Of a stretch of 45,899 nucleotides of DNA, positions 1 to 45,899 are shown piece by piece. Under the pieces are notes generated by a model. That model saw only the letters and a program-made list of their open reading frames with translations, did not search any database and had not been told where the DNA came from. The stretch covers positions 1 to 45,899 of the forward strand of contig CADBQM010000304.1 in assembly GCA_902796795.1 (NCBI GenBank). Reading direction: 5' to 3'. The stretch is from an uncultured Eubacteriales bacterium. Lineage in GTDB: Bacteria > Bacillota > Clostridia > Lachnospirales > Lachnospiraceae. The translations under genes and the position numbers were made by a program. Position 1 is the stretch's first letter, and each line of letters begins with the position of its first letter.

Positions 1-463
1 CCCGGATCGTAAAGATCTCGCCGTCGTCCTCGAAGGGATCGCCGTTCCAGTCCTGCGTATCGAAGTGGACCGGGCCGAGCGATTCGCCGGCAAGTTCGTC
101 CGCGATCCGCGTAAAGCAGGCTTCGTACTGTCTGCCGTCCAGCGAAAAGGCCGTGAACTTTTCGTAAATCTCGAGGTCTTCCCACCGGCGTTCCGGCATC
201 GTCTCATTCTCCGGCCGTGTCGCGCCCGGGTCCGCTGTGACGTGACGGGTCTCGTAAGGCGTCTCCGGCCGGATCGTCGGGAAAAAGTTCCGTGCGATAA
301 AGAAGATCGCTGCCGCCGCCGCGGAAAGCAGTGCCGCGGGGATCAGGATCCGAAGGACCCGGTGCTTCCTTCCCGCCTGCGCCTGTTTTTCTTCCGGCGC
401 CGCCTCCTCGATATATTCATCTTCGATGAGTTCCATCTTTTCCAGTAATTCTTCTTTTTTCAT
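1..463 (-). CDS. Anti-sigma-factor-like single-pass membrane protein (N-terminal part only; runs off the left edge)
   Basis: Absent from the ORF track because there is no stop in the window. The ATG at 463-461 overlaps the TGA of the sigma gene (TGATG), and I checked the frame stays open down to nt 2. Translation begins MKKEELLEKMELIEDEYIEEAAPEEKQAQAGRKHRVLRILIPAALLSAAAAAIFFIARNFF... This gives an acidic cytoplasmic head, one hydrophobic helix and an external tail, positioned directly after an ECF sigma gene. Confidence 0.55.
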   Translation of the reverse strand, partial: MKKEELLEKMELIEDEYIEEAAPEEKQAQAGRKHRVLRILIPAALLSAAAAAIFFIARNFFPTIRPETPYETRHVTADPGATRPENETMPERRWEDLEIYEKFTAFSLDGRQYEACFTRIADELAGESLGPVHFDTQDWNGDPFEDDGEIFTIR

Positions 464-1011
464 CATTCCTCCTGCTCCAGGACCTCCCTGAACCGGTTCC
501 GCATCCGGAAAAGCGTCGTCTTCACAAGGCTTTCCGTGACGCCGAGCTCCGCCGCAATCTCCCTTACGGATTCGAAATAGAAGTAGCGCTTCACAAAGAT
601 CTTCCGTGCCCTTACTTCCTCCCGCTTCAGGAAAGCATTCATGAGCCCGGCAAAACATTGTTCATCCGCGAGACGTGCGGTAAAATCGTCCGACACCGCG
701 TCCGACAGTTCTTCGGCGAGTTCGTCGAAACTTAAGGAAGCGCCTTCTTTTTTCGAGCGCCGGACCCGGTCGATCGACAGATTCCGTATGATCCGGTAAA
801 GAAAGGCCTGGAAATAGTCCCGGGGTTCCTTCGGCGGAATGCTGTTCCAGCAGCGTAAGTAGCTGTCGTTTTCGCACTCCTCCGCATCCTCCGTGTTTCC
901 GGTGATCCGTTTTGAGAACACAAACAGCCGGCGGCCATACTTCTTCCTGGTCTCCTCGATGGCTTCTTCATCTCTCTCGAGGTATAGATCTACGATCCTG
1001 CCGTCTTCCAT
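463..1011 (-). CDS. ECF-type (sigma-70 family) RNA polymerase sigma factor, 182 aa
   Basis: The track ORF 463-1125 was trimmed to the internal ATG at 1011, which is preceded by GGGAGGAGAAC. The sequence has region-2-like (DAEECENDSYLRCW, FQAFLYRIIRNLSIDRVRR) and region-4 HTH-like (RKIFVKRYFYFESVREIAAELGVTESLVKTTLFRMRNRF) motifs. Confidence 0.85.
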   Translation of the reverse strand: MEDGRIVDLYLERDEEAIEETRKKYGRRLFVFSKRITGNTEDAEECENDSYLRCWNSIPPKEPRDYFQAFLYRIIRNLSIDRVRRSKKEGASLSFDELAEELSDAVSDDFTARLADEQCFAGLMNAFLKREEVRARKIFVKRYFYFESVREIAAELGVTESLVKTTLFRMRNRFREVLEQEE

Positions 1012-1040
1012 GTTCTCCTCCCGAAAGGTCCTTTCACTAA

Positions 1041-1071
1041 GTATAACGAAAGCCGGGACGCCCGCGTTACA
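1041..1071 (-). promoter_or_regulatory. ECF-type promoter (TGTAAC-N17-CGTTATAC) upstream of the sigma gene
   Basis: On the minus strand: TGTAAC (1071-1066), a 17-nt spacer, then CGT (1048-1046), about 30 nt upstream of the ATG at 1011. This matches the AAC-N16/17-CGT architecture of autoregulated ECF promoters such as the SigW/SigX/SigM type. It lies inside the spurious 5' extension of the track ORF. Confidence 0.5.
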
Positions 1072-1186
1072 GGAATGATGAGAGAGCCGCAGGACAGTCA
1101 TTGCCTGCCCGCGGCTCTTCTTCATAATACTATTTGATGCTTCCGCATCCTGCCCGTGATTACTTTTTCTGAACCGCAGTGCCGGT

Positions 1187-2110
1187 TCAGATCACAAAGT
1201 TCTCCATATACTTCTTGCTGAGCTTCAGCGAATCCAGGATCTTCTCCCGGCTGCCTTCGAACGCACGGTCCTCGACCTCGATGACGGTGCAGCCGTCATA
1301 GCCGATGTCGGTCAGCGCGGACACGTATTTGCCCCAGTCCACGTCACCGAGACCCGGAAGCTTCGGAGACATGAAATCCAGCGGATACGCCATGATGCCG
1401 ACGTCGTTCAGCTTGTCCGGATAGACCTTGATGTCCTTGTAATGCACATGGAAGATCTTGTCCTTGAACTCGTAGATCGGCTTGATATAGTCGATCATCT
1501 GCCAGACGAAGTGCGACGGATCATAGTTGATGCCGAAGTTGTCGAACGGCAGCAGTTCGAAGACCTTACGCCAGATCGCGGGGGTGGTCATCAGGTTCTG
1601 TCCGCCCGGCCACTGATCCCGGCCGAACAGCATCGGGCAGTTCTCGATCGCGACCTTGACACCGAGTTCTTTCGCCAGCGTCAGGATGGGCTCCCAGTTT
1701 TCCCTGACCATCGCGAGGTTCTCTTCGACGCTCTTTGTCTGGTCACGGCCGATGAAAGTCGTCGCCATGCCGACGCCGAGCTTCGCGGATGCGCGGATCA
1801 CATTCTTCAGATGCTCCTGGCTGGCGGCCCGCTTTTCGAGGTCCGGATCCAGGTTGTTCGGATAGAATGCAAGGGAGGAGATGGTGATGCCCTTTTCCGC
1901 CGCATAGCTCTTCACATGTTCCGCATAGGCGTCATCCACGAGGACGCGCTCGCAGTCGATGTGGCAGGTGCCCGCGTAACGGCGCTCAGAGCCCGAGCCG
2001 CCCGGCCAGCACGCGACTTCCGCACAGGTGAAGCCGAGTTCCGCTGCCGTATCGATCATTTCCTCGAAGTTCCAATCCTCCAGGATCGCAGTGATAAAAC
2101 CAAGTTTCAT
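1187..2110 (-). CDS. Sugar phosphate isomerase/epimerase (xylose-isomerase-like TIM barrel), 307 aa
   Basis: ATG at 2110 preceded by GAAGGAGAG. Typical AP-endonuclease-2/xylose-isomerase-fold pattern (KLGFIT..., VAIENCP, INYDPSHF, HVHYKD, IEVED). Confidence 0.8.
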   Translation of the reverse strand: MKLGFITAILEDWNFEEMIDTAAELGFTCAEVACWPGGSGSERRYAGTCHIDCERVLVDDAYAEHVKSYAAEKGITISSLAFYPNNLDPDLEKRAASQEHLKNVIRASAKLGVGMATTFIGRDQTKSVEENLAMVRENWEPILTLAKELGVKVAIENCPMLFGRDQWPGGQNLMTTPAIWRKVFELLPFDNFGINYDPSHFVWQMIDYIKPIYEFKDKIFHVHYKDIKVYPDKLNDVGIMAYPLDFMSPKLPGLGDVDWGKYVSALTDIGYDGCTVIEVEDRAFEGSREKILDSLKLSKKYMENFVI

Positions 2111-2290
2111 GTTTCTCTCCTTCTTCCTTATATATATTCAAATATAATACTCTCTCATTCGGGCGCGGCTTCTCTGACCGCGCCTTATCAAGGCCGCGGG
2201 GCTCGAGCCTTTATGTAAGGAGGCGCTTAAGATCGCGCCGACGTCATAAACCTCGAGCCCAGGGCGGCCGGAAGAAACATCTGAGGGGCG

Positions 2291-3385
2291 TCAGGAAAAG
2301 ACGACCTCGCGCCCGGTGCGCGCACTTTCGTAGATCGCTTCGAGGATCTGCGTCACGACGAAGGCCTGCTCGGGCTTCACGCAGGGCTCGGTATCGTTCA
2401 GGATCGCGTCGATCCACTGGCGCGACTCGATCTCCTCCGGCTTCCCGGAAACACCGTCATAAAATGCCACGGAACCGGAAGTACTGACCTTCTCTTCCAT
2501 CAGCTGCCCGTATTTGCCGCGGTTGTAGACGACCTGGCCCGGATAGATATCGGCGCCGGCCTTCGTGCCGCAGAGCGTCGTGGAAGCCTCACGGTTCACG
2601 ATCGTGTTCAGGGCCCAGGAGGCGATCAGCTGGATCGTGGTCCCGTCCTTCATGACGATCTGGCCCATGGCGGAATCTTCGACCTCGTAGGTCTCCGGAT
2701 CCCAGGGCCCCCAGAGATTGCCGTCCACCGCTTCCGGAAGATTGCCGAGCTTGTAAAAGACAGAGCCTGTGACGCGTGCCGGTTCATACTTGTCCATGCA
2801 CCAGAGCGTCATATCGAGCGCGTGCGTGCCGATATCGATCAGGGGTCCGCCGCCCTGCAAGGCTTTGTTCGGGAATACGCCCCAGGTCGGGACCGCACGC
2901 CGGCGGATCGCATGTGCCTGCGCAAAATAGATATCGCCGAGTTCGCCGGCCTCTACCGCATGCTTCAGGTTCTGAAGCTCCGGACGGAAGCGGCTCTGAT
3001 AACCGATGGTAAACTTCTTTCCGCTCTCCTTCCAGGCTTCCATCATGCGCTGCGCGTCCGCGACTGTCGCGGCCATGGGCTTTTCGCACATGACGTGCTT
3101 GCCTGCCTTGAACGCGTCGATCGAGATCTGCGCGTGCGCCACGTTCGGCGTCAGCACGTGCACGACGTCGATCTCCGGCAGCGCCAGGAGTTCGTGATAA
3201 TCTTCAAAGACCGGGGCATCCTCCGTCCCGTATTCCTTCTTTGCCTTTTCCGCCCGTTCGACGATAATATCGCAGAATGCCGCGATGTCCAGGCGGTCCG
3301 CCTGCTTTTTCAGCGAGGGCAGATGTTTCTCGTTCGCAATGCCGCCGCAGCCGATGATGCCGACCTGTAATTTCCCGTTTTTCAT
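2291..3385 (-). CDS. Gfo/Idh/MocA oxidoreductase, DgpA-like (candidate glycoside 3-oxidising enzyme), 364 aa
   Basis: Trimmed to the ATG at 3385 (RBS AGGAGAGG). Rossmann motif VGIIGCGGIANEKH, EKP motif (VMCEKPMA), and GVFPNKALQGGGPLIDIGTHALD. It is a close paralog of 38804-39907 and lies adjacent to a DgpB/DgpC-like pair. Confidence 0.8.
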   Translation of the reverse strand: MKNGKLQVGIIGCGGIANEKHLPSLKKQADRLDIAAFCDIIVERAEKAKKEYGTEDAPVFEDYHELLALPEIDVVHVLTPNVAHAQISIDAFKAGKHVMCEKPMAATVADAQRMMEAWKESGKKFTIGYQSRFRPELQNLKHAVEAGELGDIYFAQAHAIRRRAVPTWGVFPNKALQGGGPLIDIGTHALDMTLWCMDKYEPARVTGSVFYKLGNLPEAVDGNLWGPWDPETYEVEDSAMGQIVMKDGTTIQLIASWALNTIVNREASTTLCGTKAGADIYPGQVVYNRGKYGQLMEEKVSTSGSVAFYDGVSGKPEEIESRQWIDAILNDTEPCVKPEQAFVVTQILEAIYESARTGREVVFS

Positions 3386-3472
3386 AGGACCTCTCCTGTA
3401 ATAATAGTTATACACAGCGTAGCATGCCGGCCCTGTTTTGTAAACGAGAAAAGGTGTTTCAGGGGGTGTTTC

Positions 3473-3913
3473 TCAGACGATCAGCAGCCTTCTTTCGTTC
3501 ACATGCTTCCCGAATTCCGGCATAAAGACGAAGCTCTCCTGATCGGGATCCAGTTTGTCCTGCATGATCGGCGGCATGTAGCTTGAGGTAAAGCAGAAAC
3601 CGTACTTCAGATCGTGGTAGCCCTGTTGAAGTCCGCCGGGCTTTTTCACCTTCAGCACCGCGCATTCGGTGGGATTCCAATGGGTCTTCCAGTCAGTCCG
3701 CATCTCTTCGAGCGTGTAGTCCTGCCCCTTGAAATACCAGACGATGTCTTCCTTCTCTATGCGTTCGCCGTCCACATAGAGCGTGCCCGGCATCAGCTGG
3801 GAAAGATAAACGCCGCGGTAGTAAGGCAGGCGGATCTTGAACTGGAAGCCGATGACCGCACCGTTCTCCACAGTATTCCGGAAACCGACGGATTGAATGA
3901 CCTGTTTTTCCAT
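3473..3913 (-). CDS. C-glycoside deglycosidase beta-subunit-like small protein (DgpB/CarC-like, DUF6379-type), 146 aa
   Basis: RBS AAGGAG. Motifs GFQFKIRLPYYRGVYLS...YVDGERI...VKKPGGLQQGYHDLKY are shared with the second copy at 33255-33650. It sits immediately upstream of a TIM-barrel partner and a Gfo/Idh/MocA gene. Confidence 0.7.
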   Translation of the reverse strand: MEKQVIQSVGFRNTVENGAVIGFQFKIRLPYYRGVYLSQLMPGTLYVDGERIEKEDIVWYFKGQDYTLEEMRTDWKTHWNPTECAVLKVKKPGGLQQGYHDLKYGFCFTSSYMPPIMQDKLDPDQESFVFMPEFGKHVNERRLLIV

Positions 3914-3930
3914 TTTTCGCTCCTTTCCGT

Positions 3931-4803
3931 TCAGTCTCCGAGTAGACGCTTCAGCATGATGTGCTGCTTGCGGAGCGTCTGCCCCACTTCGTAGCCGTCG
4001 TCATACTTGTCCGCCCCTTCGTATTCGCTTAAGAGATAGCCGTCCCAGCCATAGTCCTGCATGACCTTGACGATCGCCGGATAGGGGATCGTGGTCTCTT
4101 CGAAATCATCGCTCATGTGGATGAATTTCGCGTGGCAGCAGTAAACGTACGGGAGCAGCGGGATCAGGTCCTCGGGGGTATTGGCCTGGTAATCCGGACT
4201 GCGGTACTGCCCTTCCTCAAAACCGGTCCGGAAGACGGAAAAGTCGATGTTCAGGCCGAAATTCTTCGTTCCGGTCTCTTTAATAAAGTCGACGTAGTCC
4301 CGCACCATCTCGCCGTTCAGGTTTGACGGCGTATGGATCTCCGGACACATGCGGACGTTCATCCGCTCCGCGAGCGGCAGCGCGCCCTTGATGATCTCCC
4401 GCCAGTTTTTGACCGGTTCCAGTTTTCCGTTGATGACCGGCATCTTGGTCCGCATCACGGTAAAGCCCAGACGGTTCGCCAGACGGATGTCCCGCTCCAG
4501 CATCTCGATGCTCTCTTCCGTCGTGAGCTCCCGGCCGCGGATCACATGGCTGTCGATCCAGTGGCCGTATTCCACCGGGACGACTTCGTATTTGTCACAG
4601 AGGTGGAACCAGTTCTCCACCCAGGCATCCGAGGGATAGGGATAATTCTCGATATGGGTGTTTGCGAGGATCTCGATCCCGTGCGCGCCCATGTCATACG
4701 TATCCTCGAAGCAGTCTTCCAGGGTCTTCGTCAGGCCGAATTCCGCGGAGTAGCTGTAGAACGCGACACCGCGCTTCGGGCCTTTTCTGTCGTAGTGGTA
4801 CAT
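3931..4803 (-). CDS. C-glycoside deglycosidase alpha-subunit-like xylose-isomerase-fold TIM barrel (DgpC/CarB-like), 290 aa
   Basis: RBS AAAGGAAAG. Homologous by eye to 32186-33241 ([14 protein letters not shown] vs GTKFFGFIPDMGIF; HAKF...[10 protein letters not shown] vs HAKF...DFKETAVALP; GYLLSEYEG vs GFLSSEYEG). Paired with the small beta-like ORF. Confidence 0.7.
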
Positions 4804-4817
4804 ACGCTTTCCTTTCT

Positions 4818-6434
4818 TTATTCCTCCGGCTTGATGCCGAAGATCGCGTACATCTTCCCGGAGCCCGGGAAACCTTTCCTTAAGGGCGCCGGATAGATCG
4901 CCATCAGCTCCTTATCATGGTCGATCCGCACGTCCGTGATCTTGTCAAAGCACATCGTCGGAACGCTGTCCGCCGTGACCTGCGGCCAGAACGGGATCTT
5001 GTCATGGTTCGGATCGCCGGTCGCTGCGAAGGTCGTCCAGGCGCCCGCCATCTGATCCTCCAGCCGTTCGGAGACCTCCGGGATATACTGAGCTTCGATG
5101 TAGGCGGAATTGCGGAAGACGTACGGCTCCTCCGCGTTATGCCACGGCACGGTCCCGTAGTTGAACGGTGACTCCAGGTTGAAGAGCCAGTTCCAGGTCG
5201 GGCCGCCGGCCGCTGCGCGGGCCTTTACGAAGGTCAGGATCTGCCGGCGCATGCCGGTATCCAGGAAGAGGACGTCTGCCGGATTGCGGTCCGGATAGGC
5301 TTTCTGCATCGCGGCTTTGACCGCTTCCGTTTGTTCGCCGAAGCGCTCCTTCAGATGCTTTTCCCGGGTCTCCTCGTCCCAGCGGTTCTTGATCCGGTCG
5401 CCGATCTCCTGATCGAAGTTACCGGAGAATTCGCCGAGCACCGTGCCCGCAAGCAGCGGGATCCCGACCGTCTCTTTCCGGAAGCCCACGTCGAGCGGAT
5501 GGCCGAGGTAATATTCCCCGTCCGGGATCGGTGCCCAGCCGACGCGCCTGCCGCGCTCGTTCATGACGTAGATCGCGTTCATCGTCGCCTGCGCGAGATC
5601 ATACCAGTCTACAGACTCGATCTTTTCCACTTCTCCGGGGGCGATGTGCAGGTACTTCAGGATCAGCGCCGCCGTCTCCTGTGCGTTCTCCCGTTTTTCC
5701 CGGATCCCTTCCGGACCGCCGTCGCCGCCCATGCCGCCGGATTCCATCACCGCGCGGTGGAAAAGCCCGTCCGCAGCCGGGGTCTGCATCAGCGCAAGCA
5801 CCTTCGCGCCGCCGCCGGACTGGCCGAAGATCGTGACGTTTTCCGGATCGCCGCCGAAGGAAGCGATGTTCTTATGCACCCACTCGAGCGCCGCGACCAG
5901 GTCCATCAGGCCGACGTTCGCGGAATCCTTATATTGTTCACCATAAGCCGAAAGGTCCAGATACCCCAGCACGTTCAGCCGGTGGTTGACCGAAACGACC
6001 ACGACGTCGTCCGTCGCGGAGAGGTTCTCGCCGTCGTAGGAAAGCAGCTCCACAGAAGAACCGGAGAACCAGCCGCCGCCGTGCAGCCAGACCATGACCG
6101 GCCGCTTCCGTTCCGGATCCAGGCTCTGCGTCCAGACGTTCAGGTACTGGCAGTGCTCGTTCTGCGGATAGAAGAAATGCGGGACCGTGAACTGGTCGTG
6201 CGGTACCGGCGTCGTGAGCTCGCTGCAGACGAAACCGTACTGGTAGGCCTCTTTGACCCCGGTCCAGCAGGCGGTCTCGTGCGGCGCGTGGAAGCGCTCC
6301 GCGTCGGCGTATTTGATGCCGCGGAAAATATATGTCGAATCGGTCTTCAGGCCGCGTACGGCGCCTTTCTGCGTCATGGCGACCGGATCGTCGTAGGTAC
6401 AGGTCACTTCCGTGACCAGCTTCTTCATATACAT
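4818..6434 (-). CDS. Carboxylesterase type B (para-nitrobenzyl-esterase family), 538 aa, cytoplasmic
   Basis: The RBS AGGAGG overlaps the stop of the upstream paralog. Motifs: FRGIKYA, HGGGW oxyanion region, and nucleophile elbow GQSGGGAK. No signal peptide. Confidence 0.9.
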
Positions 6435-6446
6435 GCCGGCACCTCC

Positions 6447-8057
6447 TTAAATACTCTGCCGCGGGCCGCCGCCGAAGCGCGTGACCGGCCTGCGGTCGTT
6501 GTTGTCCATGACGCCCCGTTCAGGCAGCGCTTCCATGAGCGCGTCGTCATGATGATACGCGAGCCGGGTCTCCCGGTCAAAGATCATGCAGGCGCCGTTA
6601 TCTTCTGTCACTGCCGGCCAGACCGGATTGCCCGCGCAGTTCGGATCACCGTCTGCCGCAAAGGCCACCCAGGCGCCGGTCATCTGGTCCTGCAGCCGTT
6701 CGGAAACGCCCGGGATGTAGGAAGCTTCCAGATAATTCGCGTTGTGGAACATATAGGCTTCCTCCGCGTTATGCCACGGGATCGTGCCGGAATTCAGCGG
6801 ACATTCAAGATTGAACATCCAGTTCCAGGCCGGCGCGCAGCCTTCTTCGGCGCGCTTCCTCGCATAGTCCCGCGATGCCGCACGGGTCGCCTTGTTGACA
6901 TAGAGGCAGTCCACGAGCTTCTGCTTCGGATAAGCCTGTTTCATGGCTTCGATGACTGCATCCGCCCGGTCCTTGTAGACCTTCCGGATCAGCGCGTCTA
7001 CCTGCGCGTCGTCCCAGTCGTTCTTGGAGCCCGGCGCGTAGACCTGGTTATAGTTCTGGTCGAATTCGCCGAGGACCGAGCCTACGAGCACCGGTACGTT
7101 TTTGTGCTCCTCAATGAAAGAATTGTTCAGGCCGCCGCCCATGAAGAAATCATCGTCCTTCACCGGCGCGAACATGATATGCATATGCTCGCGGTACGAA
7201 AGCTCGCTCTGGGCTTCCTGCGCCGCGCGCGCCAGCTTGTAATACGGGATCTTTTCGATCTCCTTCACGTTCTCCGGCGCGATGCCGAGCTTCTCAAGCA
7301 CTTCCGCCGTGAGCTTCCGTGCCGTCTCCGGCAGCATGTCCTTTTCGCCCTTGAAGAGGCCGGACTGGATGACCGCGCGGTGGAACAGGCCCTTTGCGGA
7401 CGGGGTCTGCAGCAGGCAGTTCACCTTCCCGCCGCCGCCGGACTGGCCCATGATCGTCACGTTGCCGGGATCGCCGCCGAAGGCCGCGATATTGTCGCGG
7501 ATCCAGCGCAGCGCCTCCAGGATATCCATCTGGCCAAGGTTGCCCGAATAGCGGTATTCTTCGCCATAGGCGGAAAGATCCAGATAGCCGATGCAGTTCA
7601 GGCGGTGGTTTAAGGAGACCACGACCACGTCGCCGAATTCCGCAAGCTCATGGCCGTCGTAGGCATAGAGCTCGATCGAGGAACCGGTGGCATAACCGCC
7701 GCCATGGATCCAGACCATGACCGGACGCTTTGCGTCTTCGTTAATATGCTTCGTCCAGACATTCAGGTACTGGCAGTCCTCATCCTGGATGTAATGATAA
7801 TGCGGGACATTGTACTCATCGTGTGCGATCGGCGTGTGCATCTCCATTGAGACCGGCCCGTAGATGATCGCTTCCTTACTGCCTTCCCAGGCCTCGACCG
7901 GCCGCGGCTCATGGAAACGCTCCGCGACGGCATAGCGGATGCCGCGGAAGATGTACATGTCCTCCTCATAAAGACCGCGGATCTTCCCCTTCGGCGTAAC
8001 AGCGACAGGGAAGTCCGGGTTCGAGATCACTGATCTCGTCAGTTTTCTTGGATACAT
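6447..8057 (-). CDS. Carboxylesterase type B, 536 aa (tandem paralog)
   Basis: Motifs FRGIRYA, IHGGGY and GQSGGGGK. Collinear similarity to 4818-6434 and 18541-20124. Confidence 0.9.
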   Translation of the reverse strand: MYPRKLTRSVISNPDFPVAVTPKGKIRGLYEEDMYIFRGIRYAVAERFHEPRPVEAWEGSKEAIIYGPVSMEMHTPIAHDEYNVPHYHYIQDEDCQYLNVWTKHINEDAKRPVMVWIHGGGYATGSSIELYAYDGHELAEFGDVVVVSLNHRLNCIGYLDLSAYGEEYRYSGNLGQMDILEALRWIRDNIAAFGGDPGNVTIMGQSGGGGKVNCLLQTPSAKGLFHRAVIQSGLFKGEKDMLPETARKLTAEVLEKLGIAPENVKEIEKIPYYKLARAAQEAQSELSYREHMHIMFAPVKDDDFFMGGGLNNSFIEEHKNVPVLVGSVLGEFDQNYNQVYAPGSKNDWDDAQVDALIRKVYKDRADAVIEAMKQAYPKQKLVDCLYVNKATRAASRDYARKRAEEGCAPAWNWMFNLECPLNSGTIPWHNAEEAYMFHNANYLEASYIPGVSERLQDQMTGAWVAFAADGDPNCAGNPVWPAVTEDNGACMIFDRETRLAYHHDDALMEALPERGVMDNNDRRPVTRFGGGPRQSI

Positions 8058-8078
8058 ATGCTGTCCTCTCTTCTGTTT

Positions 8079-9176
8079 TTATTCAAATCCCTGGAACACC
8101 TTTATGCCGGTATAGACCTTCGGCGCTTCAAGGCCGTCAAGCACACGCGCTGCGCCGCTCGCCATAGCCTCCATCTCGAATTCACCGGGATATGCATAGA
8201 CCGGGGCGATAAAGCCGCAGTCTTCTTTCAGCTTCTCGACAAGCTCCTTGTTGTGGACGATCCCGCCGCCGAGAAGGATCGCGTCGACCCGGCCCTTCAG
8301 GACCGCCGCCATCGCGCCGATGCCCTTGGCGATCTGGTAGATGAACGCCTCCCAGACGAGCGCCGCATAAGTATTGCCGTCCGCGATCATCTGCTGGACC
8401 TCCAGCGCATCGGAGGTGCCCAGGTGGCTCACAAAACCGCCGCTCCGGGTCGTCAGGGCGCGCAGTTCCTTTGCGCTCTTCCCTTCCATGTATTCGATGA
8501 ATTCCGCGACCGGCACCGCGCCGCAGCGGGTCGGGGCCATCGGGCCTTCACCGCCGACGATATCATAGCCGTCGATCATACGCCCCTTCTGATGCGCGGA
8601 CACGGAAACGCCGCCGCCGATATGGCAGACGATGAAATTGCAGTCTTCATAGCGTTTTCCTTCCGAAGCCGCATGGCGGATCGCCGTCTCCTTCAGGTTC
8701 AGCGCATGCAGATGGACGTTGCGGTAAACGCCTTTGATGCCCGTGATGCGGGCCACGTCCTGCAGCTCGTCCACGTCCGGCGGATTGACCGCGAAGGCCG
8801 GGACGCCGTATTCATCGGCAAAAGCCCTGGCGATGCTCGGTCCGAGGCCGGCGGGATGGATCACGCCGTTCGCCGCGTGCAGGGAATGCTGAAGCACCAG
8901 TTCCGTGACTTCGTAGACGCCGCCTTCCATCGCTAAAAGACCGCCGCCGCGCCCTACACAGGCCGCAAGGCCGTTTAAGTCCACGTTGTTCTCCGCAAGC
9001 GCGTTCCGTATCGTTTCCATGCGGTACGGCAGCTGCGACTCCTGGTCCGTATACTGTGACAGGACCTGTGCGTCATGGCTCACGTTCACCGAGAAGATCT
9101 TCTCGTCGCCCTGAAACAGTGCGATCTTGGTAGAAGTGGAGCCGGGGTTGACTGTCAGAATCTTATAGTTTCCCAT
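8079..9176 (-). CDS. buk: Butyrate kinase (ASKHA acyl-phosphate kinase), 365 aa
   Basis: The N-terminus KILTVNPGSTSTKIALF is typical of butyrate kinases. RBS CAGGAGAAACC. Confidence 0.85.
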   Translation of the reverse strand: MGNYKILTVNPGSTSTKIALFQGDEKIFSVNVSHDAQVLSQYTDQESQLPYRMETIRNALAENNVDLNGLAACVGRGGGLLAMEGGVYEVTELVLQHSLHAANGVIHPAGLGPSIARAFADEYGVPAFAVNPPDVDELQDVARITGIKGVYRNVHLHALNLKETAIRHAASEGKRYEDCNFIVCHIGGGVSVSAHQKGRMIDGYDIVGGEGPMAPTRCGAVPVAEFIEYMEGKSAKELRALTTRSGGFVSHLGTSDALEVQQMIADGNTYAALVWEAFIYQIAKGIGAMAAVLKGRVDAILLGGGIVHNKELVEKLKEDCGFIAPVYAYPGEFEMEAMASGAARVLDGLEAPKVYTGIKVFQGFE

Positions 9177-9209
9177 GGTTTCTCCTGTTCATACCGGCCT
9201 TGGCCGTTT

Positions 9210-9647
9210 TTATTCATCCAGTTCGAAAAACAATGTCGTATAGCGGCCCATGTCGTAGAAGCAGGGCTCTACACGGACGGGCAGCTTTTCGCTGATCTCG
9301 CGGGCTTTCCTTTTGTTGATGCCGAGGATGACCGCGTTGATCGCTGGGCCTTCATCGAGCTCAACTTCCCCGCAGACGTATTTCAGTCCCCGGTCCTCCA
9401 GCTCCAGCCGCGCGTTCATGACGCCTGTAAATACAAAGCTTTTCAGCCCGCCCTTGCCGCTTAAGGTCGTCCACTCCGTCTCATGGTAGCCGCAGGTATT
9501 GCAGGCAAGATGCGGCGGGAATTCGATCGCACCGCATTCTTTGCACTTTCTCGCGTAGATCACGCCCTCTGCGAGTCCCTTCCAAAATATCTCGACGATA
9601 TGCTCCGGGTTCCAGAATTCTTCTGTTTTCATTCTTTCCGTGCTCAT
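9210..9647 (-). CDS. DUF35 protein (rubredoxin-like Zn ribbon plus OB fold), 145 aa
   Basis: RBS AAGGGGGA. CKECG...CNTCG Zn-ribbon pairs. Clear paralog of the C-terminal 140 aa of the 42622-44364 fusion protein. Confidence 0.85.
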   Translation of the reverse strand: MSTERMKTEEFWNPEHIVEIFWKGLAEGVIYARKCKECGAIEFPPHLACNTCGYHETEWTTLSGKGGLKSFVFTGVMNARLELEDRGLKYVCGEVELDEGPAINAVILGINKRKAREISEKLPVRVEPCFYDMGRYTTLFFELDE

Positions 9648-9662
9648 TTTCGTCCCCCTTTC

Positions 9663-10379
9663 TCAGAATCCCGACCGCAGGATGATGGCACGCACATTCT
9701 GGGCGCCGCCGAAGCCCCGCAGGAACGTATGCTTCGGGAGCTTCTTCACCTGGCGTTCGCCGGCTTCGCCGCGCATCTGGGTGACCGCTTCGAAAACGTC
9801 TGCCATGCCGGACGCCGCAAAAGCATGTCCGTAGGAGGTCCGTCCGCCGTGAGTATTCATGGGCTTGTCGCCGTCGTAGGCGATCCGGCCGCCGAGATAC
9901 CGTCCGTAGGCCCGGTCAAAGATCGAATCGGGATCCGGGAACAGGACTTCCGAGGTCATCGGAACACGCATGAACGCCGGGGTATTGCCTTCCGGCATGC
10001 CGGTCCCCTGCTCGCTGCAGCCGCTGAGGACGATATCGTACATCCCGCTCGCCACCGCCATAACGGCCTCTTCCAGCGCGATGTAGCCGGTGCAGCAGCC
10101 TTCGGAATGAGAGACAGATCCTTTGCCGCGCATGCCGAACCAGTCCGCGACCTGCAGGTTCGGGGTAATGCAGCGGTTCAGGATGTAGGGATTTGCAGAA
10201 CCGTGGAAGAAAAACTGGACGTCCCTGGGCTCCACCCCGGCATCCTTCATGGCGTCCAGGGCTGCATGGCCGAAAAGCTCGCCGTTCGTCAGGCCCTTAT
10301 AGACAGGATTTTCCACCCCGTTGAAGAATGGTGTCTTCCGTGATGTCCGCAGCATCCTTTTCAAATGCCATTGCCGCAA
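9663..10379 (-). pseudogene. Internally deleted SCP-x-type thiolase-like gene (relic of a paralog of 42622-44364)
   Basis: The 238-aa ORF aligns to residues ~21-165 and ~355-430 of the fusion protein (SEGCCTGY vs SEACCTGY; YDGDKPMNTHGGRTSYGHAFAASG vs YDGDKPINTNGGRTSFGHAHAASG). About 190 central residues and the first beta-strand (IIGVG) are missing. Confidence 0.7.
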
Positions 10380-10430
10380 ATTCGATCAGTTTTTGATCAG
10401 TTCTTCTCTTTCCTTTTTTTCCTCCTTCAT
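10324..10430 (-). pseudogene. Frameshifted 5' stub of an acyl carrier protein gene
   Basis: ATG at 10430 overlaps the MATE stop (ATGA). The reading MKEEKKEREELIKN stops at TGA. Adding one A to the A5 run (plus-strand T-run 10390-10394) restores ...ELIKKLIEFAAMAFEKDAADITEDTIL, an ACP helix-I/loop pattern. Homology then switches, out of frame, into the thiolase relic. Confidence 0.45.
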
Positions 10431-11803
10431 TCAACTGTTTTTTCAGGGTTTATTTTATATCTTCCGGAGAAGTAGAACACGATGCCGATAAAGAACGGTG
10501 TAAAGCCGGCGATCGCGTCGCCCAGCCAGAAACCGTAATGCTTCATGCCGAATGCAAGGCCGAACAGCAGTGCAAGGCCGATCCGCATGACGACACCGTC
10601 CAGGATGGCCGTAAAGAAATTGATCCTGTAATTGCCGGAGCCGTTGATCAGGGCGCTCATCGCAGACCGGAGGGCGCTGCCCACAAACAGCAGGACGGCG
10701 ATCGGGATATACCCCTTGGCGATCGCCAGCACGTCCGCATCGTCCGCGCTGGTAAAAATGCCGAAGATCTGCTCGGGGAACAGGATGATCGCCAGTGAGA
10801 ATACCGCGGCGATGGTCAGGGTGATGATCAGCATCTTCTGCAGGATCTTTTTCACCCGGCCGTACTCTTTTGCGGCGATGTTCTGGCCGATCATCGTGGA
10901 GCCGGCCGTATTCATCGCGTTCGAGACGAGGTTCGCTACGCTGCCGATCTTGTTTGCGATGCCGGCAAACGCGGAGACCGCCACACCGTAGGAATTGATG
11001 AAAGAGTTCACGAACATCTTGCTGATCTGGATCGATGCCGACTTGATAGCCATCGGTGTCCCGAGCTTGACCAGCGAAGAAAGCATCTCCTTATCCCAGC
11101 GGAAGAACCAGGCCGGTTTAATATGCAGCGAGAATTTTTCCCGATTGCGGTACAGGAAGATCGCACAGGCGACAAAGCTGACCGCCTGCGAAAGTACGGT
11201 CGCCAGTGCAGCGCCGCCCGCGCCCATCTCGAGGAAAATGACGAAAACGACGTCCAGTCCCAGATTCATCACGGCAGCGATACTGATGAAGATGAACGGG
11301 TGTCTGGAATCGCCCATGCCGCGCAGGATCGCACTGACGACGTTATAGCCGTAGATGAACACCAGACCGATCATGCTGACAAGGGAGTAGGCCACTGCGC
11401 CGGAAAAAGCTTCTTCCGGCGTGTTCATCAGCCGCAGGATCGGCTGCTGGATCAGGATGCCGAGGACACTTAAGATCACGGCCGCAGCCAGGAGAAAACC
11501 GGCGGTGGTCCCGACGAAACGGCCGATCTTTTCCTGCTGCCGGCTGCCGATATAGCGGGCGATCAGGACCTGGGCGGCTGCCGAAAAGCCCATCACGATG
11601 AATGTAAGGAAATGGACGACGTCACCGCCGACGGATACAGCCGAGATCCCGGCCTTTCCCAGGACCTTTCCGACCACCATCATGTCGACCATGTTGTAAA
11701 CGACCTGCAGCAGGTTTGAAAGGAACAGCGGGGAAGCAAAGCTGATCAGCTGTTTTGTGATATTGCCGGTCGTAAAATCGGTGATACCGCTTTTATTCGC
11801 CAC
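10427..11803 (-). CDS. MATE family efflux transporter, ~458 aa
   Basis: Polytopic membrane protein with the MATE N-terminal signature (TTGNITKQLISFASPLFLSNLLQ). The likely start is the GTG at 11803, preceded by GAGGAGGAAACT. The track start at 11824 is also GTG and would overlap the upstream gene by 32 nt. Confidence 0.85.
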   Translation of the reverse strand: MANKSGITDFTTGNITKQLISFASPLFLSNLLQVVYNMVDMMVVGKVLGKAGISAVSVGGDVVHFLTFIVMGFSAAAQVLIARYIGSRQQEKIGRFVGTTAGFLLAAAVILSVLGILIQQPILRLMNTPEEAFSGAVAYSLVSMIGLVFIYGYNVVSAILRGMGDSRHPFIFISIAAVMNLGLDVVFVIFLEMGAGGAALATVLSQAVSFVACAIFLYRNREKFSLHIKPAWFFRWDKEMLSSLVKLGTPMAIKSASIQISKMFVNSFINSYGVAVSAFAGIANKIGSVANLVSNAMNTAGSTMIGQNIAAKEYGRVKKILQKMLIITLTIAAVFSLAIILFPEQIFGIFTSADDADVLAIAKGYIPIAVLLFVGSALRSAMSALINGSGNYRINFFTAILDGVVMRIGLALLFGLAFGMKHYGFWLGDAIAGFTPFFIGIVFYFSGRYKINPEKTVE

Positions 11804-13361
11804 AGTTTCCTCCTCTCCCGGCACTGCCGGTCTCTTCTTCGATCCTCTTCATACAGACGGCGACGGCATGGCTGCGCACGAACTGCTGCAGCTCGTTCTC
11901 GTCCTCCGGTCCCGCGATCATGGTGTCCCCGATATCGAGGACATTCCTTTCCTCCGCACTGTAGGGCCGCCATTCCGGCCGCGCGCCTGAGACGCCTTCT
12001 TTTCCGGCTCCGTTCGGATCGCCGTATTTGATGAAATTGCACCAGTATTCCTGGACATTTTCCGCGATCTCGTCATCGAGGGCCGCGGCATTCGGGATCT
12101 CCCGCTGCCGGCCGAGAAGATACTGTGTTTCCAGCCCGTGCCTTGCGATCCCGGACGCTGGATCCTTGTGGGAGAAAGAAAACACATAGACCGGTTTTCT
12201 GCCATCAGCAGCCTGCAGCTCCGCGAATGCCTTTGCCGCACAGTGCCCGGTATGCATGTCATGCATGAGACGCGCGACCTCCTGCTTCGTTTCCATGCCG
12301 AAACGTTCACAGAGCTTCACGCCCTCTTCGCCGAAGAGCTCTCTTGTCTGCTGCCGGAAGACCGCCGGATCGATGAACAGTGCGAAACCGCCGGCCTCGT
12401 CTTTTGTCGTGCCCACCAGATATGGGATGTTATGGTTCCGGAGGGTCATCGTGCACTCGTTGGAAGGGATCGGCAGCAGGTATCCGTCACCGCAGACCCC
12501 GAGCGAGACACCGTAATGCAGGCGCCGCCGGAAAGCGGAATCCGGGTTCACGATCAGTTCTTCATAGCTCATTTCCCGGAGTTCCGCAACAGACGTTTTG
12601 CCAAGTTCCTTCACGAACTCGATACCGGCTGCTTCCACTTCATGAAGCGTATCGACCTTGAAATCCTCCGGATAGGAGGTCGGATCCATGCCGATGCCGC
12701 TCTCGATGATCGCACCGGCGATCTTTCCTTCGGTCAGCGGGGAACAGGCCATCGCCTGCGTAGAGATCGCGCCGCCGGAGCACCCGCCGACCACGATATG
12801 GTCCGGATCTCCGCCAAACGCCGCGATGTTCTCCCGCAGCCAGTCGATCGCCGCGACCTGGTCCAGGTGTGCATAGTTCCCGGAAGTCCCGTAGGGGCTT
12901 TCCGCATCCAGTTCCGGATGCGCGAAATAGCCCATGATGCCCAGGCGATAATTTGCAGTAACATAGACGATACCGCGCTTCACAAAGGGCGCAGGGCTTG
13001 CGTTCCTGCCGTTTGCAGAACCGCAGCAGCAGGCGCCGCCATGGTACCACAGAAAAACGGGAAGTTTCGCCTCACGATCCAGCGTGGGCGTCCAGATATT
13101 CATGTAGAGGCAGTCTTCCGACTGCGTAAGCTCATATTTGCCTTCTGTCGGGTCATTTCCAGGGATCGCCTGCGACGGCGCCTGCAGCGCGATCGCGCTG
13201 AACTCGAGTGCTTCCCGCACGCCGTCCCATGGTTCCGGCTTTTCCGGCGCCCGCCACCGAAGATCTCCGACCGGCGGCTTCGCGAACGGAACGCCTAAGA
13301 ATTCATGGAAGCCGTCACGTTCCCGCCCGAGCAGTTTCCCGTAAGCTGTACTGACGATCAT
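11793..13361 (-). CDS. Carboxylesterase type B, ~522 aa (divergent fourth paralog)
   Basis: Classic N-terminus YGKLLG...FLGVPFAKPPVGDLRW, HGGA region, and elbow GGCSGGA. The ATG at 13361 has better spacing from GAAAGG than the track start at 13370. Confidence 0.85.
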   Translation of the reverse strand: MIVSTAYGKLLGRERDGFHEFLGVPFAKPPVGDLRWRAPEKPEPWDGVREALEFSAIALQAPSQAIPGNDPTEGKYELTQSEDCLYMNIWTPTLDREAKLPVFLWYHGGACCCGSANGRNASPAPFVKRGIVYVTANYRLGIMGYFAHPELDAESPYGTSGNYAHLDQVAAIDWLRENIAAFGGDPDHIVVGGCSGGAISTQAMACSPLTEGKIAGAIIESGIGMDPTSYPEDFKVDTLHEVEAAGIEFVKELGKTSVAELREMSYEELIVNPDSAFRRRLHYGVSLGVCGDGYLLPIPSNECTMTLRNHNIPYLVGTTKDEAGGFALFIDPAVFRQQTRELFGEEGVKLCERFGMETKQEVARLMHDMHTGHCAAKAFAELQAADGRKPVYVFSFSHKDPASGIARHGLETQYLLGRQREIPNAAALDDEIAENVQEYWCNFIKYGDPNGAGKEGVSGARPEWRPYSAEERNVLDIGDTMIAGPEDENELQQFVRSHAVAVCMKRIEEETGSAGRGGNCGE

Positions 13362-13380
13362 CGTCCGCATCCTTTCTGCT

Positions 13381-14562
13381 TTACAGCTGATCCTTGATCC
13401 GCACCTCGATCTTCCGGTTCTGTCCGAAGATATGGCTCAGGAAATAAGGGACCTCCTCCTCTGCAAAAACACCGAAGGCGCGTCCATGCTCCTGGTCCTT
13501 CCCAAGGCTGTCATAAAGCTGCGGGCAGACGATGGCGACGTGCTTTTCTTCCGCGATCGCCTCCAGGTCCTGCTTCCGCTGCCAGTAGGTATAGTCGTCA
13601 TCCGCCGGATGGATCATCACCCAGGCTTCCGTCCAGGGATCCTCCCTGCTTTCTTTCGGCAGGATGAATTCGCAATCCAGTAAACCGTGGGTCGCCACGG
13701 ATTCCAGATCTGCCCGGACGTCGATGGCCGGAAGATCGGCAGGCTCGTATACTTTCGGGAACGGCAGGCCGGGATCCTCCCGGAAGCCCAGCTTCTTCAG
13801 CCCGGTCCATTTCAGGAAATTCTGAAGAGCAACGTCCCAGAAATCCCAGCCATGGGAACCTGGACGTGTGATGTAGGTAATGTCGTACCCGGCTTCCTTC
13901 AGATTCTTATAACAGGCCTCGTTTAACGGGAAGGTAAAGTCCTCCGTGCCGCATTCCTGGTAGAAACGCGGCATGGGTTTGTTGTTTTTTACGATATCTT
14001 TCGCGATTGCCATGGAATCATTCGGCCAATGGGACATATATTCAAGATTGCCAAAGCATTCGGAGAAATCTTTGTCCGTGGAAGGATCTCCGTTATAGAA
14101 CCGGTTGATCGTGTCGATCATGTCCACCGGGCTCGAGAAGGAACCGATCGCGCCGAAATACTCGTTCAGCACCAGCCCAAGCTTAAAGCCCATGTATCCG
14201 CCCAGCGAAAGCCCGGCCACGAAATGGTTCTCACGCCCCGGCGCCACCGGAAGCAGACGATCGAGCAGCGGGACCAGCTCCTGATACAGATAGCTGAAGT
14301 ACTTCTTGCCGATATACATGTCCATGCCAAAGGACGACCATGTGGAGGTCATGACAGTGATCAGACCGTACTCATCCGCGTATCGTTCGGCAGAGGTCTG
14401 CCGGAGCCAGGCGCTGCGGTCATCCGTATTGCCATGCGTCAGATATAGGATCGGGTAAGTACGCGCGGTATCCCCGATCTTCGAAAGCTTCGGTACCGTG
14501 ACGTTCACGGATACGCGGCTTTTCAGATTTTCAGAAAAAAACGTCAGTGTATAGAGTCCCAT
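13381..14562 (-). CDS. Esterase-D/tributyrin-esterase-family alpha/beta hydrolase with a truncated second esterase repeat, 393 aa
   Basis: RBS GAGGAGG. First domain: YLTHGNTDD...GLSLGGYMG. The C-terminal ~110 aa repeat only the N-terminal half of the same fold (VMIHPADDD...AEEKHVAIVCP...EEEVPYFLSHIF) and end before a nucleophile elbow. Confidence 0.75.
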   Translation of the reverse strand: MGLYTLTFFSENLKSRVSVNVTVPKLSKIGDTARTYPILYLTHGNTDDRSAWLRQTSAERYADEYGLITVMTSTWSSFGMDMYIGKKYFSYLYQELVPLLDRLLPVAPGRENHFVAGLSLGGYMGFKLGLVLNEYFGAIGSFSSPVDMIDTINRFYNGDPSTDKDFSECFGNLEYMSHWPNDSMAIAKDIVKNNKPMPRFYQECGTEDFTFPLNEACYKNLKEAGYDITYITRPGSHGWDFWDVALQNFLKWTGLKKLGFREDPGLPFPKVYEPADLPAIDVRADLESVATHGLLDCEFILPKESREDPWTEAWVMIHPADDDYTYWQRKQDLEAIAEEKHVAIVCPQLYDSLGKDQEHGRAFGVFAEEEVPYFLSHIFGQNRKIEVRIKDQL

Positions 14563-14591
14563 CCGGAATCCTCCTCTCTTCCTGTCTGTGA

Positions 14592-16106
14592 TCAGTCAAA
14601 AGGCAGTTCTGCTTTTTCCGCCTCATCAACAAAGAACCGGACATGTTCCGGCAGCAGATGGCCATGCAGAACCATACGCTCCGCGGCTTCCCGGACCTTT
14701 TTTACGTAGCCTGCACGGCTGCCGTAGAGTTTCCTGAGCTCCTCTTCCGTCAATCTGCGGATGATGACGCCGTTCGCGTCCGTCGCAAAGAGCGGCGCGT
14801 CGACGTAAGGGCTTCTGAGTCCGCCTTTGAACACGCCGTATTTGTCCCTAGCAAAGGTCATGTCGGGATAATCTCCCTCCATTTCGATCCAGTCCACCTT
14901 TTCCGGCGCTTCGCCGGTACGCATCCATTTCCACAGGTTCTCGATCATCGCCGAGACGATCAGGTGGGCGGGGAATTCGTGGACCTCCCCACGGAAGAAA
15001 GGCGGTCCGCCGTGATCTCCTGCGCCGCCGGTACCGTCGATCAGCGGTGCGTTCTTCGGCCTGCCGGCATCAAATCTGCCGGGACCGGCTTTTTCCAGAT
15101 CTTCTTTGCAATTGCCATAGCGGTCTGTGAACTTCCGTCCGATCCCGCCGCCGGCGATCTCGATCAGCCGAAGATACCGGCCTTCTTCATTCGGCTGATA
15201 CCGATGCCACAGGGTGGACCACGAGGGATGCATCGTCTCGCCGAGCAGATCAGCGACGGTATTCAAATGGATGAACGGAACTTCGCTGTAGTAAAGATCC
15301 CGGAAATCGAAGGGATCCAGCATTCCGCGGGAATTGTTCAGGAAGCCGGGCGCACCGGTCATGAAGATCAGAAAACCATCGTAACAGGGCTGTCCATTCG
15401 GCAGCTTGGTGACCGGATGCACTGCCGCCGCATATGCGGACAGATTGCCGGGCGTCGTGCCCTGCAGCATCAGCTTTTCGACCTTGTATCCGACAAAAGG
15501 AGAATCTGCCCGGCCGGACTTGATCAGTGCAGCGGTCTGACTGTAGAAATCATACTGCAGGCCATCCTCGGTTTCTTCGTCCATGGGGGACCCGTCCACC
15601 CATGGTACTGACGGAAGCCGTTCCGCTTCCGGGATCGGGTTTTTGAACGATAGTTCTCCGTAACGCGCCGGATCAAACCTGCGCATCACCTTCATCGACA
15701 TTTCGGAGATCGTGAAGCTGACGCTGGCATAGCCGCGGGACATCAGGTATTCGTGGCAGGGCGCCCAGCCTGTATTGGATTTGTCAAAGCCTGAGTTCGC
15801 GTTCATCAGCTCACAGTGGATGAGTCCGCTGAACTTTTCGGGATCCCTGGGCTTCCGAACGATCATCCGGGAACAGTAAGGCGCATTCGGAAAAAGAATG
15901 TGCGGGTAGCGCTCATTATCTGTCCAGTGGTAGACGTTGGCGCTGCCTTTGACGATATATTCTTCCTCGATATAATCATACGCTGCAAGGTCGATCGGTT
16001 CGATCATGTGCCGTGAACCGCCGAGGATATGAGAACTTTCTGTTTCAGGGACAAGCCTGCACGATTCCGGCGGACAGACAGTCCTGAGCAGCGGAGCTTT
16101 ATTCAT
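14592..16106 (-). CDS. Large alpha/beta-hydrolase-domain protein of unknown specificity, 504 aa
   Basis: Trimmed to the ATG at 16106 (RBS AAAGGAAAAA), which overlaps the MFS stop by 8 nt. By eye it resembles the uncharacterised 'alpha/beta hydrolase domain-containing protein' family (GW..., RRFDPARYGELSF, YDFYSQTAALIKS). No canonical GxSxG was seen. Confidence 0.5.
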   Translation of the reverse strand: MNKAPLLRTVCPPESCRLVPETESSHILGGSRHMIEPIDLAAYDYIEEEYIVKGSANVYHWTDNERYPHILFPNAPYCSRMIVRKPRDPEKFSGLIHCELMNANSGFDKSNTGWAPCHEYLMSRGYASVSFTISEMSMKVMRRFDPARYGELSFKNPIPEAERLPSVPWVDGSPMDEETEDGLQYDFYSQTAALIKSGRADSPFVGYKVEKLMLQGTTPGNLSAYAAAVHPVTKLPNGQPCYDGFLIFMTGAPGFLNNSRGMLDPFDFRDLYYSEVPFIHLNTVADLLGETMHPSWSTLWHRYQPNEEGRYLRLIEIAGGGIGRKFTDRYGNCKEDLEKAGPGRFDAGRPKNAPLIDGTGGAGDHGGPPFFRGEVHEFPAHLIVSAMIENLWKWMRTGEAPEKVDWIEMEGDYPDMTFARDKYGVFKGGLRSPYVDAPLFATDANGVIIRRLTEEELRKLYGSRAGYVKKVREAAERMVLHGHLLPEHVRFFVDEAEKAELPFD

Positions 16107-17271
16107 TTTCTTTTTTTCCTTTCTCTCCAGCTGCGCACCAGATGCCCGTGAGCACGGCAAGCACGGCCATGCCGATCGCAGCGATCAGGAACACATGCCC
16201 GGTCGTTTCTTCACCGAAGAAGAGGCGGGATGCGGAATTGGTCGCGATCGGCGAAAGGAAGCCGCCGAGCTGCACCCCGCAGGAGAACAGCGCGGTCGCC
16301 ATCGCCGCCGACTGCGCATTGACAGCGTTCGTGACGGTCACGAAGCCGGTCGGCATGAAGATGCCCTGACAGATGCCGCAGAACAGGGCGCCGATCAATA
16401 AAAACGCCGCGTTTGCCGGGAACAGGACGAGCAGCAATGCGCCGATCGCAAAGGATACCAGCGCAGCGGTCATCGTCTGTTTTTTGAAAAGCTTCGTCAC
16501 TGCGCCAAGCACGATGCCCGCGATGATCTGGATCAGTGAGAAGGCTGCGGTCAGGATACCGGAAAAGCTGCTGCTTCCCGCATACTTACCGCCGAGATGC
16601 ATCGATATATTCGTATTGAAAGTGATCAGGAACATAAAGAAGAAGAACCCGATCCCTGCCATGATAAAGATGTCTTTGTTCAGGCTGATGCGGTTTTCCC
16701 TGTCGACCTGCACTCTTCCCGTATCTGGCAGGCAGATGATCAGCAGGACCAGTGCGATCAGCGCGATCATATTGATCCAGTAGGACATGCGGTAATCCGT
16801 GCTGCCCAGGACGCCCGCGAGCGCGTTGATGATCATCATGCCCGCGCCGACCGAGGCCGCCTGGATCCCCATGACCTGGACCCGCTCCTCGCCCTCAAAG
16901 AAGTCCGCGACCACGACGCCGTTTAACGACATCGTCAGTCCAAGCGAGATCCCGTAGACGATCCTGCAGGCAAACAGGAGCCCAAAGCTCTCTTTCGCAA
17001 ACGGCAGAAAGCCGGTGACGAGCGCCACTGCGGCTGCAATGAGCAGCAGCTTTTTCTTGCTGATCTTCGTCACCAGGATCCCGGAAAGCAGCGCGATCGC
17101 CATCGCCAGAAGACCCGGACCGGAGACCAGCATCTGTACCAGGCTGGTCTCAACGTCCGGGAATGCATTCTGGATACTGTTCAGCACAGGGGCTACACTG
17201 TGCTGCAGCCCCTGTATAAATGAGATACAGACGATCGCGATAATGATCTTAATCTTCTGTTTTTTTGCCAT
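16099..17271 (-). CDS. MFS transporter, 390 aa
   Basis: Trimmed to the ATG at 17271 (MAKKQKIKIIIAIV...). About 12 hydrophobic segments. It starts 13 nt after the upstream esterase stop. Confidence 0.85.
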   Translation of the reverse strand: MAKKQKIKIIIAIVCISFIQGLQHSVAPVLNSIQNAFPDVETSLVQMLVSGPGLLAMAIALLSGILVTKISKKKLLLIAAAVALVTGFLPFAKESFGLLFACRIVYGISLGLTMSLNGVVVADFFEGEERVQVMGIQAASVGAGMMIINALAGVLGSTDYRMSYWINMIALIALVLLIICLPDTGRVQVDRENRISLNKDIFIMAGIGFFFFMFLITFNTNISMHLGGKYAGSSSFSGILTAAFSLIQIIAGIVLGAVTKLFKKQTMTAALVSFAIGALLLVLFPANAAFLLIGALFCGICQGIFMPTGFVTVTNAVNAQSAAMATALFSCGVQLGGFLSPIATNSASRLFFGEETTGHVFLIAAIGMAVLAVLTGIWCAAGEKGKKENE

Positions 17272-17284
17272 TATGCCTTTTCCT

Positions 17285-18511
17285 TTATCTCCAAAGCACT
17301 TCGGATGCAAAATAGGTGAACATCGCCGGCCAGCAGAACCAGTCATGCGAACCCGGGACAAAATACGGAATGTAGGGAAGCCCTGCTTCCTTCAGCGCCC
17401 GGATCGTCGGCGGAACACCGATCTCCCGCTCGTTGTAGGCGATGTCCTCTTCCGCGGAACCGATCAGCAGTGTCACGTCCTTCAGATGCGGATTGTCCAG
17501 CGTAAAGCCTTCGCCGCCGCAGAAACCGCCGGAAAATGCGCCAAAGTAGGAGAAGCGCTCCGGATGATGCATGTAGGTGTACATCGTGGTGATCGCGCCC
17601 ATCGAAAGGCCGCAGAACGCCATCCATTCCGGATCCTCGGTCACCGCATAGACGGTCCTGAGATACGGGAGGATGCACTGGATGATGTTCTGGTCGATCT
17701 TTGCGAAGTCCCAGTCATAGACCGAGTTGTTCATCGTGACCACGATCGCCGGTTCGGTCCTGCCGTCCGCGATCAAGTTGTCCATGATGTTCACAAGGCC
17801 GCCCTGGGAGAACCAGTCGGCTTCGTTGCCGCCGCCGCCGTGGGAAACGAAGATCAGGGGATATTCGAGATCCTTATCATAGCCTGCCGGCAGGTAAACG
17901 CCCATCGTCCGGTCATTGCCCTCGATATCCTTGTAGCTGACGTAGCTCGCCAGGCCCTTCACGGCAGGATTCGCTGCAGGCAGCCAGGGATAATCATCCG
18001 GCGTGCCGACGTACAGCTCGCTGTTCATCTGGGCACCGTCCTTCGTCGGGGCGAAAGGCGGGTTCTTCGGATCCGGGATCCAGGGCTTGAATTCCTTCAG
18101 CGCATGATAGCTGCCGTCCTCGGTCATGAAATTCTGCCAGGACATCCGCGGGTCGTCGGAGGGATCGCAGATCTCGCCGTTGATCAGAAAACCGTAGGGA
18201 TACATGCCCGCAGGCAGCTTCAGCGTCGTCGTATACAGGCCGGTCTTTTCGTCCAGGGTCATCTCCTGGTAATAGCGGCCGCCGATATTGCTCATGCCAT
18301 CTTCATACTGAGCAGGCGGATATTTCGGATCATGTTCGACCATGCCCTGCTCGTCGGTATTGCCCTTCAGATTGCTCCGGTAGAACAGGAACTCGCCGAG
18401 TACACCGACGCTTTCGACTTCTTCCTTCACGTCCGCAGGATCCAGCGTCAGGGTCACGTCATACATTTTTTTCTGCAGGAAACGCTCTTCCGATCTTCTC
18501 TTCTCAGCCAT
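17285..18511 (-). CDS. Esterase (putative-esterase/feruloyl-esterase-like family) with an N-terminal Ig-like (E-set/CBM48-like) domain, 408 aa
   Basis: RBS AAGGAG. The N-terminal ~110 aa form a beta-sandwich-like domain (VGVLGEF...YYQEMTLDEKTGLYTTTLKLPAGMYPYGF). Catalytic part: FVSHGGGGNE, GLSMGA elbow, HDW. Confidence 0.8.
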   Translation of the reverse strand: MAEKRRSEERFLQKKMYDVTLTLDPADVKEEVESVGVLGEFLFYRSNLKGNTDEQGMVEHDPKYPPAQYEDGMSNIGGRYYQEMTLDEKTGLYTTTLKLPAGMYPYGFLINGEICDPSDDPRMSWQNFMTEDGSYHALKEFKPWIPDPKNPPFAPTKDGAQMNSELYVGTPDDYPWLPAANPAVKGLASYVSYKDIEGNDRTMGVYLPAGYDKDLEYPLIFVSHGGGGNEADWFSQGGLVNIMDNLIADGRTEPAIVVTMNNSVYDWDFAKIDQNIIQCILPYLRTVYAVTEDPEWMAFCGLSMGAITTMYTYMHHPERFSYFGAFSGGFCGGEGFTLDNPHLKDVTLLIGSAEEDIAYNEREIGVPPTIRALKEAGLPYIPYFVPGSHDWFCWPAMFTYFASEVLWR

Positions 18512-18540
18512 AAATACTCCTTATCTTTCTCAGGCCCGGC

Positions 18541-20124
18541 TTAGAACACCCAGGCATTGCCGCTCTCCTCGTCGTCGTCATCCGCTGCCATCGGCTCGAA
18601 ATGGAACGGCGGCTTGTACTGTCTCACCAGCGGAAGCAGGACGTCCTGCATGTTCACCGCGGTGTGGCATTCGTCATCGAAGATCATGGTCTGCATCTCG
18701 CCGTCTTTACAGGGCTTCCATTCCGGAAGGCCTTCTACGTTCGGATCACCGGTCTTCGCAAAGTTCACGAACGCGCCGGACATCAGCCGGTCGAGTGTCT
18801 CGTAGTCGCCCTGGTGGCAGAGCGGGATCAGCTCGGCATTGTGGAAGAAGTACGGAATATCGGAACAGTGCCATGCCGCGCGCCCGCCGTCATAATCAAA
18901 CACCTTCGCGAAGATGTAGTTGTAGACCGGCGCCTTGGCTTCGGCTGCTTTTTTCTTTACATAATCCACGGTGGAGGGAAGGAACATGCCGTCCAGATCG
19001 ACCGCATAGACCTCGTTCTTGCCGGGATACTGCTTCCGGTATTCGTCGAGGATCTTCTGTCCGCCCTCTTCGCCGTAATATTCCTTCACGATGCGCTCCC
19101 GTTCTTCCACGGAAAGCTCCGCACGGACGCCGTAATCGCGGATCATGCCGAATTCCGCCACGACGGTACCGACGATCGTCGGGATCTCCAGCGAGAAATC
19201 GGTAAAGTCGTCATCCAGCGGATCTGAGACGTAATAATCGTTCGGCATCGGGGTCCAGCCCACACGCTTGCCTTCCTTGCGGAAATCGGCGATGGCGCCG
19301 TTGACGGCCCAGATGTACTGCGGGACCGGGACCTTCTCCAGCTTCTCCGCTTCAGCTTCCGGGATGTTCAGTTTGGAAAGGATCGCAAGCACCAGCTCCT
19401 TTGCGCTGCAGTCGGAAAGGAAGTCACCGGAGGGAATGACGCCGGACATAACGATCATCTTGTGGAACAGGCCCTTTGCCTCCGGGATCTGGCCGAGGAC
19501 GGTGACCTTTCCGCCGCCGCCGGACTGACCGAAGATCGTGACGTTATCGGGATCGCCGCCGAAGGCCGCAATGTTGTCGCGCACCCAGCGGAGCGCTTCC
19601 ACGATATCCGCCATACCGACGTTGACGCTGTTCTTATATTTCTCGCCGAAATCGGACATATCCAGATAACCGAAGGCGTTCAGACGATGGTTGACGCTCA
19701 CGACGACCACGTCGTCCAGTTTCGCCAGGTTGAAGCCGTCGTAGCAGACCTGTTCGATCGAGGAACCGGCTTCATAGCCGCCGCCGTGGATCCAGAACAT
19801 GACCGGCTTCTTCGCCGCCGGATCGCAGGCCGTCGTCCAGACGTTCAGGTACTGGCAATGCTCGGAGGTGGGCCAGAAACGGTGCGGGGTCTGGACCTCG
19901 CCCGTCGGCATCGGCTCATTCAGGACCGGGCATATCATGCCGTAGGAGCCGGCGTCTTTTACGCCTTCCCAGGCCTTCACGGGTTCCGGCATCTGGAAAC
20001 GTTTTGCCTTCGCATAGCGGATGCCGTAGAAATGATCGACGCCGTTAAAATGGAAACCGCGCAGTTTTCCTTTTGTGGTCTCCACGATCGGCGCCCTGGT
20101 GTTCATGCAGAAATCTTTGACCAT
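18541..20124 (-). CDS. Carboxylesterase type B, 527 aa
   Basis: Motifs YGIRYAKAKRF, IHGGGY and GQSGGGGK. RBS-like AAAGGAA upstream of the ATG at 20124. Confidence 0.9.
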   Translation of the reverse strand: MVKDFCMNTRAPIVETTKGKLRGFHFNGVDHFYGIRYAKAKRFQMPEPVKAWEGVKDAGSYGMICPVLNEPMPTGEVQTPHRFWPTSEHCQYLNVWTTACDPAAKKPVMFWIHGGGYEAGSSIEQVCYDGFNLAKLDDVVVVSVNHRLNAFGYLDMSDFGEKYKNSVNVGMADIVEALRWVRDNIAAFGGDPDNVTIFGQSGGGGKVTVLGQIPEAKGLFHKMIVMSGVIPSGDFLSDCSAKELVLAILSKLNIPEAEAEKLEKVPVPQYIWAVNGAIADFRKEGKRVGWTPMPNDYYVSDPLDDDFTDFSLEIPTIVGTVVAEFGMIRDYGVRAELSVEERERIVKEYYGEEGGQKILDEYRKQYPGKNEVYAVDLDGMFLPSTVDYVKKKAAEAKAPVYNYIFAKVFDYDGGRAAWHCSDIPYFFHNAELIPLCHQGDYETLDRLMSGAFVNFAKTGDPNVEGLPEWKPCKDGEMQTMIFDDECHTAVNMQDVLLPLVRQYKPPFHFEPMAADDDDEESGNAWVF

Positions 20125-20285
20125 ATCGTATTCCTTTCTTCAAAACTCCGAAAAGAAGCGAAAAGGACAGAATGACGGGTATTTTTATCTCTACTCGCGC
20201 ATCCTGCCCTCTTATTCTTTTCTGTTTCTGCGGACACAGCCAAGATCTGCTGTGCCGCGATCAGGGCCTAATGCTCTTCCTTGAA

Positions 20286-22010
20286 TCAATAAGCAAACTT
20301 CACGTTCTTCAGCGTGATGGTGCCGCTCTTCACGACGACCTTGACGGTCACGCGCTCACCGGTCGCGCCGACAGCAAATTCTTCCGACCATTCGGGCTCC
20401 AGGATCGAACCGGCCGCAAACTTCACGGTGCCGATCACTGCACCGCCGCAGAGGATCTCCGCTTCGCCTTCGCCGATGCCTTCGAAGCTGACCTTCAGGC
20501 CTTCCTTGACCTCACGTACAGTATAATTTGCATATTCGCCGGCCGCAAGTTCCAGCGCCAGGTCCTTCAGCGGATCATAGCGCTCTTCGTTCGGATCCTG
20601 ATACCAGGCAAACTTCGGATACGGCAGCCCCTTCGTGGTCGCCCAGACGAGCTTGGTATGGTCTTCCAGACGGAAGTTCAGGTAGTTCGAAAACTCCCAG
20701 TTGCCATAGTAGCGGCTGCCGTCCTCAGTCCACATATCATAAGCGACACCTGCCAAGGTGATGTCCGGGATCTTCTTCATGGTGCGCGGTCCATCGTAGT
20801 TCACTTCACAGTTTTCCAGCTTGGTGGACTCGATGAAAGCATCCATGATATTGATGCACTCTTCGTACGTCGGACGCGGGCCGACCATCTGGAACTTCTG
20901 GATCTTGTCCCAGCCTTCCGGAACGAAGTGATGGACCATGCCTCTGCCGTGAGGACCGCCGGAACGGCCGCGCTCCGCCGCCGTCTTCCAGCCCCAGGGC
21001 GTGTAGGAAACATGCAGCCTCTCGCAGATATCATAAAACACCGGGTCGACGTCCGGGCCTGCGCCGCACTCGCCGAGCCACAGCGGAACGTTCAGCTCGT
21101 CGCGCTTCAGGATCCAGCCGTACAGGTCCTTGATCTCCGGCGACGCACCGTAAAGGTGGATCGAGATCGCCCAGTTGTGATATTCGGGATCATATTGATG
21201 GTTAAAGATCCGGAAATCTCGTGCGTACTTGGCACCTTCCAGGAAGAAGATGTGCTGCTTGTCGATCTTGCGGATGCGGGCGATACACTCTTCATAATAC
21301 TTCTCAAGAAGCGGGATGTACTCATGCTGGATCGGGGAGCTGACCGGCTCGTTGATCAGGTCATAGCCCGCGATGATCCAGCGGGAACCGAAGCGGCGGA
21401 CGATCTCTTCCCAAAGGAGGATCTGACGCTCGGTGGACTCTTCATCAAGGAAGACGCTCGGATACTCGCAGAACAGGGAGTCGCCGGTCGCGCCGTTGTT
21501 GCCGCCGATCACGCCGTGCATGTCAAGGATCGCGTATACACGGTACTTTTCGCAGGCGTCGATGATCTTCGCCAGGCGGGAGAAGCCGCCCTCGTTGAAG
21601 TTGATGCCGGGCTCTTCATACAGGAGCGCGTTCGCATTCAGCACGATACGGACGCAGTTGAAGCCAAGGTCCGCCATCAGTTTGATATCTTCTTCGCGCA
21701 GATGGTTCTCTTCCCAGCGCTCCCAGAAGGTGGACTCATATTTGGCGCCGCAAAGCTCTCGAACCATCTGGGACACGAAGCGGCGGCTCGTCCAGCGCTC
21801 CGGATTGTGATCGTTGCCCGGGCCCGGGAACAGGATCCACTTGAAAAGGTTCTGCGGCAGCGGCGCGGAGCCGATCATAAAGCCTTCGGTGTTTTCCCAG
21901 TTTGCGGTGCCATAACCGTTCAGGATGATCTCCTGTCCGTCTTCATTCACGAAACGGACGCCGTCAGTGCGAAGAACGCCTTTAACAAATTCGTTGTTAA
22001 GTTTGCTCAT
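20286..22010 (-). CDS. Glycoside hydrolase family 5 enzyme with a C-terminal beta-sandwich domain, 574 aa, cytoplasmic
   Basis: GH5 acid/base context YDLINEP and nucleophile context LWLGECG. No signal peptide. The last ~170 aa are beta-rich and non-catalytic. Confidence 0.8.
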   Translation of the reverse strand: MSKLNNEFVKGVLRTDGVRFVNEDGQEIILNGYGTANWENTEGFMIGSAPLPQNLFKWILFPGPGNDHNPERWTSRRFVSQMVRELCGAKYESTFWERWEENHLREEDIKLMADLGFNCVRIVLNANALLYEEPGINFNEGGFSRLAKIIDACEKYRVYAILDMHGVIGGNNGATGDSLFCEYPSVFLDEESTERQILLWEEIVRRFGSRWIIAGYDLINEPVSSPIQHEYIPLLEKYYEECIARIRKIDKQHIFFLEGAKYARDFRIFNHQYDPEYHNWAISIHLYGASPEIKDLYGWILKRDELNVPLWLGECGAGPDVDPVFYDICERLHVSYTPWGWKTAAERGRSGGPHGRGMVHHFVPEGWDKIQKFQMVGPRPTYEECINIMDAFIESTKLENCEVNYDGPRTMKKIPDITLAGVAYDMWTEDGSRYYGNWEFSNYLNFRLEDHTKLVWATTKGLPYPKFAWYQDPNEERYDPLKDLALELAAGEYANYTVREVKEGLKVSFEGIGEGEAEILCGGAVIGTVKFAAGSILEPEWSEEFAVGATGERVTVKVVVKSGTITLKNVKFAY

Positions 22011-22067
22011 AAGAGATTTTCCTTTCTATTTTTATCGAAAATTATACGTTTTTGGGGTTTTCAGGGT

Positions 22068-22120
22068 ATAAAAAGGGCGGAGGCCCCCGGTGTTACCCGT
22101 TTCTGTACCTGCCTCCACCC
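22068..22120 (-). terminator. Probable intrinsic terminator after the solute-binding-protein gene
   Basis: Minus-strand RNA: GGGUGGAGGC, a 26-nt loop, then GCCUCCGCCC, followed by UUUUUAUA. The stem is 10 bp with one G-U pair. The large loop lowers confidence. Confidence 0.55.
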
Positions 22121-22143
22121 TTATGAGATTGTGTTCTTTTCGA

Positions 22144-23760
22144 TTATCTCTTGTTGAAGCGGTCAAGCGATGCCTGATAGGTATCGATGATCTCCTGATA
22201 ACCGTACTGAAGGAGCTGTGCCTTGAAGTCTTCGAAGCTGGTGTTGTCTTCGCCGATGATGTACTTAAGCATATGCTCGTCGATCAGGGTCTTGACAGCC
22301 GTCATCTTCGCATTGATCTTGTCGCTTTCCTCTTCGGTCAGCGTATAGGTGCTGCGGGAGAAGTTGATATTCTTTTTCGGAGCGCTCCAGATATCGACCG
22401 CTTCCTTCTGCTGATTGGTGCCGCCGGCGTTCACAGTAGAGACCTTTTCGGAAGCAGCAGTATTGTGCTTGCCGATCCAGCAGCTGCCCCAGCCGAGCGC
22501 ATACTTCTGAAGGACGTCAGATGCAGCAAGGCCGTTGGGATCACTGAACATCGCGTCGGTAAAGGTCGGGACACCATTCTCCATGGTGTAGCTCTCTCCT
22601 TCGATACCGTACCAGTTCAGCAGCTCGCCTTCCTTGGTGTACAGGAAATCGATCCATTTCGCAGCGAGTTCCGGATTCTTGCAGCTCGTAGAGATGAAGG
22701 TAAAGTCCTTCGCCTCGATGCGGTCGCCGGACTGTACCACCTCGTCGCCTTCCTTGACTGCCGGTGCCGCGATTGGCTGCAGGAATTCAGACTCATTGTT
22801 GCACATATGCATCTGATAGTAGTTATTGCCGGTGAACGCGGAAAGGATCCAGCTGTACAGCAGATGCTCGTTGTTTTCCACGGAGGCAGGAGGATTGAGG
22901 TAATAGTTGAAGGAGGTGAAGTTCGGGTCAATAAGGCCCTCTGCATACCATGCGCGCATGGTGTCAAGATATTCACCGAAGCCGTCCTGCAGTGCAGACC
23001 CGACGACCTTGTCGCCTTCGATCTGAAGATAGGAGTCATTGATGGTCTCTACGCCCCAGGAAAGGGAAAGATGGGAACCACCGGTCTGATGAAGGACGAA
23101 CGGGGTATTGATGCCGCTTTGTTTTGCCTTGACCAGCGCGTCATGCCATTCGGCAATGGTCTTGGGCTCGGCAAGGCCGAGGCCTTCCAGCAGGTCTTTA
23201 CGATAAGCAAGGCCCTGGTACGTACCTTCTGCCTTGCAGTTGAAGTCTTCACCGACGATCAGACGGACGACCTTTCTTGTCCCGTCATCGAACGTCGCCT
23301 GCTTTCTTGCATAGTCATTCTCTTCCAGGTATTTCTTGTAGTTCGGCATATACTTATCGATCAGCTCCGGCATATCTTTACGAATGACACCGTCGCTGAT
23401 ACCTTTTTCAAGGCCGCCCGGATAGTTGTTGTAGTTGATGATGTCCGGAAGGTTATCAGAAGTCAGCAGAAGGCCGAACTTATCCCCGCCCTGCTGCTGC
23501 TCGACCGGGATCCAGTTGATATGGACGTTGGTCATTTCTTCCATCTTTTTGATGCCGGCGATATCGTTCAGATCGGAAACGATGGTGCCGCTGTAGATGG
23601 TCCATACGGACAGTTCCTGTTTTTCCTTGGTCAGCGGAAGGGTCAGTTCGGTGATCGCTTCACCGCTGCCTTTGCCGCTGTTGCCGCCTTTACCGCCGCA
23701 GCCCGCAAGCATGCCGACTGCAAGCACAAGAACAAGGATCAGAGCTAACGCTTTTTTCAT
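22144..23760 (-). CDS. ABC transporter extracellular solute-binding lipoprotein (LplA-like, family-1 sugar/glycoside binding), 538 aa
   Basis: Signal peptide plus lipobox (LAVGMLAGCGG). Large SBP typical of LplABC-type oligosaccharide systems. RBS AAAGGAGAAAAAC. Confidence 0.9.
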   Translation of the reverse strand: MKKALALILVLVLAVGMLAGCGGKGGNSGKGSGEAITELTLPLTKEKQELSVWTIYSGTIVSDLNDIAGIKKMEEMTNVHINWIPVEQQQGGDKFGLLLTSDNLPDIINYNNYPGGLEKGISDGVIRKDMPELIDKYMPNYKKYLEENDYARKQATFDDGTRKVVRLIVGEDFNCKAEGTYQGLAYRKDLLEGLGLAEPKTIAEWHDALVKAKQSGINTPFVLHQTGGSHLSLSWGVETINDSYLQIEGDKVVGSALQDGFGEYLDTMRAWYAEGLIDPNFTSFNYYLNPPASVENNEHLLYSWILSAFTGNNYYQMHMCNNESEFLQPIAAPAVKEGDEVVQSGDRIEAKDFTFISTSCKNPELAAKWIDFLYTKEGELLNWYGIEGESYTMENGVPTFTDAMFSDPNGLAASDVLQKYALGWGSCWIGKHNTAASEKVSTVNAGGTNQQKEAVDIWSAPKKNINFSRSTYTLTEEESDKINAKMTAVKTLIDEHMLKYIIGEDNTSFEDFKAQLLQYGYQEIIDTYQASLDRFNKR

Positions 23761-23831
23761 GTTTTTCTCCTTTTGAATATTGATTTGGTTTACTGCTTTA
23801 TATGCAACCCACCGTCAGGCAGTGAGGAGCT

Positions 23832-24728
23832 TTAGGCCTTGACTGCGCCGACCGTCATACCGGTGACGAAGTACTTCTGCACGAAGGGGTAGACGACAAG
23901 GACCGGCAGCGTGGAGATCACGATCGCCGCGTATTCGATCGATCTTGCGTATACCGAAGCAGCGTTGAAGTCGGAAGATGAAGAGATCTCCTTGGTCGAC
24001 TGCCACAGGATCGTACGGAGTTCCATCTGCAGCGGGTTCAGGTCATCGCGCTGCGACAGATATAACATCGCCGACATGAAGTTGTTCCACTGGCCGACGA
24101 TCGTGAACAGCATGACCACCGCGAAGGTCGCTTTACACAGCGGCAGGATGATCTTGAACATGATCACAAAATCATTCGCGCCGTCCAGTCTTGCCGCTTC
24201 TTCCAGCGCATCTGAGATACCCTGCATCGAGGTCCGCATCAGGATGATATTGAAAACGTTCAGGCAGCCCGGGATGACGAACGCCCAGATGGTGTCGATC
24301 ATGCCCAGCTTGCGGATCAACATGTAGGTCGGGATCATACCGCCGTTGAACAGCATCGTGAACGAGATGATCAGCATGAATGTATTGCGGAACTTGAAGC
24401 GGTTCCGGGAGAATACATAACCCGCGATGACTGTCATCACACCGGTGATCACGCACGAAAGTGCGCAGTACATGATGGTGTTGCGGTAGCCTCTCCACAG
24501 CTTCTGATACTGAAAGAGCATCTTGTAAGCGCCCGTATCGACGTTCCGAAGGGGCCAGAAGACCAGGCCTTTGGCGACGTTCAGGTCGGTCGGATTACTG
24601 ATCGACGCCATGATGACGTGCCATAACGGCAGGAGACAGGCCAGTGCGATCAGTACGAGCAGCAGGATCGCAAACACCATGAAAATGACGCGGCTGACAC
24701 TGGCTTTATACTTGTAAGATCTTTCCAT
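23832..24728 (-). CDS. Carbohydrate ABC transporter permease (LplC-like), 298 aa
   Basis: Six TM segments and an EAA-like loop (ALEEAARLDGAND). RBS GGGAGG. Confidence 0.9.
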   Translation of the reverse strand: MERSYKYKASVSRVIFMVFAILLLVLIALACLLPLWHVIMASISNPTDLNVAKGLVFWPLRNVDTGAYKMLFQYQKLWRGYRNTIMYCALSCVITGVMTVIAGYVFSRNRFKFRNTFMLIISFTMLFNGGMIPTYMLIRKLGMIDTIWAFVIPGCLNVFNIILMRTSMQGISDALEEAARLDGANDFVIMFKIILPLCKATFAVVMLFTIVGQWNNFMSAMLYLSQRDDLNPLQMELRTILWQSTKEISSSSDFNAASVYARSIEYAAIVISTLPVLVVYPFVQKYFVTGMTVGAVKA

Positions 24729-24740
24729 TTCGGCCTCCCT

Positions 24741-25733
24741 TTAAAACATCGAAGTTCCGGAGAGCTTCTTGGTTATCTGGTTGGTACCGACCAGCATGAT
24801 CGTTCCGATGATACTGTTGAACAGGCCGACGGCAGAAGCCAGACCGTAGTTCGCTTCCTGGATACCCATGCGGTAGACGTAGGAGTTGATAACGTCGGAG
24901 AACTGGTAGTTTGCAGGACCGTACAGCAGGATGATCTTGTCCGCACCGACGGCAAAGACCGCACCCATGCGGAGGATCAGCATCATGATGATCATGGGCA
25001 TGATCGAAGGGATCGTTACGTGGATCGCCTGTTTAAAACGGCCTGCGCCGTCCACATAAGCGGCTTCATAGAGTTCCTGATCCACCGAGCTTAGGGCGGA
25101 CAGATAGATGATCGAGCCGTAGCCAAGGCCCTGCCACATGTTCTGCAGGACGTAGATCAGCCAGAAGTTCTTGCCCTGGTTCAGCAGGTTCTGCGGTTCC
25201 GTGCCCTTGAACCAGGCTGCCATCGTCGAGATCGGGCCGCCCGCTTCCACGAATTTCACGACCAGGCCGCACGCAACGACCGCGGAAATGAAGTAGGGCA
25301 TGTAGCTGATCGTCTGCACCGACTTCTTGAAGAGCTTGTTGTGTACTTCATTCAGGATCAGTGCGAAGATGATCGGCGCCGGGAAGTTGATCACGAGGTC
25401 CAGCACACCGATGGCGACCGTGTTGCGGATCAGGCGTCCGACATACGGGCCTTCGAAGAAATCCTTGAAGTTCTTCAGGCCGACCCATTCGCTGCCGAAG
25501 ATACCTCTTCTTGGACTGAACTTCTCAAACGCCATCACGATACCAGCCATCGGGATGTAGTTGAAGATGATGAAGTACAGCAGGATCACGGCCAGCAGGA
25601 TATAGACCAGCTTGTTCCTCTTGATGTCCAGGCCCAGGTTGTGCGGCAGGTCTTTGATGCCGCCGCCTATCCGGTATCCGCCGGACGCGAATTCCAGTTC
25701 GGAATTCTTTTTCTTTTTCTTTTCTTTTGCCAT
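24741..25733 (-). CDS. Carbohydrate ABC transporter permease (LplB-like), 330 aa
   Basis: Trimmed to the ATG at 25733 (GGAGATCATTATG). Lys-rich N-terminus, then TM segments, with an EAA-like loop (ELYEAAYVDGAG). Confidence 0.9.
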   Translation of the reverse strand: MAKEKKKKKNSELEFASGGYRIGGGIKDLPHNLGLDIKRNKLVYILLAVILLYFIIFNYIPMAGIVMAFEKFSPRRGIFGSEWVGLKNFKDFFEGPYVGRLIRNTVAIGVLDLVINFPAPIIFALILNEVHNKLFKKSVQTISYMPYFISAVVACGLVVKFVEAGGPISTMAAWFKGTEPQNLLNQGKNFWLIYVLQNMWQGLGYGSIIYLSALSSVDQELYEAAYVDGAGRFKQAIHVTIPSIMPMIIMMLILRMGAVFAVGADKIILLYGPANYQFSDVINSYVYRMGIQEANYGLASAVGLFNSIIGTIMLVGTNQITKKLSGTSMF

Positions 25734-25877
25734 AATGATCTCCATCTCTAAAAAGTTGATGAGTTCCACGTATAGCCGGAGACTTCCTGATATACCCAGT
25801 ATAGTGTTTCTGAACAAAAGCCGCCTGCCGATATGTGCCTTGTTCCTTTGCAAATCGGACAAAGACGAAAAAGGCGC

Positions 25878-25918
25878 AAAAAAAGCCTGCACGATTTGCA
25901 AACTGCTTCGTGCAGGCT
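25878..25918 (-). terminator. Strong intrinsic terminator after the GH3 gene
   Basis: Perfect 11-bp stem AGCCUGCACGA/UCGUGCAGGCU (25884-25894 and 25908-25918) with a 13-nt loop. It is followed on the minus strand by a run of 6-7 U, 25 nt after the GH3 stop. Confidence 0.8.
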
Positions 25919-25943
25919 TTTCGTTCTTCTTTTGTGTCAGTTC

Positions 25944-28757
25944 TTACAGCTGTTTGTTCAGCCGCAGCATGACTTTCAGGATATTCACCGCGCATCGTTC
26001 AACGTCGCCTTTTGCGATCGTCTGCCGGTAATGATCCTTCACACGGTAGACGATGGTCTTTCCTTCATCCGCGATATAAGCGACCTTCGTATCCACCGGG
26101 GACTTCATCGGCTCGTACTGATCACGCAGCCGGAACGCGTCGAAGATCGGGCTGGCTTCGTAATAGATCTTTTCGCCGTTCACCAGGATCAGGCCGTCCT
26201 TTTCTTCCGCCGCATAGGCTTCCCCGAGCGCCACGCGAAGCTCCAGGTCCCCATCAGCACAGGGTTCATAATCATGCCACAGCATCTGATAGACTTCCGC
26301 GAAGGGAATACCGATCCGGAAACGTTTCACCTGGCCGTTCGCATCAAACTCAGGTTCGACCTTCTTCATGTGTGTGAGGATCTCGATACTCTTTTCGAAA
26401 CCGCCGGGGGTGATCAGGTCGTTGCCCGCATGCATGGATTTGGAAGGTGTACTGCTGCCGCCGTTCCAGTCGGTCATGATCAGGCCGTCGAAGCCCCACT
26501 CGCCGCGTGCCAGATTGGTACAGAGGTCATAATCATCCGCCGTCGGGACGCCGTTGACCAGGTTGTAGGAGGTCATGAAGGACATCGTCCTCCCTTTGAC
26601 CACGGAAAGACGGAACGGCTCGAGGTAGATCTCGCGGATCGCCCGCTCGCCGGCGACCGAGTTATTGGCGTGGCGGTTGGTCTCCTGGTTGTTCAGCGCG
26701 TAGTGCTTCACACAGGCTGCCGCCGTATCGTCTTTCTGGATCCCGAGGGTGACCGCGGCCGCCATTTCGCCGGCCAGCAGCGGATCTTCGGAAAAATACT
26801 CAAAATTTCTTCCGCAGAGCGGGTTACGGTGGATGTTCACGCCGGGCCCTAAAAGAATGTCGATGTTCATCGCCCGAAGGTCCGCGTTCATGCCCTCGCC
26901 GACTTCCCGGAGGAGCACACGGTCAAAGCTCTGCGCCAGGTGCGTCCCGATCGGCCATGCAATGCAGTAGTGGTAGACCGTCTGCTTTTCGCCGGTATCA
27001 ACATTCGTTGCTTCAAAGTGCTGGGAAATGCGGACACCGCCGGGACCGTCCGCCAGGACCAGCGACGGAACGCCGAACTTCTCCGCCAGCGTGTGCGTGG
27101 TCTCGCCCGCCGCGCCGGGCACCGATTCGGAATTCGCGCCGATGATCGGATTTGCATCGTCTTCAACGCCCCAGCCGGTGCCGCAGACAAAGGTGGAAAG
27201 CTCCTCTTCCGTCAGCTGGGAAACAAATTCCTCTGCCGTGACCCTGCCGGCCAGCAGGTCCTCATAGCGGCTTTCCTTCGCTTCCACCAGCTGTACGTTT
27301 TCGTAAGGCAGCGCTGCTTCATACGCGGGATCCGTGGTATAGGTCGTCACCTGCTGGTCCGCAAATGCGGATCTTCTGTCTTCCGTGACGAAGGGCAGGT
27401 CCGGTTTCAGGATCGAAAGCGACGCTGCTTCTCCCCGGTTGTCCCTCCCACGGAGTCCGGTCAGCTCCTGAAGCTCCTGCTTCAGCGGCAGGACCGGAAG
27501 GACCAGGACGGTCTCCACGAGTTCCGGAATGTGGACCGCGGCGACAGCCTTTGTCTGATCCGATGCACTGCCGATGCGGACGATGTAAAAGCCGCGGGAA
27601 AGGATGTAGGCGGAGCCCCGCTTGCTGAACGAATGCAGGTCCTTCAGTGGGACTGCGATCTCAACAAGTTCCTTTTCGCCAGGTGCCAGCAGTTTCGTCT
27701 TTTCAAAGCCCTTCAGCTCCTGATACGGCATGTCAAGTTCGGTGGAGGGGGCGGAAACATAGAGCTGCACCACTTCCCTGCCCGCGAAGCAGCCGGTATT
27801 CACGACCTCGGTCACCGTCTTCAGGATATTGTTCTCTACGACGGCGGAAACGGTCTTCAGCTCAAACGTCGTATAGGACAGGCCGTAGCCGAAAGCGTAG
27901 CCAGGCGTCCTGCCGAACGTATCGAAAAACCGGTAGCCGACGTAGATGCCCTCGGTATACAGGGAGGTGTCCCGGTCGCTTAAGTAGGTGCCTGCGCTTG
28001 GATAATCCGCATAGTCTGCCGCCCAGGTCGTCGTGAGCTTGCCAGAGGGGTTCGTCTCGCCGGTCAGCACCGCTGCCGCCGCCGCGCCGCATTCCTGGCC
28101 GCCCTGCCCGATCAGCAGGATCGCATCCGCATCCGCGGCCTGAAGATCCGAAACGTTCACCGGCCCCCCGACGTTTAACAGCAGGATCAGGCGTTTGAAA
28201 TACCGGCGCAGCAGGGCCAGATCTTCTTTCTCGACCGCGGAGAGATCGAAGTCGTCTTCAACCTTGCGGTCGTTGCCTTCGCCGGAGTTGCGGGAAAGCA
28301 CGAAGATCGCGGTCTTCGCAGCAGCCGCCAGCTCCCTGGCATCCTCTTCTCTGATCTCCTCTTCCGGGAGCTTCAGCGTTGCCATGACCCGGTCCGGGAG
28401 CTCCCGGAGCGCCGTATCATAGCGTTCGCCGTTCTTCTCGATCTGTACTTCATTCAGCACCGTGAACCCGGCTTCCTTCATCGCCGGCAGCAGCTGGATG
28501 TGATATCTGGGGGAAAGGTCCACGTTGGCGTCGCCGCCGCCGGTAAGCCCGCCGTTGAACGGATCTCCGGAGCCGGTACCGCCGCGGATGGTCCGGGCTG
28601 CGCCGTTGCCGAACATGGCGACGGTACAGGGAGAAAGCGGCAGCGTCTGATCCCGGTTATACAACAGGACCATACCTTCCTTCGCTGCTTTCAACGATAT
28701 CGCAGCGCCTTCGATCTCACGCTGTGATAAAGGCGGAAATACAGTCATATTACTCAT
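25944..28757 (-). CDS. Glycoside hydrolase family 3 beta-glucosidase-type enzyme with permuted domain order, 937 aa, cytoplasmic
   Basis: RBS AAGGAG. The alpha/beta-sandwich (GGTGSGDP, NPSGKLTTTW, FGYGLSYTTF) and FnIII-like domains come first. The TIM barrel (KHYALNNQETNR, GFDGLIMTDW nucleophile context) is C-terminal. Confidence 0.9.
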   Translation of the reverse strand: MSNMTVFPPLSQREIEGAAISLKAAKEGMVLLYNRDQTLPLSPCTVAMFGNGAARTIRGGTGSGDPFNGGLTGGGDANVDLSPRYHIQLLPAMKEAGFTVLNEVQIEKNGERYDTALRELPDRVMATLKLPEEEIREEDARELAAAAKTAIFVLSRNSGEGNDRKVEDDFDLSAVEKEDLALLRRYFKRLILLLNVGGPVNVSDLQAADADAILLIGQGGQECGAAAAAVLTGETNPSGKLTTTWAADYADYPSAGTYLSDRDTSLYTEGIYVGYRFFDTFGRTPGYAFGYGLSYTTFELKTVSAVVENNILKTVTEVVNTGCFAGREVVQLYVSAPSTELDMPYQELKGFEKTKLLAPGEKELVEIAVPLKDLHSFSKRGSAYILSRGFYIVRIGSASDQTKAVAAVHIPELVETVLVLPVLPLKQELQELTGLRGRDNRGEAASLSILKPDLPFVTEDRRSAFADQQVTTYTTDPAYEAALPYENVQLVEAKESRYEDLLAGRVTAEEFVSQLTEEELSTFVCGTGWGVEDDANPIIGANSESVPGAAGETTHTLAEKFGVPSLVLADGPGGVRISQHFEATNVDTGEKQTVYHYCIAWPIGTHLAQSFDRVLLREVGEGMNADLRAMNIDILLGPGVNIHRNPLCGRNFEYFSEDPLLAGEMAAAVTLGIQKDDTAAACVKHYALNNQETNRHANNSVAGERAIREIYLEPFRLSVVKGRTMSFMTSYNLVNGVPTADDYDLCTNLARGEWGFDGLIMTDWNGGSSTPSKSMHAGNDLITPGGFEKSIEILTHMKKVEPEFDANGQVKRFRIGIPFAEVYQMLWHDYEPCADGDLELRVALGEAYAAEEKDGLILVNGEKIYYEASPIFDAFRLRDQYEPMKSPVDTKVAYIADEGKTIVYRVKDHYRQTIAKGDVERCAVNILKVMLRLNKQL

Positions 28758-28783
28758 TGCAGTACTCCTTTATGATTTCTTTT

Positions 28784-31159
28784 TTACATCCGCTGCAGCA
28801 CGATCATCCTGAGCTCGTTCATCTCCATACGGAAAGTCAGGAAAAGCGAGCCCTCCGCCGGGGTGCGGACTTCCGAAAGCACCTCCGGCACCGCCGTCTG
28901 GGAAAGATATTCCAGATCGTCCCTGGAAAGATTCTCGATGCTGCCGAGTTCGGTCCACTTTTTGATAATACTGCCGCGGTCCATGTTCATCACACGCTGC
29001 CGGATCCGGTAAGGACTGTTCTCTAAGCCGGTGATATCCAGCTGCATCGCCGCCGGATCGATCGCCTCGAAAATGTCCGGGATCTCCTCTACGCCGAAGG
29101 AGTCCTCCTCCACCATGTAGTAGCGCGGGCCGAGGTGCTTCCGGTTCCAGCAGAGGATACGGATATCGCCGTTGTGATAAGCAGAGGCAAAACAACGGTC
29201 CGTCTGTGCCAGGCGGATGTTCCCCAGTTGTCCGATAAAACGGAAGGCATAATAGGCCGGTTTCCGTACACCGTTTTTCGTCAGCAGGCCGCCGCCGCCG
29301 GAAAGCTCCGCCATGGTATCCGAAAAGGCGGAAAGCAGGTCGGAAGCATAAAAGACACCGACCGTATCCGCGATTCCAAGGATCGGCAGTACTTCACTTA
29401 CCGTCTCGGCCGCCCGGTAACAGCTGTCCTGCAGATAGTTCCGGTTGGAGGTACTGATCCCGTATTCCGTGATCCAGTACTCTCCCTGGAAGCCGGCCTT
29501 ATTCAGCGTCTTCCGGATGGTGCCGGTCTCATTCAGCAGATATTCCCTCTCCGGATTTTTCTCGAAGGTACCGTGTGAATCGACGATCCCGGTCTTTTTG
29601 TAAGGGAAATGTGCGCTCGTGAAAATGTCCGGGACCCGGCTGCTGTTTACCATCCGGGTGACCGCTTCCATCTGCCCGCGCATATCCACGTCCGGCAGCA
29701 GCCCGGGGCCGGCGATCCTGGCCGCCGGAATGATCCTTCGGATCATCTCGTAACTCTTTTCCCAGACCTCACGGAAGGAATGATTTTTCCCCTGATGATA
29801 CTGCGCATCGCTCAGGGAATCCGTCAGCTCAAAGACCCAGTTACGGACCGTTTCTTCGTGATAACGGTTCCTGAGATGCTGCAGCAGTGTCTGAAGCGCG
29901 TCCAGCCATTCGGAAATATCCTTGAAATGTTCCCTGAGCGGCGTAACGTAGATCTCTTTTTTCTCACTTGCCATCTGACGGTCCTTGCGTACCGTCAGAT
30001 CTAGCATGATATTCAGGTGGTGGTCGACGCAGAAGTCCATGATCTCGTCCATCAGAGTGAAGTTATAAACACCGCCCTGTTCGTCAAAGAGCATCAGGCT
30101 GTCCGAGAACGGGCTCCAGAGCCGGATATAATTCACATTCAGCCGTTCCGCAAGAAAAAGCACCTGTTTCTGCATGCTGGCGGAACGCAGTGAGATGATC
30201 GGTCCCACATTCAGGATGCGGTTCTTCCAGCCTGCCCAGGCACTGCCCCGGTCCGCCGGGATCTGGATCCGGTTCACGAATTCGTCCGGCAGGCTCCGGA
30301 GTTCTTCTTCCGACTGCAGGATCTCCAGCACTTTGTCCTTGTCCGGATCATTGGTGACCGGCGGTTCTTCCTGTGCCATGGACTCCCGGTATTTCCCCGG
30401 CGCCATGCCGTAGGTCTCACGGAAGACACGATTCAAGACGGCCGGCGATGAGAAGCCGGCATTCAGCGCGATATCCGTAATGCTGTGGTCGGTATGCAGA
30501 AGCTCGCTCATCACGGCTTTCAGCCGCAGGTTTTTCAGGTACTCCGGGAAATCCTCCCCGGTATAGTATTTGAACAGACGGGAAGCCGTGGACCTGGAAA
30601 GATAGAGCTTTTCCGCGATCTCTGTCAGGCTGATCTCGCTGCGATAATTCATCCATACGTACCGCAGAATCTCCCGGGCTTTGTCGTCCCGGTCGTTTCC
30701 GCTGCTTTCCTGTTTTTCCGAGACCGAAAAATCATCGAGCAGTTTTTGAAGCAGCAGGTAGGACAGGCCTTTGGCCTTATAATGACTGTTTTCCTGATTT
30801 TCGAGGCAGCACATCAGAAGGCCGCGGAGGATGAACTGCAGTTCCGAAGTTTTGGACGTGGCCTCCTTGGTACTGTTCAGATAGAATGTCAGCGAACTGC
30901 GCCCCAGTTCCTTCAAAAGGCTGAAATAAGGAATCTCAAAGACGACTGCCAGCAGTCCATCGCCGGCTTCGACCCGTCCCTCTTCCATCGGATTCAGCAG
31001 CAGCATGTCGGATTTCCGCATCTGCACCGTTTCCTGGGGCAGGATCACATTGCAGCTGCCTTCAACGATAAAAATGATCCGAAGCTTATCAAACGAAGCC
31101 AGAAGGTCCCGGCTGTCATGAAAGATCATATTCAAAAACTGAGTATTCTGTTCTGCCAT
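28784..31159 (-). CDS. AraC-family transcriptional regulator fused to a GH39-like (apparently non-catalytic) sensor domain, 791 aa
   Basis: Trimmed to the ATG at 31159 (GGAGATCATTATG). It has an N-terminal cupin-like part, a central AraC HTH pair (SLTEIAEKLYLSRSTASRLFK...ITDIALNAGFSSPAVLNRVFRETYG), and a C-terminal GH39-like TIM barrel (RYHEETVRNWVFELTDS, YWITEYG). Confidence 0.85.
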   Translation of the reverse strand: MAEQNTQFLNMIFHDSRDLLASFDKLRIIFIVEGSCNVILPQETVQMRKSDMLLLNPMEEGRVEAGDGLLAVVFEIPYFSLLKELGRSSLTFYLNSTKEATSKTSELQFILRGLLMCCLENQENSHYKAKGLSYLLLQKLLDDFSVSEKQESSGNDRDDKAREILRYVWMNYRSEISLTEIAEKLYLSRSTASRLFKYYTGEDFPEYLKNLRLKAVMSELLHTDHSITDIALNAGFSSPAVLNRVFRETYGMAPGKYRESMAQEEPPVTNDPDKDKVLEILQSEEELRSLPDEFVNRIQIPADRGSAWAGWKNRILNVGPIISLRSASMQKQVLFLAERLNVNYIRLWSPFSDSLMLFDEQGGVYNFTLMDEIMDFCVDHHLNIMLDLTVRKDRQMASEKKEIYVTPLREHFKDISEWLDALQTLLQHLRNRYHEETVRNWVFELTDSLSDAQYHQGKNHSFREVWEKSYEMIRRIIPAARIAGPGLLPDVDMRGQMEAVTRMVNSSRVPDIFTSAHFPYKKTGIVDSHGTFEKNPEREYLLNETGTIRKTLNKAGFQGEYWITEYGISTSNRNYLQDSCYRAAETVSEVLPILGIADTVGVFYASDLLSAFSDTMAELSGGGGLLTKNGVRKPAYYAFRFIGQLGNIRLAQTDRCFASAYHNGDIRILCWNRKHLGPRYYMVEEDSFGVEEIPDIFEAIDPAAMQLDITGLENSPYRIRQRVMNMDRGSIIKKWTELGSIENLSRDDLEYLSQTAVPEVLSEVRTPAEGSLFLTFRMEMNELRMIVLQRM

Positions 31160-31175
31160 AATGATCTCCGAATAG

Positions 31176-31216
31176 AAAAAACTTCTGTTCCGGCCAGCGA
31201 CAGCCGGCCGGAACAG
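31176..31216 (-). terminator. Intrinsic terminator/attenuator between the flavoprotein gene and the regulator gene
   Basis: Perfect 11-bp GC-rich stem CUGUUCCGGCC/GGCCGGAACAG (31185-31195 and 31206-31216) with a 10-nt loop. On the minus strand it is followed by AAGUUUUUUCUAUU, which runs straight into the regulator RBS. Confidence 0.75.
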
Positions 31217-31225
31217 GTTCAAGGA

Positions 31226-32173
31226 TCACTCTCCGACGTGAAGATATTTCTCCTTCAGTTCTCTCAGGTTCTCTACCTTCTTCTGGGTCATCGCACCATT
31301 CGCGATCTCGTTCCGGTGCTCCAGCTTGCCGCCCCAGCGCATACGGGAACGGTCCTGCTCCGCCTGCGAGAATTCGTAGGTCGCGGAACCGGCCTGCATC
31401 TTTACGACGCCGTGGATGCCGCAGATCGCGCATTCTACATGATCGGTGCCGGGATATACCCGGAACATGCTCTGGTGGCAGACCGGGCAGGCGCCGGGCT
31501 CCTCGCCGCGCCATTTCGTGCGTTCTTCGTCGGTCTCCGCCGCCAGCGCTGCGATGACGTTCTCCGCCATCTTGTCCGCACGCGCCATCTGCTCCGGCAC
31601 GCCGAGGATGTGCGATACGTTCATCGCGCCGTAATAGACGTGGGTGTCGATGACGTCGACGCCCGCCGACATCATGCCTTCGTACATGATCGGGATGGTC
31701 ATGATCGTCCAGTTCTCGGTCCTTGCGCCGCCGACGCCGACCAGGCAGCCGATCCTCGGCTTGAACGCGCGCTCATCCGGCATCAGCGGATTGCCGTTTG
31801 CCAGCCGTTCCTTCTTTGCTTCCGCAAGGAAGGTGATATCATGCGACGGGCCGAAACGGTCGCAGAAGGTCTTGAAGGTGCCGGAGGGCGAGGTCTCGTA
31901 GACCGGGGAACCGATCAGCACGCAGTCTGCGTCGTAGTAGGCATCCTCGAGGATGTGGAAATCGTCCTTGTGGATGCAGGTCCCGTTGGTCCTGCCGGAC
32001 ATGATGCCGACCACGCAGGCACAGCAGCCGGTACAGGGCTTGATGTCAAGATCATCCGGACGGATGAATCTGATCTCATGGCCGGCTTCCTGACATTTCA
32101 GCAGCACCTCTTTTAGGAACACGTCCGTATTGGACATCTTTCTGCCGAAAGAAAACGCTGTAACTTTGCTCAT
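31226..32173 (-). CDS. Flavodoxin-fold NAD(P)H-dependent FMN reductase-like protein with an N-terminal Cys cluster and C-terminal Zn ribbon, 315 aa (candidate ene-reductase)
   Basis: RBS AAGGAGG. Cys-rich motif KPCTGCCACV...GTCIHKDD as in iron-sulfur flavoprotein-type reductases, a GSPVYE FMN-site-like motif, and two CxxC pairs (CPVCHQ...ECAICG). Confidence 0.7.
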   Translation of the reverse strand: MSKVTAFSFGRKMSNTDVFLKEVLLKCQEAGHEIRFIRPDDLDIKPCTGCCACVVGIMSGRTNGTCIHKDDFHILEDAYYDADCVLIGSPVYETSPSGTFKTFCDRFGPSHDITFLAEAKKERLANGNPLMPDERAFKPRIGCLVGVGGARTENWTIMTIPIMYEGMMSAGVDVIDTHVYYGAMNVSHILGVPEQMARADKMAENVIAALAAETDEERTKWRGEEPGACPVCHQSMFRVYPGTDHVECAICGIHGVVKMQAGSATYEFSQAEQDRSRMRWGGKLEHRNEIANGAMTQKKVENLRELKEKYLHVGE

Positions 32174-32185
32174 TCTTCTGCCTCC

Positions 32186-33241
32186 TTATGCCTCGATCAG
32201 CCGGCGCATCGCTTCCTGGTGCCGGGCAACCTGGGTAATGGAATCCACGCCCACGTCGCGGAGATGCTCGCCGCCTTCGTATTCGGAACTTAAGAAGCCG
32301 TGATAGCCGGCCTTCTTGAAGGCTTCGATGACCTCCGGGAGCGCGACTGCGGTCTCCTTGAAGTCTTCATGCACGTTGTAGAATTTCGCGTGCGTATGGA
32401 AGATGTATTCGATGTTGTCGATGAGGTCCTGCGGCTCCGACCAGGAATAGGTGAAGGAGTTGTTGGCATACCACAGGTTGCCGGGGTTCTCGCCAAGGGC
32501 GTTTACGGCCTCCATCATCTCGGCCATGCCGTTCGCCATGCGGTATTCAAAATTAGCCTTTCCGAGGTCAAGATCGTATTTGATCTTCACAAAGCCGTTG
32601 TTCACACGTTTCGCGAATGCGTCGTCAACGATCTTCAGGCCTTCTTCGGTCGCGCCCAGACGGCGGGCCTTGTCACGGACGACGTCCGGCAGGTTCCGGC
32701 AGAAGATGCCCATATCCGGAATAAAGCCGAAGAACTTCGTCCCGGTCTTGCGGATCATCGAAAGATAGCCTTCCGCCCAGCCGGAGTTCAGGGAGAACGG
32801 CGCATGGACTTCCAGGCCGATCTTCACGCCGACCTTTTCCGCATACTCCAGCGACCCTTCGATGACGGGCATCGGGGTGGAAACAAGGGTGCGGATGACC
32901 GGAAAACCAAGCAGCGACGCAAGATAAAGGTCGCGCTTCATCATGTTGACCTGCTCGCCTAAGCAGAGCATCCGGTTCCGGTAGATCCGGTTTTCCAGGA
33001 AAGCGTCGTAGCAGGAAGGCTCAAGGCCATACTTCTTCAGCATGGCAAACCAGTCCTCACGGAACTGCTCGTCCTCGATCGGCTTCGGGAACTTTTTGAT
33101 CATCTGCTCCGCCAGGAGCTCCACACCGGTCGCGCCGGCTTTGGCGGTCTCCCGGAGGCAGCCTTCCAAATCCAGCTTGCCTTCATAGTATTCGTCCTGA
33201 TAGCTGTAAAGAGATACGCTTCTCTTGATATCGTAATTCAT
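32186..33241 (-). CDS. C-glycoside deglycosidase alpha-subunit-like xylose-isomerase-fold TIM barrel (second copy), 351 aa
   Basis: RBS AAGGAGG. Homologous to 3931-4803 (see that entry). It lies directly downstream of the second small beta-like ORF. Confidence 0.7.
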   Translation of the reverse strand: MNYDIKRSVSLYSYQDEYYEGKLDLEGCLRETAKAGATGVELLAEQMIKKFPKPIEDEQFREDWFAMLKKYGLEPSCYDAFLENRIYRNRMLCLGEQVNMMKRDLYLASLLGFPVIRTLVSTPMPVIEGSLEYAEKVGVKIGLEVHAPFSLNSGWAEGYLSMIRKTGTKFFGFIPDMGIFCRNLPDVVRDKARRLGATEEGLKIVDDAFAKRVNNGFVKIKYDLDLGKANFEYRMANGMAEMMEAVNALGENPGNLWYANNSFTYSWSEPQDLIDNIEYIFHTHAKFYNVHEDFKETAVALPEVIEAFKKAGYHGFLSSEYEGGEHLRDVGVDSITQVARHQEAMRRLIEA

Positions 33242-33254
33242 CCTGACACCTCCT

Positions 33255-33650
33255 TTACTCGATCACAAAGTCTGCGACGCATTCCGTGATCCAGGGGAAA
33301 GGCATGTAGGAAGGCGCAATGTGCTGGATCGCTTTGAGATGATGCGGGCCCTTTGCGAGGCCGCCCGGCTTCTTTACGTTCACCGTGGCATATTCGCCGA
33401 ATTCCCAGCGGTAATCCGGATCCACGACCGTGCTCATCTCGTCCAGGGTGAAGGTCTCGCCGTTCACCGTCATGCTGATGGCTTCTGCGGGAATATCCTC
33501 TCCGTCGATGTTCACCTTGATGTCGTGGACGATCGAGAGGGTGATCCCTCTGTAGTACTGTGATTTCCAGCGGAAGCGGAAGCCTGTCGCTTCGCCGTTT
33601 TCTTCGATGTTCTGGAACCCCTGCGGGTCAAACATCACACGTGCTGCCAT
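33255..33650 (-). CDS. C-glycoside deglycosidase beta-subunit-like small protein (second copy), 131 aa
   Basis: Trimmed to the ATG at 33650, preceded by CAAGGAGGAACC. Motifs GFRFRWKSQYYRGITLS...NIDGEDI...VKKPGGLAKGPHHLK parallel those of 3473-3913. Confidence 0.7.
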   Translation of the reverse strand: MAARVMFDPQGFQNIEENGEATGFRFRWKSQYYRGITLSIVHDIKVNIDGEDIPAEAISMTVNGETFTLDEMSTVVDPDYRWEFGEYATVNVKKPGGLAKGPHHLKAIQHIAPSYMPFPWITECVADFVIE

Positions 33651-33681
33651 ATGGTTCCTCCTTGTGTATTGATTGCCTTGC

Positions 33682-33799
33682 GGCGCGAGAGTCTTACGCT
33701 CTTGCAGGTCGCTCGGAAATATGGTCCTCTTCGGAGGCGGCATAGCCTCCTCAGAGGAGGCATATTCTCCTTGCTCCGCAAGAAGACTCTCCTCGCGCC
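33682..33799 (-). promoter_or_regulatory. Structured intergenic RNA element (multi-stem) between the reductase gene and the beta-subunit gene
   Basis: Outer arms GGCGCGAGAGTCTT (33682-33695) and AAGACTCTCCTCGCGCC (33783-33799). Inner hairpins CCTC-TTCG-GAGG (33726-33737) and GCCTCCT-CAG-AGGAGGC (33745-33761). There is a competing pair CTTGCGG (33677-33683) / CCGCAAG (33776-33782). Confidence 0.35.
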
Positions 33800-33806
33800 T
33801 GATTCC

Positions 33807-36590
33807 TTAATCAAGTTCTGAGATATATCTTGCTGCTTCCATGCCTGCGATGCGCCCCGTGTTCACTGCGAAGCCCATGGAGTTGCCGGGCAGCAGGAAC
33901 ATGTAGCTGTCGTTGTAGAGGTTGCAGGCGTCCGCGCCGGCTGCGTAGAGGCCAGGGATCGGATAGAAATCCTTGTCACAGGCTTCGCAGTTATCGTTGA
34001 TGCGGATGCCGCCGACGGTACCGTAGGCGCCGGGGCCGATCTTGCAGGCGTAGAACGGTGCCTTGTAGATCGGACGAAGATACCGGCCGGGCTTGTAGAA
34101 CTGCGTGTCGGTCGTATCGCAGAAGCCGTTGTACTCGTCGACGGTCTCCCGAAGGATCTCTGGGTCCGCGCCGAGCTTTTCGGCCAGTTCTTCGATCGTA
34201 TTTGCCACGATCGGATATTCGTTCTTGTTCTCCTCCGCCATTTTGATGCCGTCATAGAAATCAGAGACGTCCGTATTCGAACGTACCATGCTGACGACGT
34301 CAACGCCGTTCCGGATGTATTCACGGACGATCGAATCGTCGACGATCGAATACGAGGAGCGGTCCTTCTGATAGCTGATCGCATTGGAGAGGAAGGTCGT
34401 GTTCTGCATGTATTCCTCGTTCATGAAGCGCCGGCCGAAGGCGTTGACCAGGAGGTTCGGCTGGAAGAAGATACTGGAAACGCTGTCCGGCAGCCCTTCG
34501 ACGCCGACCATCATCGCCGCCTGCTCCATCCGGACCTGTACGTGGTCCACGCCGGCTTCCCAGGCCATCCTGAGACCGTCGCCGGTAATGCCCGGGATCG
34601 CGAAGTTGAACATGTCCTTATTGAAGGTATAGCCGGTCTCCTGATAGATCATTTCCGGATTCGCGCCGGCACCGCCGGTGCAGATGATCGCCGCCTTGCA
34701 GTTCACCCGGACCTTTTCGCCGGACGAGGTCTCCGCCAGGACGCCGGTCACACGCTCGTCTTCCTTGACGATGTGCAGCGCGCGGGTCTCCAGCAGGAAT
34801 TCGACGCCGAGCTCCAGCGCCTTGTTGTAGAGAGCCTTGTTCATGAAGGAAGCTGCACGCGGTCCGATCCGCTGGCCGCTCTTCACGATATGCCAGGTGC
34901 ACTCGGACTGCGGGAAGTAACGAAAAGCGCCTTCAAATTCCACGCCCATGCCTTCCAGCCATTCGATGGTCTCCGCGGACTGCGTGAAGTAGCGCTTGAC
35001 GAGCCGTGCGTCCACCTGGTAGTGCGTGTATTCCATGAACATGTTGAAGGCCTTTTCGACCGTGATGTCTTCCATCTGCTGCTTCTGGTACTTCGTCCCG
35101 ATGCCCAGGGGGCCCATGCCCATGTTTGCCGCGCCGCCGACCGCTGCAGCCTTCTCAAGCACGATGACCTTCGCGCCCTTCTCCGCTGCCTGGACCGCCG
35201 CCGAAAGGCCGGACGGGCCGCCGGCGATCACGCAGATCTCTGTATCGTAAGTCTTCATCTGATCTCCTTCCTGAAGGAACTTGGTGATGTCAAAAGCTTC
35301 ATAAGCCACCGTCTTCGGACCCGAAGCCGGGGCCTCAGCCGTGCTCTTATGCCCTGCGGGCCGTGTGATCCGTTTCGATGCCTTCTTCGTTTCCGCCGCG
35401 CCGCCTGCCGCAGTGCCTCTGCCGACCTTCATCGGACGGTCGGGGAGTTTCGGGAGCGCGCCTTCGGTAACGACGATGGCCTGTTCCGGGCAGACTTCCA
35501 TGCACTTTCCGCAGAAGGTGCAGCGTCCGTTGTCGATCAGGTGGACATAGCCCGGACGGCCTTCGACCGCGTCCGCTTCGCAGACCGCTGCACATTTGCC
35601 GCAGCCGGTGCACTTCGCGGGATCGATGTAGATCTTCTCTTTCCGGAAGCAGACGCCCGCCGGGCACTGCTTCTTCTGATGTGCTTCGAATTCCGCGCGG
35701 TATTTCGCGAGTGCTGTGAGGAGGAAGTCCGCGCCGCGCTGGCCGATACTGCAGAGGGAGGAGAAGTCCATCGCTTCGCCGATCTCTTCGATGATGTCGA
35801 AGTGGCCGGCGTCGCCCTTCCCTGCCTTCACTTCTGCCAAGAAGGCCTGGATCTGCAGGAGCCCCTCCCGGCAGAACGTACACTTGCCGCAGCTTTCCTG
35901 TCTGGACCGGAGCAGTCCGTCGAGCGCGTCCGCGACCAGGCAGTCCTTTTCCGTCACGAAACGAACGACGCCGCTGCCGAGTACGGTCTCCGGCAGGATC
36001 TCGAGCGCTTCCGCCTCTTCCTTCGTCAGCACACGACTGCCGAGCTGAACGGCCTTGAGGCCGGCCGGCAGCGGGAAGATCTCCTGAAGCTTCGTGCCGA
36101 ACGGGGCGGTCTTCACGAGGAAGCCTTCTGCTTCACGGCAGTACAGCCGGATCTCCGGCAGAACGCCTTCCATGAGCTTTGCCAGGGCAAAGGCGGTCTC
36201 GATATGGAAGCGCGCATGCTCCGCGAATTCGCGTGCCGGGACGATCCCGCAGCGGATCTCGTCCGGGAAGCCGGCCGCTTCTTTCTGTGTTTTAAGTGTC
36301 TCCGCAAGCGCTGTTTCTTCTTCCGGCAGATACAGGACGGCTTTTTCCGCGTCCGTCAGCTCCTTCAGAAGCACGATGCCGCGGAACACCGCCTCCGCTT
36401 CTTCCCGAAGCAGTACGAGCAGCGCACGGTCAAAATCATTATTGTTCAGGGCGACGGCGATGTCTGCCGCCCCGCCGGTCTCTTTCAGGCGGCTGAGTTC
36501 CGCAGCGGCTTCTTCTATCCGCGCTGCGAGCGGCTCGTTGTAGACGCCGTATTCGCGGAGTCCGGCCGCACGTACGTCTTCGATCCTCAT
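33807..36590 (-). CDS. Multidomain Fe-S flavoprotein: degenerate NuoF-like module (SLBB plus 4Fe-4S), 2x[4Fe-4S] ferredoxin, then a fumarate-reductase/KstD-family FAD domain, 927 aa
   Basis: The ATG at 36590 overlaps the upstream stop (ATGA). NuoF-type cluster motif ESCGKCTFCREG...LCSIGQ, with no FMN/NADH glycine-rich motif. Ferredoxin motifs CTGCGKCAAVCE and CTFCGKCMEVCP. A low-complexity linker is followed by the FAD dinucleotide motif ICVIAGGPSGLSAAVQAAEKGAKVIVLEK, and GLYAAGAD near the C-terminus. Confidence 0.8.
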   Translation of the reverse strand: MRIEDVRAAGLREYGVYNEPLAARIEEAAAELSRLKETGGAADIAVALNNNDFDRALLVLLREEAEAVFRGIVLLKELTDAEKAVLYLPEEETALAETLKTQKEAAGFPDEIRCGIVPAREFAEHARFHIETAFALAKLMEGVLPEIRLYCREAEGFLVKTAPFGTKLQEIFPLPAGLKAVQLGSRVLTKEEAEALEILPETVLGSGVVRFVTEKDCLVADALDGLLRSRQESCGKCTFCREGLLQIQAFLAEVKAGKGDAGHFDIIEEIGEAMDFSSLCSIGQRGADFLLTALAKYRAEFEAHQKKQCPAGVCFRKEKIYIDPAKCTGCGKCAAVCEADAVEGRPGYVHLIDNGRCTFCGKCMEVCPEQAIVVTEGALPKLPDRPMKVGRGTAAGGAAETKKASKRITRPAGHKSTAEAPASGPKTVAYEAFDITKFLQEGDQMKTYDTEICVIAGGPSGLSAAVQAAEKGAKVIVLEKAAAVGGAANMGMGPLGIGTKYQKQQMEDITVEKAFNMFMEYTHYQVDARLVKRYFTQSAETIEWLEGMGVEFEGAFRYFPQSECTWHIVKSGQRIGPRAASFMNKALYNKALELGVEFLLETRALHIVKEDERVTGVLAETSSGEKVRVNCKAAIICTGGAGANPEMIYQETGYTFNKDMFNFAIPGITGDGLRMAWEAGVDHVQVRMEQAAMMVGVEGLPDSVSSIFFQPNLLVNAFGRRFMNEEYMQNTTFLSNAISYQKDRSSYSIVDDSIVREYIRNGVDVVSMVRSNTDVSDFYDGIKMAEENKNEYPIVANTIEELAEKLGADPEILRETVDEYNGFCDTTDTQFYKPGRYLRPIYKAPFYACKIGPGAYGTVGGIRINDNCEACDKDFYPIPGLYAAGADACNLYNDSYMFLLPGNSMGFAVNTGRIAGMEAARYISELD

Positions 36591-38704
36591 GCCGTCACCT
36601 CCTCTTTGCTTACGTCGCTCCAGAGTCTCGGACGCGAGATCTTCAGCGCCAGGTCACACTGCAGGCAGCGCTCCGCTTCCGCGCAGATGCTGCAGTCGGA
36701 GATACCGTGGTCGAAAAGGCGGAAGTTGTCTGCACGCATTTCGGCGGGATCCGCATCCGTTTTCTTCCGCTCCAGATAGCCGAAGCCTTCGATCTTCCCG
36801 ATCTTCGGATCCGCATGCTGTTCCGGCGCCAGTTTTTCTGAGATATCCCCGTCGCCGCCTAAGTAGCGGTCGATCTCCGAAGCTGCCTCACGGCCGGCTT
36901 CGATGGCCTGGATCACGGATTTCGTGCCGTAGACCACGTCGCCCGCGCCGAAAATGCCCTCCGTGGAGGTCGCGTTCTTTCCGGGGAGACAGACCACATA
37001 GCTGCCGCGGAAGAGCTCCAGGCCGCTGACCTCCGAAAGGTCCGGGTGCTGGCCGACCGCGAAGATTACGGTGTCCGCGTCGATGTGATGCTCCGAGCCT
37101 TCTTCCTTCTCGGTGATCGCACGCCGGTTCTCGTCAAAATGGAAGCCGAGCACATTCATGAAATCCACACCGGTCACATGATCTTCGCCGGTGATCCGTT
37201 CGAAGCTCTGTGCCGGATGGACGAAGATGCCTTCTTCCTTCGCCTGTTCGATCTCTTCATCGTCCGCGGTCATCTTTTCACGAGCTTCGAGACAGGCGAC
37301 ATGGATCTCCTTCGCGCCGAGGCGTCTTGCGGATCTTGCGCAGTCAAACGCCACGTTGCCGCCGCCGAGCACGATGACCCTTTCGCCGATGCCGGTCGGC
37401 AGGCCCATAGAGCAGTTCCTCAAGAAATCAATGTTCAGGATGACGCCCGGAAGATTTGAACCGGGGATCGGGAGCTTGGTGCCGACGTGCGTGCCGATCG
37501 CGATCAGTACCGCGTCGTAGTCCGCAAGCAGCTTCTTCGGCTCGGTAATCCGTTCATTGTATTCGATCTTCACGCCGGTATCCGTGATCACGGAAACTTC
37601 GCCGGCCACGACTTCCCGCGGGAGACGGTAGGCCGGAATGCCGTAGCGCATCATGCCGCCGGCTTCCGGAAGCGCTTCCTTCACGGTGACGTCGTGGCCC
37701 TGTTTTCTGAGATAATACGCCGCCGTCAGGCCTGCAGGGCCCGCACCGACGACACAGACTTTCTTTCCAGTATCCGGCAGCTGTTTGCCTCTGCCCTTCC
37801 AGTATTTCCCGCTGTCGTGCTCTGACGCATAACGCTTGATGTTCCGGATGGACATCGCTTCGTTCACATCGACACGTTTGCAGGCCAGTTCACAGACATG
37901 ATTGCAGACGAGGCCGAGCGAGCCGGGGAACGGCGCCTTTTCACGGATCACCGCGGCGGCTGCGTCATAATCGCCTTCCTTCACGAAGCGGATATAGCGG
38001 GGCACATCCGTATGCGCAGGACAGGATCCCTTGCAGGGAACGGTCCGGTCTTCTCTTGTAAAATCTTTGGTCTGCTCCCGTTCTTTCAGCCGGATGGTGC
38101 CGGTGGGACAGACTTCCGCGCAGGCGCCGCAGAAACGGCAGTCCGCGTCCTTCAATAATTTCTCATGCAGGGTCCCCACATAAGTCTCGAGGTCCTTTTT
38201 CCTGTAGTCCAGGACGCCGACGCCCCGGAGCTCCTGACAGGCGCGCACACAGCGTCCGCAGAGGATGCAGCGGTTCATGTCGTGGATCAGCAGGGGGTTC
38301 CGCTCCTCGGTCTTAAAACCGCGGGTGCGATGCTTCATGCGGGTATTGCTCGCGCCGATATACTGGATCATCGTCTGGAGCTCACAGTTGCCGTATTTGG
38401 GGCAGGTGGAGCAGTCTTCAGGATGGCCCGCGAGCAGCAGCTCCATGGCAAGTTCCCGGAGCTTTTTCAGTTTTTCGCTTTTGGTAACGATCACCATGCC
38501 GTCTTCCGCGGTCAGCTTACAGGAGGAAACGGGATGTTCCTTCCCTTCAACTTCGACGATGCACAGGCGGCAGGAACCGTTTTCCGGAAGATCTTTGTGA
38601 TGACAAAGATGCGGGATATAGATCCCGGCGTCGAGCGCACATTCCAGAATATTCTTATGATCCGGCACGGTCAGCCGGATGCCGTCGATCGTAATATTCG
38701 CCAT
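36587..38704 (-). CDS. Fe-S/NAD(P)H subunit: NuoG/HydA-N-terminus-like [2Fe-2S] plus [4Fe-4S] module fused to a GltD-like FAD/NAD(P)H oxidoreductase, 705 aa
   Basis: RBS AAGGGAGAAG. Motifs: ITIDG...CHHKDL...GSCRLCIVEV, HPEDCSTCPKYGNC, CILCGRCVRAC and CRFCGACAEVCP. GltD-type region CKGSCPAHTDVP...VCNHVCELACKR, with two dinucleotide folds VCVVGAGPAGLTAAYYL and VIVLGGGNVAFDCARSA. Confidence 0.8.
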   Translation of the reverse strand: MANITIDGIRLTVPDHKNILECALDAGIYIPHLCHHKDLPENGSCRLCIVEVEGKEHPVSSCKLTAEDGMVIVTKSEKLKKLRELAMELLLAGHPEDCSTCPKYGNCELQTMIQYIGASNTRMKHRTRGFKTEERNPLLIHDMNRCILCGRCVRACQELRGVGVLDYRKKDLETYVGTLHEKLLKDADCRFCGACAEVCPTGTIRLKEREQTKDFTREDRTVPCKGSCPAHTDVPRYIRFVKEGDYDAAAAVIREKAPFPGSLGLVCNHVCELACKRVDVNEAMSIRNIKRYASEHDSGKYWKGRGKQLPDTGKKVCVVGAGPAGLTAAYYLRKQGHDVTVKEALPEAGGMMRYGIPAYRLPREVVAGEVSVITDTGVKIEYNERITEPKKLLADYDAVLIAIGTHVGTKLPIPGSNLPGVILNIDFLRNCSMGLPTGIGERVIVLGGGNVAFDCARSARRLGAKEIHVACLEAREKMTADDEEIEQAKEEGIFVHPAQSFERITGEDHVTGVDFMNVLGFHFDENRRAITEKEEGSEHHIDADTVIFAVGQHPDLSEVSGLELFRGSYVVCLPGKNATSTEGIFGAGDVVYGTKSVIQAIEAGREAASEIDRYLGGDGDISEKLAPEQHADPKIGKIEGFGYLERKKTDADPAEMRADNFRLFDHGISDCSICAEAERCLQCDLALKISRPRLWSDVSKEEVTA

Positions 38705-38803
38705 AAGGTCTTCTCCCTTAACAGGTCTCGATATGACAGGGTCCGTAAACAGGAAGGAGCTCCGGCTGTGTAGATGCAGCCAGGGCTCCTGCTTTTAAGA
38801 ATA

Positions 38804-39907
38804 TCAGAAGCGGATCTCGTGACCGGTCTCCGCTGCCTTGTAGATCGCGTCAAGCACTTTGGTAACGACCAGCGCTTCTTCCGGCTTGACGAGCGGCTCT
38901 GTCCCGTTGATGATGGCGTTCAGCCACTGACGGTTGTCGATCACGCCGGGTTCCGCGGAACCGCCTTCAAAGTAAGCGACCGCGCCGCCGCCTGCGAGCA
39001 CTTCGTCCATCAGCTGGCCGTTCCGGCCGCGGTTGTAGACCACGGACTGGCTCGGATAGCTCATGCCGGAGATGATCTCCGCACCGGCCTTGGTGCCGCA
39101 GAGGGTCGTCGCCGCTTCCTTGGCATCCCTTAAGTTGATCGCCCATGCAGCTTCCAGGCTGATGGTCGCGCCGTTCTTCATCTTGATGAAGCCCATTGCG
39201 CTGTCTTCGACTTCATAGGTCTCCGGATCCCAGGGACCGAATACGTTGCCCTCGGTCGCCTGCTGCAGGTGGCCAAGTTTATAAAACACGCTGCCGCTGA
39301 CGGATTCCACGTCATAGTTGTTCATGCACCACAGGGTGATGTCCAGTGCGTGGGTGCCGATGTCGATCAGGGGACCGCCGCCCTGCAGGGCCTTGTTCGG
39401 GAATACGCCCCAGGTCGGTACGCCGCGGCGGCGGATCGCATGTGCCTTGCCGTAGTAGATCTCACCGAGATCGCCGGCTTCGCAGGCTGCCTTCAGGTTC
39501 TGGACTTCCGGACGGAAACGGTTCTGATAGCCGATCGTGAACTGCTTGCCGCTCTTCTTCCAGGCTTCGATCATCTTTTCCGCGTCTTCGGGGCTGTGGC
39601 TCATCGGCTTCTCGCAATATACATGCTTGCCCTGAGCAAATGCCTCGACCGTGATCTCGCAGTGGCTGACGTTGGGGGTGCAGACATGGACGACGTCCAC
39701 ATCCGGATTCGCGCAGAGCTCATGATAGTCTTCACAGACCTGCGCGCCGGGCACGCCGTACTCTTCGGCTGCCTTTTCCGCTCTCTCGAGGATGATGTCG
39801 CAGAATGCGACCACTTCGCAGAGGTCACTGTTCGCCTTCATTGCCGGAAGGTGCTTCTGGTTCGCGATACCGCCGCAGCCGATCACGCCGATTCTAAGTT
39901 TTGCCAT
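38804..39907 (-). CDS. Gfo/Idh/MocA oxidoreductase, DgpA-like (second copy), 367 aa
   Basis: RBS AAGGAGAAAC. Collinear with 2291-3385 over its full length (IGVIGCGGIANQKH, CEKPM, GVFPNKALQGGGPLIDIGTHALD, WDPETYEVEDSAMG). Confidence 0.8.
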   Translation of the reverse strand: MAKLRIGVIGCGGIANQKHLPAMKANSDLCEVVAFCDIILERAEKAAEEYGVPGAQVCEDYHELCANPDVDVVHVCTPNVSHCEITVEAFAQGKHVYCEKPMSHSPEDAEKMIEAWKKSGKQFTIGYQNRFRPEVQNLKAACEAGDLGEIYYGKAHAIRRRGVPTWGVFPNKALQGGGPLIDIGTHALDITLWCMNNYDVESVSGSVFYKLGHLQQATEGNVFGPWDPETYEVEDSAMGFIKMKNGATISLEAAWAINLRDAKEAATTLCGTKAGAEIISGMSYPSQSVVYNRGRNGQLMDEVLAGGGAVAYFEGGSAEPGVIDNRQWLNAIINGTEPLVKPEEALVVTKVLDAIYKAAETGHEIRF

Positions 39908-39949
39908 GTTTGTTTCTCCTTTATTCTTTGTGTTGTATGAAGTTTGTTG

Positions 39950-41014
39950 TCAGGCTTCAAAAGGCACTGCCTTTCCGGTCCTTGCGGATTCACGGAAAGC
40001 ATCCATGATGCAGAGGTCGCGGCGGACCTGGGGCAATGTCACCTCAAAGGGCGTCCCTTCCTCCATCGCACGGATGTAGCCCTTGAACCAGTCAAGGTCA
40101 TTTGTCGGCACGTCCGGCAGGGGCTCTTCATAGAGCAGGCCTTCTTCCGGCGGTCCGAAGGAACGGGTGGGTCCGGCGGAGGTCATCGTGATCTTGCCGG
40201 GAACGTTCTCCAGCAGATGCCGTGTACGAACGATCCGCCGGGTCTCCTTCATGCCATTCAGGAAGTCAATATCGAGCAGCGCCGTTCCCGTATCGCCGGC
40301 GACGATCCACGCACGCTTGGGCGTCAGGAAGTAGGTACCAAGCTCGATCTCGGCAGTAAGGCCGCTCTCAAAGCGGAAGACCAGGAGGAAGTAATCGTCG
40401 ACTTCCTTGTTGATCACGTTCTTGATGTCCGCATAGACGGACACGACCTTTTCGTCCACCATGTCCAGGATCTGGTCGATCAGATGGATGCCCCAGTCAT
40501 AGAGCATGCCGCCGCCCATTTCCGGATAGATGTGCCAGTCGTGCATGTTGCCGTTGACGCCGTACATCATGGAACGGACAAGATAAGGCTTTCCGACCAG
40601 GCCTTGTTTCAGCACGGCCTTCATCGGCACGAAATCCGGGTCGTGGCGGCGCTGCTGATGCACCGTCATGCGTACGCCGGCCTTTTCTGCCTCCGCGACC
40701 ATCTCGTCAAAGTCCGCGACCGTCAACGCCGCCGGCTTTTCACAGATGATGTGCTTGCCCGCGCGGGCCGCCTTCACAGCCGCTTCCTTGTGGAGCGGGT
40801 TCGGGATCACGATCAGTACGGTATTGACTTCCGGATCCGCGATCAGCTCGTCCATGTCGGTGTACTTCCGTACGCCTTCCGGCGCGTCATCCATCTGGGA
40901 AGGAACGATATCGCAGATCGCTTCGATCGAGATCTCCGGAATCCGCTTCAGCAGGTTCATATGCTCGTGGCCCATAAAACCGTAACCCAGGATGCCAAGT
41001 CTGATATCAGCCAT
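39950..41014 (-). CDS. Gfo/Idh/MocA oxidoreductase (distinct subfamily), 354 aa
   Basis: RBS GGAGG. Motifs LGILGYGFMGHEH and ICEKPAA. The C-terminal alpha/beta domain differs from that of the DgpA-like pair. Confidence 0.8.
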   Translation of the reverse strand: MADIRLGILGYGFMGHEHMNLLKRIPEISIEAICDIVPSQMDDAPEGVRKYTDMDELIADPEVNTVLIVIPNPLHKEAAVKAARAGKHIICEKPAALTVADFDEMVAEAEKAGVRMTVHQQRRHDPDFVPMKAVLKQGLVGKPYLVRSMMYGVNGNMHDWHIYPEMGGGMLYDWGIHLIDQILDMVDEKVVSVYADIKNVINKEVDDYFLLVFRFESGLTAEIELGTYFLTPKRAWIVAGDTGTALLDIDFLNGMKETRRIVRTRHLLENVPGKITMTSAGPTRSFGPPEEGLLYEEPLPDVPTNDLDWFKGYIRAMEEGTPFEVTLPQVRRDLCIMDAFRESARTGKAVPFEA

Positions 41015-41029
41015 GTGTTGCCTCCAAAA

Positions 41030-41326
41030 TCATTGCTCTTTGTAGTCCGGCGCGTAATTGTAGAACGGTGCGAGAAGATCTCCCATATCGTCCTTGTGCG
41101 CCGCGATGTTCTCCCGCACGGTGCCCATCATGTCATGCAGCTCATGATAATGCTCATAGAGCCCGGCAAGCGTGTTCCGTGCGCGTTTCTTCTCCGCGTC
41201 GGAGAAACTGACCCGGATCTTTCCGTCCGTCACTTCCAGGTACCCGTAGATGCCGCACAGGGGGCATTCCACTTCGGTGCCGTTTCCGGTCTTCGCGCCG
41301 CCGACGGAGATCGCAAGGATTTTCAC
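41030..41326 (-). CDS. Small protein (98 aa) that looks like a collapsed relic of the 31226-32173 flavoprotein family
   Basis: GTG start at 41326 after GGAGAAACAAAAC. ILAISVGGAKTGNGTE resembles CLVGVGGARTENWT of the 315-aa protein. EVECPLCGIYGYLEV...FSDAEKKRAR...EH resembles HVECAICGIHGVVKM...FSQAEQDRSR...EH. Only one CxxC pair remains. Confidence 0.45.
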   Translation of the reverse strand: MKILAISVGGAKTGNGTEVECPLCGIYGYLEVTDGKIRVSFSDAEKKRARNTLAGLYEHYHELHDMMGTVRENIAAHKDDMGDLLAPFYNYAPDYKEQ

Positions 41327-41348
41327 GTTTTGTTTCTCCGTCCGTTTT

Positions 41349-42347
41349 TTACTGTGCCGCTGCGCGGATCGCGGACATGATGATGTTGCCCTTCAGTTCC
41401 GATACCGGCGCACTTCTGGAGCAGTCGCACACGATCTTCTTAAAGCCCTGGAGCAGCGGTCCGTAGGCGTCCGCGTGGCCCATGATCTGGATCAGCTTGA
41501 CGCCGGCGTTGCCGACGTTCAGGTCCGGCCAGATGATGACGTTCGCCTTGCCGGCGACTTCGCTTTCACGCTTCACTTTCTTTGCCGCAACTGCCGGCAC
41601 GATCGCTGCGTCGAGCTGGAATTCACCATCGATCTTGAGATCCGGCCGTTTTTCCTTCGCGATCTCCACTGCTTCCTTCACCTTGTCCACGAGCGACCCC
41701 TGGCCGGAACCCAGTGTCGAGTAGCTGATGAACGCGCAGCGCGGCTCCCAGTCGAGAAGCTCGTGCACGGTCTCGCAGGCACTGATCGCAATGTCCGCCA
41801 GTTGCTCCGGCGAAGGATTCGCGCAGACGGCGGAATCGCCGACCGCAAGCAGTTCCCCTTCGGAACCCGCAAAGCCCGGGATCTCGCAGAGGCCGATGCT
41901 GGACACCGTAGAGATGCCCTCCTTCAGGCCGACGATCATCTGGCCGGCAAGCAGCACGTCCTCGGTGGTGTAATTGATGCCGGCAAACGTTACGTCCGCT
42001 TCACCGGCGGCTTCCATGACCATCGCAAAATGCAGGGGATCCTGCATACGGCGGTTCAGCGCCTTTTCCTTCAGGCGTGTATCCGGCAGCGCGATGTACT
42101 TTTCGATCAGGCGGGCCTTCATTTCTTCATCCTGCATATCCGCATAGATAAACTTTTCGGGATCCAGGCCCCGCTCAGCAGCGAGCGTCCGGTTCTTTTC
42201 ACTGTCACCGACCAGGATCGCTTTGATGCAGCCTTCCTGTACGCATTCGTAGGCGGCGTGCATCATTTTTTCGTTCTCCGCCTCCGGAAAAGCCACCCGC
42301 ATCGGATGACCGGCGGCTTTTGCGGCAAGCTCCTGAAGGAAACTCAT
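41349..42347 (-). CDS. pta: Phosphate acyltransferase of the Pta/Ptb family, 332 aa
   Basis: Full-length Pta pattern (RVAFPEAENEKMMHA, AGINYTTEDV, AVCANPSPEQLADIAI, IDGEFQLDAA, NVGNAGVKL). Its ATG overlaps the ACP stop (ATGA at 42344-42347). Confidence 0.85.
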   Translation of the reverse strand: MSFLQELAAKAAGHPMRVAFPEAENEKMMHAAYECVQEGCIKAILVGDSEKNRTLAAERGLDPEKFIYADMQDEEMKARLIEKYIALPDTRLKEKALNRRMQDPLHFAMVMEAAGEADVTFAGINYTTEDVLLAGQMIVGLKEGISTVSSIGLCEIPGFAGSEGELLAVGDSAVCANPSPEQLADIAISACETVHELLDWEPRCAFISYSTLGSGQGSLVDKVKEAVEIAKEKRPDLKIDGEFQLDAAIVPAVAAKKVKRESEVAGKANVIIWPDLNVGNAGVKLIQIMGHADAYGPLLQGFKKIVCDCSRSAPVSELKGNIIMSAIRAAAQ

Positions 42348-42586
42348 TCCATCTCCTCTTCTACTTTGTCCACGAGATCGCCGACGGTCTCGCAGGCTGC
42401 GGCGTCCTGAAGCTGGATCATGACGTCCAGTTCGTTTTCGATCTCGGATACCAGGCCGACCATCAGTACCGATGCGCCGCCCAGATCCTCCGCAAAACGG
42501 GTCTCCAGCGTCAGTTCCTCTTCGTCCTTCTTGTAAAGCTGCGCAATGATCTCAAAGATCTGGCTTTCAAGTTCTGTACGGTCCAT
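42344..42586 (-). CDS. Acyl carrier protein-like protein, 80 aa
   Basis: Four-helix ACP pattern with FAEDLGGASVLMVGLVSEIENEL, where canonical ACPs have DLGxDSLdxVEL. The Ser is retained. RBS AAAGGA. Confidence 0.7.
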   Translation of the reverse strand: MDRTELESQIFEIIAQLYKKDEEELTLETRFAEDLGGASVLMVGLVSEIENELDVMIQLQDAAACETVGDLVDKVEEEME

Positions 42587-42621
42587 TGTTGTTCATCCTT
42601 TCTTTTCTATTGATTTTCGGA

Positions 42622-44364
42622 TCACTGATCCTCATCAAGGTCAAATACGACGGTCTTAAAGCCATCCCGCTGGAAGATGGACGCATGTACATTCAGCGGC
42701 AGCTTGTCCAGCAGTTCCTTGCGGCTCTTCTTGGTGATCCCGCGTACAACGGCGTTCAGGCGGCTGCCCTCTTCCAGTTCGATCTCACCGTAGGCAAATT
42801 TGCCGAGCGCCTTGTATTCGGGTTTGTTGCTGAGCGGCGCAGGCAGGACGATGGAATGCATCTTTGCCTTTCCGCTGATCTCGTACCATTCGGTCTCGAG
42901 GCTGCCGCAGCTGTTGCAAGCATAGACCGGCGGGAACTCGACCGCGCCGCACTTCGGGCACTTCCGGCCCATGATCTTTCCTTCTTCCAGGAAATCGTAG
43001 AAGCCCTGGACGATCTTCTGCAGCTCGACCACGGACCCTTTCTTTTCTTCTGCCGGCGCCGGCGTGACTTCCCCGAGCGTGCGGATGATATAGGTGCAGA
43101 TGTTCTGCGCGCCGCCGTAGCCGCGGAGCATGGCCGTCTTCGGCAGCTTCTTCACCTGGCGTGCGCCGCACTCTCCGCGCATCTGTTTCACGGCCGCGTA
43201 AAGGTCCGCAAGGCCGGATGCCGCATGCGCGTGACCGAAGGAGGTGCGTCCGCCGTTCGTGTTGATGGGCTTGTCCCCGTCATAGGCCGTACGGCCTTCG
43301 CAGATGTACTTCCAGCCTTCGCCGTAGGGAAGGTAGCCCGCAATCTCTGCGGAAACAAGATGGGAGGTGATGATGAAGTCGTTGGCGTAGAAGAGGTCGA
43401 GCTCTTCCGGCTTCACACCGGTGACTTCGTAGACCTGGCGGACCGCCTCTTCGGTCGCCGTGACTTCAAAGTGCGGTGTGGTGGCTTCGCAGGCCGCACA
43501 GCCCGCGCCGAGCACTTCGATCGCCGGATGGGACTTATTGCCCATGTATTTGTCGACGAGCTCTGTCGCGCAGACGATCACCGCCGCGGCGCCGTCGCAC
43601 TTCAGCTCGATCCCGCTCATCCGGAGGAAGTCGCCGTTCCTGGGATTGTAGGGAGAACGCATGTAGTCCATGACGTCGTCATAGCCGGCTTTCTTTGCCA
43701 GTTCTTCATACGGCGTTCTTTCGATCGCCAGCTCGTCCATGACCGCGTTCCTGCGGTTGTTCAGACTCATGTGGATGAGGGTCTCGTCCATCTCCTCATC
43801 GGTCAGCCCGCGGGTACGCTTGTACCATTCCGCGGCATCGTCGTAGATCAGCTCCTGTCCTGCCATCAGGCTCCGCGTGTAATTACGGTCATAGAGCCAG
43901 GCTGTAGTCTGCAGGAACTTCTCCATGGTCATTTTTTCGCGCTTGTAGGGATGGTTGGGCACTGCCACGCTGTCGCCGAATTCCACACAGCCGGAAAGCA
44001 CACAGTTATACTTGCCGGAAGCGACGGCATTCACAGCCTGCTCGACTGCATAGTAGCCGGTGCAGCAGGCTTCGGAATGATGGATCGACGCCTTGCCCTT
44101 CATCCCGAACCAGTTCGCGATCTGGATATTCGGGGTCAGGTAATTGGAGCCATTCAGCGGGGATGCTTCACCATGGAAATAGAAATCAATGTCCTGCGGG
44201 TTTACCCCCGCGTCCTCCATGGCGGAAAGCGCCGCGTAGCCAAAGAGTTCACCTTCCGTCAGGCCGTTCGTTTCCGGCCGGTCGACGGTGTACATGAACG
44301 GGGTGCAGCCAACGCCGATGATCGACACGCTGCGGGAATAGGGATTCACCTTGGTCTGATTCAT
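42622..44364 (-). CDS. Fusion protein: SCP-x-type thiolase-like enzyme plus DUF35 (Zn ribbon/OB fold), 580 aa
   Basis: RBS GAGGAGGAGGA. Thiolase part: IIGVGCTPF, active-site Cys context HHSEACCTGY, NTNGGRTSFGHAHAASG. DUF35 part: a linker, then CPKCGAVEFPPVYACNSCG and an OB fold. It is the first gene after the AT-rich promoter region. Confidence 0.85.
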   Translation of the reverse strand: MNQTKVNPYSRSVSIIGVGCTPFMYTVDRPETNGLTEGELFGYAALSAMEDAGVNPQDIDFYFHGEASPLNGSNYLTPNIQIANWFGMKGKASIHHSEACCTGYYAVEQAVNAVASGKYNCVLSGCVEFGDSVAVPNHPYKREKMTMEKFLQTTAWLYDRNYTRSLMAGQELIYDDAAEWYKRTRGLTDEEMDETLIHMSLNNRRNAVMDELAIERTPYEELAKKAGYDDVMDYMRSPYNPRNGDFLRMSGIELKCDGAAAVIVCATELVDKYMGNKSHPAIEVLGAGCAACEATTPHFEVTATEEAVRQVYEVTGVKPEELDLFYANDFIITSHLVSAEIAGYLPYGEGWKYICEGRTAYDGDKPINTNGGRTSFGHAHAASGLADLYAAVKQMRGECGARQVKKLPKTAMLRGYGGAQNICTYIIRTLGEVTPAPAEEKKGSVVELQKIVQGFYDFLEEGKIMGRKCPKCGAVEFPPVYACNSCGSLETEWYEISGKAKMHSIVLPAPLSNKPEYKALGKFAYGEIELEEGSRLNAVVRGITKKSRKELLDKLPLNVHASIFQRDGFKTVVFDLDEDQ

Positions 44365-44416
44365 TCCTCCTCCTCATCGATAATAGTTTTTTCAGAAAAC
44401 AAATGTCTCCAACCGT

Positions 44417-44446
44417 ACAATAACAAATTAATTAAAAATATGTCAA
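44417..44446 (-). promoter_or_regulatory. Candidate sigma-A promoter of the minus-strand super-operon
   Basis: Minus strand: TTGACA (44446-44441), an 18-nt spacer, then TATTGT (44422-44417), about 50 nt upstream of the ATG at 44364. It lies in the only strongly AT-rich stretch of the window. Confidence 0.4.
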
Positions 44447-44522
44447 TATAGCAATTTTATAATTCTTTATTGAAGATTTTTGCTTTTTCGTTGACTTATA
44501 TTCGTAGGAAAATTTTTGCTTC

Positions 44523-44550
44523 TTGAGAAAAAAAATTGCTGATTTATAAT
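44523..44550 (+). promoter_or_regulatory. Candidate sigma-A promoter of the divergent MATE gene
   Basis: TTGAGA (44523-44528), a 16-nt spacer, then TATAAT (44545-44550), about 70 nt upstream of the ATG at 44622. Confidence 0.5.
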
Positions 44551-44621
44551 GGCTTCATTGCGTAAAACGTTTTCCGGATGAGACGGCCGGTCATCAGCAT
44601 CAGTATTACGGAAGGGGCCCC

Positions 44622-45899
44622 ATGAACACACCGGAGGAAGCATCCGTCAGGAGCAAAAAAGTATATATCACAAAGGACCGCAGTTTTTATAAAAGCCTGA
44701 TCCGCCTCGCGATCCCGATCATGCTCCAGAACATGATCACCTTCCTGGTCGGCTTCGCGGACCATCTGATGATCGGCCGGCTCGGCGATATCGTCGTCTC
44801 CGGCGTCTATATGGGCGGCCAGTTCCAGACCGTGCTCCAGATGTTCACGAGCGGCGTCGAGAGCGCGATCCTGATTCTCGCGGCGCAGTACTGGGGCATC
44901 CGCGACCTTCAGAGCATCAAAAAGATCAGCGCCATGGGCATGCGCTATTCGCTTGCCGCGGCAGCGCTTTTAAATCTGCTGGTCGTTCTTTTCCCGCGTT
45001 TCTTCCTCGGCCTGTTCACGAATGAAAAGGCCGTGATCGAAAGTGCGGTGAGCTATGTGCTGATCACAGCCTTCTCCTACGTCTTCTTTGCCGCCGCCCA
45101 GATGCTGATCGCGACGCTCCGCGCCGTAGAGAACGCGCGGCTCGGTTTCTACGTTTCGCTGGCGGCGCTCTTTATCAACGTTTCCCTGAACTATCTGTTC
45201 ATCTTCGGCGTTACGGTCGGCGGCAGGGAGATCCTGCCGGCGATGGGGATCCGCGGCGCAGCGATCGCGACCCTGATCTCGCGCATTGCCGAATTCCTGA
45301 TCGTCTTCATCTACACGCTGCGCGTTGAAAAGGTCCTGAAGCTGAAAGTTTGGGACTTCCTCCTGAAGGATCCGCTCCTCAGGAAGGACCTCATCCGCTA
45401 CGGGACGCCGGTACTTGCAGGCCAGCTCGTCTGGGCTGTCAACATGCTCGCCTACAGCAGCATCATGGGACACTTAAGCGCCGGCGCCGTGACCGCTTCC
45501 TCGATCGTCGGCCAGTTCGAGAGCCTGCTCCGGGTCGGGACCTTCGGCCTTTCCGCCGCACTCGGCATCATCACCGGGAAGACGGTCGGCGCGGGTCTCT
45601 TCGAAAAGATGAAGGAATATACCCGGACGGCGGAGATCCTCTTCCTCGTGATCGGACTCCTTTCCGGCCTGATCATCCACTTCATGGCCGCGCCTTTCAT
45701 CTCCCTCTACGACATCAGTGAAGAAGCCGTACAACACAGCCGCGACTTTTTCCGTGTCCTGACCTTCACCTACATCGGAACCAGCTGGCAGGCGACCTGT
45801 CTTTCCGGCCTTGTGAAGCCCGGCGGCGACACGGCTTTCGTCTTCAAGAACGACTCGATCTTCGTCTTCCTGGTCATGATCCCCGGCGGCATCCTGGCG
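44622..45899 (+). CDS. MATE family efflux transporter (C-terminus beyond the window)
   Basis: Absent from the track because there is no stop in the window. ATG at 44622 follows GAAGGGG, and 426 codons are open to the window end. MATE signature YKSLIRLAIPIMLQNMITFLVGFADHLMIGRLG, hydrophobic throughout. Confidence 0.85.
   Translation, partial: MNTPEEASVRSKKVYITKDRSFYKSLIRLAIPIMLQNMITFLVGFADHLMIGRLGDIVVSGVYMGGQFQTVLQMFTSGVESAILILAAQYWGIRDLQSIKKISAMGMRYSLAAAALLNLLVVLFPRFFLGLFTNEKAVIESAVSYVLITAFSYVFFAAAQMLIATLRAVENARLGFYVSLAALFINVSLNYLFIFGVTVGGREILPAMGIRGAAIATLISRIAEFLIVFIYTLRVEKVLKLKVWDFLLKDPLLRKDLIRYGTPVLAGQLVWAVNMLAYSSIMGHLSAGAVTASSIVGQFESLLRVGTFGLSAALGIITGKTVGAGLFEKMKEYTRTAEILFLVIGLLSGLIIHFMAAPFISLYDISEEAVQHSRDFFRVLTFTYIGTSWQATCLSGLVKPGGDTAFVFKNDSIFVFLVMIPGGILA

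Follow-up and report, generated by a model that had tools for sequence, protein, structure and literature searches.

A mosaic catabolic island for probable flavone-glycoside utilisation in an uncultured gut Firmicute, with a conserved thiolase-ACP-Pta-Buk module

The stretch of DNA analysed here (the window, 45,899 nucleotides) comes from an uncultured rumen or gut Lachnospiraceae-like Firmicute and carries a mosaic catabolic island made of several transcription units and two relics. This locus very probably serves plant flavone C-/O-glycosides. It also holds genes of a thiolase-ACP-Pta-Buk module that is conserved, widespread and previously undescribed, and whose place in flavonoid-aglycone catabolism is probable. 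As an explanation of the whole, a mosaic flavone-glycoside island with a module ending in ATP-yielding aglycone cleavage was somewhat favoured. The features are listed in Table 1.

Table 1. Features of the island and its flanking region, in window coordinates.
Feature	Position	Strand	Annotation
Xylose-isomerase-like TIM barrel	1187..2110	-	AP_endonuc_2 3e-38; candidate keto-glycal hydratase or DfgCD-type partner
Third DgpA-type Gfo/Idh/MocA oxidoreductase	2291..3385	-	510 bits to DgpA
DfgA/DfgB-type C-glycoside deglycosidase	3473..4803 (alpha 3931-4803, beta 3473-3913)	-	7BVS match; PF19906
Tandem type-B carboxylesterases	4818..8057	-	COesterase 1e-82 and 3e-84
Butyrate kinase (Buk)	8079..9176	-	NF002834 412 bits (cut-off 222); sole acyl kinase in window
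Stand-alone DUF35 protein, second copy	9210..9647	-	zf-ChsH2 + OB
Thiolase-like relic	9663..10379	-	77% nt identity to 43103-43296; no SD
MATE transporter	10427..11803	-	MatE 2e-50
Hydrolase block: COesterase, Esterase (PF00756), Abhydrolase_10, MFS transporter, Esterase (PF00756), COesterase	11793..20124	-	Pfam
Cytoplasmic GH5	20286..22010	-	PF00150; closest solved relative, putative beta-xylosidase GE32
ABC importer: permeases 24741-25733 and 23832-24728, lipoprotein SBP 22144-23760	22144..25733	-	BPD_transp_1 x2, SBP_bac_1
Cytoplasmic GH3, catalytic domains in swapped order	25944..28757	-	GH3_C, Fn3-like, then GH3_N; no signal peptide
AraC-family regulator fused to GH39-like domain	28784..31159	-	HTH_18/HTH_AraC + Glyco_hydro_39
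Strong intrinsic terminator	31185..31216	-	14-bp stem, 10 GC pairs, T-run; directly upstream of regulator gene
Flavone reductase (FLR) family ene-reductase	31226..32173	-	7D38, 1.8e-38, residues 3-308 vs 2-291
C-glycoside deglycosidase alpha subunit 2, TIM barrel	32186..33241	-	240 bits to 8QVC
C-glycoside deglycosidase beta subunit 2	33255..33650	-	PF19906 6.5e-38; start, SD-preceded ATG at 33650
NuoF-type Fe-S + 2x[4Fe-4S] + FAD_binding_2 reductase	33807..36590	-	927 aa fusion; Pfam
NuoG-like Fe-S + GltD-like NAD(P)H flavoprotein subunit	36587..38704	-	705 aa; Fer2_4, NADH-G_4Fe-4S_3, Fer4_20, Pyr_redox_2
Gfo/Idh/MocA oxidoreductase, DgpA ortholog (C-glycoside 3''-oxidase)	38804..39907	-	649 bits, 362 aa, DgpA 7XR9
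Gfo/Idh/MocA oxidoreductase, DgpA2 type	39950..41014	-	337 bits to 9M37 ('DgpA2 with isoorientin')
Relic of second FLR-like gene	41030..41326	-	98 aa, internal deletion
Phosphotransacylase, Pta-like	41349..42347	-	332 aa; PTA_PTB 2e-86; ATGA-coupled to ACP gene
Dedicated acyl carrier protein (ACP)	42344..42586	-	80 aa; PP-binding 5e-11
Thiolase-like::DUF35 fusion	42622..44364	-	580 aa; Pfam Thiolase_C_1 + zf-ChsH2
Divergent AT-rich promoter region	44365..44621	.	between thiolase::DUF35 (minus) and MATE gene (plus); GC 0.47
Divergent MATE-family transporter gene	44622..45899	+	426 codons, open at window end

The original prediction was partly supported: its C-deglycosylation and reductase steps stood, a single transcription unit did not, and a complete route is conjectural. 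ORF listing, inspection of start codons and SD sequences and Pfam searches resolved the minus-strand run at 1187-44364 into 33 consecutive ORFs (31 intact, two relics), a slightly lower count than the 'about 37' genes or relics first announced, with a coding fraction of 96%, a median intergenic gap of 24 nt and nine gaps above 60 nt. The overlaps reported at 36587-36590 and 42344-42347 (both ATGA) and at 16099-16106 (8 nt) were exact; that at 10427-10430 was rejected as an ATGA overlap, the TGA being directly followed by the ATG of a 14-codon ORF preceding the thiolase relic. An 11-nt overlap was also found at the MATE/COesterase junction. The proposed AT-rich promoter region is a genuine divergent intergenic region, with a sigma-70-like site, TTGACA-18-TGtTATTGT (TG extension), at 44446-44417 on the minus strand. 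The divergent MATE protein shares 23% identity with the MATE inside the array and 28% with one from locus L076. Since its gene starts at 44622 on the plus strand and has no stop before the window ends, a minus-strand ORF at 44970-45473 was considered spurious.

All three terminators proposed earlier were present: that reported at 31176-31216 (Table 1), that at 25878-25918 (located at 25904-25884) and that at 22068-22120 (a hairpin with a T-run inside 22143-22011). Further structured gaps exist. A hairpin followed by a T-rich tail occupied gap 20125-20285, another with a weak T tail lay in gap 38705-38803, and gaps 2111-2290 and 33651-33806 held strongly structured elements (z = -5.0 and -5.1). 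Such terminators or structured gaps, at least three to five in number, and the internal AraC::GH39 regulator led to a division of the array into several transcription units. GC skew was negative throughout the window, which fits a leading-strand role for the minus strand, so that co-orientation alone is weak evidence for co-transcription in a Firmicute. What goes beyond chance is that the functions cohere and that the same neighbours recur at other loci.

Assignment to flavone C-glycosides was based on very close homologs of the solved DgpA, DgpA2 and DfgA/CGD enzymes and on two PF19906 beta subunits, which bore out the oxidise-and-cleave step originally proposed. The DfgA-like alpha subunit reached 561 bits and about 83% identity to 7BVS over 290/290 aa, and alpha subunit 2 scored about 130 bits against 7XRF/7BVR, which we take to be DgpC chains. 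The TIM barrel at the array end matched the 2-hydroxy-3-keto-glucal hydratase 8RO4 weakly (5.5e-8). The 'flavodoxin-fold reductase' of the original prediction turned out to be a full-length homolog of flavone reductase FLR, 7D38 being its sole PDB match (31% identity, full-length alignment); an FLR homolog with 29.7% identity was experimentally functional in C. ljungdahlii (PMC7862272). The FLR relic joins the N-terminal 10 aa to the C-terminal ~87 aa of a second FLR-like gene; locus L072 has an intact copy in the corresponding place, whose residues 246-332 match the relic at 69% identity. The Fe-S flavoprotein, for which a reductase role had also been proposed, has a catalytic FAD domain closest to vinylphenol reductase (VprA, 302 bits, below cut-off). 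It is encoded by two separate genes in most relatives, and its neighbouring NuoG/GltD-like subunit matched NF009410 at 453 bits.

The earlier family assignments were correct for the transporters, seven hydrolases, GH3, GH5, Pta, ACP, Buk and thiolase::DUF35. As predicted, a signal peptide was seen in the SBP only (lipoprotein-type N-terminus MKKALALILVLVLAVGMLAGC) and on no enzyme of the array, N-termini being judged by inspection rather than by a dedicated predictor. The importer is collinear with locus L088 (74-75% nt identity), and the tandem carboxylesterases, about 71% identical to each other at the nt level, have homologs in L076. Alternatively, the ABC importer, GH3, GH5 and the seven esterases could form a Gram-positive polysaccharide-utilisation unit directed at esterified plant cell-wall oligosaccharides and lie only by juxtaposition, on the leading strand, between unrelated C-glycoside and thiolase units. 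A large family-1 SBP with two permeases is typical of oligosaccharide importers, the ABC unit is flanked by terminators, the PF00756 esterases score 83 and 37 bits, far under the cut-off, against the feruloyl-esterase region of a xylanase/esterase model, and the GC skew suggests that leading-strand bias accounts for co-orientation. However, a secreted endo-glycanase is absent and all glycosidases and esterases lack signal peptides. Orthologs of SBP and GH5 elsewhere adjoin DgpA-like Gfo genes and the AraC::GH39 regulator, which itself recurs beside Gfo/SBP/GH5 and beside module loci. In addition, L010 and L076 carry the same GH5/esterase homologs beside FLR and the thiolase module (in L010, homologs of the last two enzymes of the hydrolase block adjoin the module), and Catenibacillus scindens, which degrades C-glycosides, has a GH5 of 50% identity. 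Juxtaposition was thus regarded as rather unlikely.

A collection of species-representative genomes contained 211 confirmed stretches with the thiolase-like(+DUF35)-ACP-Pta-Buk module. Among 40 well-flanked loci (at least 5 kb on each side), ACP and Pta were present in 40/40 and Buk in 37/40; FLR-like genes accompanied the module in 32/40 and the VprA-like Fe-S flavoprotein reductase in 17-19/40 (GltD-like 19, FAD2 17). The Pta-like protein of the window scored 265 bits, under the 310-bit threshold of the NCBIfam Pta model. The available flanks of the other eight were devoid of an FLR-like gene, and the Dielma loci (L005-L007) gave no reductase match, with just an esterase beside the module. 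Relatives shuffle the order of the same genes, as in L018 (FAD2-CGDb-CGDa-FLR-Buk-MFS-Thl::DUF35-ACP-Pta), and the array that carries the module in L067 also includes an FLR-like gene with 59% identity to FpFLR, a characterised enzyme. Sugar genes were rarer neighbours (Gfo 9/40, CGD 3-4/40). This distribution makes it improbable that module and Fe-S flavoprotein act on the sugar-derived enone of C-deglycosylation (2-hydroxy-3-keto-glucal) instead of the aglycone: CGD and Gfo genes do adjoin the module here and at about eight other loci, and the fate of keto-glycals in gut Firmicutes is only partly known, but any Gfo/CGD gene occurred in only 9 well-flanked loci against 32 with FLR-like genes, and the TIM barrel, weakly similar to keto-glucal hydratase, already offers the known route back to glucose.

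In C. butyricum, flavones are degraded without a CHI by genes ordered flr-fcr-phy (PMC11868195). The neighbour order of module, FLR-like and VprA-like genes mirrors that cluster, which suggests that phloretin hydrolase was replaced non-orthologously by an ACP-dependent, ATP-yielding C-C cleavage. The earlier idea that unassigned modules stand in for CHI and phloretin hydrolase fits this arrangement. A non-systematic Pfam/NCBIfam survey of the window proteins and about 30 neighbour-cluster representatives identified no CHI, Phy or phloroglucinol-pathway homologs; no gene for the fate of phloroglucinol appeared in the window or the neighbours examined, and a complete route to ATP stays conjectural.

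The thiolase-like and DUF35 parts, two separate genes in most relatives, carry invariant HHSEACCTGY and GHAHAASG motifs. In a Foldseek search with a structure model of only moderate quality (pLDDT 69.5), the fusion grouped with DUF35-partnered thiolase-like proteins, PhlC-type acylases among them at third rank; the fold search did not discriminate these from archaeal, SCP2 and BbsB thiolases, which were closer in sequence (7e-28 to 2e-20) than PhlC (2e-12). In PhlC, which has a DUF35 partner, Cys88 is acylated by monoacetylphloroglucinol and phloroglucinol is released without CoA (PMC6392133). No PhlA-like partner accompanies the fusion.

By close homology, glycosides would be imported by the lipoprotein-SBP ABC system and an MFS carrier, the sugar 3''-OH oxidised by the three DgpA-type NAD-enzymes and the C-C glycosidic bond broken by two CGD alpha/beta lyases, one DfgAB-like and one more distant. 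The TIM barrel and Gfo pair would probably recycle the keto-sugar or remove O-glucose, and the released flavone would be converted to flavanone by the FLR-family enzyme. The subsequent steps, from C-ring opening to ATP, were deduced from the conserved neighbourhood and the flr-fcr-phy order. In Fcr's place, the NAD(P)H-linked Fe-S flavoprotein with its VprA-like FAD domain may open the C-ring reductively to a dihydrochalcone. The step of phloretin hydrolase would then fall to thiolase-like::DUF35: in the manner of PhlC acting on acetylphloroglucinol, the conserved Cys of the fusion would attack the carbonyl of the aryl ketone, with loss of phloroglucinol. The dedicated holo-ACP would accept the 3-arylpropionyl group, the Pta-like enzyme would turn the acyl-ACP into acyl-phosphate, and butyrate kinase would use this to form ATP. 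The least supported step is the trimming of extra sugars and acyl groups by cytoplasmic GH3, GH5 and seven esterases, and product export by the MATE transporters is conjecture.

This specific dihydrochalcone thiolysis is tentative. The window kinase scores as an ordinary butyrate kinase, which counts against this mechanism, and it lies 33 kb and several terminators away from Thl::DUF35-ACP-Pta. The window's other copy of the module is degenerate (its thiolase relic has lost the N-terminus and roughly 190 aa internally), which also counts against the proposed route. The module could instead operate in flavonoid catabolism on another beta-dicarbonyl, such as phloroglucinol-derived 3,5-dioxohexanoate (triacetate). 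Acetyl-ACP or acetoacetyl-ACP and finally ATP would result, an ACP-based counterpart of the classical thiolase/Pta/kinase steps that close phloroglucinol fermentation. That fermentation ends with thiolytic cleavage and substrate-level phosphorylation. The module has a thiolase-like enzyme, a Pta and a short-chain acyl kinase scoring as a true butyrate kinase, and the esterases or metallo-beta-lactamase hydrolases that recur beside it could open a cyclic dione. We nevertheless held this to be unlikely: no phloroglucinol reductase (SDR), cyclohydrolase or BKACE-type lyase occurred among the annotated recurrent neighbour clusters, and the partners that recur most constantly are ene-reductases of the FLR-like and VprA-like types, acting on aryl-conjugated C=C bonds.

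A biosynthetic direction, in which Buk and Pta load a short acid onto ACP and the thiolase-like/DUF35 pair C-acylates or condenses, appeared highly improbable. PhlACB and MucABC, DUF35-partnered acyltransferases with solved structures, both work in biosynthesis, and a dedicated ACP with a PPTase is typical of biosynthetic clusters (PPTase-family PF01648 neighbour clusters were found at 9 and 7 of the module loci). However, the module sits among glycosidases, C-deglycosidases, importers and ene-reductases, a PhlA/HMGS-like subunit is absent, the module loci showed no partner of the ketoreductase, dehydratase, PKS or NRPS kind, and the carriers are energy-limited fermenters. In flavonoid-aglycone catabolism, the module may let such a cell make ATP from the flavonoid skeleton.

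Homologs of the thiolase-like protein of the window, which is fused there to DUF35 (Thl::DUF35), were confirmed in 211 stretches when one genome per species was scanned, and 99 were found at E <= 1e-30 among 1.84 billion cluster representatives; the family is small and distinct. The best relatives came from rumen Lachnospiraceae and Pseudobutyrivibrio MAGs (~90% protein and ~80% nucleotide identity). Stand-alone thiolase-like homologs (85-89% identity) were present in many Lachnospiraceae and Blautia contigs, and fused homologs at 60-70% identity were also encountered, for example in Dielma fastidiosa. Gene neighbours were counted in 40 loci flanked by 5 kb or more at both ends. Acyl carrier protein (ACP) and phosphotransacylase (Pta) genes were found in all of them, a linked butyrate kinase (Buk) gene in 37 and a gene related to flavone reductase (FLR) in 32, followed by GltD-like (19/40), FAD_binding_2 (FAD2; 17/40), DgpA-like Gfo (9/40) and AraC::GH39 (8/40) genes and by subunits of C-glycoside deglycosidases (CGD; 3-4/40). 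Sugar-enone processing was rejected as the main role of the module, since sugar genes were present in only nine of the loci.

The consensus operon starts with a divergent PucR-type regulator and, optionally, FLR-like, FAD2, GltD/NuoG-like and NuoF-type Fe-S proteins; its core consists of thiolase, DUF35, ACP, Pta and Buk, then DUF1097, and its optional tail of a metallo-beta-lactamase, an MFS carrier and a phosphopantetheinyl transferase. Neighbour clusters of this transferase family were seen in 9 and 7 of the loci, which speaks for a functional carrier role of the ACP. The module genes occurred in differing orders among relatives (FAD2-CGDb-CGDa-FLR-Buk-MFS-Thl::DUF35-ACP-Pta in stretch L018), and such shuffling is a classical signature of functional linkage. 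In stretch L067, an FLR-like gene 59% identical to characterised FLR was located in the same array as the module. Dielma fastidiosa-type contigs (L005-L007) harbored a minimal module with neither reductases nor sugar genes, which therefore represents a clean system for finding its direct substrate. A 123-aa SnoaL-like (NTF2-fold) protein, absent from the window, recurred in four module loci (L018, L028, L061 and L066) and might convert flavanone or chalcone as an isomerase or cyclase. Features with coordinates are collected in the table.

Features of the window and of related stretches (L-numbers), with the observations made on each
Position	Strand	Feature	Observation
1-1125	minus	Region downstream of the array	Gene for an ECF sigma factor (463-1125); beside it an open frame off the left end with a hydrophobic segment, probably its anti-sigma factor
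65-448	plus	ORF	No family match; probably spurious
1187-2110	minus	Last array gene	TIM barrel, weak match to 2-hydroxy-3-keto-glucal hydratase
2111-2290		Structured gap	GC-rich long hairpin, -76 kcal/mol, z = -5.0, without T-run
2291-3385	minus	DgpA-like gene	510 bits to solved DgpA (7XR9)
3473-3913	minus	CGD pair 1, beta	PF19906
3931-4803	minus	CGD pair 1, alpha	AP_endonuc_2
4818-8057	minus	COesterases 1 and 2	Tandem duplicate, ~71% nucleotide identity
8079-9176	minus	Buk	412 bits; butyrate kinase model cut-off 222
9663-10440	minus	Degenerate second module copy	Thiolase relic (9663-10379; ~190 internal residues and N-terminus lost) preceded by a 14-codon ORF and followed by an intact DUF35 gene and the only Buk of the window; no accompanying ACP or Pta in this region
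10427-10430		Predicted overlap	TGA abutting the ATG of the 14-codon ORF ahead of the degraded thiolase gene
16099-16106		Overlap	Exact
18541-20124	minus	COesterase 4	Third paralog, 68%
20125-20285		Structured gap	Hairpin with T-rich tail
22000-26000		ABC-importer unit	GC 0.51-0.53 (0.55-0.63 elsewhere), compatible with separate acquisition of the unit or with membrane-protein composition
25720-25754		Leader and start of permease 1	GGAGATCATTATGGCA, T-run before
25904-25884		Terminator
28784-31159	minus	AraC::GH39 regulator	AraC-type regulator fused to GH39-like domain
31146-31180		Leader and start of AraC::GH39 regulator	Near-identical to that of permease 1, T-run before
31216-31185		Terminator	14-bp stem, 10 GC pairs
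31226-32173	minus	FLR-like gene	Annotated 'FMN reductase'
32186-33241	minus	CGD pair 2, alpha	AP_endonuc_2
33255-33650	minus	CGD pair 2, beta	PF19906
33651-33806		Structured gap	GC-rich long hairpin, -66 kcal/mol, z = -5.1, without T-run
33807-36590	minus	NuoF-FeS::FAD2	927 aa
36587-36590		Overlap	Exact
38705-38803		Structured gap	Hairpin with weak T tail
38804-39907	minus	DgpA-like gene	649 bits against solved DgpA (7XR9), 362 residues aligned
39950-41014	minus	DgpA-like gene	337 bits to the 'DgpA2 with isoorientin' structure (9M37)
41030-41326	minus	98-aa ORF	Rejected as new small 'hypothetical' protein; what an in-frame deletion left of a second FLR-like paralog, with the N-terminus (MKILAISVGG) and ~87 C-terminal aa retained; intact gene at the same place in L072
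42344-42347		Overlap	Exact
44365-44621		Divergent promoter region	Good sigma-70-type site at 44446-44417
44622-	plus	MATE gene	Runs off the window
44970-45473	minus	ORF	Rejected as gene; antisense to MATE gene
L005-L007, ~8300-14950		Minimal module	PucR-type regulator, thiolase::DUF35, ACP, Pta, kinase and 244-aa PF00756 esterase
L013, 20129-21713		Paralogous ACP and thiolase-like pair	Pseudobutyrivibrio xylanivorans MZ8, ~8 kb downstream of the main module; 39% (ACP) and 49% (thiolase-like) identity to window proteins
L018, 5146-5514		SnoaL-like protein	Between FLR and Buk
L091/L092, 9529-14153		40%-identical homologs of the cytoplasmic GH5	Between L-rhamnose mutarotase and GH2 genes, common human-gut species

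Family assignments of the original prediction were upheld, several being sharpened by closer comparison. The kinase is a bona fide butyrate kinase, and the Pta-like protein matched PTA_PTB over its full length (2e-86) and stayed under the curated Pta cut-off. As in Pta-Ack and Ptb-Buk, a PTA_PTB enzyme and an ASKHA acyl kinase are associated, usually adjacent within the module; in the window, Buk lies 33 kb from Thl::DUF35-ACP-Pta. Apart from the sub-cut-off score, the difference from these pairs is that the proposed thioester donor would be a dedicated acyl-ACP and not acyl-CoA.

Classical thiolases carry a second catalytic Cys in a C-terminal CxG motif. The thiolase-like protein displayed a nucleophilic Cys (invariant C100/C101 in HHSEACCTGY) and the GH motif, whereas the C-terminal motif RGYGGAQN was devoid of Cys in 27 of 27 sequences, so that the Cys-His-Cys set of CoA-dependent thiolases is incomplete. 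A thiolase-fold subunit with a catalytic Cys and a DUF35 (Zn-ribbon/OB) partner is also shared with the multicomponent C-acyltransferases PhlACB (PpATase) and MucABC, as would be CoA-independent acyl-Cys chemistry on acylphloroglucinols, and the structural similarity to them was TM ~0.73. However, sequence identity to these systems was ~19-20%, and the window enzyme is coupled to ACP, phosphotransacylase and kinase in a catabolic context. No gene for a PhlA (KAS III/HMGS-like) subunit was found in the window or among annotated recurrent neighbour clusters, and the locus was therefore not classed as a PhlACB-type Friedel-Crafts C-acyltransferase. The phenol-binding residues of PhlC are His56, Tyr124, His144 and His347; in the thiolase-like protein, several His are invariant (H64, H95, H96, H279, H298, H378 and H380) and are at most candidate equivalents. 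For the fusion, AlphaFold gave a moderate model (pLDDT 69.5), and Foldseek searches with it retrieved all DUF35-partnered thiolase-like families at similar scores, PhlC-type chains ranking third. The fold thus does not discriminate function: sequence and fold together place the protein among DUF35-partnered thiolase-likes without favouring PhlC.

Concerning the reductases, the FLR-like protein had one solved relative, 7D38, with an end-to-end alignment (residues 3-308 versus 2-291). It combines a flavodoxin-like FMN domain with C-terminal Cys-containing subdomains including CP.CH...C.CG motifs. Its identity to 7D38 is 31%, and it is a putative flavone reductase. 7D38 is the FLR of Flavonifractor plautii, the crystal structure of which has been published (PMC7862272); the same work showed experimentally that C. 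ljungdahlii needs a 29.7%-identical homolog to convert apigenin. The FAD domain of the 927-aa protein aligned with positions 6-480 of the 481 of the NCBI vinylphenol reductase (VprA) model, at half of the model cut-off. This end-to-end alignment relates it to VprA and other FAD_binding_2 ene-reductases; Fe-S and NAD(P)H modules, lacking in VprA, are fused to it or lie next to it, and the partner of the 927-aa protein is a NuoG-like plus GltD-like NAD(P)H module.

In the established gut pathway, FLR is followed by Fcr (or CHI and an enoate reductase) and by phloretin hydrolase, Phy (2024 survey of flavonoid enzymes); in C. butyricum the genes are ordered flr-fcr-phy and CHI is not needed (PMC11868195). 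The order in module loci (FLR-like gene, multi-subunit VprA-like reductase, thiolase/DUF35-ACP-Pta-Buk) is parallel to this one and was read as non-orthologous displacement. As in the flr-fcr-phy clusters of C. butyricum and C. ljungdahlii, the order opens with an FLR-family ene-reductase, represented also in Flavonifractor plautii, continues with a reductase and ends with a C-C cleaving function, which is proposed for the module; the difference would be that Fcr is replaced by a VprA-like FAD_binding_2 enzyme with NuoF/NuoG/GltD-type electron input, and Phy, a DAPG-hydrolase-family hydrolase, by the thiolase-like/DUF35-ACP-Pta-Buk module. In PhlACB, the thiolase-fold PhlC works with its DUF35 partner without CoA, and its Cys88 is acylated by monoacetylphloroglucinol while phloroglucinol is released (PMC6392133). 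By analogy, the Fe-S flavoprotein would catalyze a reductive opening of the flavanone C-ring, the thiolase-like enzyme would cleave the resulting dihydrochalcone, and the conserved Cys (C100/C101) would hand the acyl group over to ACP and this to phosphate, ATP being formed in the last step.

That the module belongs to flavonoid-aglycone catabolism is probable; the specific mechanism, which is drawn from analogy, is put forward tentatively. It is possible, if rather unlikely, that the Thl/DUF35-ACP-Pta-Buk module represents an undescribed CoA-independent thiolytic (retro-Friedel-Crafts) cleavage of dihydrochalcones or other acylphloroglucinols in which the C-C bond energy is kept as ATP, and that, together with the FLR-like and VprA-like Fe-S reductases, it forms an alternative energy-yielding C-ring pathway that takes the place of Fcr and phloretin hydrolase in considerably more than 100 species of gut and rumen Clostridia. 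The route from glycosides to ATP that had been outlined earlier is partly supported: the C-glycoside and flavone steps are strong, and the energy-conserving C-C cleavage is plausible and backed by comparative genomics, whereas acylated substrates and a complete route are conjectural.

For the C-glycoside steps, three window proteins possess a Rossmann N-terminal and a Gfo C-terminal domain with full-length similarity to DgpA/DgpA2 (Pfam and scores), and the genes of the two closest to DgpA share 74% nucleotide identity over a 300-nt stretch. An AP_endonuc_2 alpha subunit was found twice beside a PF19906 beta subunit. The pair-1 alpha subunit aligned over its full length with 7BVS, which we take to be DfgA of Eubacterium cellulosolvens; at ~83% identity, its metal-binding and acid/base residues are likely kept. 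With its C-deglycosylation and FLR parts, the locus adds new members to families already described. As in the dgp operon of Dorea sp. PUE (DgpA, DgpB-C) and in dfgABCDE of Eubacterium cellulosolvens, whose DfgAB structures have been described in a published paper, the window joins a predicted Gfo/Idh/MocA 3''-oxidase to an alpha/beta (TIM barrel/PF19906) C-C lyase in a cytoplasmic two-step oxidise-and-eliminate logic. Unlike these compact operons of 5-8 genes, the window distributes three oxidases and two lyase pairs across 40 kb, and between them lie reductases, esterases, glycosidases and the thiolase module.

The nearest solved relative of the GH5 is a putative beta-xylosidase. The block of importer, GH3, GH5 and esterases could be a PUL for cell-wall oligosaccharide esters: substrate-binding protein (SBP), permeases and glycoside hydrolases are all present. 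However, Gram-positive PULs comprise a secreted or surface endo-acting glycanase, and none of the enzymes of this block is secreted; no glycanase or esterase has a signal peptide, the SBP being, as predicted, the sole protein with a lipoprotein-type N-terminus. Moreover, DgpA-like genes and the AraC::GH39 regulator adjoin orthologous SBP-GH5 units, FLR and the module have these GH5 and esterase homologs as neighbours in stretches L010 and L076, and a 50%-identical GH5 exists in Catenibacillus scindens. The GH5 homologs located beside L-rhamnose mutarotase give a hint that this family acts on rhamnose-containing plant glycosides. The AraC::GH39 regulator recurred in L001, L012, L013, L037, L077, L079, L088 and L089; its neighbours were DgpA-like genes, SBP-GH5 units and the module, and some loci had 2-3 copies of it. 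Catenibacillus genomes were reported to contain 21-28 'GH39' genes (PMC11170127); these may largely be regulators of this type and not glycosidases.

ORF listing, Shine-Dalgarno inspection and Pfam delimited 33 consecutive minus-strand genes (1187-44364), the predicted number of about 37 being slightly too high. The median intergenic distance was 24 nt, with nine gaps >60 nt and a coding fraction of 96%, and three of the four overlaps proposed earlier were exact, the one at 10427-10430 not being an overlap. A single operon would have one promoter, no internal terminators and tight coupling throughout. The promoter region proved to be a true divergent region, separating the first array gene from the MATE gene, and all three predicted terminators were found, the third one (22120-22068) being a hairpin with a T-run between SBP and GH5. 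Four further structured gaps were detected, and at least three terminators, the gaps >60 nt and an internal regulator gene contradict a single super-operon. GC skew was negative across the window, turning slightly positive at 22000-26000; since this is consistent with leading-strand genes, co-orientation alone says little on co-transcription. The array is best seen as several units put together by rearrangement, and two fusions, Thl::DUF35 and NuoF-FeS::FAD2, join genes that are separate elsewhere.

The strong terminator at 31216-31185 ends 26 nt ahead of the start codon of the regulator gene, so that expression of the regulator has to come from read-through or from a promoter within FLR. Permease 1 and this regulator are the two genes that come after terminators, and their shared leader and the short terminator-start distance suggest expression by terminator read-through. 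An Rfam scan of the window revealed no riboswitch or leader family above threshold. The hairpins at 2111-2290, 33651-33806 and 20125-20285 had no Rfam match and were not kept in ~80%-identical relatives; among the relatives compared, the exception to this lack of conservation was L088, which matched 60 nt of the SBP-GH5 gap. The long intergenic hairpins are candidate mRNA processing or stability elements, or MITE-like insertions.

In the literature searched, no paper linked DUF35, thiolase, ACP, Pta or Buk to flavonoids, and neither the module nor a physical link of C-deglycosylation/FLR genes to an aglycone pathway was described. Hydrolytic C-C cleavage does not capture the bond energy as ATP, and, to our knowledge, only few flavonoid-degrading isolates are known. 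The gut flavonoid pathway has been described with CHI, Fcr, FLR and Phy, its final C-C cleavage being hydrolytic, and a 2024 genomic survey of flavonoid enzymes covered only CHI, DgpABC/DfgEBA, Fcr, FLR, GluD/DfgCD, Phy and rhamnosidases. If the module performs the cleavage, flavonoid aglycones would be a direct source of ATP for many Lachnospiraceae and Oscillospiraceae, and in silico censuses based on Phy and Fcr only would give too low a number of flavonoid degraders; the reaction of an ACP-dependent retro-Friedel-Crafts thiolase would also be new and of biocatalytic interest. Even without a role in cleavage, the locus physically joins C-deglycosylation genes to aglycone catabolism in bacteria of the rumen, where forage diets are rich in C-glycosylflavones.

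Follow-up and report, generated by a model that had tools for sequence, protein, structure and literature searches.

Here we present a two-gene unit, alpha2 and beta2 (pair 2), which very probably encodes a heteromeric C-glycoside deglycosidase (CGD), that is, a metal-dependent 3-keto-C-glycoside lyase of the Mn2+ type, together with an operon of partner enzymes. Family matches, conserved residues and a predicted fold support this assignment, and with it the earlier note's reading of the two genes as a DgpB/DgpC-like pair. By sequence, the pair is another member of the known CGD family. The window is the whole 45,899-nucleotide stretch of DNA that was analysed, and the two open reading frames lie on its minus strand exactly where the earlier note had placed them:

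33255-33650, minus strand: beta2, predicted CGD beta subunit, 131 aa (PF19906, CGDB, E=3.5e-38)
32186-33241, minus strand: alpha2, predicted CGD alpha subunit, 351 aa, TIM barrel with lid (PF01261, E=1.5e-12)

Family, fold and active site of the pair

An AAGGAGG ribosome-binding site stands 6 nt 5′ of the start codon of the 131-aa form of beta2, whose N-terminus, MA(A/G)R, lines up with those of 11 orthologues. A 162-aa reading from 33743 was rejected, since no ribosome-binding site precedes it and the orthologues begin at the 131-aa position. Thirteen nucleotides separate the beta2 stop from the start of alpha2, which has a ribosome-binding site of its own. In the HMM search that the earlier note had proposed, beta2 scores 130.3 bits against the Pfam CGDB model (PF19906; cut-off 27.6), which places the small frame in the CGD beta family. 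A sequence search of the PDB returns DfgB, DgpB and further CGD beta chains for beta2; DfgB is the nearest solved relative (E=4.5e-19, 72 bits), and the beta chain of the Deinococcus aerius CGD scores lower, at 52 bits. NCBIfam holds no model matching either beta2 or alpha2.

For alpha2, the same kind of search gives eight PDB matches, all of them CGD alpha chains and none an epimerase. The best is 8qvc_A (E=2.6e-70), from the Deinococcus aerius enzyme, while DfgA, DgpC, MtCGD and CarB2 follow with E-values from 1e-41 to 1e-29, so that the alignments to DgpC, DfgA and CarB2 suggested beforehand could all be made. The AF2 model of alpha2 (pLDDT 83) leads to the same family: the 13 structures that match it best are CGD alpha subunits without exception, with Z-scores of 31-36.5, and the fold class that follows them stands at Z 25. 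Ketose 3-epimerases fall below all 13 of these entries, at Z 21-22 and 13-17% identity. Similarity to characterised CGDs was judged throughout by HMMER scores and structural Z-scores, and by these measures the nearest characterised enzyme shares 40% identity with alpha2. The identities of 8QVC, 8QRZ, 8UMC, 9M3A and 9M3B, strains W974-1 and P581a included, are those given in the PDB titles alone.

The metal ligands assigned to alpha2 by homology are E144, D176, H284, K286 and E320, and the putative catalytic residues are H146 and E322. In AgCGD2, mutagenesis by Mori et al. (2021) found the metal ligands E147, D179, H269, K271 and E305 to be essential, as are the catalytic base H149 and its partner E307 (PMC8563793). 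All of these reference residues of AgCGD2 (CarB2/CarC2 of Arthrobacter globiformis, 7DNM) are kept in alpha2, the numbering being transferred through motif pattern and spacing, and the earlier note's question of whether the barrel retains its metal site and catalytic His/Glu is thus answered in the affirmative. The motifs that carry them, E-x-H, D, H-x-K and E-x-E, show no variation across the 19 sequences aligned, including 18 orthologues and the DfgA-type paralogue, and they are also in register in the DfgA, DgpC and DaCGD alignments.

On the beta side, Tyr33 of beta2 corresponds to Tyr39 of DgpB within a gap-free aligned stretch, and Y32, Y33 and R34 are invariant across 13 beta sequences. 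Tyr39 of DgpB is needed for the cleavage of C-glycosides but not of O-glycosides (PMC10628242). Indirect pointers to the predicted alpha-beta complex are a natural beta-linker-alpha fusion of 514 aa (P0092) within the alpha2 clade and open frames of about 470-510 aa at other CGDB matches. Compared with the DfgA-type paralogue, alpha2 carries a lid, a single insertion at about residues 183-262 that is predicted in the AF2 model to form five helices. The lid and the beta loops around the aglycone pocket are unlike those of any characterised CGD, and for this reason substrate and regiospecificity cannot be read from sequence.

Among known systems, the CGD of Deinococcus aerius TR0125 (PDB 8QVC/8QVD/8UMC) is the closest in structure, with Z 36.5 over 323 aligned residues at 40% identity. 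Its alpha subunit (347 aa) resembles alpha2 in length, lid, and metal and catalytic motifs, and its beta subunit (DUF6379) is separate, as in pair 2; however, residues 215-244 of the alpha2 lid are unaligned in sequence and, unlike pair 2, the enzyme comes from an aerobe. Its partner oxidase is FAD-dependent and of the GMC type, where pair 2 has NAD enzymes of the DgpA type nearby. DgpB/DgpC of strain PUE (PuCGD/PuCGE, PDB 7BVR/7EXZ/7XRF) is heteromeric, belongs to a gut anaerobe of Lachnospiraceae type and adjoins dgpA, whose product is close to the DgpA orthologue described below; beta Tyr39 is kept as well. DgpC is only about 30% identical to alpha2, though, and its Tyr303, which makes up the oxyanion pocket and stands in the way of 6-C-glycosides (PMC8563793, PMC10628242), is replaced by Gly324. 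Strain PUE deglycosylates puerarin only. DfgA/DfgB (EuCGD, PDB 7BVS/7DRE/7EXB), which acts on 6-C-glucosyl flavones (PMC8563793), has its family and catalytic residues in common with pair 2, but DfgA, at 290 aa and 28% identity, is without the lid of about 75 residues. The Microbacterium testaceum CGD (MtCGD, 8QRZ) is a beta-alpha fusion of the kind that recurs naturally in P0092. Both MtCGD and AgCGD2 are 27-34% identical to alpha2, and are soil actinobacterial enzymes working with FAD-dependent CarA-type oxidases, according to PMC8563793 and PMC11239390.

Paralogous pair, operon and conservation

The window holds a second pair, to which the earlier note had described pair 2 as paralogous:

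3473-3913, minus strand: pair 1, DfgB orthologue (7bvs_B, E=7e-73, full length)
3931-4803, minus strand: pair 1, DfgA orthologue (7bvs_A, E=6e-168, full length)

Judged by these matches, pair 1 is a near-orthologue of DfgA/DfgB of Eubacterium cellulosolvens. The paralogy of the two pairs goes far beyond chance, with 28% identity between the alphas (E=9e-37) and 43% between the betas (E=4e-25), and the motifs cited for it are all present: YYRG, DGEDI/DGERI and VKKPGGL in the small subunits, and GTKFFG/GTKNFG, HAKF and SEYEG in the large ones. Alpha2 is indeed 61 aa longer than its counterpart; it is not an unusually long form, however, since about 350 aa is the usual length of a CGD alpha (8QVC 347, DgpC 337 and CarB2 354 aa). 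Pair 2 is the canonical-length form and the DfgA-type pair 1 the short one. Nor did the picture of pair 2 as an odd, diverged copy hold, as it sits instead within a large and well-conserved clade. A recent duplication of pair 1 was likewise rejected, given the 28% identity of the alphas and the separate DgpA-family oxidases of the two pairs, which are 65% identical to one another; that of pair 1 lies at 2291-3415. The host is a rumen-type Lachnospiraceae bacterium, and the only CGDB genes found in its 2.08-Mb, 81%-complete genome are those of pairs 1 and 2. Several CGD pairs in one genome have already been described.

Pair 2 lies among the following features:

39950-41014, minus strand: DgpA2-like Gfo/Idh/MocA oxidoreductase, 354 aa (9m37_A, E=1.3e-99)
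38804-39907, minus strand: DgpA orthologue, Gfo/Idh/MocA glycoside 3-oxidase, 367 aa (7xr9_A, E=2.5e-194)
36587-38704, minus strand: partner Fe-S flavoprotein, 705 aa (2Fe-2S, NuoG-like 4Fe-4S and GltD-like NAD(P)H/FAD modules)
33807-36590, minus strand: Fe-S/FAD fusion protein, 927 aa (Pfam and NCBIfam matches)
33651-33806, minus strand: structured spacer of 156 nt between the reductase gene and beta2 (MFE -66 kcal/mol, z=-5.1)
31226-32173, minus strand: flavone-reductase (FLR) homologue, 315 aa, final gene of the operon (7d38_A, E=1.8e-38; PF03358)
31185-31216, minus strand: intrinsic-terminator-like hairpin closing the operon (14-bp stem with 10 G-C pairs, T-rich tail)

The DgpA orthologue aligns with DgpA itself (7xr9_A) over residues 1-362 at 649 bits, and the best match of its neighbour, 9m37_A, bears the PDB title ‘P581a DgpA2 and isoorientin complex’. 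In the fusion protein, residues 3-389 form a NuoF-C-like module with two [4Fe-4S] clusters and residues 445-927 a fumarate-reductase-fold flavoprotein in which the fumarate-binding residues are replaced; most relatives carry the two parts as separate genes. The gene for the 705-aa partner overlaps the downstream fusion gene by 4 nt. Beyond alpha2, a gap of 12 nt leads to the gene of the FLR homologue, which has its own ribosome-binding site. Its sole PDB match is 7d38_A, aligned over residues 3-308, and 7D38-7D3B are the structures of the F. plautii FLR. The 156-nt spacer was considered as a known RNA element and discarded, as it matches no Rfam family and is unconserved in relatives; because two relatives carry unrelated hairpins at this place, it has the appearance of a variable palindromic insertion. 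A horizontally acquired island was also considered and set aside, GC being flat over the window (0.52-0.61) with no compositional signal.

Orthologues of alpha2 occur in 50 species at 72-91% identity, mostly in Lachnospiraceae, and the cultured carriers include Mediterraneibacter glycyrrhizinilyticus, Schaedlerella arabinosiphila, Faecalicatena faecalis, Agathobacter ruminis and Lachnospiraceae KH1T2. In all 20 fully flanked orthologous loci the beta gene stands directly 5′ of alpha; a DgpA orthologue is usually found upstream and adjoins the pair in 14 of the 20, and 12 have a DgpA2-like oxidoreductase. FLR-like and reductase genes are present in only about half of these loci. The flavin domain of the Fe-S reductase, in turn, has orthologues whose nine sampled carrier genomes all possess CGD genes, within 5 kb or less in seven of them. 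Conserved gene order and this co-occurrence (9/9) bear out the earlier note's coupling of the pair to the Fe-S reductase.

Proposed reaction and alternative explanations

By homology to known CGDs, the reaction would begin with an upstream Gfo/Idh/MocA oxidase, for which the DgpA orthologue (38804-39907) and the DgpA2-like enzyme (39950-41014) are the candidates, oxidising the 3′′-OH of an imported aryl-C-glucoside. With the active-site metal presumably held by E144, D176, H284, K286 and E320 of alpha2, H146, networked to E322, would take the C2′′ proton while Tyr33 of beta2 would stabilise the ortho-phenolate of the aglycone, and beta-elimination would then split the C-C bond to yield the aglycone and 2-hydroxy-3-keto-glucal. 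The pair would be co-transcribed with the oxidases, the two-subunit Fe-S flavoprotein and the terminal flavone-reductase homologue. Since it shares an operon with these genes, its most likely physiological substrates would be flavone C-glucosides of forage plants, the freed flavone being reduced on the spot. The FLR homologue on the 3′ side, the DgpA orthologue and DgpA2-like oxidase on the 5′ side, and the glycine at the position of DgpC Tyr303 are the available pointers to specificity, and they speak for flavone C-glucosides rather than xanthones or chromones. The earlier note's suggestion that the two pairs differ in regio- or substrate specificity is a reasonable hypothesis, and pair 1 probably acts on a different subset of C-glycosides than pair 2.

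Known CGDs also cut 3-keto-O-glucosides, PuCGE (DgpBC) cleaving both these and 3-keto-C-glucosides, so by analogy C-glycosides need not be the sole or main substrate here. It is conceivable, if unlikely, that beta-elimination of 3-keto-O-glycosides is the main activity of the pair, or that its O/C range is broad, so that in vivo it would serve the oxidative cleavage of flavonoid O-glucosides and act on C-glycosides as a side activity: the window is rich in genes for O-glycosides and esters (GH3, GH5 and many esterases), and DgpA-type oxidases take both O- and C-glycosides, as stated in the abstract of PMC11239390. However, O-cleavage can do without the beta subunit and the equivalent of Tyr39, whereas C-cleavage requires them, and both are strictly conserved here; moreover, O-glycosides need just a single-subunit TIM-barrel enzyme, for which the window offers a candidate at 1187-2110. 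Somewhat less likely still is a different order of events, in which the FLR homologue, the Fe-S flavoenzyme or both would first turn the C-glycosyl flavone into a reduced C-glucoside, that of a flavanone or a dihydrochalcone, with oxidation and cleavage to follow. The reductase genes do lie upstream of the CGD genes in one operon, CGDs act well on dihydrochalcone C-glucosides (3-keto-nothofagin; PMC10628242), and the confinement of the flavin-domain orthologues to CGD-carrying genomes, in nine of nine, fits a pathway-specific substrate better than a generic flavone. The sequence of reactions cannot be read off the order of the genes, though; about half of the orthologous loci are without a nearby reductase, and the characterised FLR stacks the A and C rings on its FMN.

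Public records label alpha2 only ‘TIM barrel protein’ or ‘sugar phosphate isomerase/epimerase’, and its fold is common to the ketose 3-epimerases (Z 21-22), which would be in keeping with an ordinary sugar isomerase or epimerase with an accessory protein. Both this and a duplicate of the DfgAB pair without activity are very improbable. CGD structures stand at Z 31-36.5 and all others at 25 or below, a CGDB partner is present, and the catalytic residues are all intact. The conservation of 72-91% over 50 species argues for purifying selection, and with just 28% identity to the alpha of pair 1, alpha2 is not a recent duplicate.

Meaning for the family and for C-glycoside conversion

Grasses and cereals are rich in C-glycosyl flavones, among them vitexin, orientin and their isomers, which resist ordinary glycosidases, and to our knowledge the number of CGDs characterised so far is small. 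The alpha2/beta2 clade is well conserved yet shares no more than 40% identity with any solved CGD, and it is a good target for extending the range of specificities known from this family. The prediction of C-glycoside conversion from metagenomes could also improve, as these genes are now labelled just ‘TIM barrel protein’.

More interesting is how tightly the pair is linked in the genome to an FLR homologue and a CGD-restricted Fe-S flavoenzyme, a result that concerns mostly the neighbours. In the sampled genomes, the fumarate-reductase-fold Fe-S flavoenzyme occurs only alongside CGD genes, and for this reason it may act on an intermediate specific to the pathway, such as the lyase product 2-hydroxy-3-keto-glucal or perhaps the C-glycosyl flavone as such; another possibility is that it supplies the FLR-type flavone reductase with electrons, as its missing physiological donor. 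Only tentatively, then, would we regard the alpha2/beta2 clade as the entry to a route by which Lachnospiraceae of the herbivore gut would process flavone C-glucosides, self-contained and coupled to a reductase, with the Fe-S flavoenzyme in one or the other of these roles. If true, any such role would be a new enzyme function linked to C-glycoside cleavage.

The second deglycosidase pair and its family

Apart from the last one, the window's genes are all encoded on the minus strand, and among them are the two that the earlier note read as a second, coupled C-glycoside deglycosidase (CGD) pair, here pair 2, paralogous to the DfgB/DfgA-type pair 1 at 3473-4803:

33255-33650, minus strand: beta2, a 131-aa ORF, CGD beta subunit
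32186-33241, minus strand: alpha2, a 351-aa ORF with a ribosome-binding site of its own (AAGGAGG type), starting 13 nt past the beta2 stop

Both ORFs (131 and 351 aa) were found as described, every small- and large-subunit motif that had been quoted is present in the sequences, and the paralogy with pair 1 holds, with 28% identity between the alpha subunits (E=9e-37) and 43% between the beta subunits (E=4e-25). A longer, 162-aa reading of the beta2 gene was rejected; the ATG at 33650 has a correctly spaced ribosome-binding site, and 11 orthologues share its N-terminal MA(A/G)R. Only two genes of the CGD beta family (CGDB), those of pairs 1 and 2, were found in the assembly, which is 2.08 Mb and 81% complete.

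The suggested HMM comparison with the beta family gave a full-length match of beta2 to Pfam PF19906 (C-glycoside deglycosidase beta subunit), scoring 130 bits where the cut-off is 27.6. In the PDB, beta2 matches CGD beta chains only, DfgB ranking first (E=4.5e-19), P581a DgpB1 second and DgpB third, while alpha2 matches by sequence only CGD alpha chains, the best being 8qvc_A (E=2.6e-70), and then, in order, DfgA, MtCGD, DgpC, P581a DgpC1, W974-1 DgpC2 and AgCarB2. An AlphaFold2 model of alpha2, built from 19 sequences (pLDDT 83, pTM 0.82), was aligned structurally to the top 1000 Foldseek-ranked PDB chains. The 13 top entries are all CGD alpha subunits (Z 31-36.5), led by the CGD of Deinococcus aerius TR0125 (40% identity over 323 aligned residues). 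Ketose epimerases and generic xylose-isomerase-domain proteins make up the fold class that follows, which begins at Z 25. Pair 2 is a new member of the known CGD family, sharing no more than 40% identity with any CGD of solved structure, and its activity is predicted.

Alpha2 had also been described as about 60 aa longer than its paralogue. The difference is real, 61 residues in a single insertion at about 183-262 that is absent from the DfgA-type alpha subunit and predicted to form five helices in the model, but it is pair 2 that has the canonical architecture and the DfgA type that is the short, minimal form, since DaCGD, DgpC and CarB2 (337-354 aa) align over nearly the entire alpha2 model and DfgA over just 262-272 residues. 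Pair 1, for its part, is nearly orthologous to Eubacterium cellulosolvens DfgA/DfgB (E=6e-168 and 7e-73, each over the full length). Beside it, at 1187-2110 on the minus strand, lies a gene for a 307-aa xylose-isomerase-fold protein weakly similar to the 2-hydroxy-3-keto-glucal hydratase of A. tumefaciens (8ro4_A, E=5.5e-8); homologues of this 307-aa protein (63-83% identity) adjoin the alpha2-type pair in many other species.

Metal-binding and catalytic residues

The proposed check of the TIM-barrel metal ligands and the catalytic His/Glu could be made against AgCGD2 (CarB2/CarC2), whose alpha subunit holds Mn2+ through five residues, with alanine variants at these positions inactive and H149 the likely base, networked to E307 (Mori et al. 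2021, PMC8563793). When residues were mapped by the E-x-H, D, H-x-K, E-x-E pattern and its spacing, all seven are kept in alpha2.

Residues of the AgCGD2 alpha subunit and their alpha2 counterparts (role: AgCGD2, alpha2)
metal ligand: E147, E144
catalytic base: H149, H146
metal ligand: D179, D176
metal ligand: H269, H284
metal ligand: K271, K286
metal ligand: E305, E320
partner of base: E307, E322

These seven are invariant across 18 orthologues and the DfgA-type paralogue, and they lie within motifs that align with DaCGD, DfgA, MtCGD and DgpC. On the beta side, Tyr39 of DgpB is conserved among known CGDs, and the substitution Y39F costs over 99% of C-glycoside cleavage while sparing most O-glycoside cleavage (Bitter et al. 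2023, PMC10628242). In a gap-free stretch of the alignment with DgpB this residue corresponds to Tyr33 of beta2, the second Tyr of YYRG, which is invariant in 13 beta sequences. Tyr303 of DgpC, which forms the oxyanion pocket, clashes with 6-C-glycosides according to Mori et al. (PMC8563793); its position is Gly324 in alpha2 and Gly in pair 1 too, a weak hint that pair 2 may not be restricted as DgpBC is.

Distribution of the alpha2 clade

When each species was represented by a single genome, relatives of alpha2 at 72-91% identity turned up at 50 loci, nearly all in Lachnospiraceae of the rumen and of the rabbit, mouse, chicken and human gut; cultured carriers include Mediterraneibacter glycyrrhizinilyticus, Schaedlerella arabinosiphila, Faecalicatena faecalis, Agathobacter ruminis and Lachnospiraceae KH1T2. 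A protein collection held 616 relatives at E<=1e-10, and the best 120 clusters listed are all at least 77% identical; among the matches listed, those that are named carry generic names only. A family sample took a single genome from each of 300 Lachnospiraceae genera and added that of the window, 301 in all; a CGD alpha was found in 16 of these genomes and the alpha2 type (64% identity or more) in 8. Two pairs per genome are not unusual, because some sampled genomes have 4-8 CGDB genes and Catenibacillus is published as having 4 to 6 dgpBC clusters per genome; several CGD pairs in one genome are thus already on record.

One relative in the clade, P0092 (on the contig of locus L017), is a natural beta-linker-alpha fusion of 514 aa with a 35-aa linker, an architecture that resembles the fused M. 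testaceum enzyme, MtCGD. At other CGDB matches in sampled genomes (G145:C69:15983-16318 and 34467-34799; G653:C1:2515146-2515481), open frames some 470-512 aa long suggest further fusions of this kind.

The operon, its reductases and a proposed pathway

The transcription unit of pair 2 runs from at least 41014 to a strong terminator hairpin at 31216-31185, and comprises, around beta2 and alpha2 and in order of transcription:

39950-41014, minus strand: DgpA2-like oxidoreductase, first in order (9m37_A, isoorientin complex, E=1.3e-99)
38804-39907, minus strand: close orthologue of DgpA, the Gfo/Idh/MocA glycoside 3-oxidase of strain PUE (7xr9_A, E=2.5e-194)
36587-38704, minus strand: 705-aa Fe-S/NAD(P)H flavoprotein, third in order
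33807-36590, minus strand: 927-aa Fe-S/FAD protein, with a 4-nt overlap with the preceding gene
33651-33806, minus strand: structured spacer of 156 nt, directly before beta2
31226-32173, minus strand: 315-aa, full-length flavone reductase (FLR) homologue, 12 nt past alpha2

Outside the unit, pair 1 has its own oxidase:

2291-3415, minus strand: DgpA-family oxidase of pair 1, 65% identical to the oxidase at 38804-39907

The oxidase at 38804-39907 is very close to DgpA, whereas alpha2 shares only about 30% of its residues with DgpC, and each pair has an oxidase of its own; the oxidase and lyase clades have therefore recombined between organisms.

The spacer before beta2 forms a single extended hairpin (z=-5.1, folding energy -66 kcal/mol) and has no match in Rfam. 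Unrelated, equally stable hairpins occupy the junction before the beta gene in orthologous loci L004 and L006, and L003, L043 and L044 have short gaps there. A second structured spacer (-76 kcal/mol), unrelated in sequence, lies at 2111-2290. Past the operon, the AraC/GH39-like regulator ORF (28784-31222, minus strand) has as its mechanical start a TTG inside the upstream operon's terminator hairpin, and its true start is probably further downstream. At 25944-28757 (minus strand) lies the gene for a 937-aa GH3 protein with a permuted Pfam domain order: GH3 C-terminal domain (29-275), Fn3-like (328-399), GH3 N-terminal domain (586-765).

Coupling of the pair to an Fe-S reductase, as the earlier note had it, is borne out both by gene order and by co-occurrence.

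Gene content of 20 orthologous loci flanked on both sides by 9 kb or more
beta gene directly upstream of alpha: 20/20
DgpA-type oxidase: 14/20
second, DgpA2-like oxidase: 12/20
reductase flavin domain: 9/20
FLR-like gene: 10/20
AraC/GH39-like regulator: 12/20

Seven of the 301 genomes in the family sample carry an orthologue of the flavin domain (58% identity or more), and every one of the seven belongs to the 16 CGD carriers. Sampling across the class (399 scored genomes, that of the window included) added two carriers, at 66% and 53% identity, whose CGDB genes lie at distances of 2.2 kb and about 25 kb. Across both samples, whose genomes were taken one per genus or drawn evenly but are still mutually related, so that the link is expressed in plain counts, all nine carriers have CGD genes, eight on the same contig and seven within 5 kb. 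The 927-aa protein is fused in the window and its nearest relatives; in most relatives its halves are encoded separately, with the gene of the 705-aa homologue between them, as an Fe-S protein some 400 aa long (residues 3-389, about 40% identical) and a flavoprotein of about 483 aa (residues 445-927, 61-72% identical). Its fused or split organisation was noted at L022, L025, L021, L038, L047, L049, L052 and L030. We found no description of a linkage between CGD, FLR and the Fe-S flavoenzyme in the searchable literature.

The flavin domain has the fumarate-reductase fold. In the alignment, the four fumarate-binding and catalytic residues of Shewanella Fcc3 (Fcc3 numbering) are replaced (H365 by Ala, R402 by Gln, H504 by Gly, R545 by Leu), so the domain's substrate is not fumarate and probably not a carboxylate. 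The best NCBIfam match is vinyl phenol reductase, under the cut-off, and candidate substrates are the aglycone (as flavone or flavanone), the intact C-glycoside and the sugar enone. The neighbouring 315-aa protein has as its sole PDB match 7d38_A (E=1.8e-38, residues 3-308), with both Cys motifs aligned; entries 7D38-7D3B are FLR of Flavonifractor plautii, which, according to its discoverers, cannot use NAD(P)H directly and has an unknown physiological electron chain and donor.

By homology, imported flavone C-glucosides would be oxidised at C3'' by the DgpA-type enzymes. Alpha2/beta2, with the CGD fold and residues in place, would then cut the C-C bond by metal-assisted beta-elimination, and the genomic context suggests that the aglycone may be reduced by the FLR homologue, the Fe-S flavoenzyme or both. 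Because known CGDs cleave 3-keto-O-glucosides as well, a mixed role for alpha2/beta2, on O- and C-glucosides alike, is possible.

Follow-up and report, generated by a model that had tools for sequence, protein, structure and literature searches.

PhlACB (PpATase) of Pseudomonas protegens consists of a thiolase-like subunit, PhlC, its DUF35 partner, PhlB, and a third, HMGS/KAS III-like subunit, PhlA, and passes acyl groups to another phenol without an ACP, Pta or kinase. Cys88, the nucleophile of PhlC, takes an acetyl group straight from monoacetylphloroglucinol, with no involvement of CoA (PMC6392133). The BbsAB benzoylsuccinyl-CoA thiolase and the archaeal thiolase/HMGCS/DUF35 complex are likewise two-component systems of a thiolase-like enzyme and DUF35, but act on CoA thioesters and lack ACP, Pta and kinase partners. 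Phloretin hydrolase (Phy) belongs to the FLR-CHI-EnoR/Fcr-Phy flavone pathway of Eubacterium ramulus and Flavonifractor plautii and is encoded near FLR in known degraders; this DAPG_hydrolase-family enzyme uses water and conserves no energy. In the phloroglucinol and butyrate pathways of clostridia, C-C thiolysis leads to a thioester, an acyl phosphate and ATP through thiolase-Pta-acetate/butyrate kinase routes that use CoA and 3-oxoacyl-CoA from CoA-transferases. PlsX (PF02504) converts acyl-ACP and phosphate to acyl phosphate and ACP, and serves phospholipid synthesis rather than ATP formation.

The window (the whole stretch of DNA analysed here, 45,899 nucleotides) encodes, from 44364 to 41349 on the minus strand as judged by ORF translation, a trio of genes behind a promoter:

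44417-44446, minus strand: sigma-70-like promoter upstream of the operon, TTGACA-18 nt-TATTGT with extended TG
42622-44364, minus strand: thiolase::DUF35 fusion, 580 aa; thiolase-like residues 1 to ~435, DUF35 (zinc ribbon plus OB fold) residues ~446 to 580
42344-42586, minus strand: ACP, 80 aa, PP-binding
41349-42347, minus strand: Pta-family enzyme, 332 aa, PTA_PTB

Open reading frames and Pfam matches agree that the three genes named in the preliminary description are real (fusion: Thiolase_C_1 1.5e-27, Thiolase_N 4.8e-05 and zf-ChsH2 1.1e-08; ACP: PP-binding, PF00550, 5.2e-11; Pta-family protein: PTA_PTB, PF01515, 2.1e-86), and the motifs that it quoted (SEACCTGY, GHAHAASG and EDLGGASVLMV) all occur in the translations. 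The promoter that it placed before the trio lies at 44446-44417, and the ATGA overlap is visible in the sequence, the Pta ATG (42347-42345) overlapping the ACP stop (42346-42344). A scan found no terminator-like site on the minus strand between the three genes. Profile searches of the window detected no KS, AT, KR, DH or PPTase gene, as had been claimed; KS, AT, KR, DH and ER genes are also not among the recurrent neighbour families of module loci, which speaks against a type II fatty-acid or polyketide synthase.

The trio forms the core of a conserved operon that is common in gut and rumen bacteria, and we consider it somewhat probable that this operon is a catabolic module, which would conserve energy by cutting a flavonoid-derived ketone and carrying its acyl group through to ATP. 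The module is apparently undescribed, as a literature search found no paper describing it. Besides the thiolase-like enzyme and its DUF35 partner, it is predicted to comprise a holo-ACP of its own, a transacylase of the Pta fold and an acyl kinase of the butyrate type; many genomes also carry a PPTase. In the proposed scheme, Cys100 of the thiolase would attack a non-CoA substrate at its carbonyl, yielding acyl-S-Cys and a phenol. The substrate would most likely be a flavonoid-derived aryl ketone of the acylphloroglucinol type, for example a dihydrochalcone (phloretin among them) or a chalcone formed after the steps of FLR and the Fe-S/flavin reductase, with the A-ring leaving as a phloroglucinol-type enolate. 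The phosphopantetheine thiol of ACP would then take the acyl group, in the role that CoA has in thiolysis, with DUF35 as a putative scaffold; the Pta-like enzyme would use phosphate to free the ACP and form acyl phosphate, the reaction of PlsX; and the kinase would release ATP and a free acid such as 3-arylpropionate. The bond proposed to be cut is the C-C bond cleaved by Phy, to which the module is unrelated, at the same place in the pathway, and the logic is that of the clostridial routes, with a dedicated ACP and no CoA-activating enzyme. That the kinase is of the Buk and not the Ack type suits an acyl group bigger than acetyl. Gene content, conservation and sequence signatures of the module are direct observations; chemistry, direction and substrate are inferred. 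The support for this reading is purely comparative, as there are no biochemical data and acyl-ACP, acyl phosphate and substrate have not been demonstrated. To that extent, the ACP-dependent C-C cleavage ending in substrate-level phosphorylation that the preliminary description had suggested is supported, and none of its refuting conditions that computation can address was fulfilled.

Thiolase, DUF35, ACP, Pta and butyrate-type kinase occur together at ~270 loci in GTDB species genomes, and additionally on metagenome contigs. The same gene order is found at ~150 independent loci from several Bacillota families, more than chance would give. The arrangement is old: the order thiolase-DUF35-ACP-Pta-kinase is present in Lachnospiraceae, Oscillospiraceae, Erysipelotrichaceae (Dielma) and Clostridium, and it is still seen in relatives that share only 35-40% identity with the seeds used to find them. 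The thiolase::DUF35 fusion described earlier is present here but represents a minority state, the two being separate genes in most relatives. Across 54 genome loci of at least 12 kb, the most constant partner is ACP (52/54), and Pta and the kinase are found in 49/54 and 41/54, respectively. An FLR homologue lies beside the module at 34 of the 54 loci, as FLR lies near Phy in known degraders, and is by far the commonest non-module neighbour. An Fe-S/flavin C=C-reductase-like complex is present at 23-26 of the 54, and Dgp-like C-deglycosidases and PucR, TetR or AraC::GH39 regulators also recur. This survey bears out the expected co-location of the trio with flavonoid genes, and such neighbours are not those of mainly generic butyrate-fermentation contexts, a finding that would have counted against the earlier reading. 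No Phy or CHI homologue is among the recurrent neighbours. The corresponding genes of the window are as follows:

31226-32173, minus strand: FLR homologue, matching PDB 7d38 over its full length (1.8e-38), the only solved structure matched
33807-38704, minus strand: Fe-S/flavin reductase complex, two genes, from Pfam and PDB matches
41030-41326, minus strand: remnant of a second FLR-like gene, 98 aa; tblastn 40% identity to FLR residues 246-290

PDB 7d38 is presumably the published FLR crystal structure. Both the biochemistry and the crystal structure of FLR are known (PMC7862272). The FLR-like remnant reflects a ~670-nt deletion relative to L012, and the gene is intact at the equivalent position in the syntenic loci L011, L012 and L055. 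The two-gene complex comprises a NuoG/GltD-like protein of 705 aa and a 927-aa fusion of a HydB/NuoF-like Fe-S part with a fumarate/urocanate-reductase-like FAD domain, and is a candidate for a C=C reductase feeding the module.

At about one third of the larger loci, neither FLR nor any other flavonoid gene lies within 10 kb of the module, so that the substrates may be of a wider or another class. The same architecture and energy logic (C-C thiolysis, acyl-ACP, acyl phosphate and ATP) could serve another class altogether, which we regard as unlikely but not negligible; candidates are beta-diketones, whether cyclic or open-chain (such as dihydrophloroglucinol or triacetate), 3-keto sugar derivatives from Gfo/Dgp-type oxidation and C-deglycosylation, other plant aryl ketones (such as O-desmethylangolensin-type deoxybenzoins) and curcuminoids. 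Stand-alone operons without a flavonoid gene point in this direction, namely that of Dielma (PucR regulator, module and esterase, an arrangement that fits a one-step energy-yielding cleavage) and that of L008, where only an MBL-fold hydrolase accompanies the module. So do loci in which Gfo/AP_endonuc_2/DgpBC take the place of FLR (L102, L123 and L124) and those with several paralogous thiolase subtypes each (L016, L077 and L091-L100), which suggest several substrates. However, FLR is far commoner beside the module (34/54) than Gfo (9/54) or DgpBC (5/54), and phloroglucinol reductase, cyclohydrolase or similar families are absent from the recurrent neighbour families tallied across 160 loci.

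The module might also run in reverse, with kinase and Pta loading a short acid onto ACP and thiolase/DUF35 transferring it to a carbon nucleophile, an ATP-driven C-acylation of the Friedel-Crafts or Claisen type as in PhlACB or MucABC. We consider this improbable. Pta and Buk reactions are reversible, the relatives PhlC and MucC are C-acyltransferases and ACPs are typically biosynthetic, but the neighbours of the module are catabolic (glycosidases, esterases, deglycosidases, transporters and substrate-type regulators), and the tailoring and export genes typical of natural-product clusters are missing. There is also no PhlA/HMGS-like partner: neither the window nor the recurrent neighbour families of the 160 loci include a PhlA-like gene. 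Moreover, Pta and Buk normally give ATP in fermentative anaerobes such as the hosts.

The thiolase part of the fusion belongs to the SCP-x/archaeal-type (DUF35-associated) thiolase-like superfamily, and Thiolase_C_1, zf-ChsH2 and Foldseek matches agree with the original call of an SCP-x-type thiolase-like enzyme fused to DUF35. An AF2 model of the fusion (pLDDT 87.5) matched SCP2, archaeal, BbsB, PhlC and Ltp2 structures in Foldseek (TMt 0.77-0.89), with only 18-28% identity between the thiolase and solved thiolase-like proteins. The DUF35 zinc ribbon (CPKC...CNSC) is present, and PDB DUF35 chains 6esq_E, 9myr_B and 6ok1_B were matched. Counted over 171 relatives, the thiolase signature reads H64-G-E, HHSEAC100C, AN328DF and GH378AHAAS, with GH378A in nearly all, and the nucleophile Cys100 is invariant in an alignment of module thiolases with generic relatives. 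Where the SCP2 'HDCF' motif is expected, the window thiolase has ANDFI, without the His and Cys of the motif, and xNDF replaces HDCF in ~155 of the 172 thiolases from modules. VHDCF is kept by generic relatives in that alignment, and the Pyrococcus thiolase has HDAF; archaeal enzymes retain the His of HD(C/A)F and the module thiolase does not. Because this His and Cys are lost and the nucleophilic Cys is kept, the enzyme appears to be an unusual thiolase removed from ordinary CoA chemistry, which argues against a typical Claisen enzyme acting on CoA esters. Acetyl-CoA C-acetyltransferase (AtoB/Thl, TIGR01930) is ruled out by score (59.6 bits versus a cutoff of 240.55), by loss of HDCF and by the low identity, and on these grounds the protein does not fall among ordinary acetoacetyl-CoA thiolases, a placement that would have refuted the earlier reading. 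The best NCBIfam match of any kind reaches 136 bits (cutoff 420).

In all 65 module Ptas, catalytic Ser309 and Arg310 (M. thermophila numbering) are invariant and the Asp316 position is Glu. At the CoA-site Arg133 position these 65 proteins have Leu, Phe or Met, and at the Arg87 position, as aligned, Pro or Glu, never Arg at either (in the window protein, Arg87 to Pro and Arg133 to Leu); the five solved Ptas with alignments shown have Arg at or adjoining both positions. Arg87 and Arg133 lie in CoA 'site 2', and their mutation affects mainly the Km of the CoA substrate, with only moderate effects (PMC6461089). Because Arg133 and (as aligned) Arg87 are lost and Ser309/Arg310 kept, the module Pta appears to be adapted away from CoA, and this loss lends new support to the ACP-dependent reading. 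We propose that the enzyme is an acyl-ACP:phosphate transacylase, an activity that is inferred. It scores below the Pta equivalog TIGR00651 (257.4 bits versus a cutoff of 311.2). The inferred reaction is PlsX-like, and membership of the PlsX family is not claimed: PF02504 gave no match, and PF01515 is the sole Pfam match at E <= 0.01. On NCBIfam models, the protein scores nearer to acetyl-specific Ptas than to Ptb, a resemblance that sits oddly with a bulky arylpropionyl substrate. We note that a nearby Arg (PDTR) might stand in for Arg87.

The Ser of G-A-S-V in the ACP, at the start of helix II, is conserved to at least 90% in 66 distinct relatives, across which an IENELD motif is also conserved, and is the presumed phosphopantetheine attachment site. 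PPTase genes (AcpS- or Sfp-type) lie within 10 kb of the module at 20 of the 54 genome loci and inside or beside it at 12 of 28 metagenome loci. Because the Ser is conserved and PPTase genes lie in or beside many modules, the ACP looks like a true, dedicated carrier, with phosphopantetheinylation inferred; the reported absence of a PPTase gene is true of the window, yet a PPTase accompanies the module in many relatives. Identity as the AcpP of fatty-acid synthase is rejected, as the ACP falls below all NCBIfam AcpP cutoffs (44 versus 70.45 bits for the AcpP equivalog).

The thiolase could also be of the ordinary CoA-dependent kind and feed Pta and Buk, in a variant beta-oxidation or acetoacetyl-CoA branch with the ACP unrelated or accessory. 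This is as improbable as reversal: the thiolase fold and Cys/His pair are kept, the nearest structures are CoA enzymes and the Pta is closest to acetyl-CoA Ptas, but the module has no genes for a CoA-transferase, CoA-ligase, dehydrogenase or hydratase beside it, the near-constant ACP is translationally coupled to Pta, PPTases are embedded, the HDCF acid/base Cys is missing, and the CoA-site arginines are lost, unlike in the Pta of the clostridial CoA routes.

For the preferred reading, ACP-dependent cleavage of a flavonoid-derived ketone, the direct acylation of PhlC by an acylphloroglucinol provides chemical precedent in the same superfamily, DUF35 partner included. Both enzymes have a Cys nucleophile and GHA in place of GHP, and both lack the His and Cys of HDCF (YDLL in PhlC, from primer-derived peptides, versus NDFI in the window). 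Identity between them is only 19-20%, no closer than to other thiolase-like proteins, and PhlC is structurally no nearer to the module thiolase than BbsB or archaeal thiolases are (TM 0.77-0.89, 18-28% identity for the group; TMt 0.82-0.84 and 23-24% for BbsAB and archaeal folds). The PhlC pocket residues considered were His56 (essential, substrate-binding), Tyr124, His144, Ser349 and Asp352; the window has His and Ser at the last two positions. A YHGE/FHGE motif match would pair PhlC His56 with module His64 but conflicts with the phmmer alignment offset, only primer-derived PhlC peptides being available.

A second set of module genes lies towards the other end of the window:

9663-10379, minus strand: paralogous thiolase, residues ~176-356 lost in frame, Cys motif kept
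9210-9647, minus strand: stand-alone DUF35 paralogue, intact, 43% identical to the DUF35 part of the fusion
8079-9176, minus strand: butyrate-type acyl kinase, NF002834 412.5 bits (cutoff 222), TIGR02707 384.6 bits (cutoff 289.1)

The preliminary description had seen here a decayed copy of thiolase, DUF35 and an ACP stub beside butyrate kinase. Kinase, DUF35 and truncated thiolase are confirmed, but the DUF35 is itself intact. The 'stub' amounts to an ORF of at most 14 codons at 10386-10430 (MKEEKKEREELIKN), in which tblastn with the ACP found no similarity; the statement that ACP, thiolase, DUF35 and an acyl-phosphate enzyme are linked twice is weaker than claimed, as the second ACP linkage has not been shown. 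The thiolase paralogue is 52-70% identical to the fusion thiolase over its two retained blocks and is probably inactive. In most relatives (41/54 loci) the kinase adjoins the thiolase or Pta; here it lies 33 kb from the trio, beside the decayed paralogue. It matches T. maritima Buk2 (1saz) at 7e-83 and is likely to catalyse the last step of the module.

The large gene cluster lies entirely on the minus strand and opens, after a 256-bp intergenic region, with a trio whose open reading frames, Pfam assignments and ATGA overlap between the acyl carrier protein (ACP) stop and the phosphotransacylase (Pta) start, read from the translated ORFs, agree with the preliminary description; every motif quoted there is found in the translations. 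The trio and its surroundings are as follows.

~44621-45899, plus strand: MATE-family transporter gene, divergent from the trio and continuing past the window end
44446-44417, minus strand: promoter-like TTGACA-18-TATTGT with extended TG, from a sequence scan
42622-44364, minus strand: thiolase::DUF35 fusion, 580 aa (Pfam Thiolase_C_1 1.5e-27, weak Thiolase_N, ChsH2/DUF35 zinc ribbon 1.1e-08)
42344-42586, minus strand: ACP, 80 aa (Pfam PP-binding 5.2e-11)
41349-42347, minus strand: Pta-family protein, 332 aa (Pfam PTA_PTB 2.1e-86)
Downstream, minus strand: 98-aa ORF; two Gfo/Idh/MocA oxidoreductases
Downstream, minus strand: two-gene Fe-S/flavin reductase; DgpB/DgpC-like pair; FMN_red protein; AraC::GH39 fusion
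Downstream, minus strand: GH3; ABC transporter; GH5; many carboxylesterases and other esterases; MFS and MATE transporters
Downstream, minus strand: second thiolase/DUF35 copy; butyrate kinase; two further carboxylesterases; second Dgp-like set

No terminator-like sites were found on the minus strand between the three trio genes. The divergent MATE gene has its own promoter-like TTGAGA-16-TATAAT at 44523-44550, and other module loci are also flanked by MATE genes. For the FMN_red protein the sole match among solved structures is PDB 7d38, full-length at 1.8e-38; we take this entry to be the structure of flavone reductase (FLR) published in PMC7862272. At 33807-36590 (minus strand), a HydB/NuoF-like Fe-S module and a fumarate/urocanate-reductase-like FAD domain are fused into one 927-aa protein; in many related loci these parts are separate genes (~390 and ~485 aa). 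Among PDB matches, its N-terminal part resembles the Fe-S modules of HydB, NfnB and NuoF, and its FAD domain resembles soluble fumarate and urocanate reductases. With a NuoG/GltD-like protein of 705 aa, the fusion seems to form an uncharacterised ene-reductase complex, linked to NAD(P)H or ferredoxin and associated with FLR and the module.

Homologues of the thiolase::DUF35 fusion are abundant. The closest are unfused thiolases of 431-435 aa (85-89% identity), and fused homologues at 60-70% identity include one of Dielma fastidiosa. An exhaustive search of cluster representatives resolves a distinct clade of 'long' thiolases (~430 aa), with full-length matches down to ~28% identity; generic SCP-x or archaeal thiolases of 385-390 aa score far lower. 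Three unrelated sources of gene neighbourhoods all return thiolase, DUF35, ACP and Pta together, and in most cases a butyrate-type kinase as well. In GTDB species genomes, 272 stretches matched; the best 80 loci were annotated by phmmer with the window's own proteins, and neighbours were counted over the 54 genome loci that span 12 kb or more. ACP (52/54), Pta (49/54) and kinase (41/54) are followed by FLR-like proteins (34/54), Fe-S/Pyr_redox (26/54) and FAD_binding_2 (23/54) subunits, AraC::GH39 (15/54), PF00756 esterases and Gfo proteins (9/54 each) and DgpBC (5/54); the co-occurrence with flavonoid genes for which the preliminary description had proposed a survey is thus found, chiefly with FLR-like genes. 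De novo clustering of the remaining ORFs placed AcpS- and Sfp-type phosphopantetheinyl transferases (PPTases) in 20/54 loci, and further recurrent neighbours are PucR and TetR regulators, DUF1097 and DUF2798 membrane proteins, an MFS transporter and a SnoaL-like protein. CoA-transferase, CoA-ligase, beta-oxidation, FAS/PKS, chalcone isomerase (CHI) and phloretin hydrolase (Phy) families were not found among these de novo clusters. The same module was recovered from metagenomes with a six-sequence seed of distant clade members, ~35% identical to the window protein; PPTases often lie within the operon, and some contigs carry several thiolase/DUF35 paralogues. No module-bearing genus is mentioned in a screen for quercetin degraders (PMC8269047).

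Residue signatures set the module thiolase apart from CoA-dependent relatives. Cys100 is invariant in the thiolase alignment, and the C-terminal Gly-His is retained, as GHA versus generic GHP. The 'HDCF' motif of SCP2-thiolases supplies a His and an acid/base Cys that act on CoA-ester enolates; its counterpart is ANDFI in the window protein and xNDF in ~155/172 module thiolases. An ordinary acetoacetyl-CoA thiolase is ruled out by family scores that are too low and by loss of this motif. PhlC was compared through local peptides read from published mutagenesis primers, which settle the HDCF and GH positions and not His56: it also lacks the HDCF His and Cys (IDVAQVY298DLLGA) and has GH347A. A family-specific His64 (HG[EQSA], ~157/171) lies near the essential His56 of PhlC, in a register that is not fixed. 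By phmmer, the N-half motif YFHGEASPLNG (residues 61-72) matches HGTSTPLGD, the catalytic-His motif in the C-terminal half of KAS II, a likeness that may go back to the duplication inside the thiolase fold. The AF2 model of the fusion is confident (pLDDT 87.5, pTM 0.90), its Foldseek matches include C337A and C123 thiolase mutant structures, and the known thiolase-like/DUF35 systems are all similarly distant from it. Special closeness to PhlC is rejected: by Foldseek and phmmer, PhlC stands no nearer to the fusion than BbsB, SCP2 and archaeal thiolases do. Monoacetylphloroglucinol needs no CoA to acetylate Cys88 of PhlC, which also works with a DUF35 partner (PMC6392133); an acylphloroglucinol C-C bond can therefore acylate a thiolase-type cysteine in the absence of CoA.

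The carrier and the phosphotransacylase are similarly distinctive. The window's ACP is divergent and scores under AcpP cutoffs; the Ser of G-A-S-V and an acidic helix II (SEIENELD) are conserved across 66 distinct sequences. Across 65 module Ptas, catalytic Ser309 and Arg310 never vary and Glu stands throughout in place of Asp316; position 87 has Pro/Glu and position 133 Leu/Phe/Met, with Arg at neither of these two in any sequence. All five solved Ptas among the alignments listed have Arg at or adjoining both positions, and mutating these arginines chiefly raised the Km for CoA (PMC6461089). Alignment is clear-cut at Arg133 and less so at Arg87, because most family members have an Arg three residues downstream. 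A fatty-acid or polyketide synthase, already set aside in the preliminary description, is ruled out by the absence of ketosynthase, acyltransferase, ketoreductase and dehydratase genes from the window and from the recurrent neighbour families.

The constant association of a thiolase-like Cys enzyme, a carrier with its own PPTase, a Pta without the CoA arginines and a kinase, with no CoA-activating enzyme, is most simply read as a four-step route. A free, non-CoA carbonyl compound would undergo C-C thiolysis onto Cys100, the acyl group would move to holo-ACP, phosphorolysis would release it as acyl phosphate, and the kinase would form ATP. The acetylation of PhlC is a direct precedent for the first step, and the third step is the chemistry of PlsX, here placed on a Pta fold. 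Each step, its direction and its substrate are inferred; what is observed are the genes present, how far they are conserved, the counts of their neighbours and the residue signatures. The ACP-dependent cleavage ending in substrate-level phosphorylation that had been proposed for this locus thus gains independent comparative support, and its chemistry is not demonstrated.

Flavone-derived chalcones or dihydrochalcones are indicated as substrates by the strong co-location with FLR and the ene-reductase-like complex, and by the glycosidases, esterases and Dgp-like C-deglycosidases of the window itself. That the kinase is of the Buk and not the Ack type is consistent with an acyl group bigger than acetyl. 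Stand-alone operons such as that of Dielma, which consists of a regulator, the module and an esterase, are consistent with an imported ketone being cleaved in one energy-yielding step. In the known pathway of FLR, CHI, enoate reductase and Phy, phloretin hydrolase cleaves the same bond hydrolytically, whereas the module would do so by thiolysis. The same architecture could instead act on beta-diketones, dihydrophloroglucinol, 3-keto-sugar products or deoxybenzoins, a plausible reading for some paralogues and for the loci that lack FLR. Running in reverse, the module would be an ATP-driven C-acylation system, which its catabolic surroundings make less likely. Against an ordinary CoA thiolase branch in which the ACP is accessory stand the loss of the HDCF Cys and of the Pta arginines, the lack of CoA-activating genes and the close linkage of ACP with PPTase. 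We propose only tentatively, and at less than even confidence, that an 'aryl-ketone thiolase' system replaces phloretin hydrolase in gut and rumen Bacillota: a CoA-independent thiolase/DUF35 enzyme would cleave dihydrochalcone- or acylphloroglucinol-type intermediates onto a dedicated ACP, and a PlsX-analogue Pta and Buk-type kinase would yield one ATP per flavonoid, in what would be the first catabolic substrate-level phosphorylation via acyl-ACP rather than acyl-CoA.

The module proteins fall within known superfamilies (thiolase-like/DUF35, PP-binding, PTA_PTB and the butyrate kinase family), and the first three lie below the curated cutoffs of every characterised subfamily. No description of an assembly of thiolase/DUF35, ACP, Pta, kinase and PPTase was found in the full-text literature searched, and the assembly matches no system found there; subscription-only papers lie outside that coverage, and an earlier account in one of them remains possible. 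Thiolytic cleavage coupled to substrate-level phosphorylation by Pta and kinase is known, and the predicted novelty lies in ACP in place of CoA and in a non-CoA substrate. If the mechanism holds, many gut and rumen bacteria would gain ATP from cleavage of the flavonoid C-ring and side chain, which would account for the investment of fermenters in large polyphenol loci, and genomes with FLR and without phloretin hydrolase would have their missing enzyme. It would also make ACP a thiol carrier in catabolic substrate-level phosphorylation, show a Pta-fold enzyme acting on acyl-ACP, define a new functional class in the DUF35/thiolase-like group, and offer a CoA-free route from aryl ketone to activated acyl group that is potentially useful for biocatalysis. 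The module, widespread in gut and rumen bacteria and directly testable, would add to flavonoid degradation a step that depends on ACP and conserves energy. The module is a compact, easily recognised marker (~270 loci in GTDB species genomes) that could, if the function is confirmed, improve metagenome prediction of polyphenol metabolites such as arylpropionic acids and phloroglucinol.

Part of the window shows signs of decay. The second-copy thiolase (9663-10379, minus strand, 238 aa) is a paralogue with 52% and 70% identity over two blocks, from which residues ~176-356 are deleted in frame, leaving the frame open; its DUF35 partner (9210-9647, minus strand) is intact and 43% identical, and the kinase (8079-9176, minus strand) is a bona fide butyrate-kinase family member. 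These parts of the second copy stand as first described, and the 'ACP stub' does not: tblastn gave no ACP match there, and only a 14-codon ORF, MKEEKKEREELIKN, is present (10386-10430, minus strand), its ATG overlapping the MatE stop as ATGA. MKEEKKEREELIKN faintly resembles the N terminus of the module ACP (M-x-R-K-E-L-E), a likeness that does not establish an ACP remnant; an ACP gene occupies the same place, upstream of the thiolase, in paralogous modules (loci L077, L132, L165). The 98-aa ORF (41030-41326, minus strand), between Pta and the first Gfo gene, joins an MKILAISVGG N terminus to a C-terminal zinc-ribbon part and is what remains, still in frame, of a second FLR-like gene. A sheep-rumen Lachnospiraceae MAG locus (L012), syntenic with the window at ~80% DNA identity, has an intact 319-aa gene at this position, as do L011 and L055; the window has therefore undergone a deletion of ~670 nt. 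With two in-frame internal deletions in one window, gene decay versus assembly artefact is in question.

The esterase-rich stretches (4818-8057 and 11793-20124, minus strand) hold five COesterase paralogues, two PF00756 proteins and one Abhydrolase_10, which suggests a feedstock of acylated flavonoid glycosides or hydroxycinnamate esters. A PF00756 esterase often directly adjoins the module in related loci and, because this family includes the thioesterase S-formylglutathione hydrolase, might edit mis-acylated ACP. The AraC-type HTH fused to a GH39-like domain (~800 aa, 28784-31222, minus strand), which lies beside the module in different taxa (L001, L015, L016, L049, L051, L060, L087 and others), is probably a regulator that uses a glycosidase fold to sense its ligand. 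A second module subtype, with the order ACP-thiolase-DUF35 (L016, L077, L132, L133, L151, L162, L165), is the one to which the window's decayed copy is related and is often accompanied by an Sfp-type PPTase and a ~660-aa Fe-S/Pyr_redox protein. A 123-aa SnoaL/NTF2-like protein near the module (L050, L136, L141 and eight more loci) could be a non-homologous chalcone isomerase or another pathway isomerase. On metagenome contigs L091-L100 (Ga0123353, Ga0082212), two or three thiolase/DUF35 paralogues, fused (~610 aa) and split, surround a single AcpS-Pta-kinase set, suggesting that one ACP and phosphorylation backend serves several substrate-specific thiolases.
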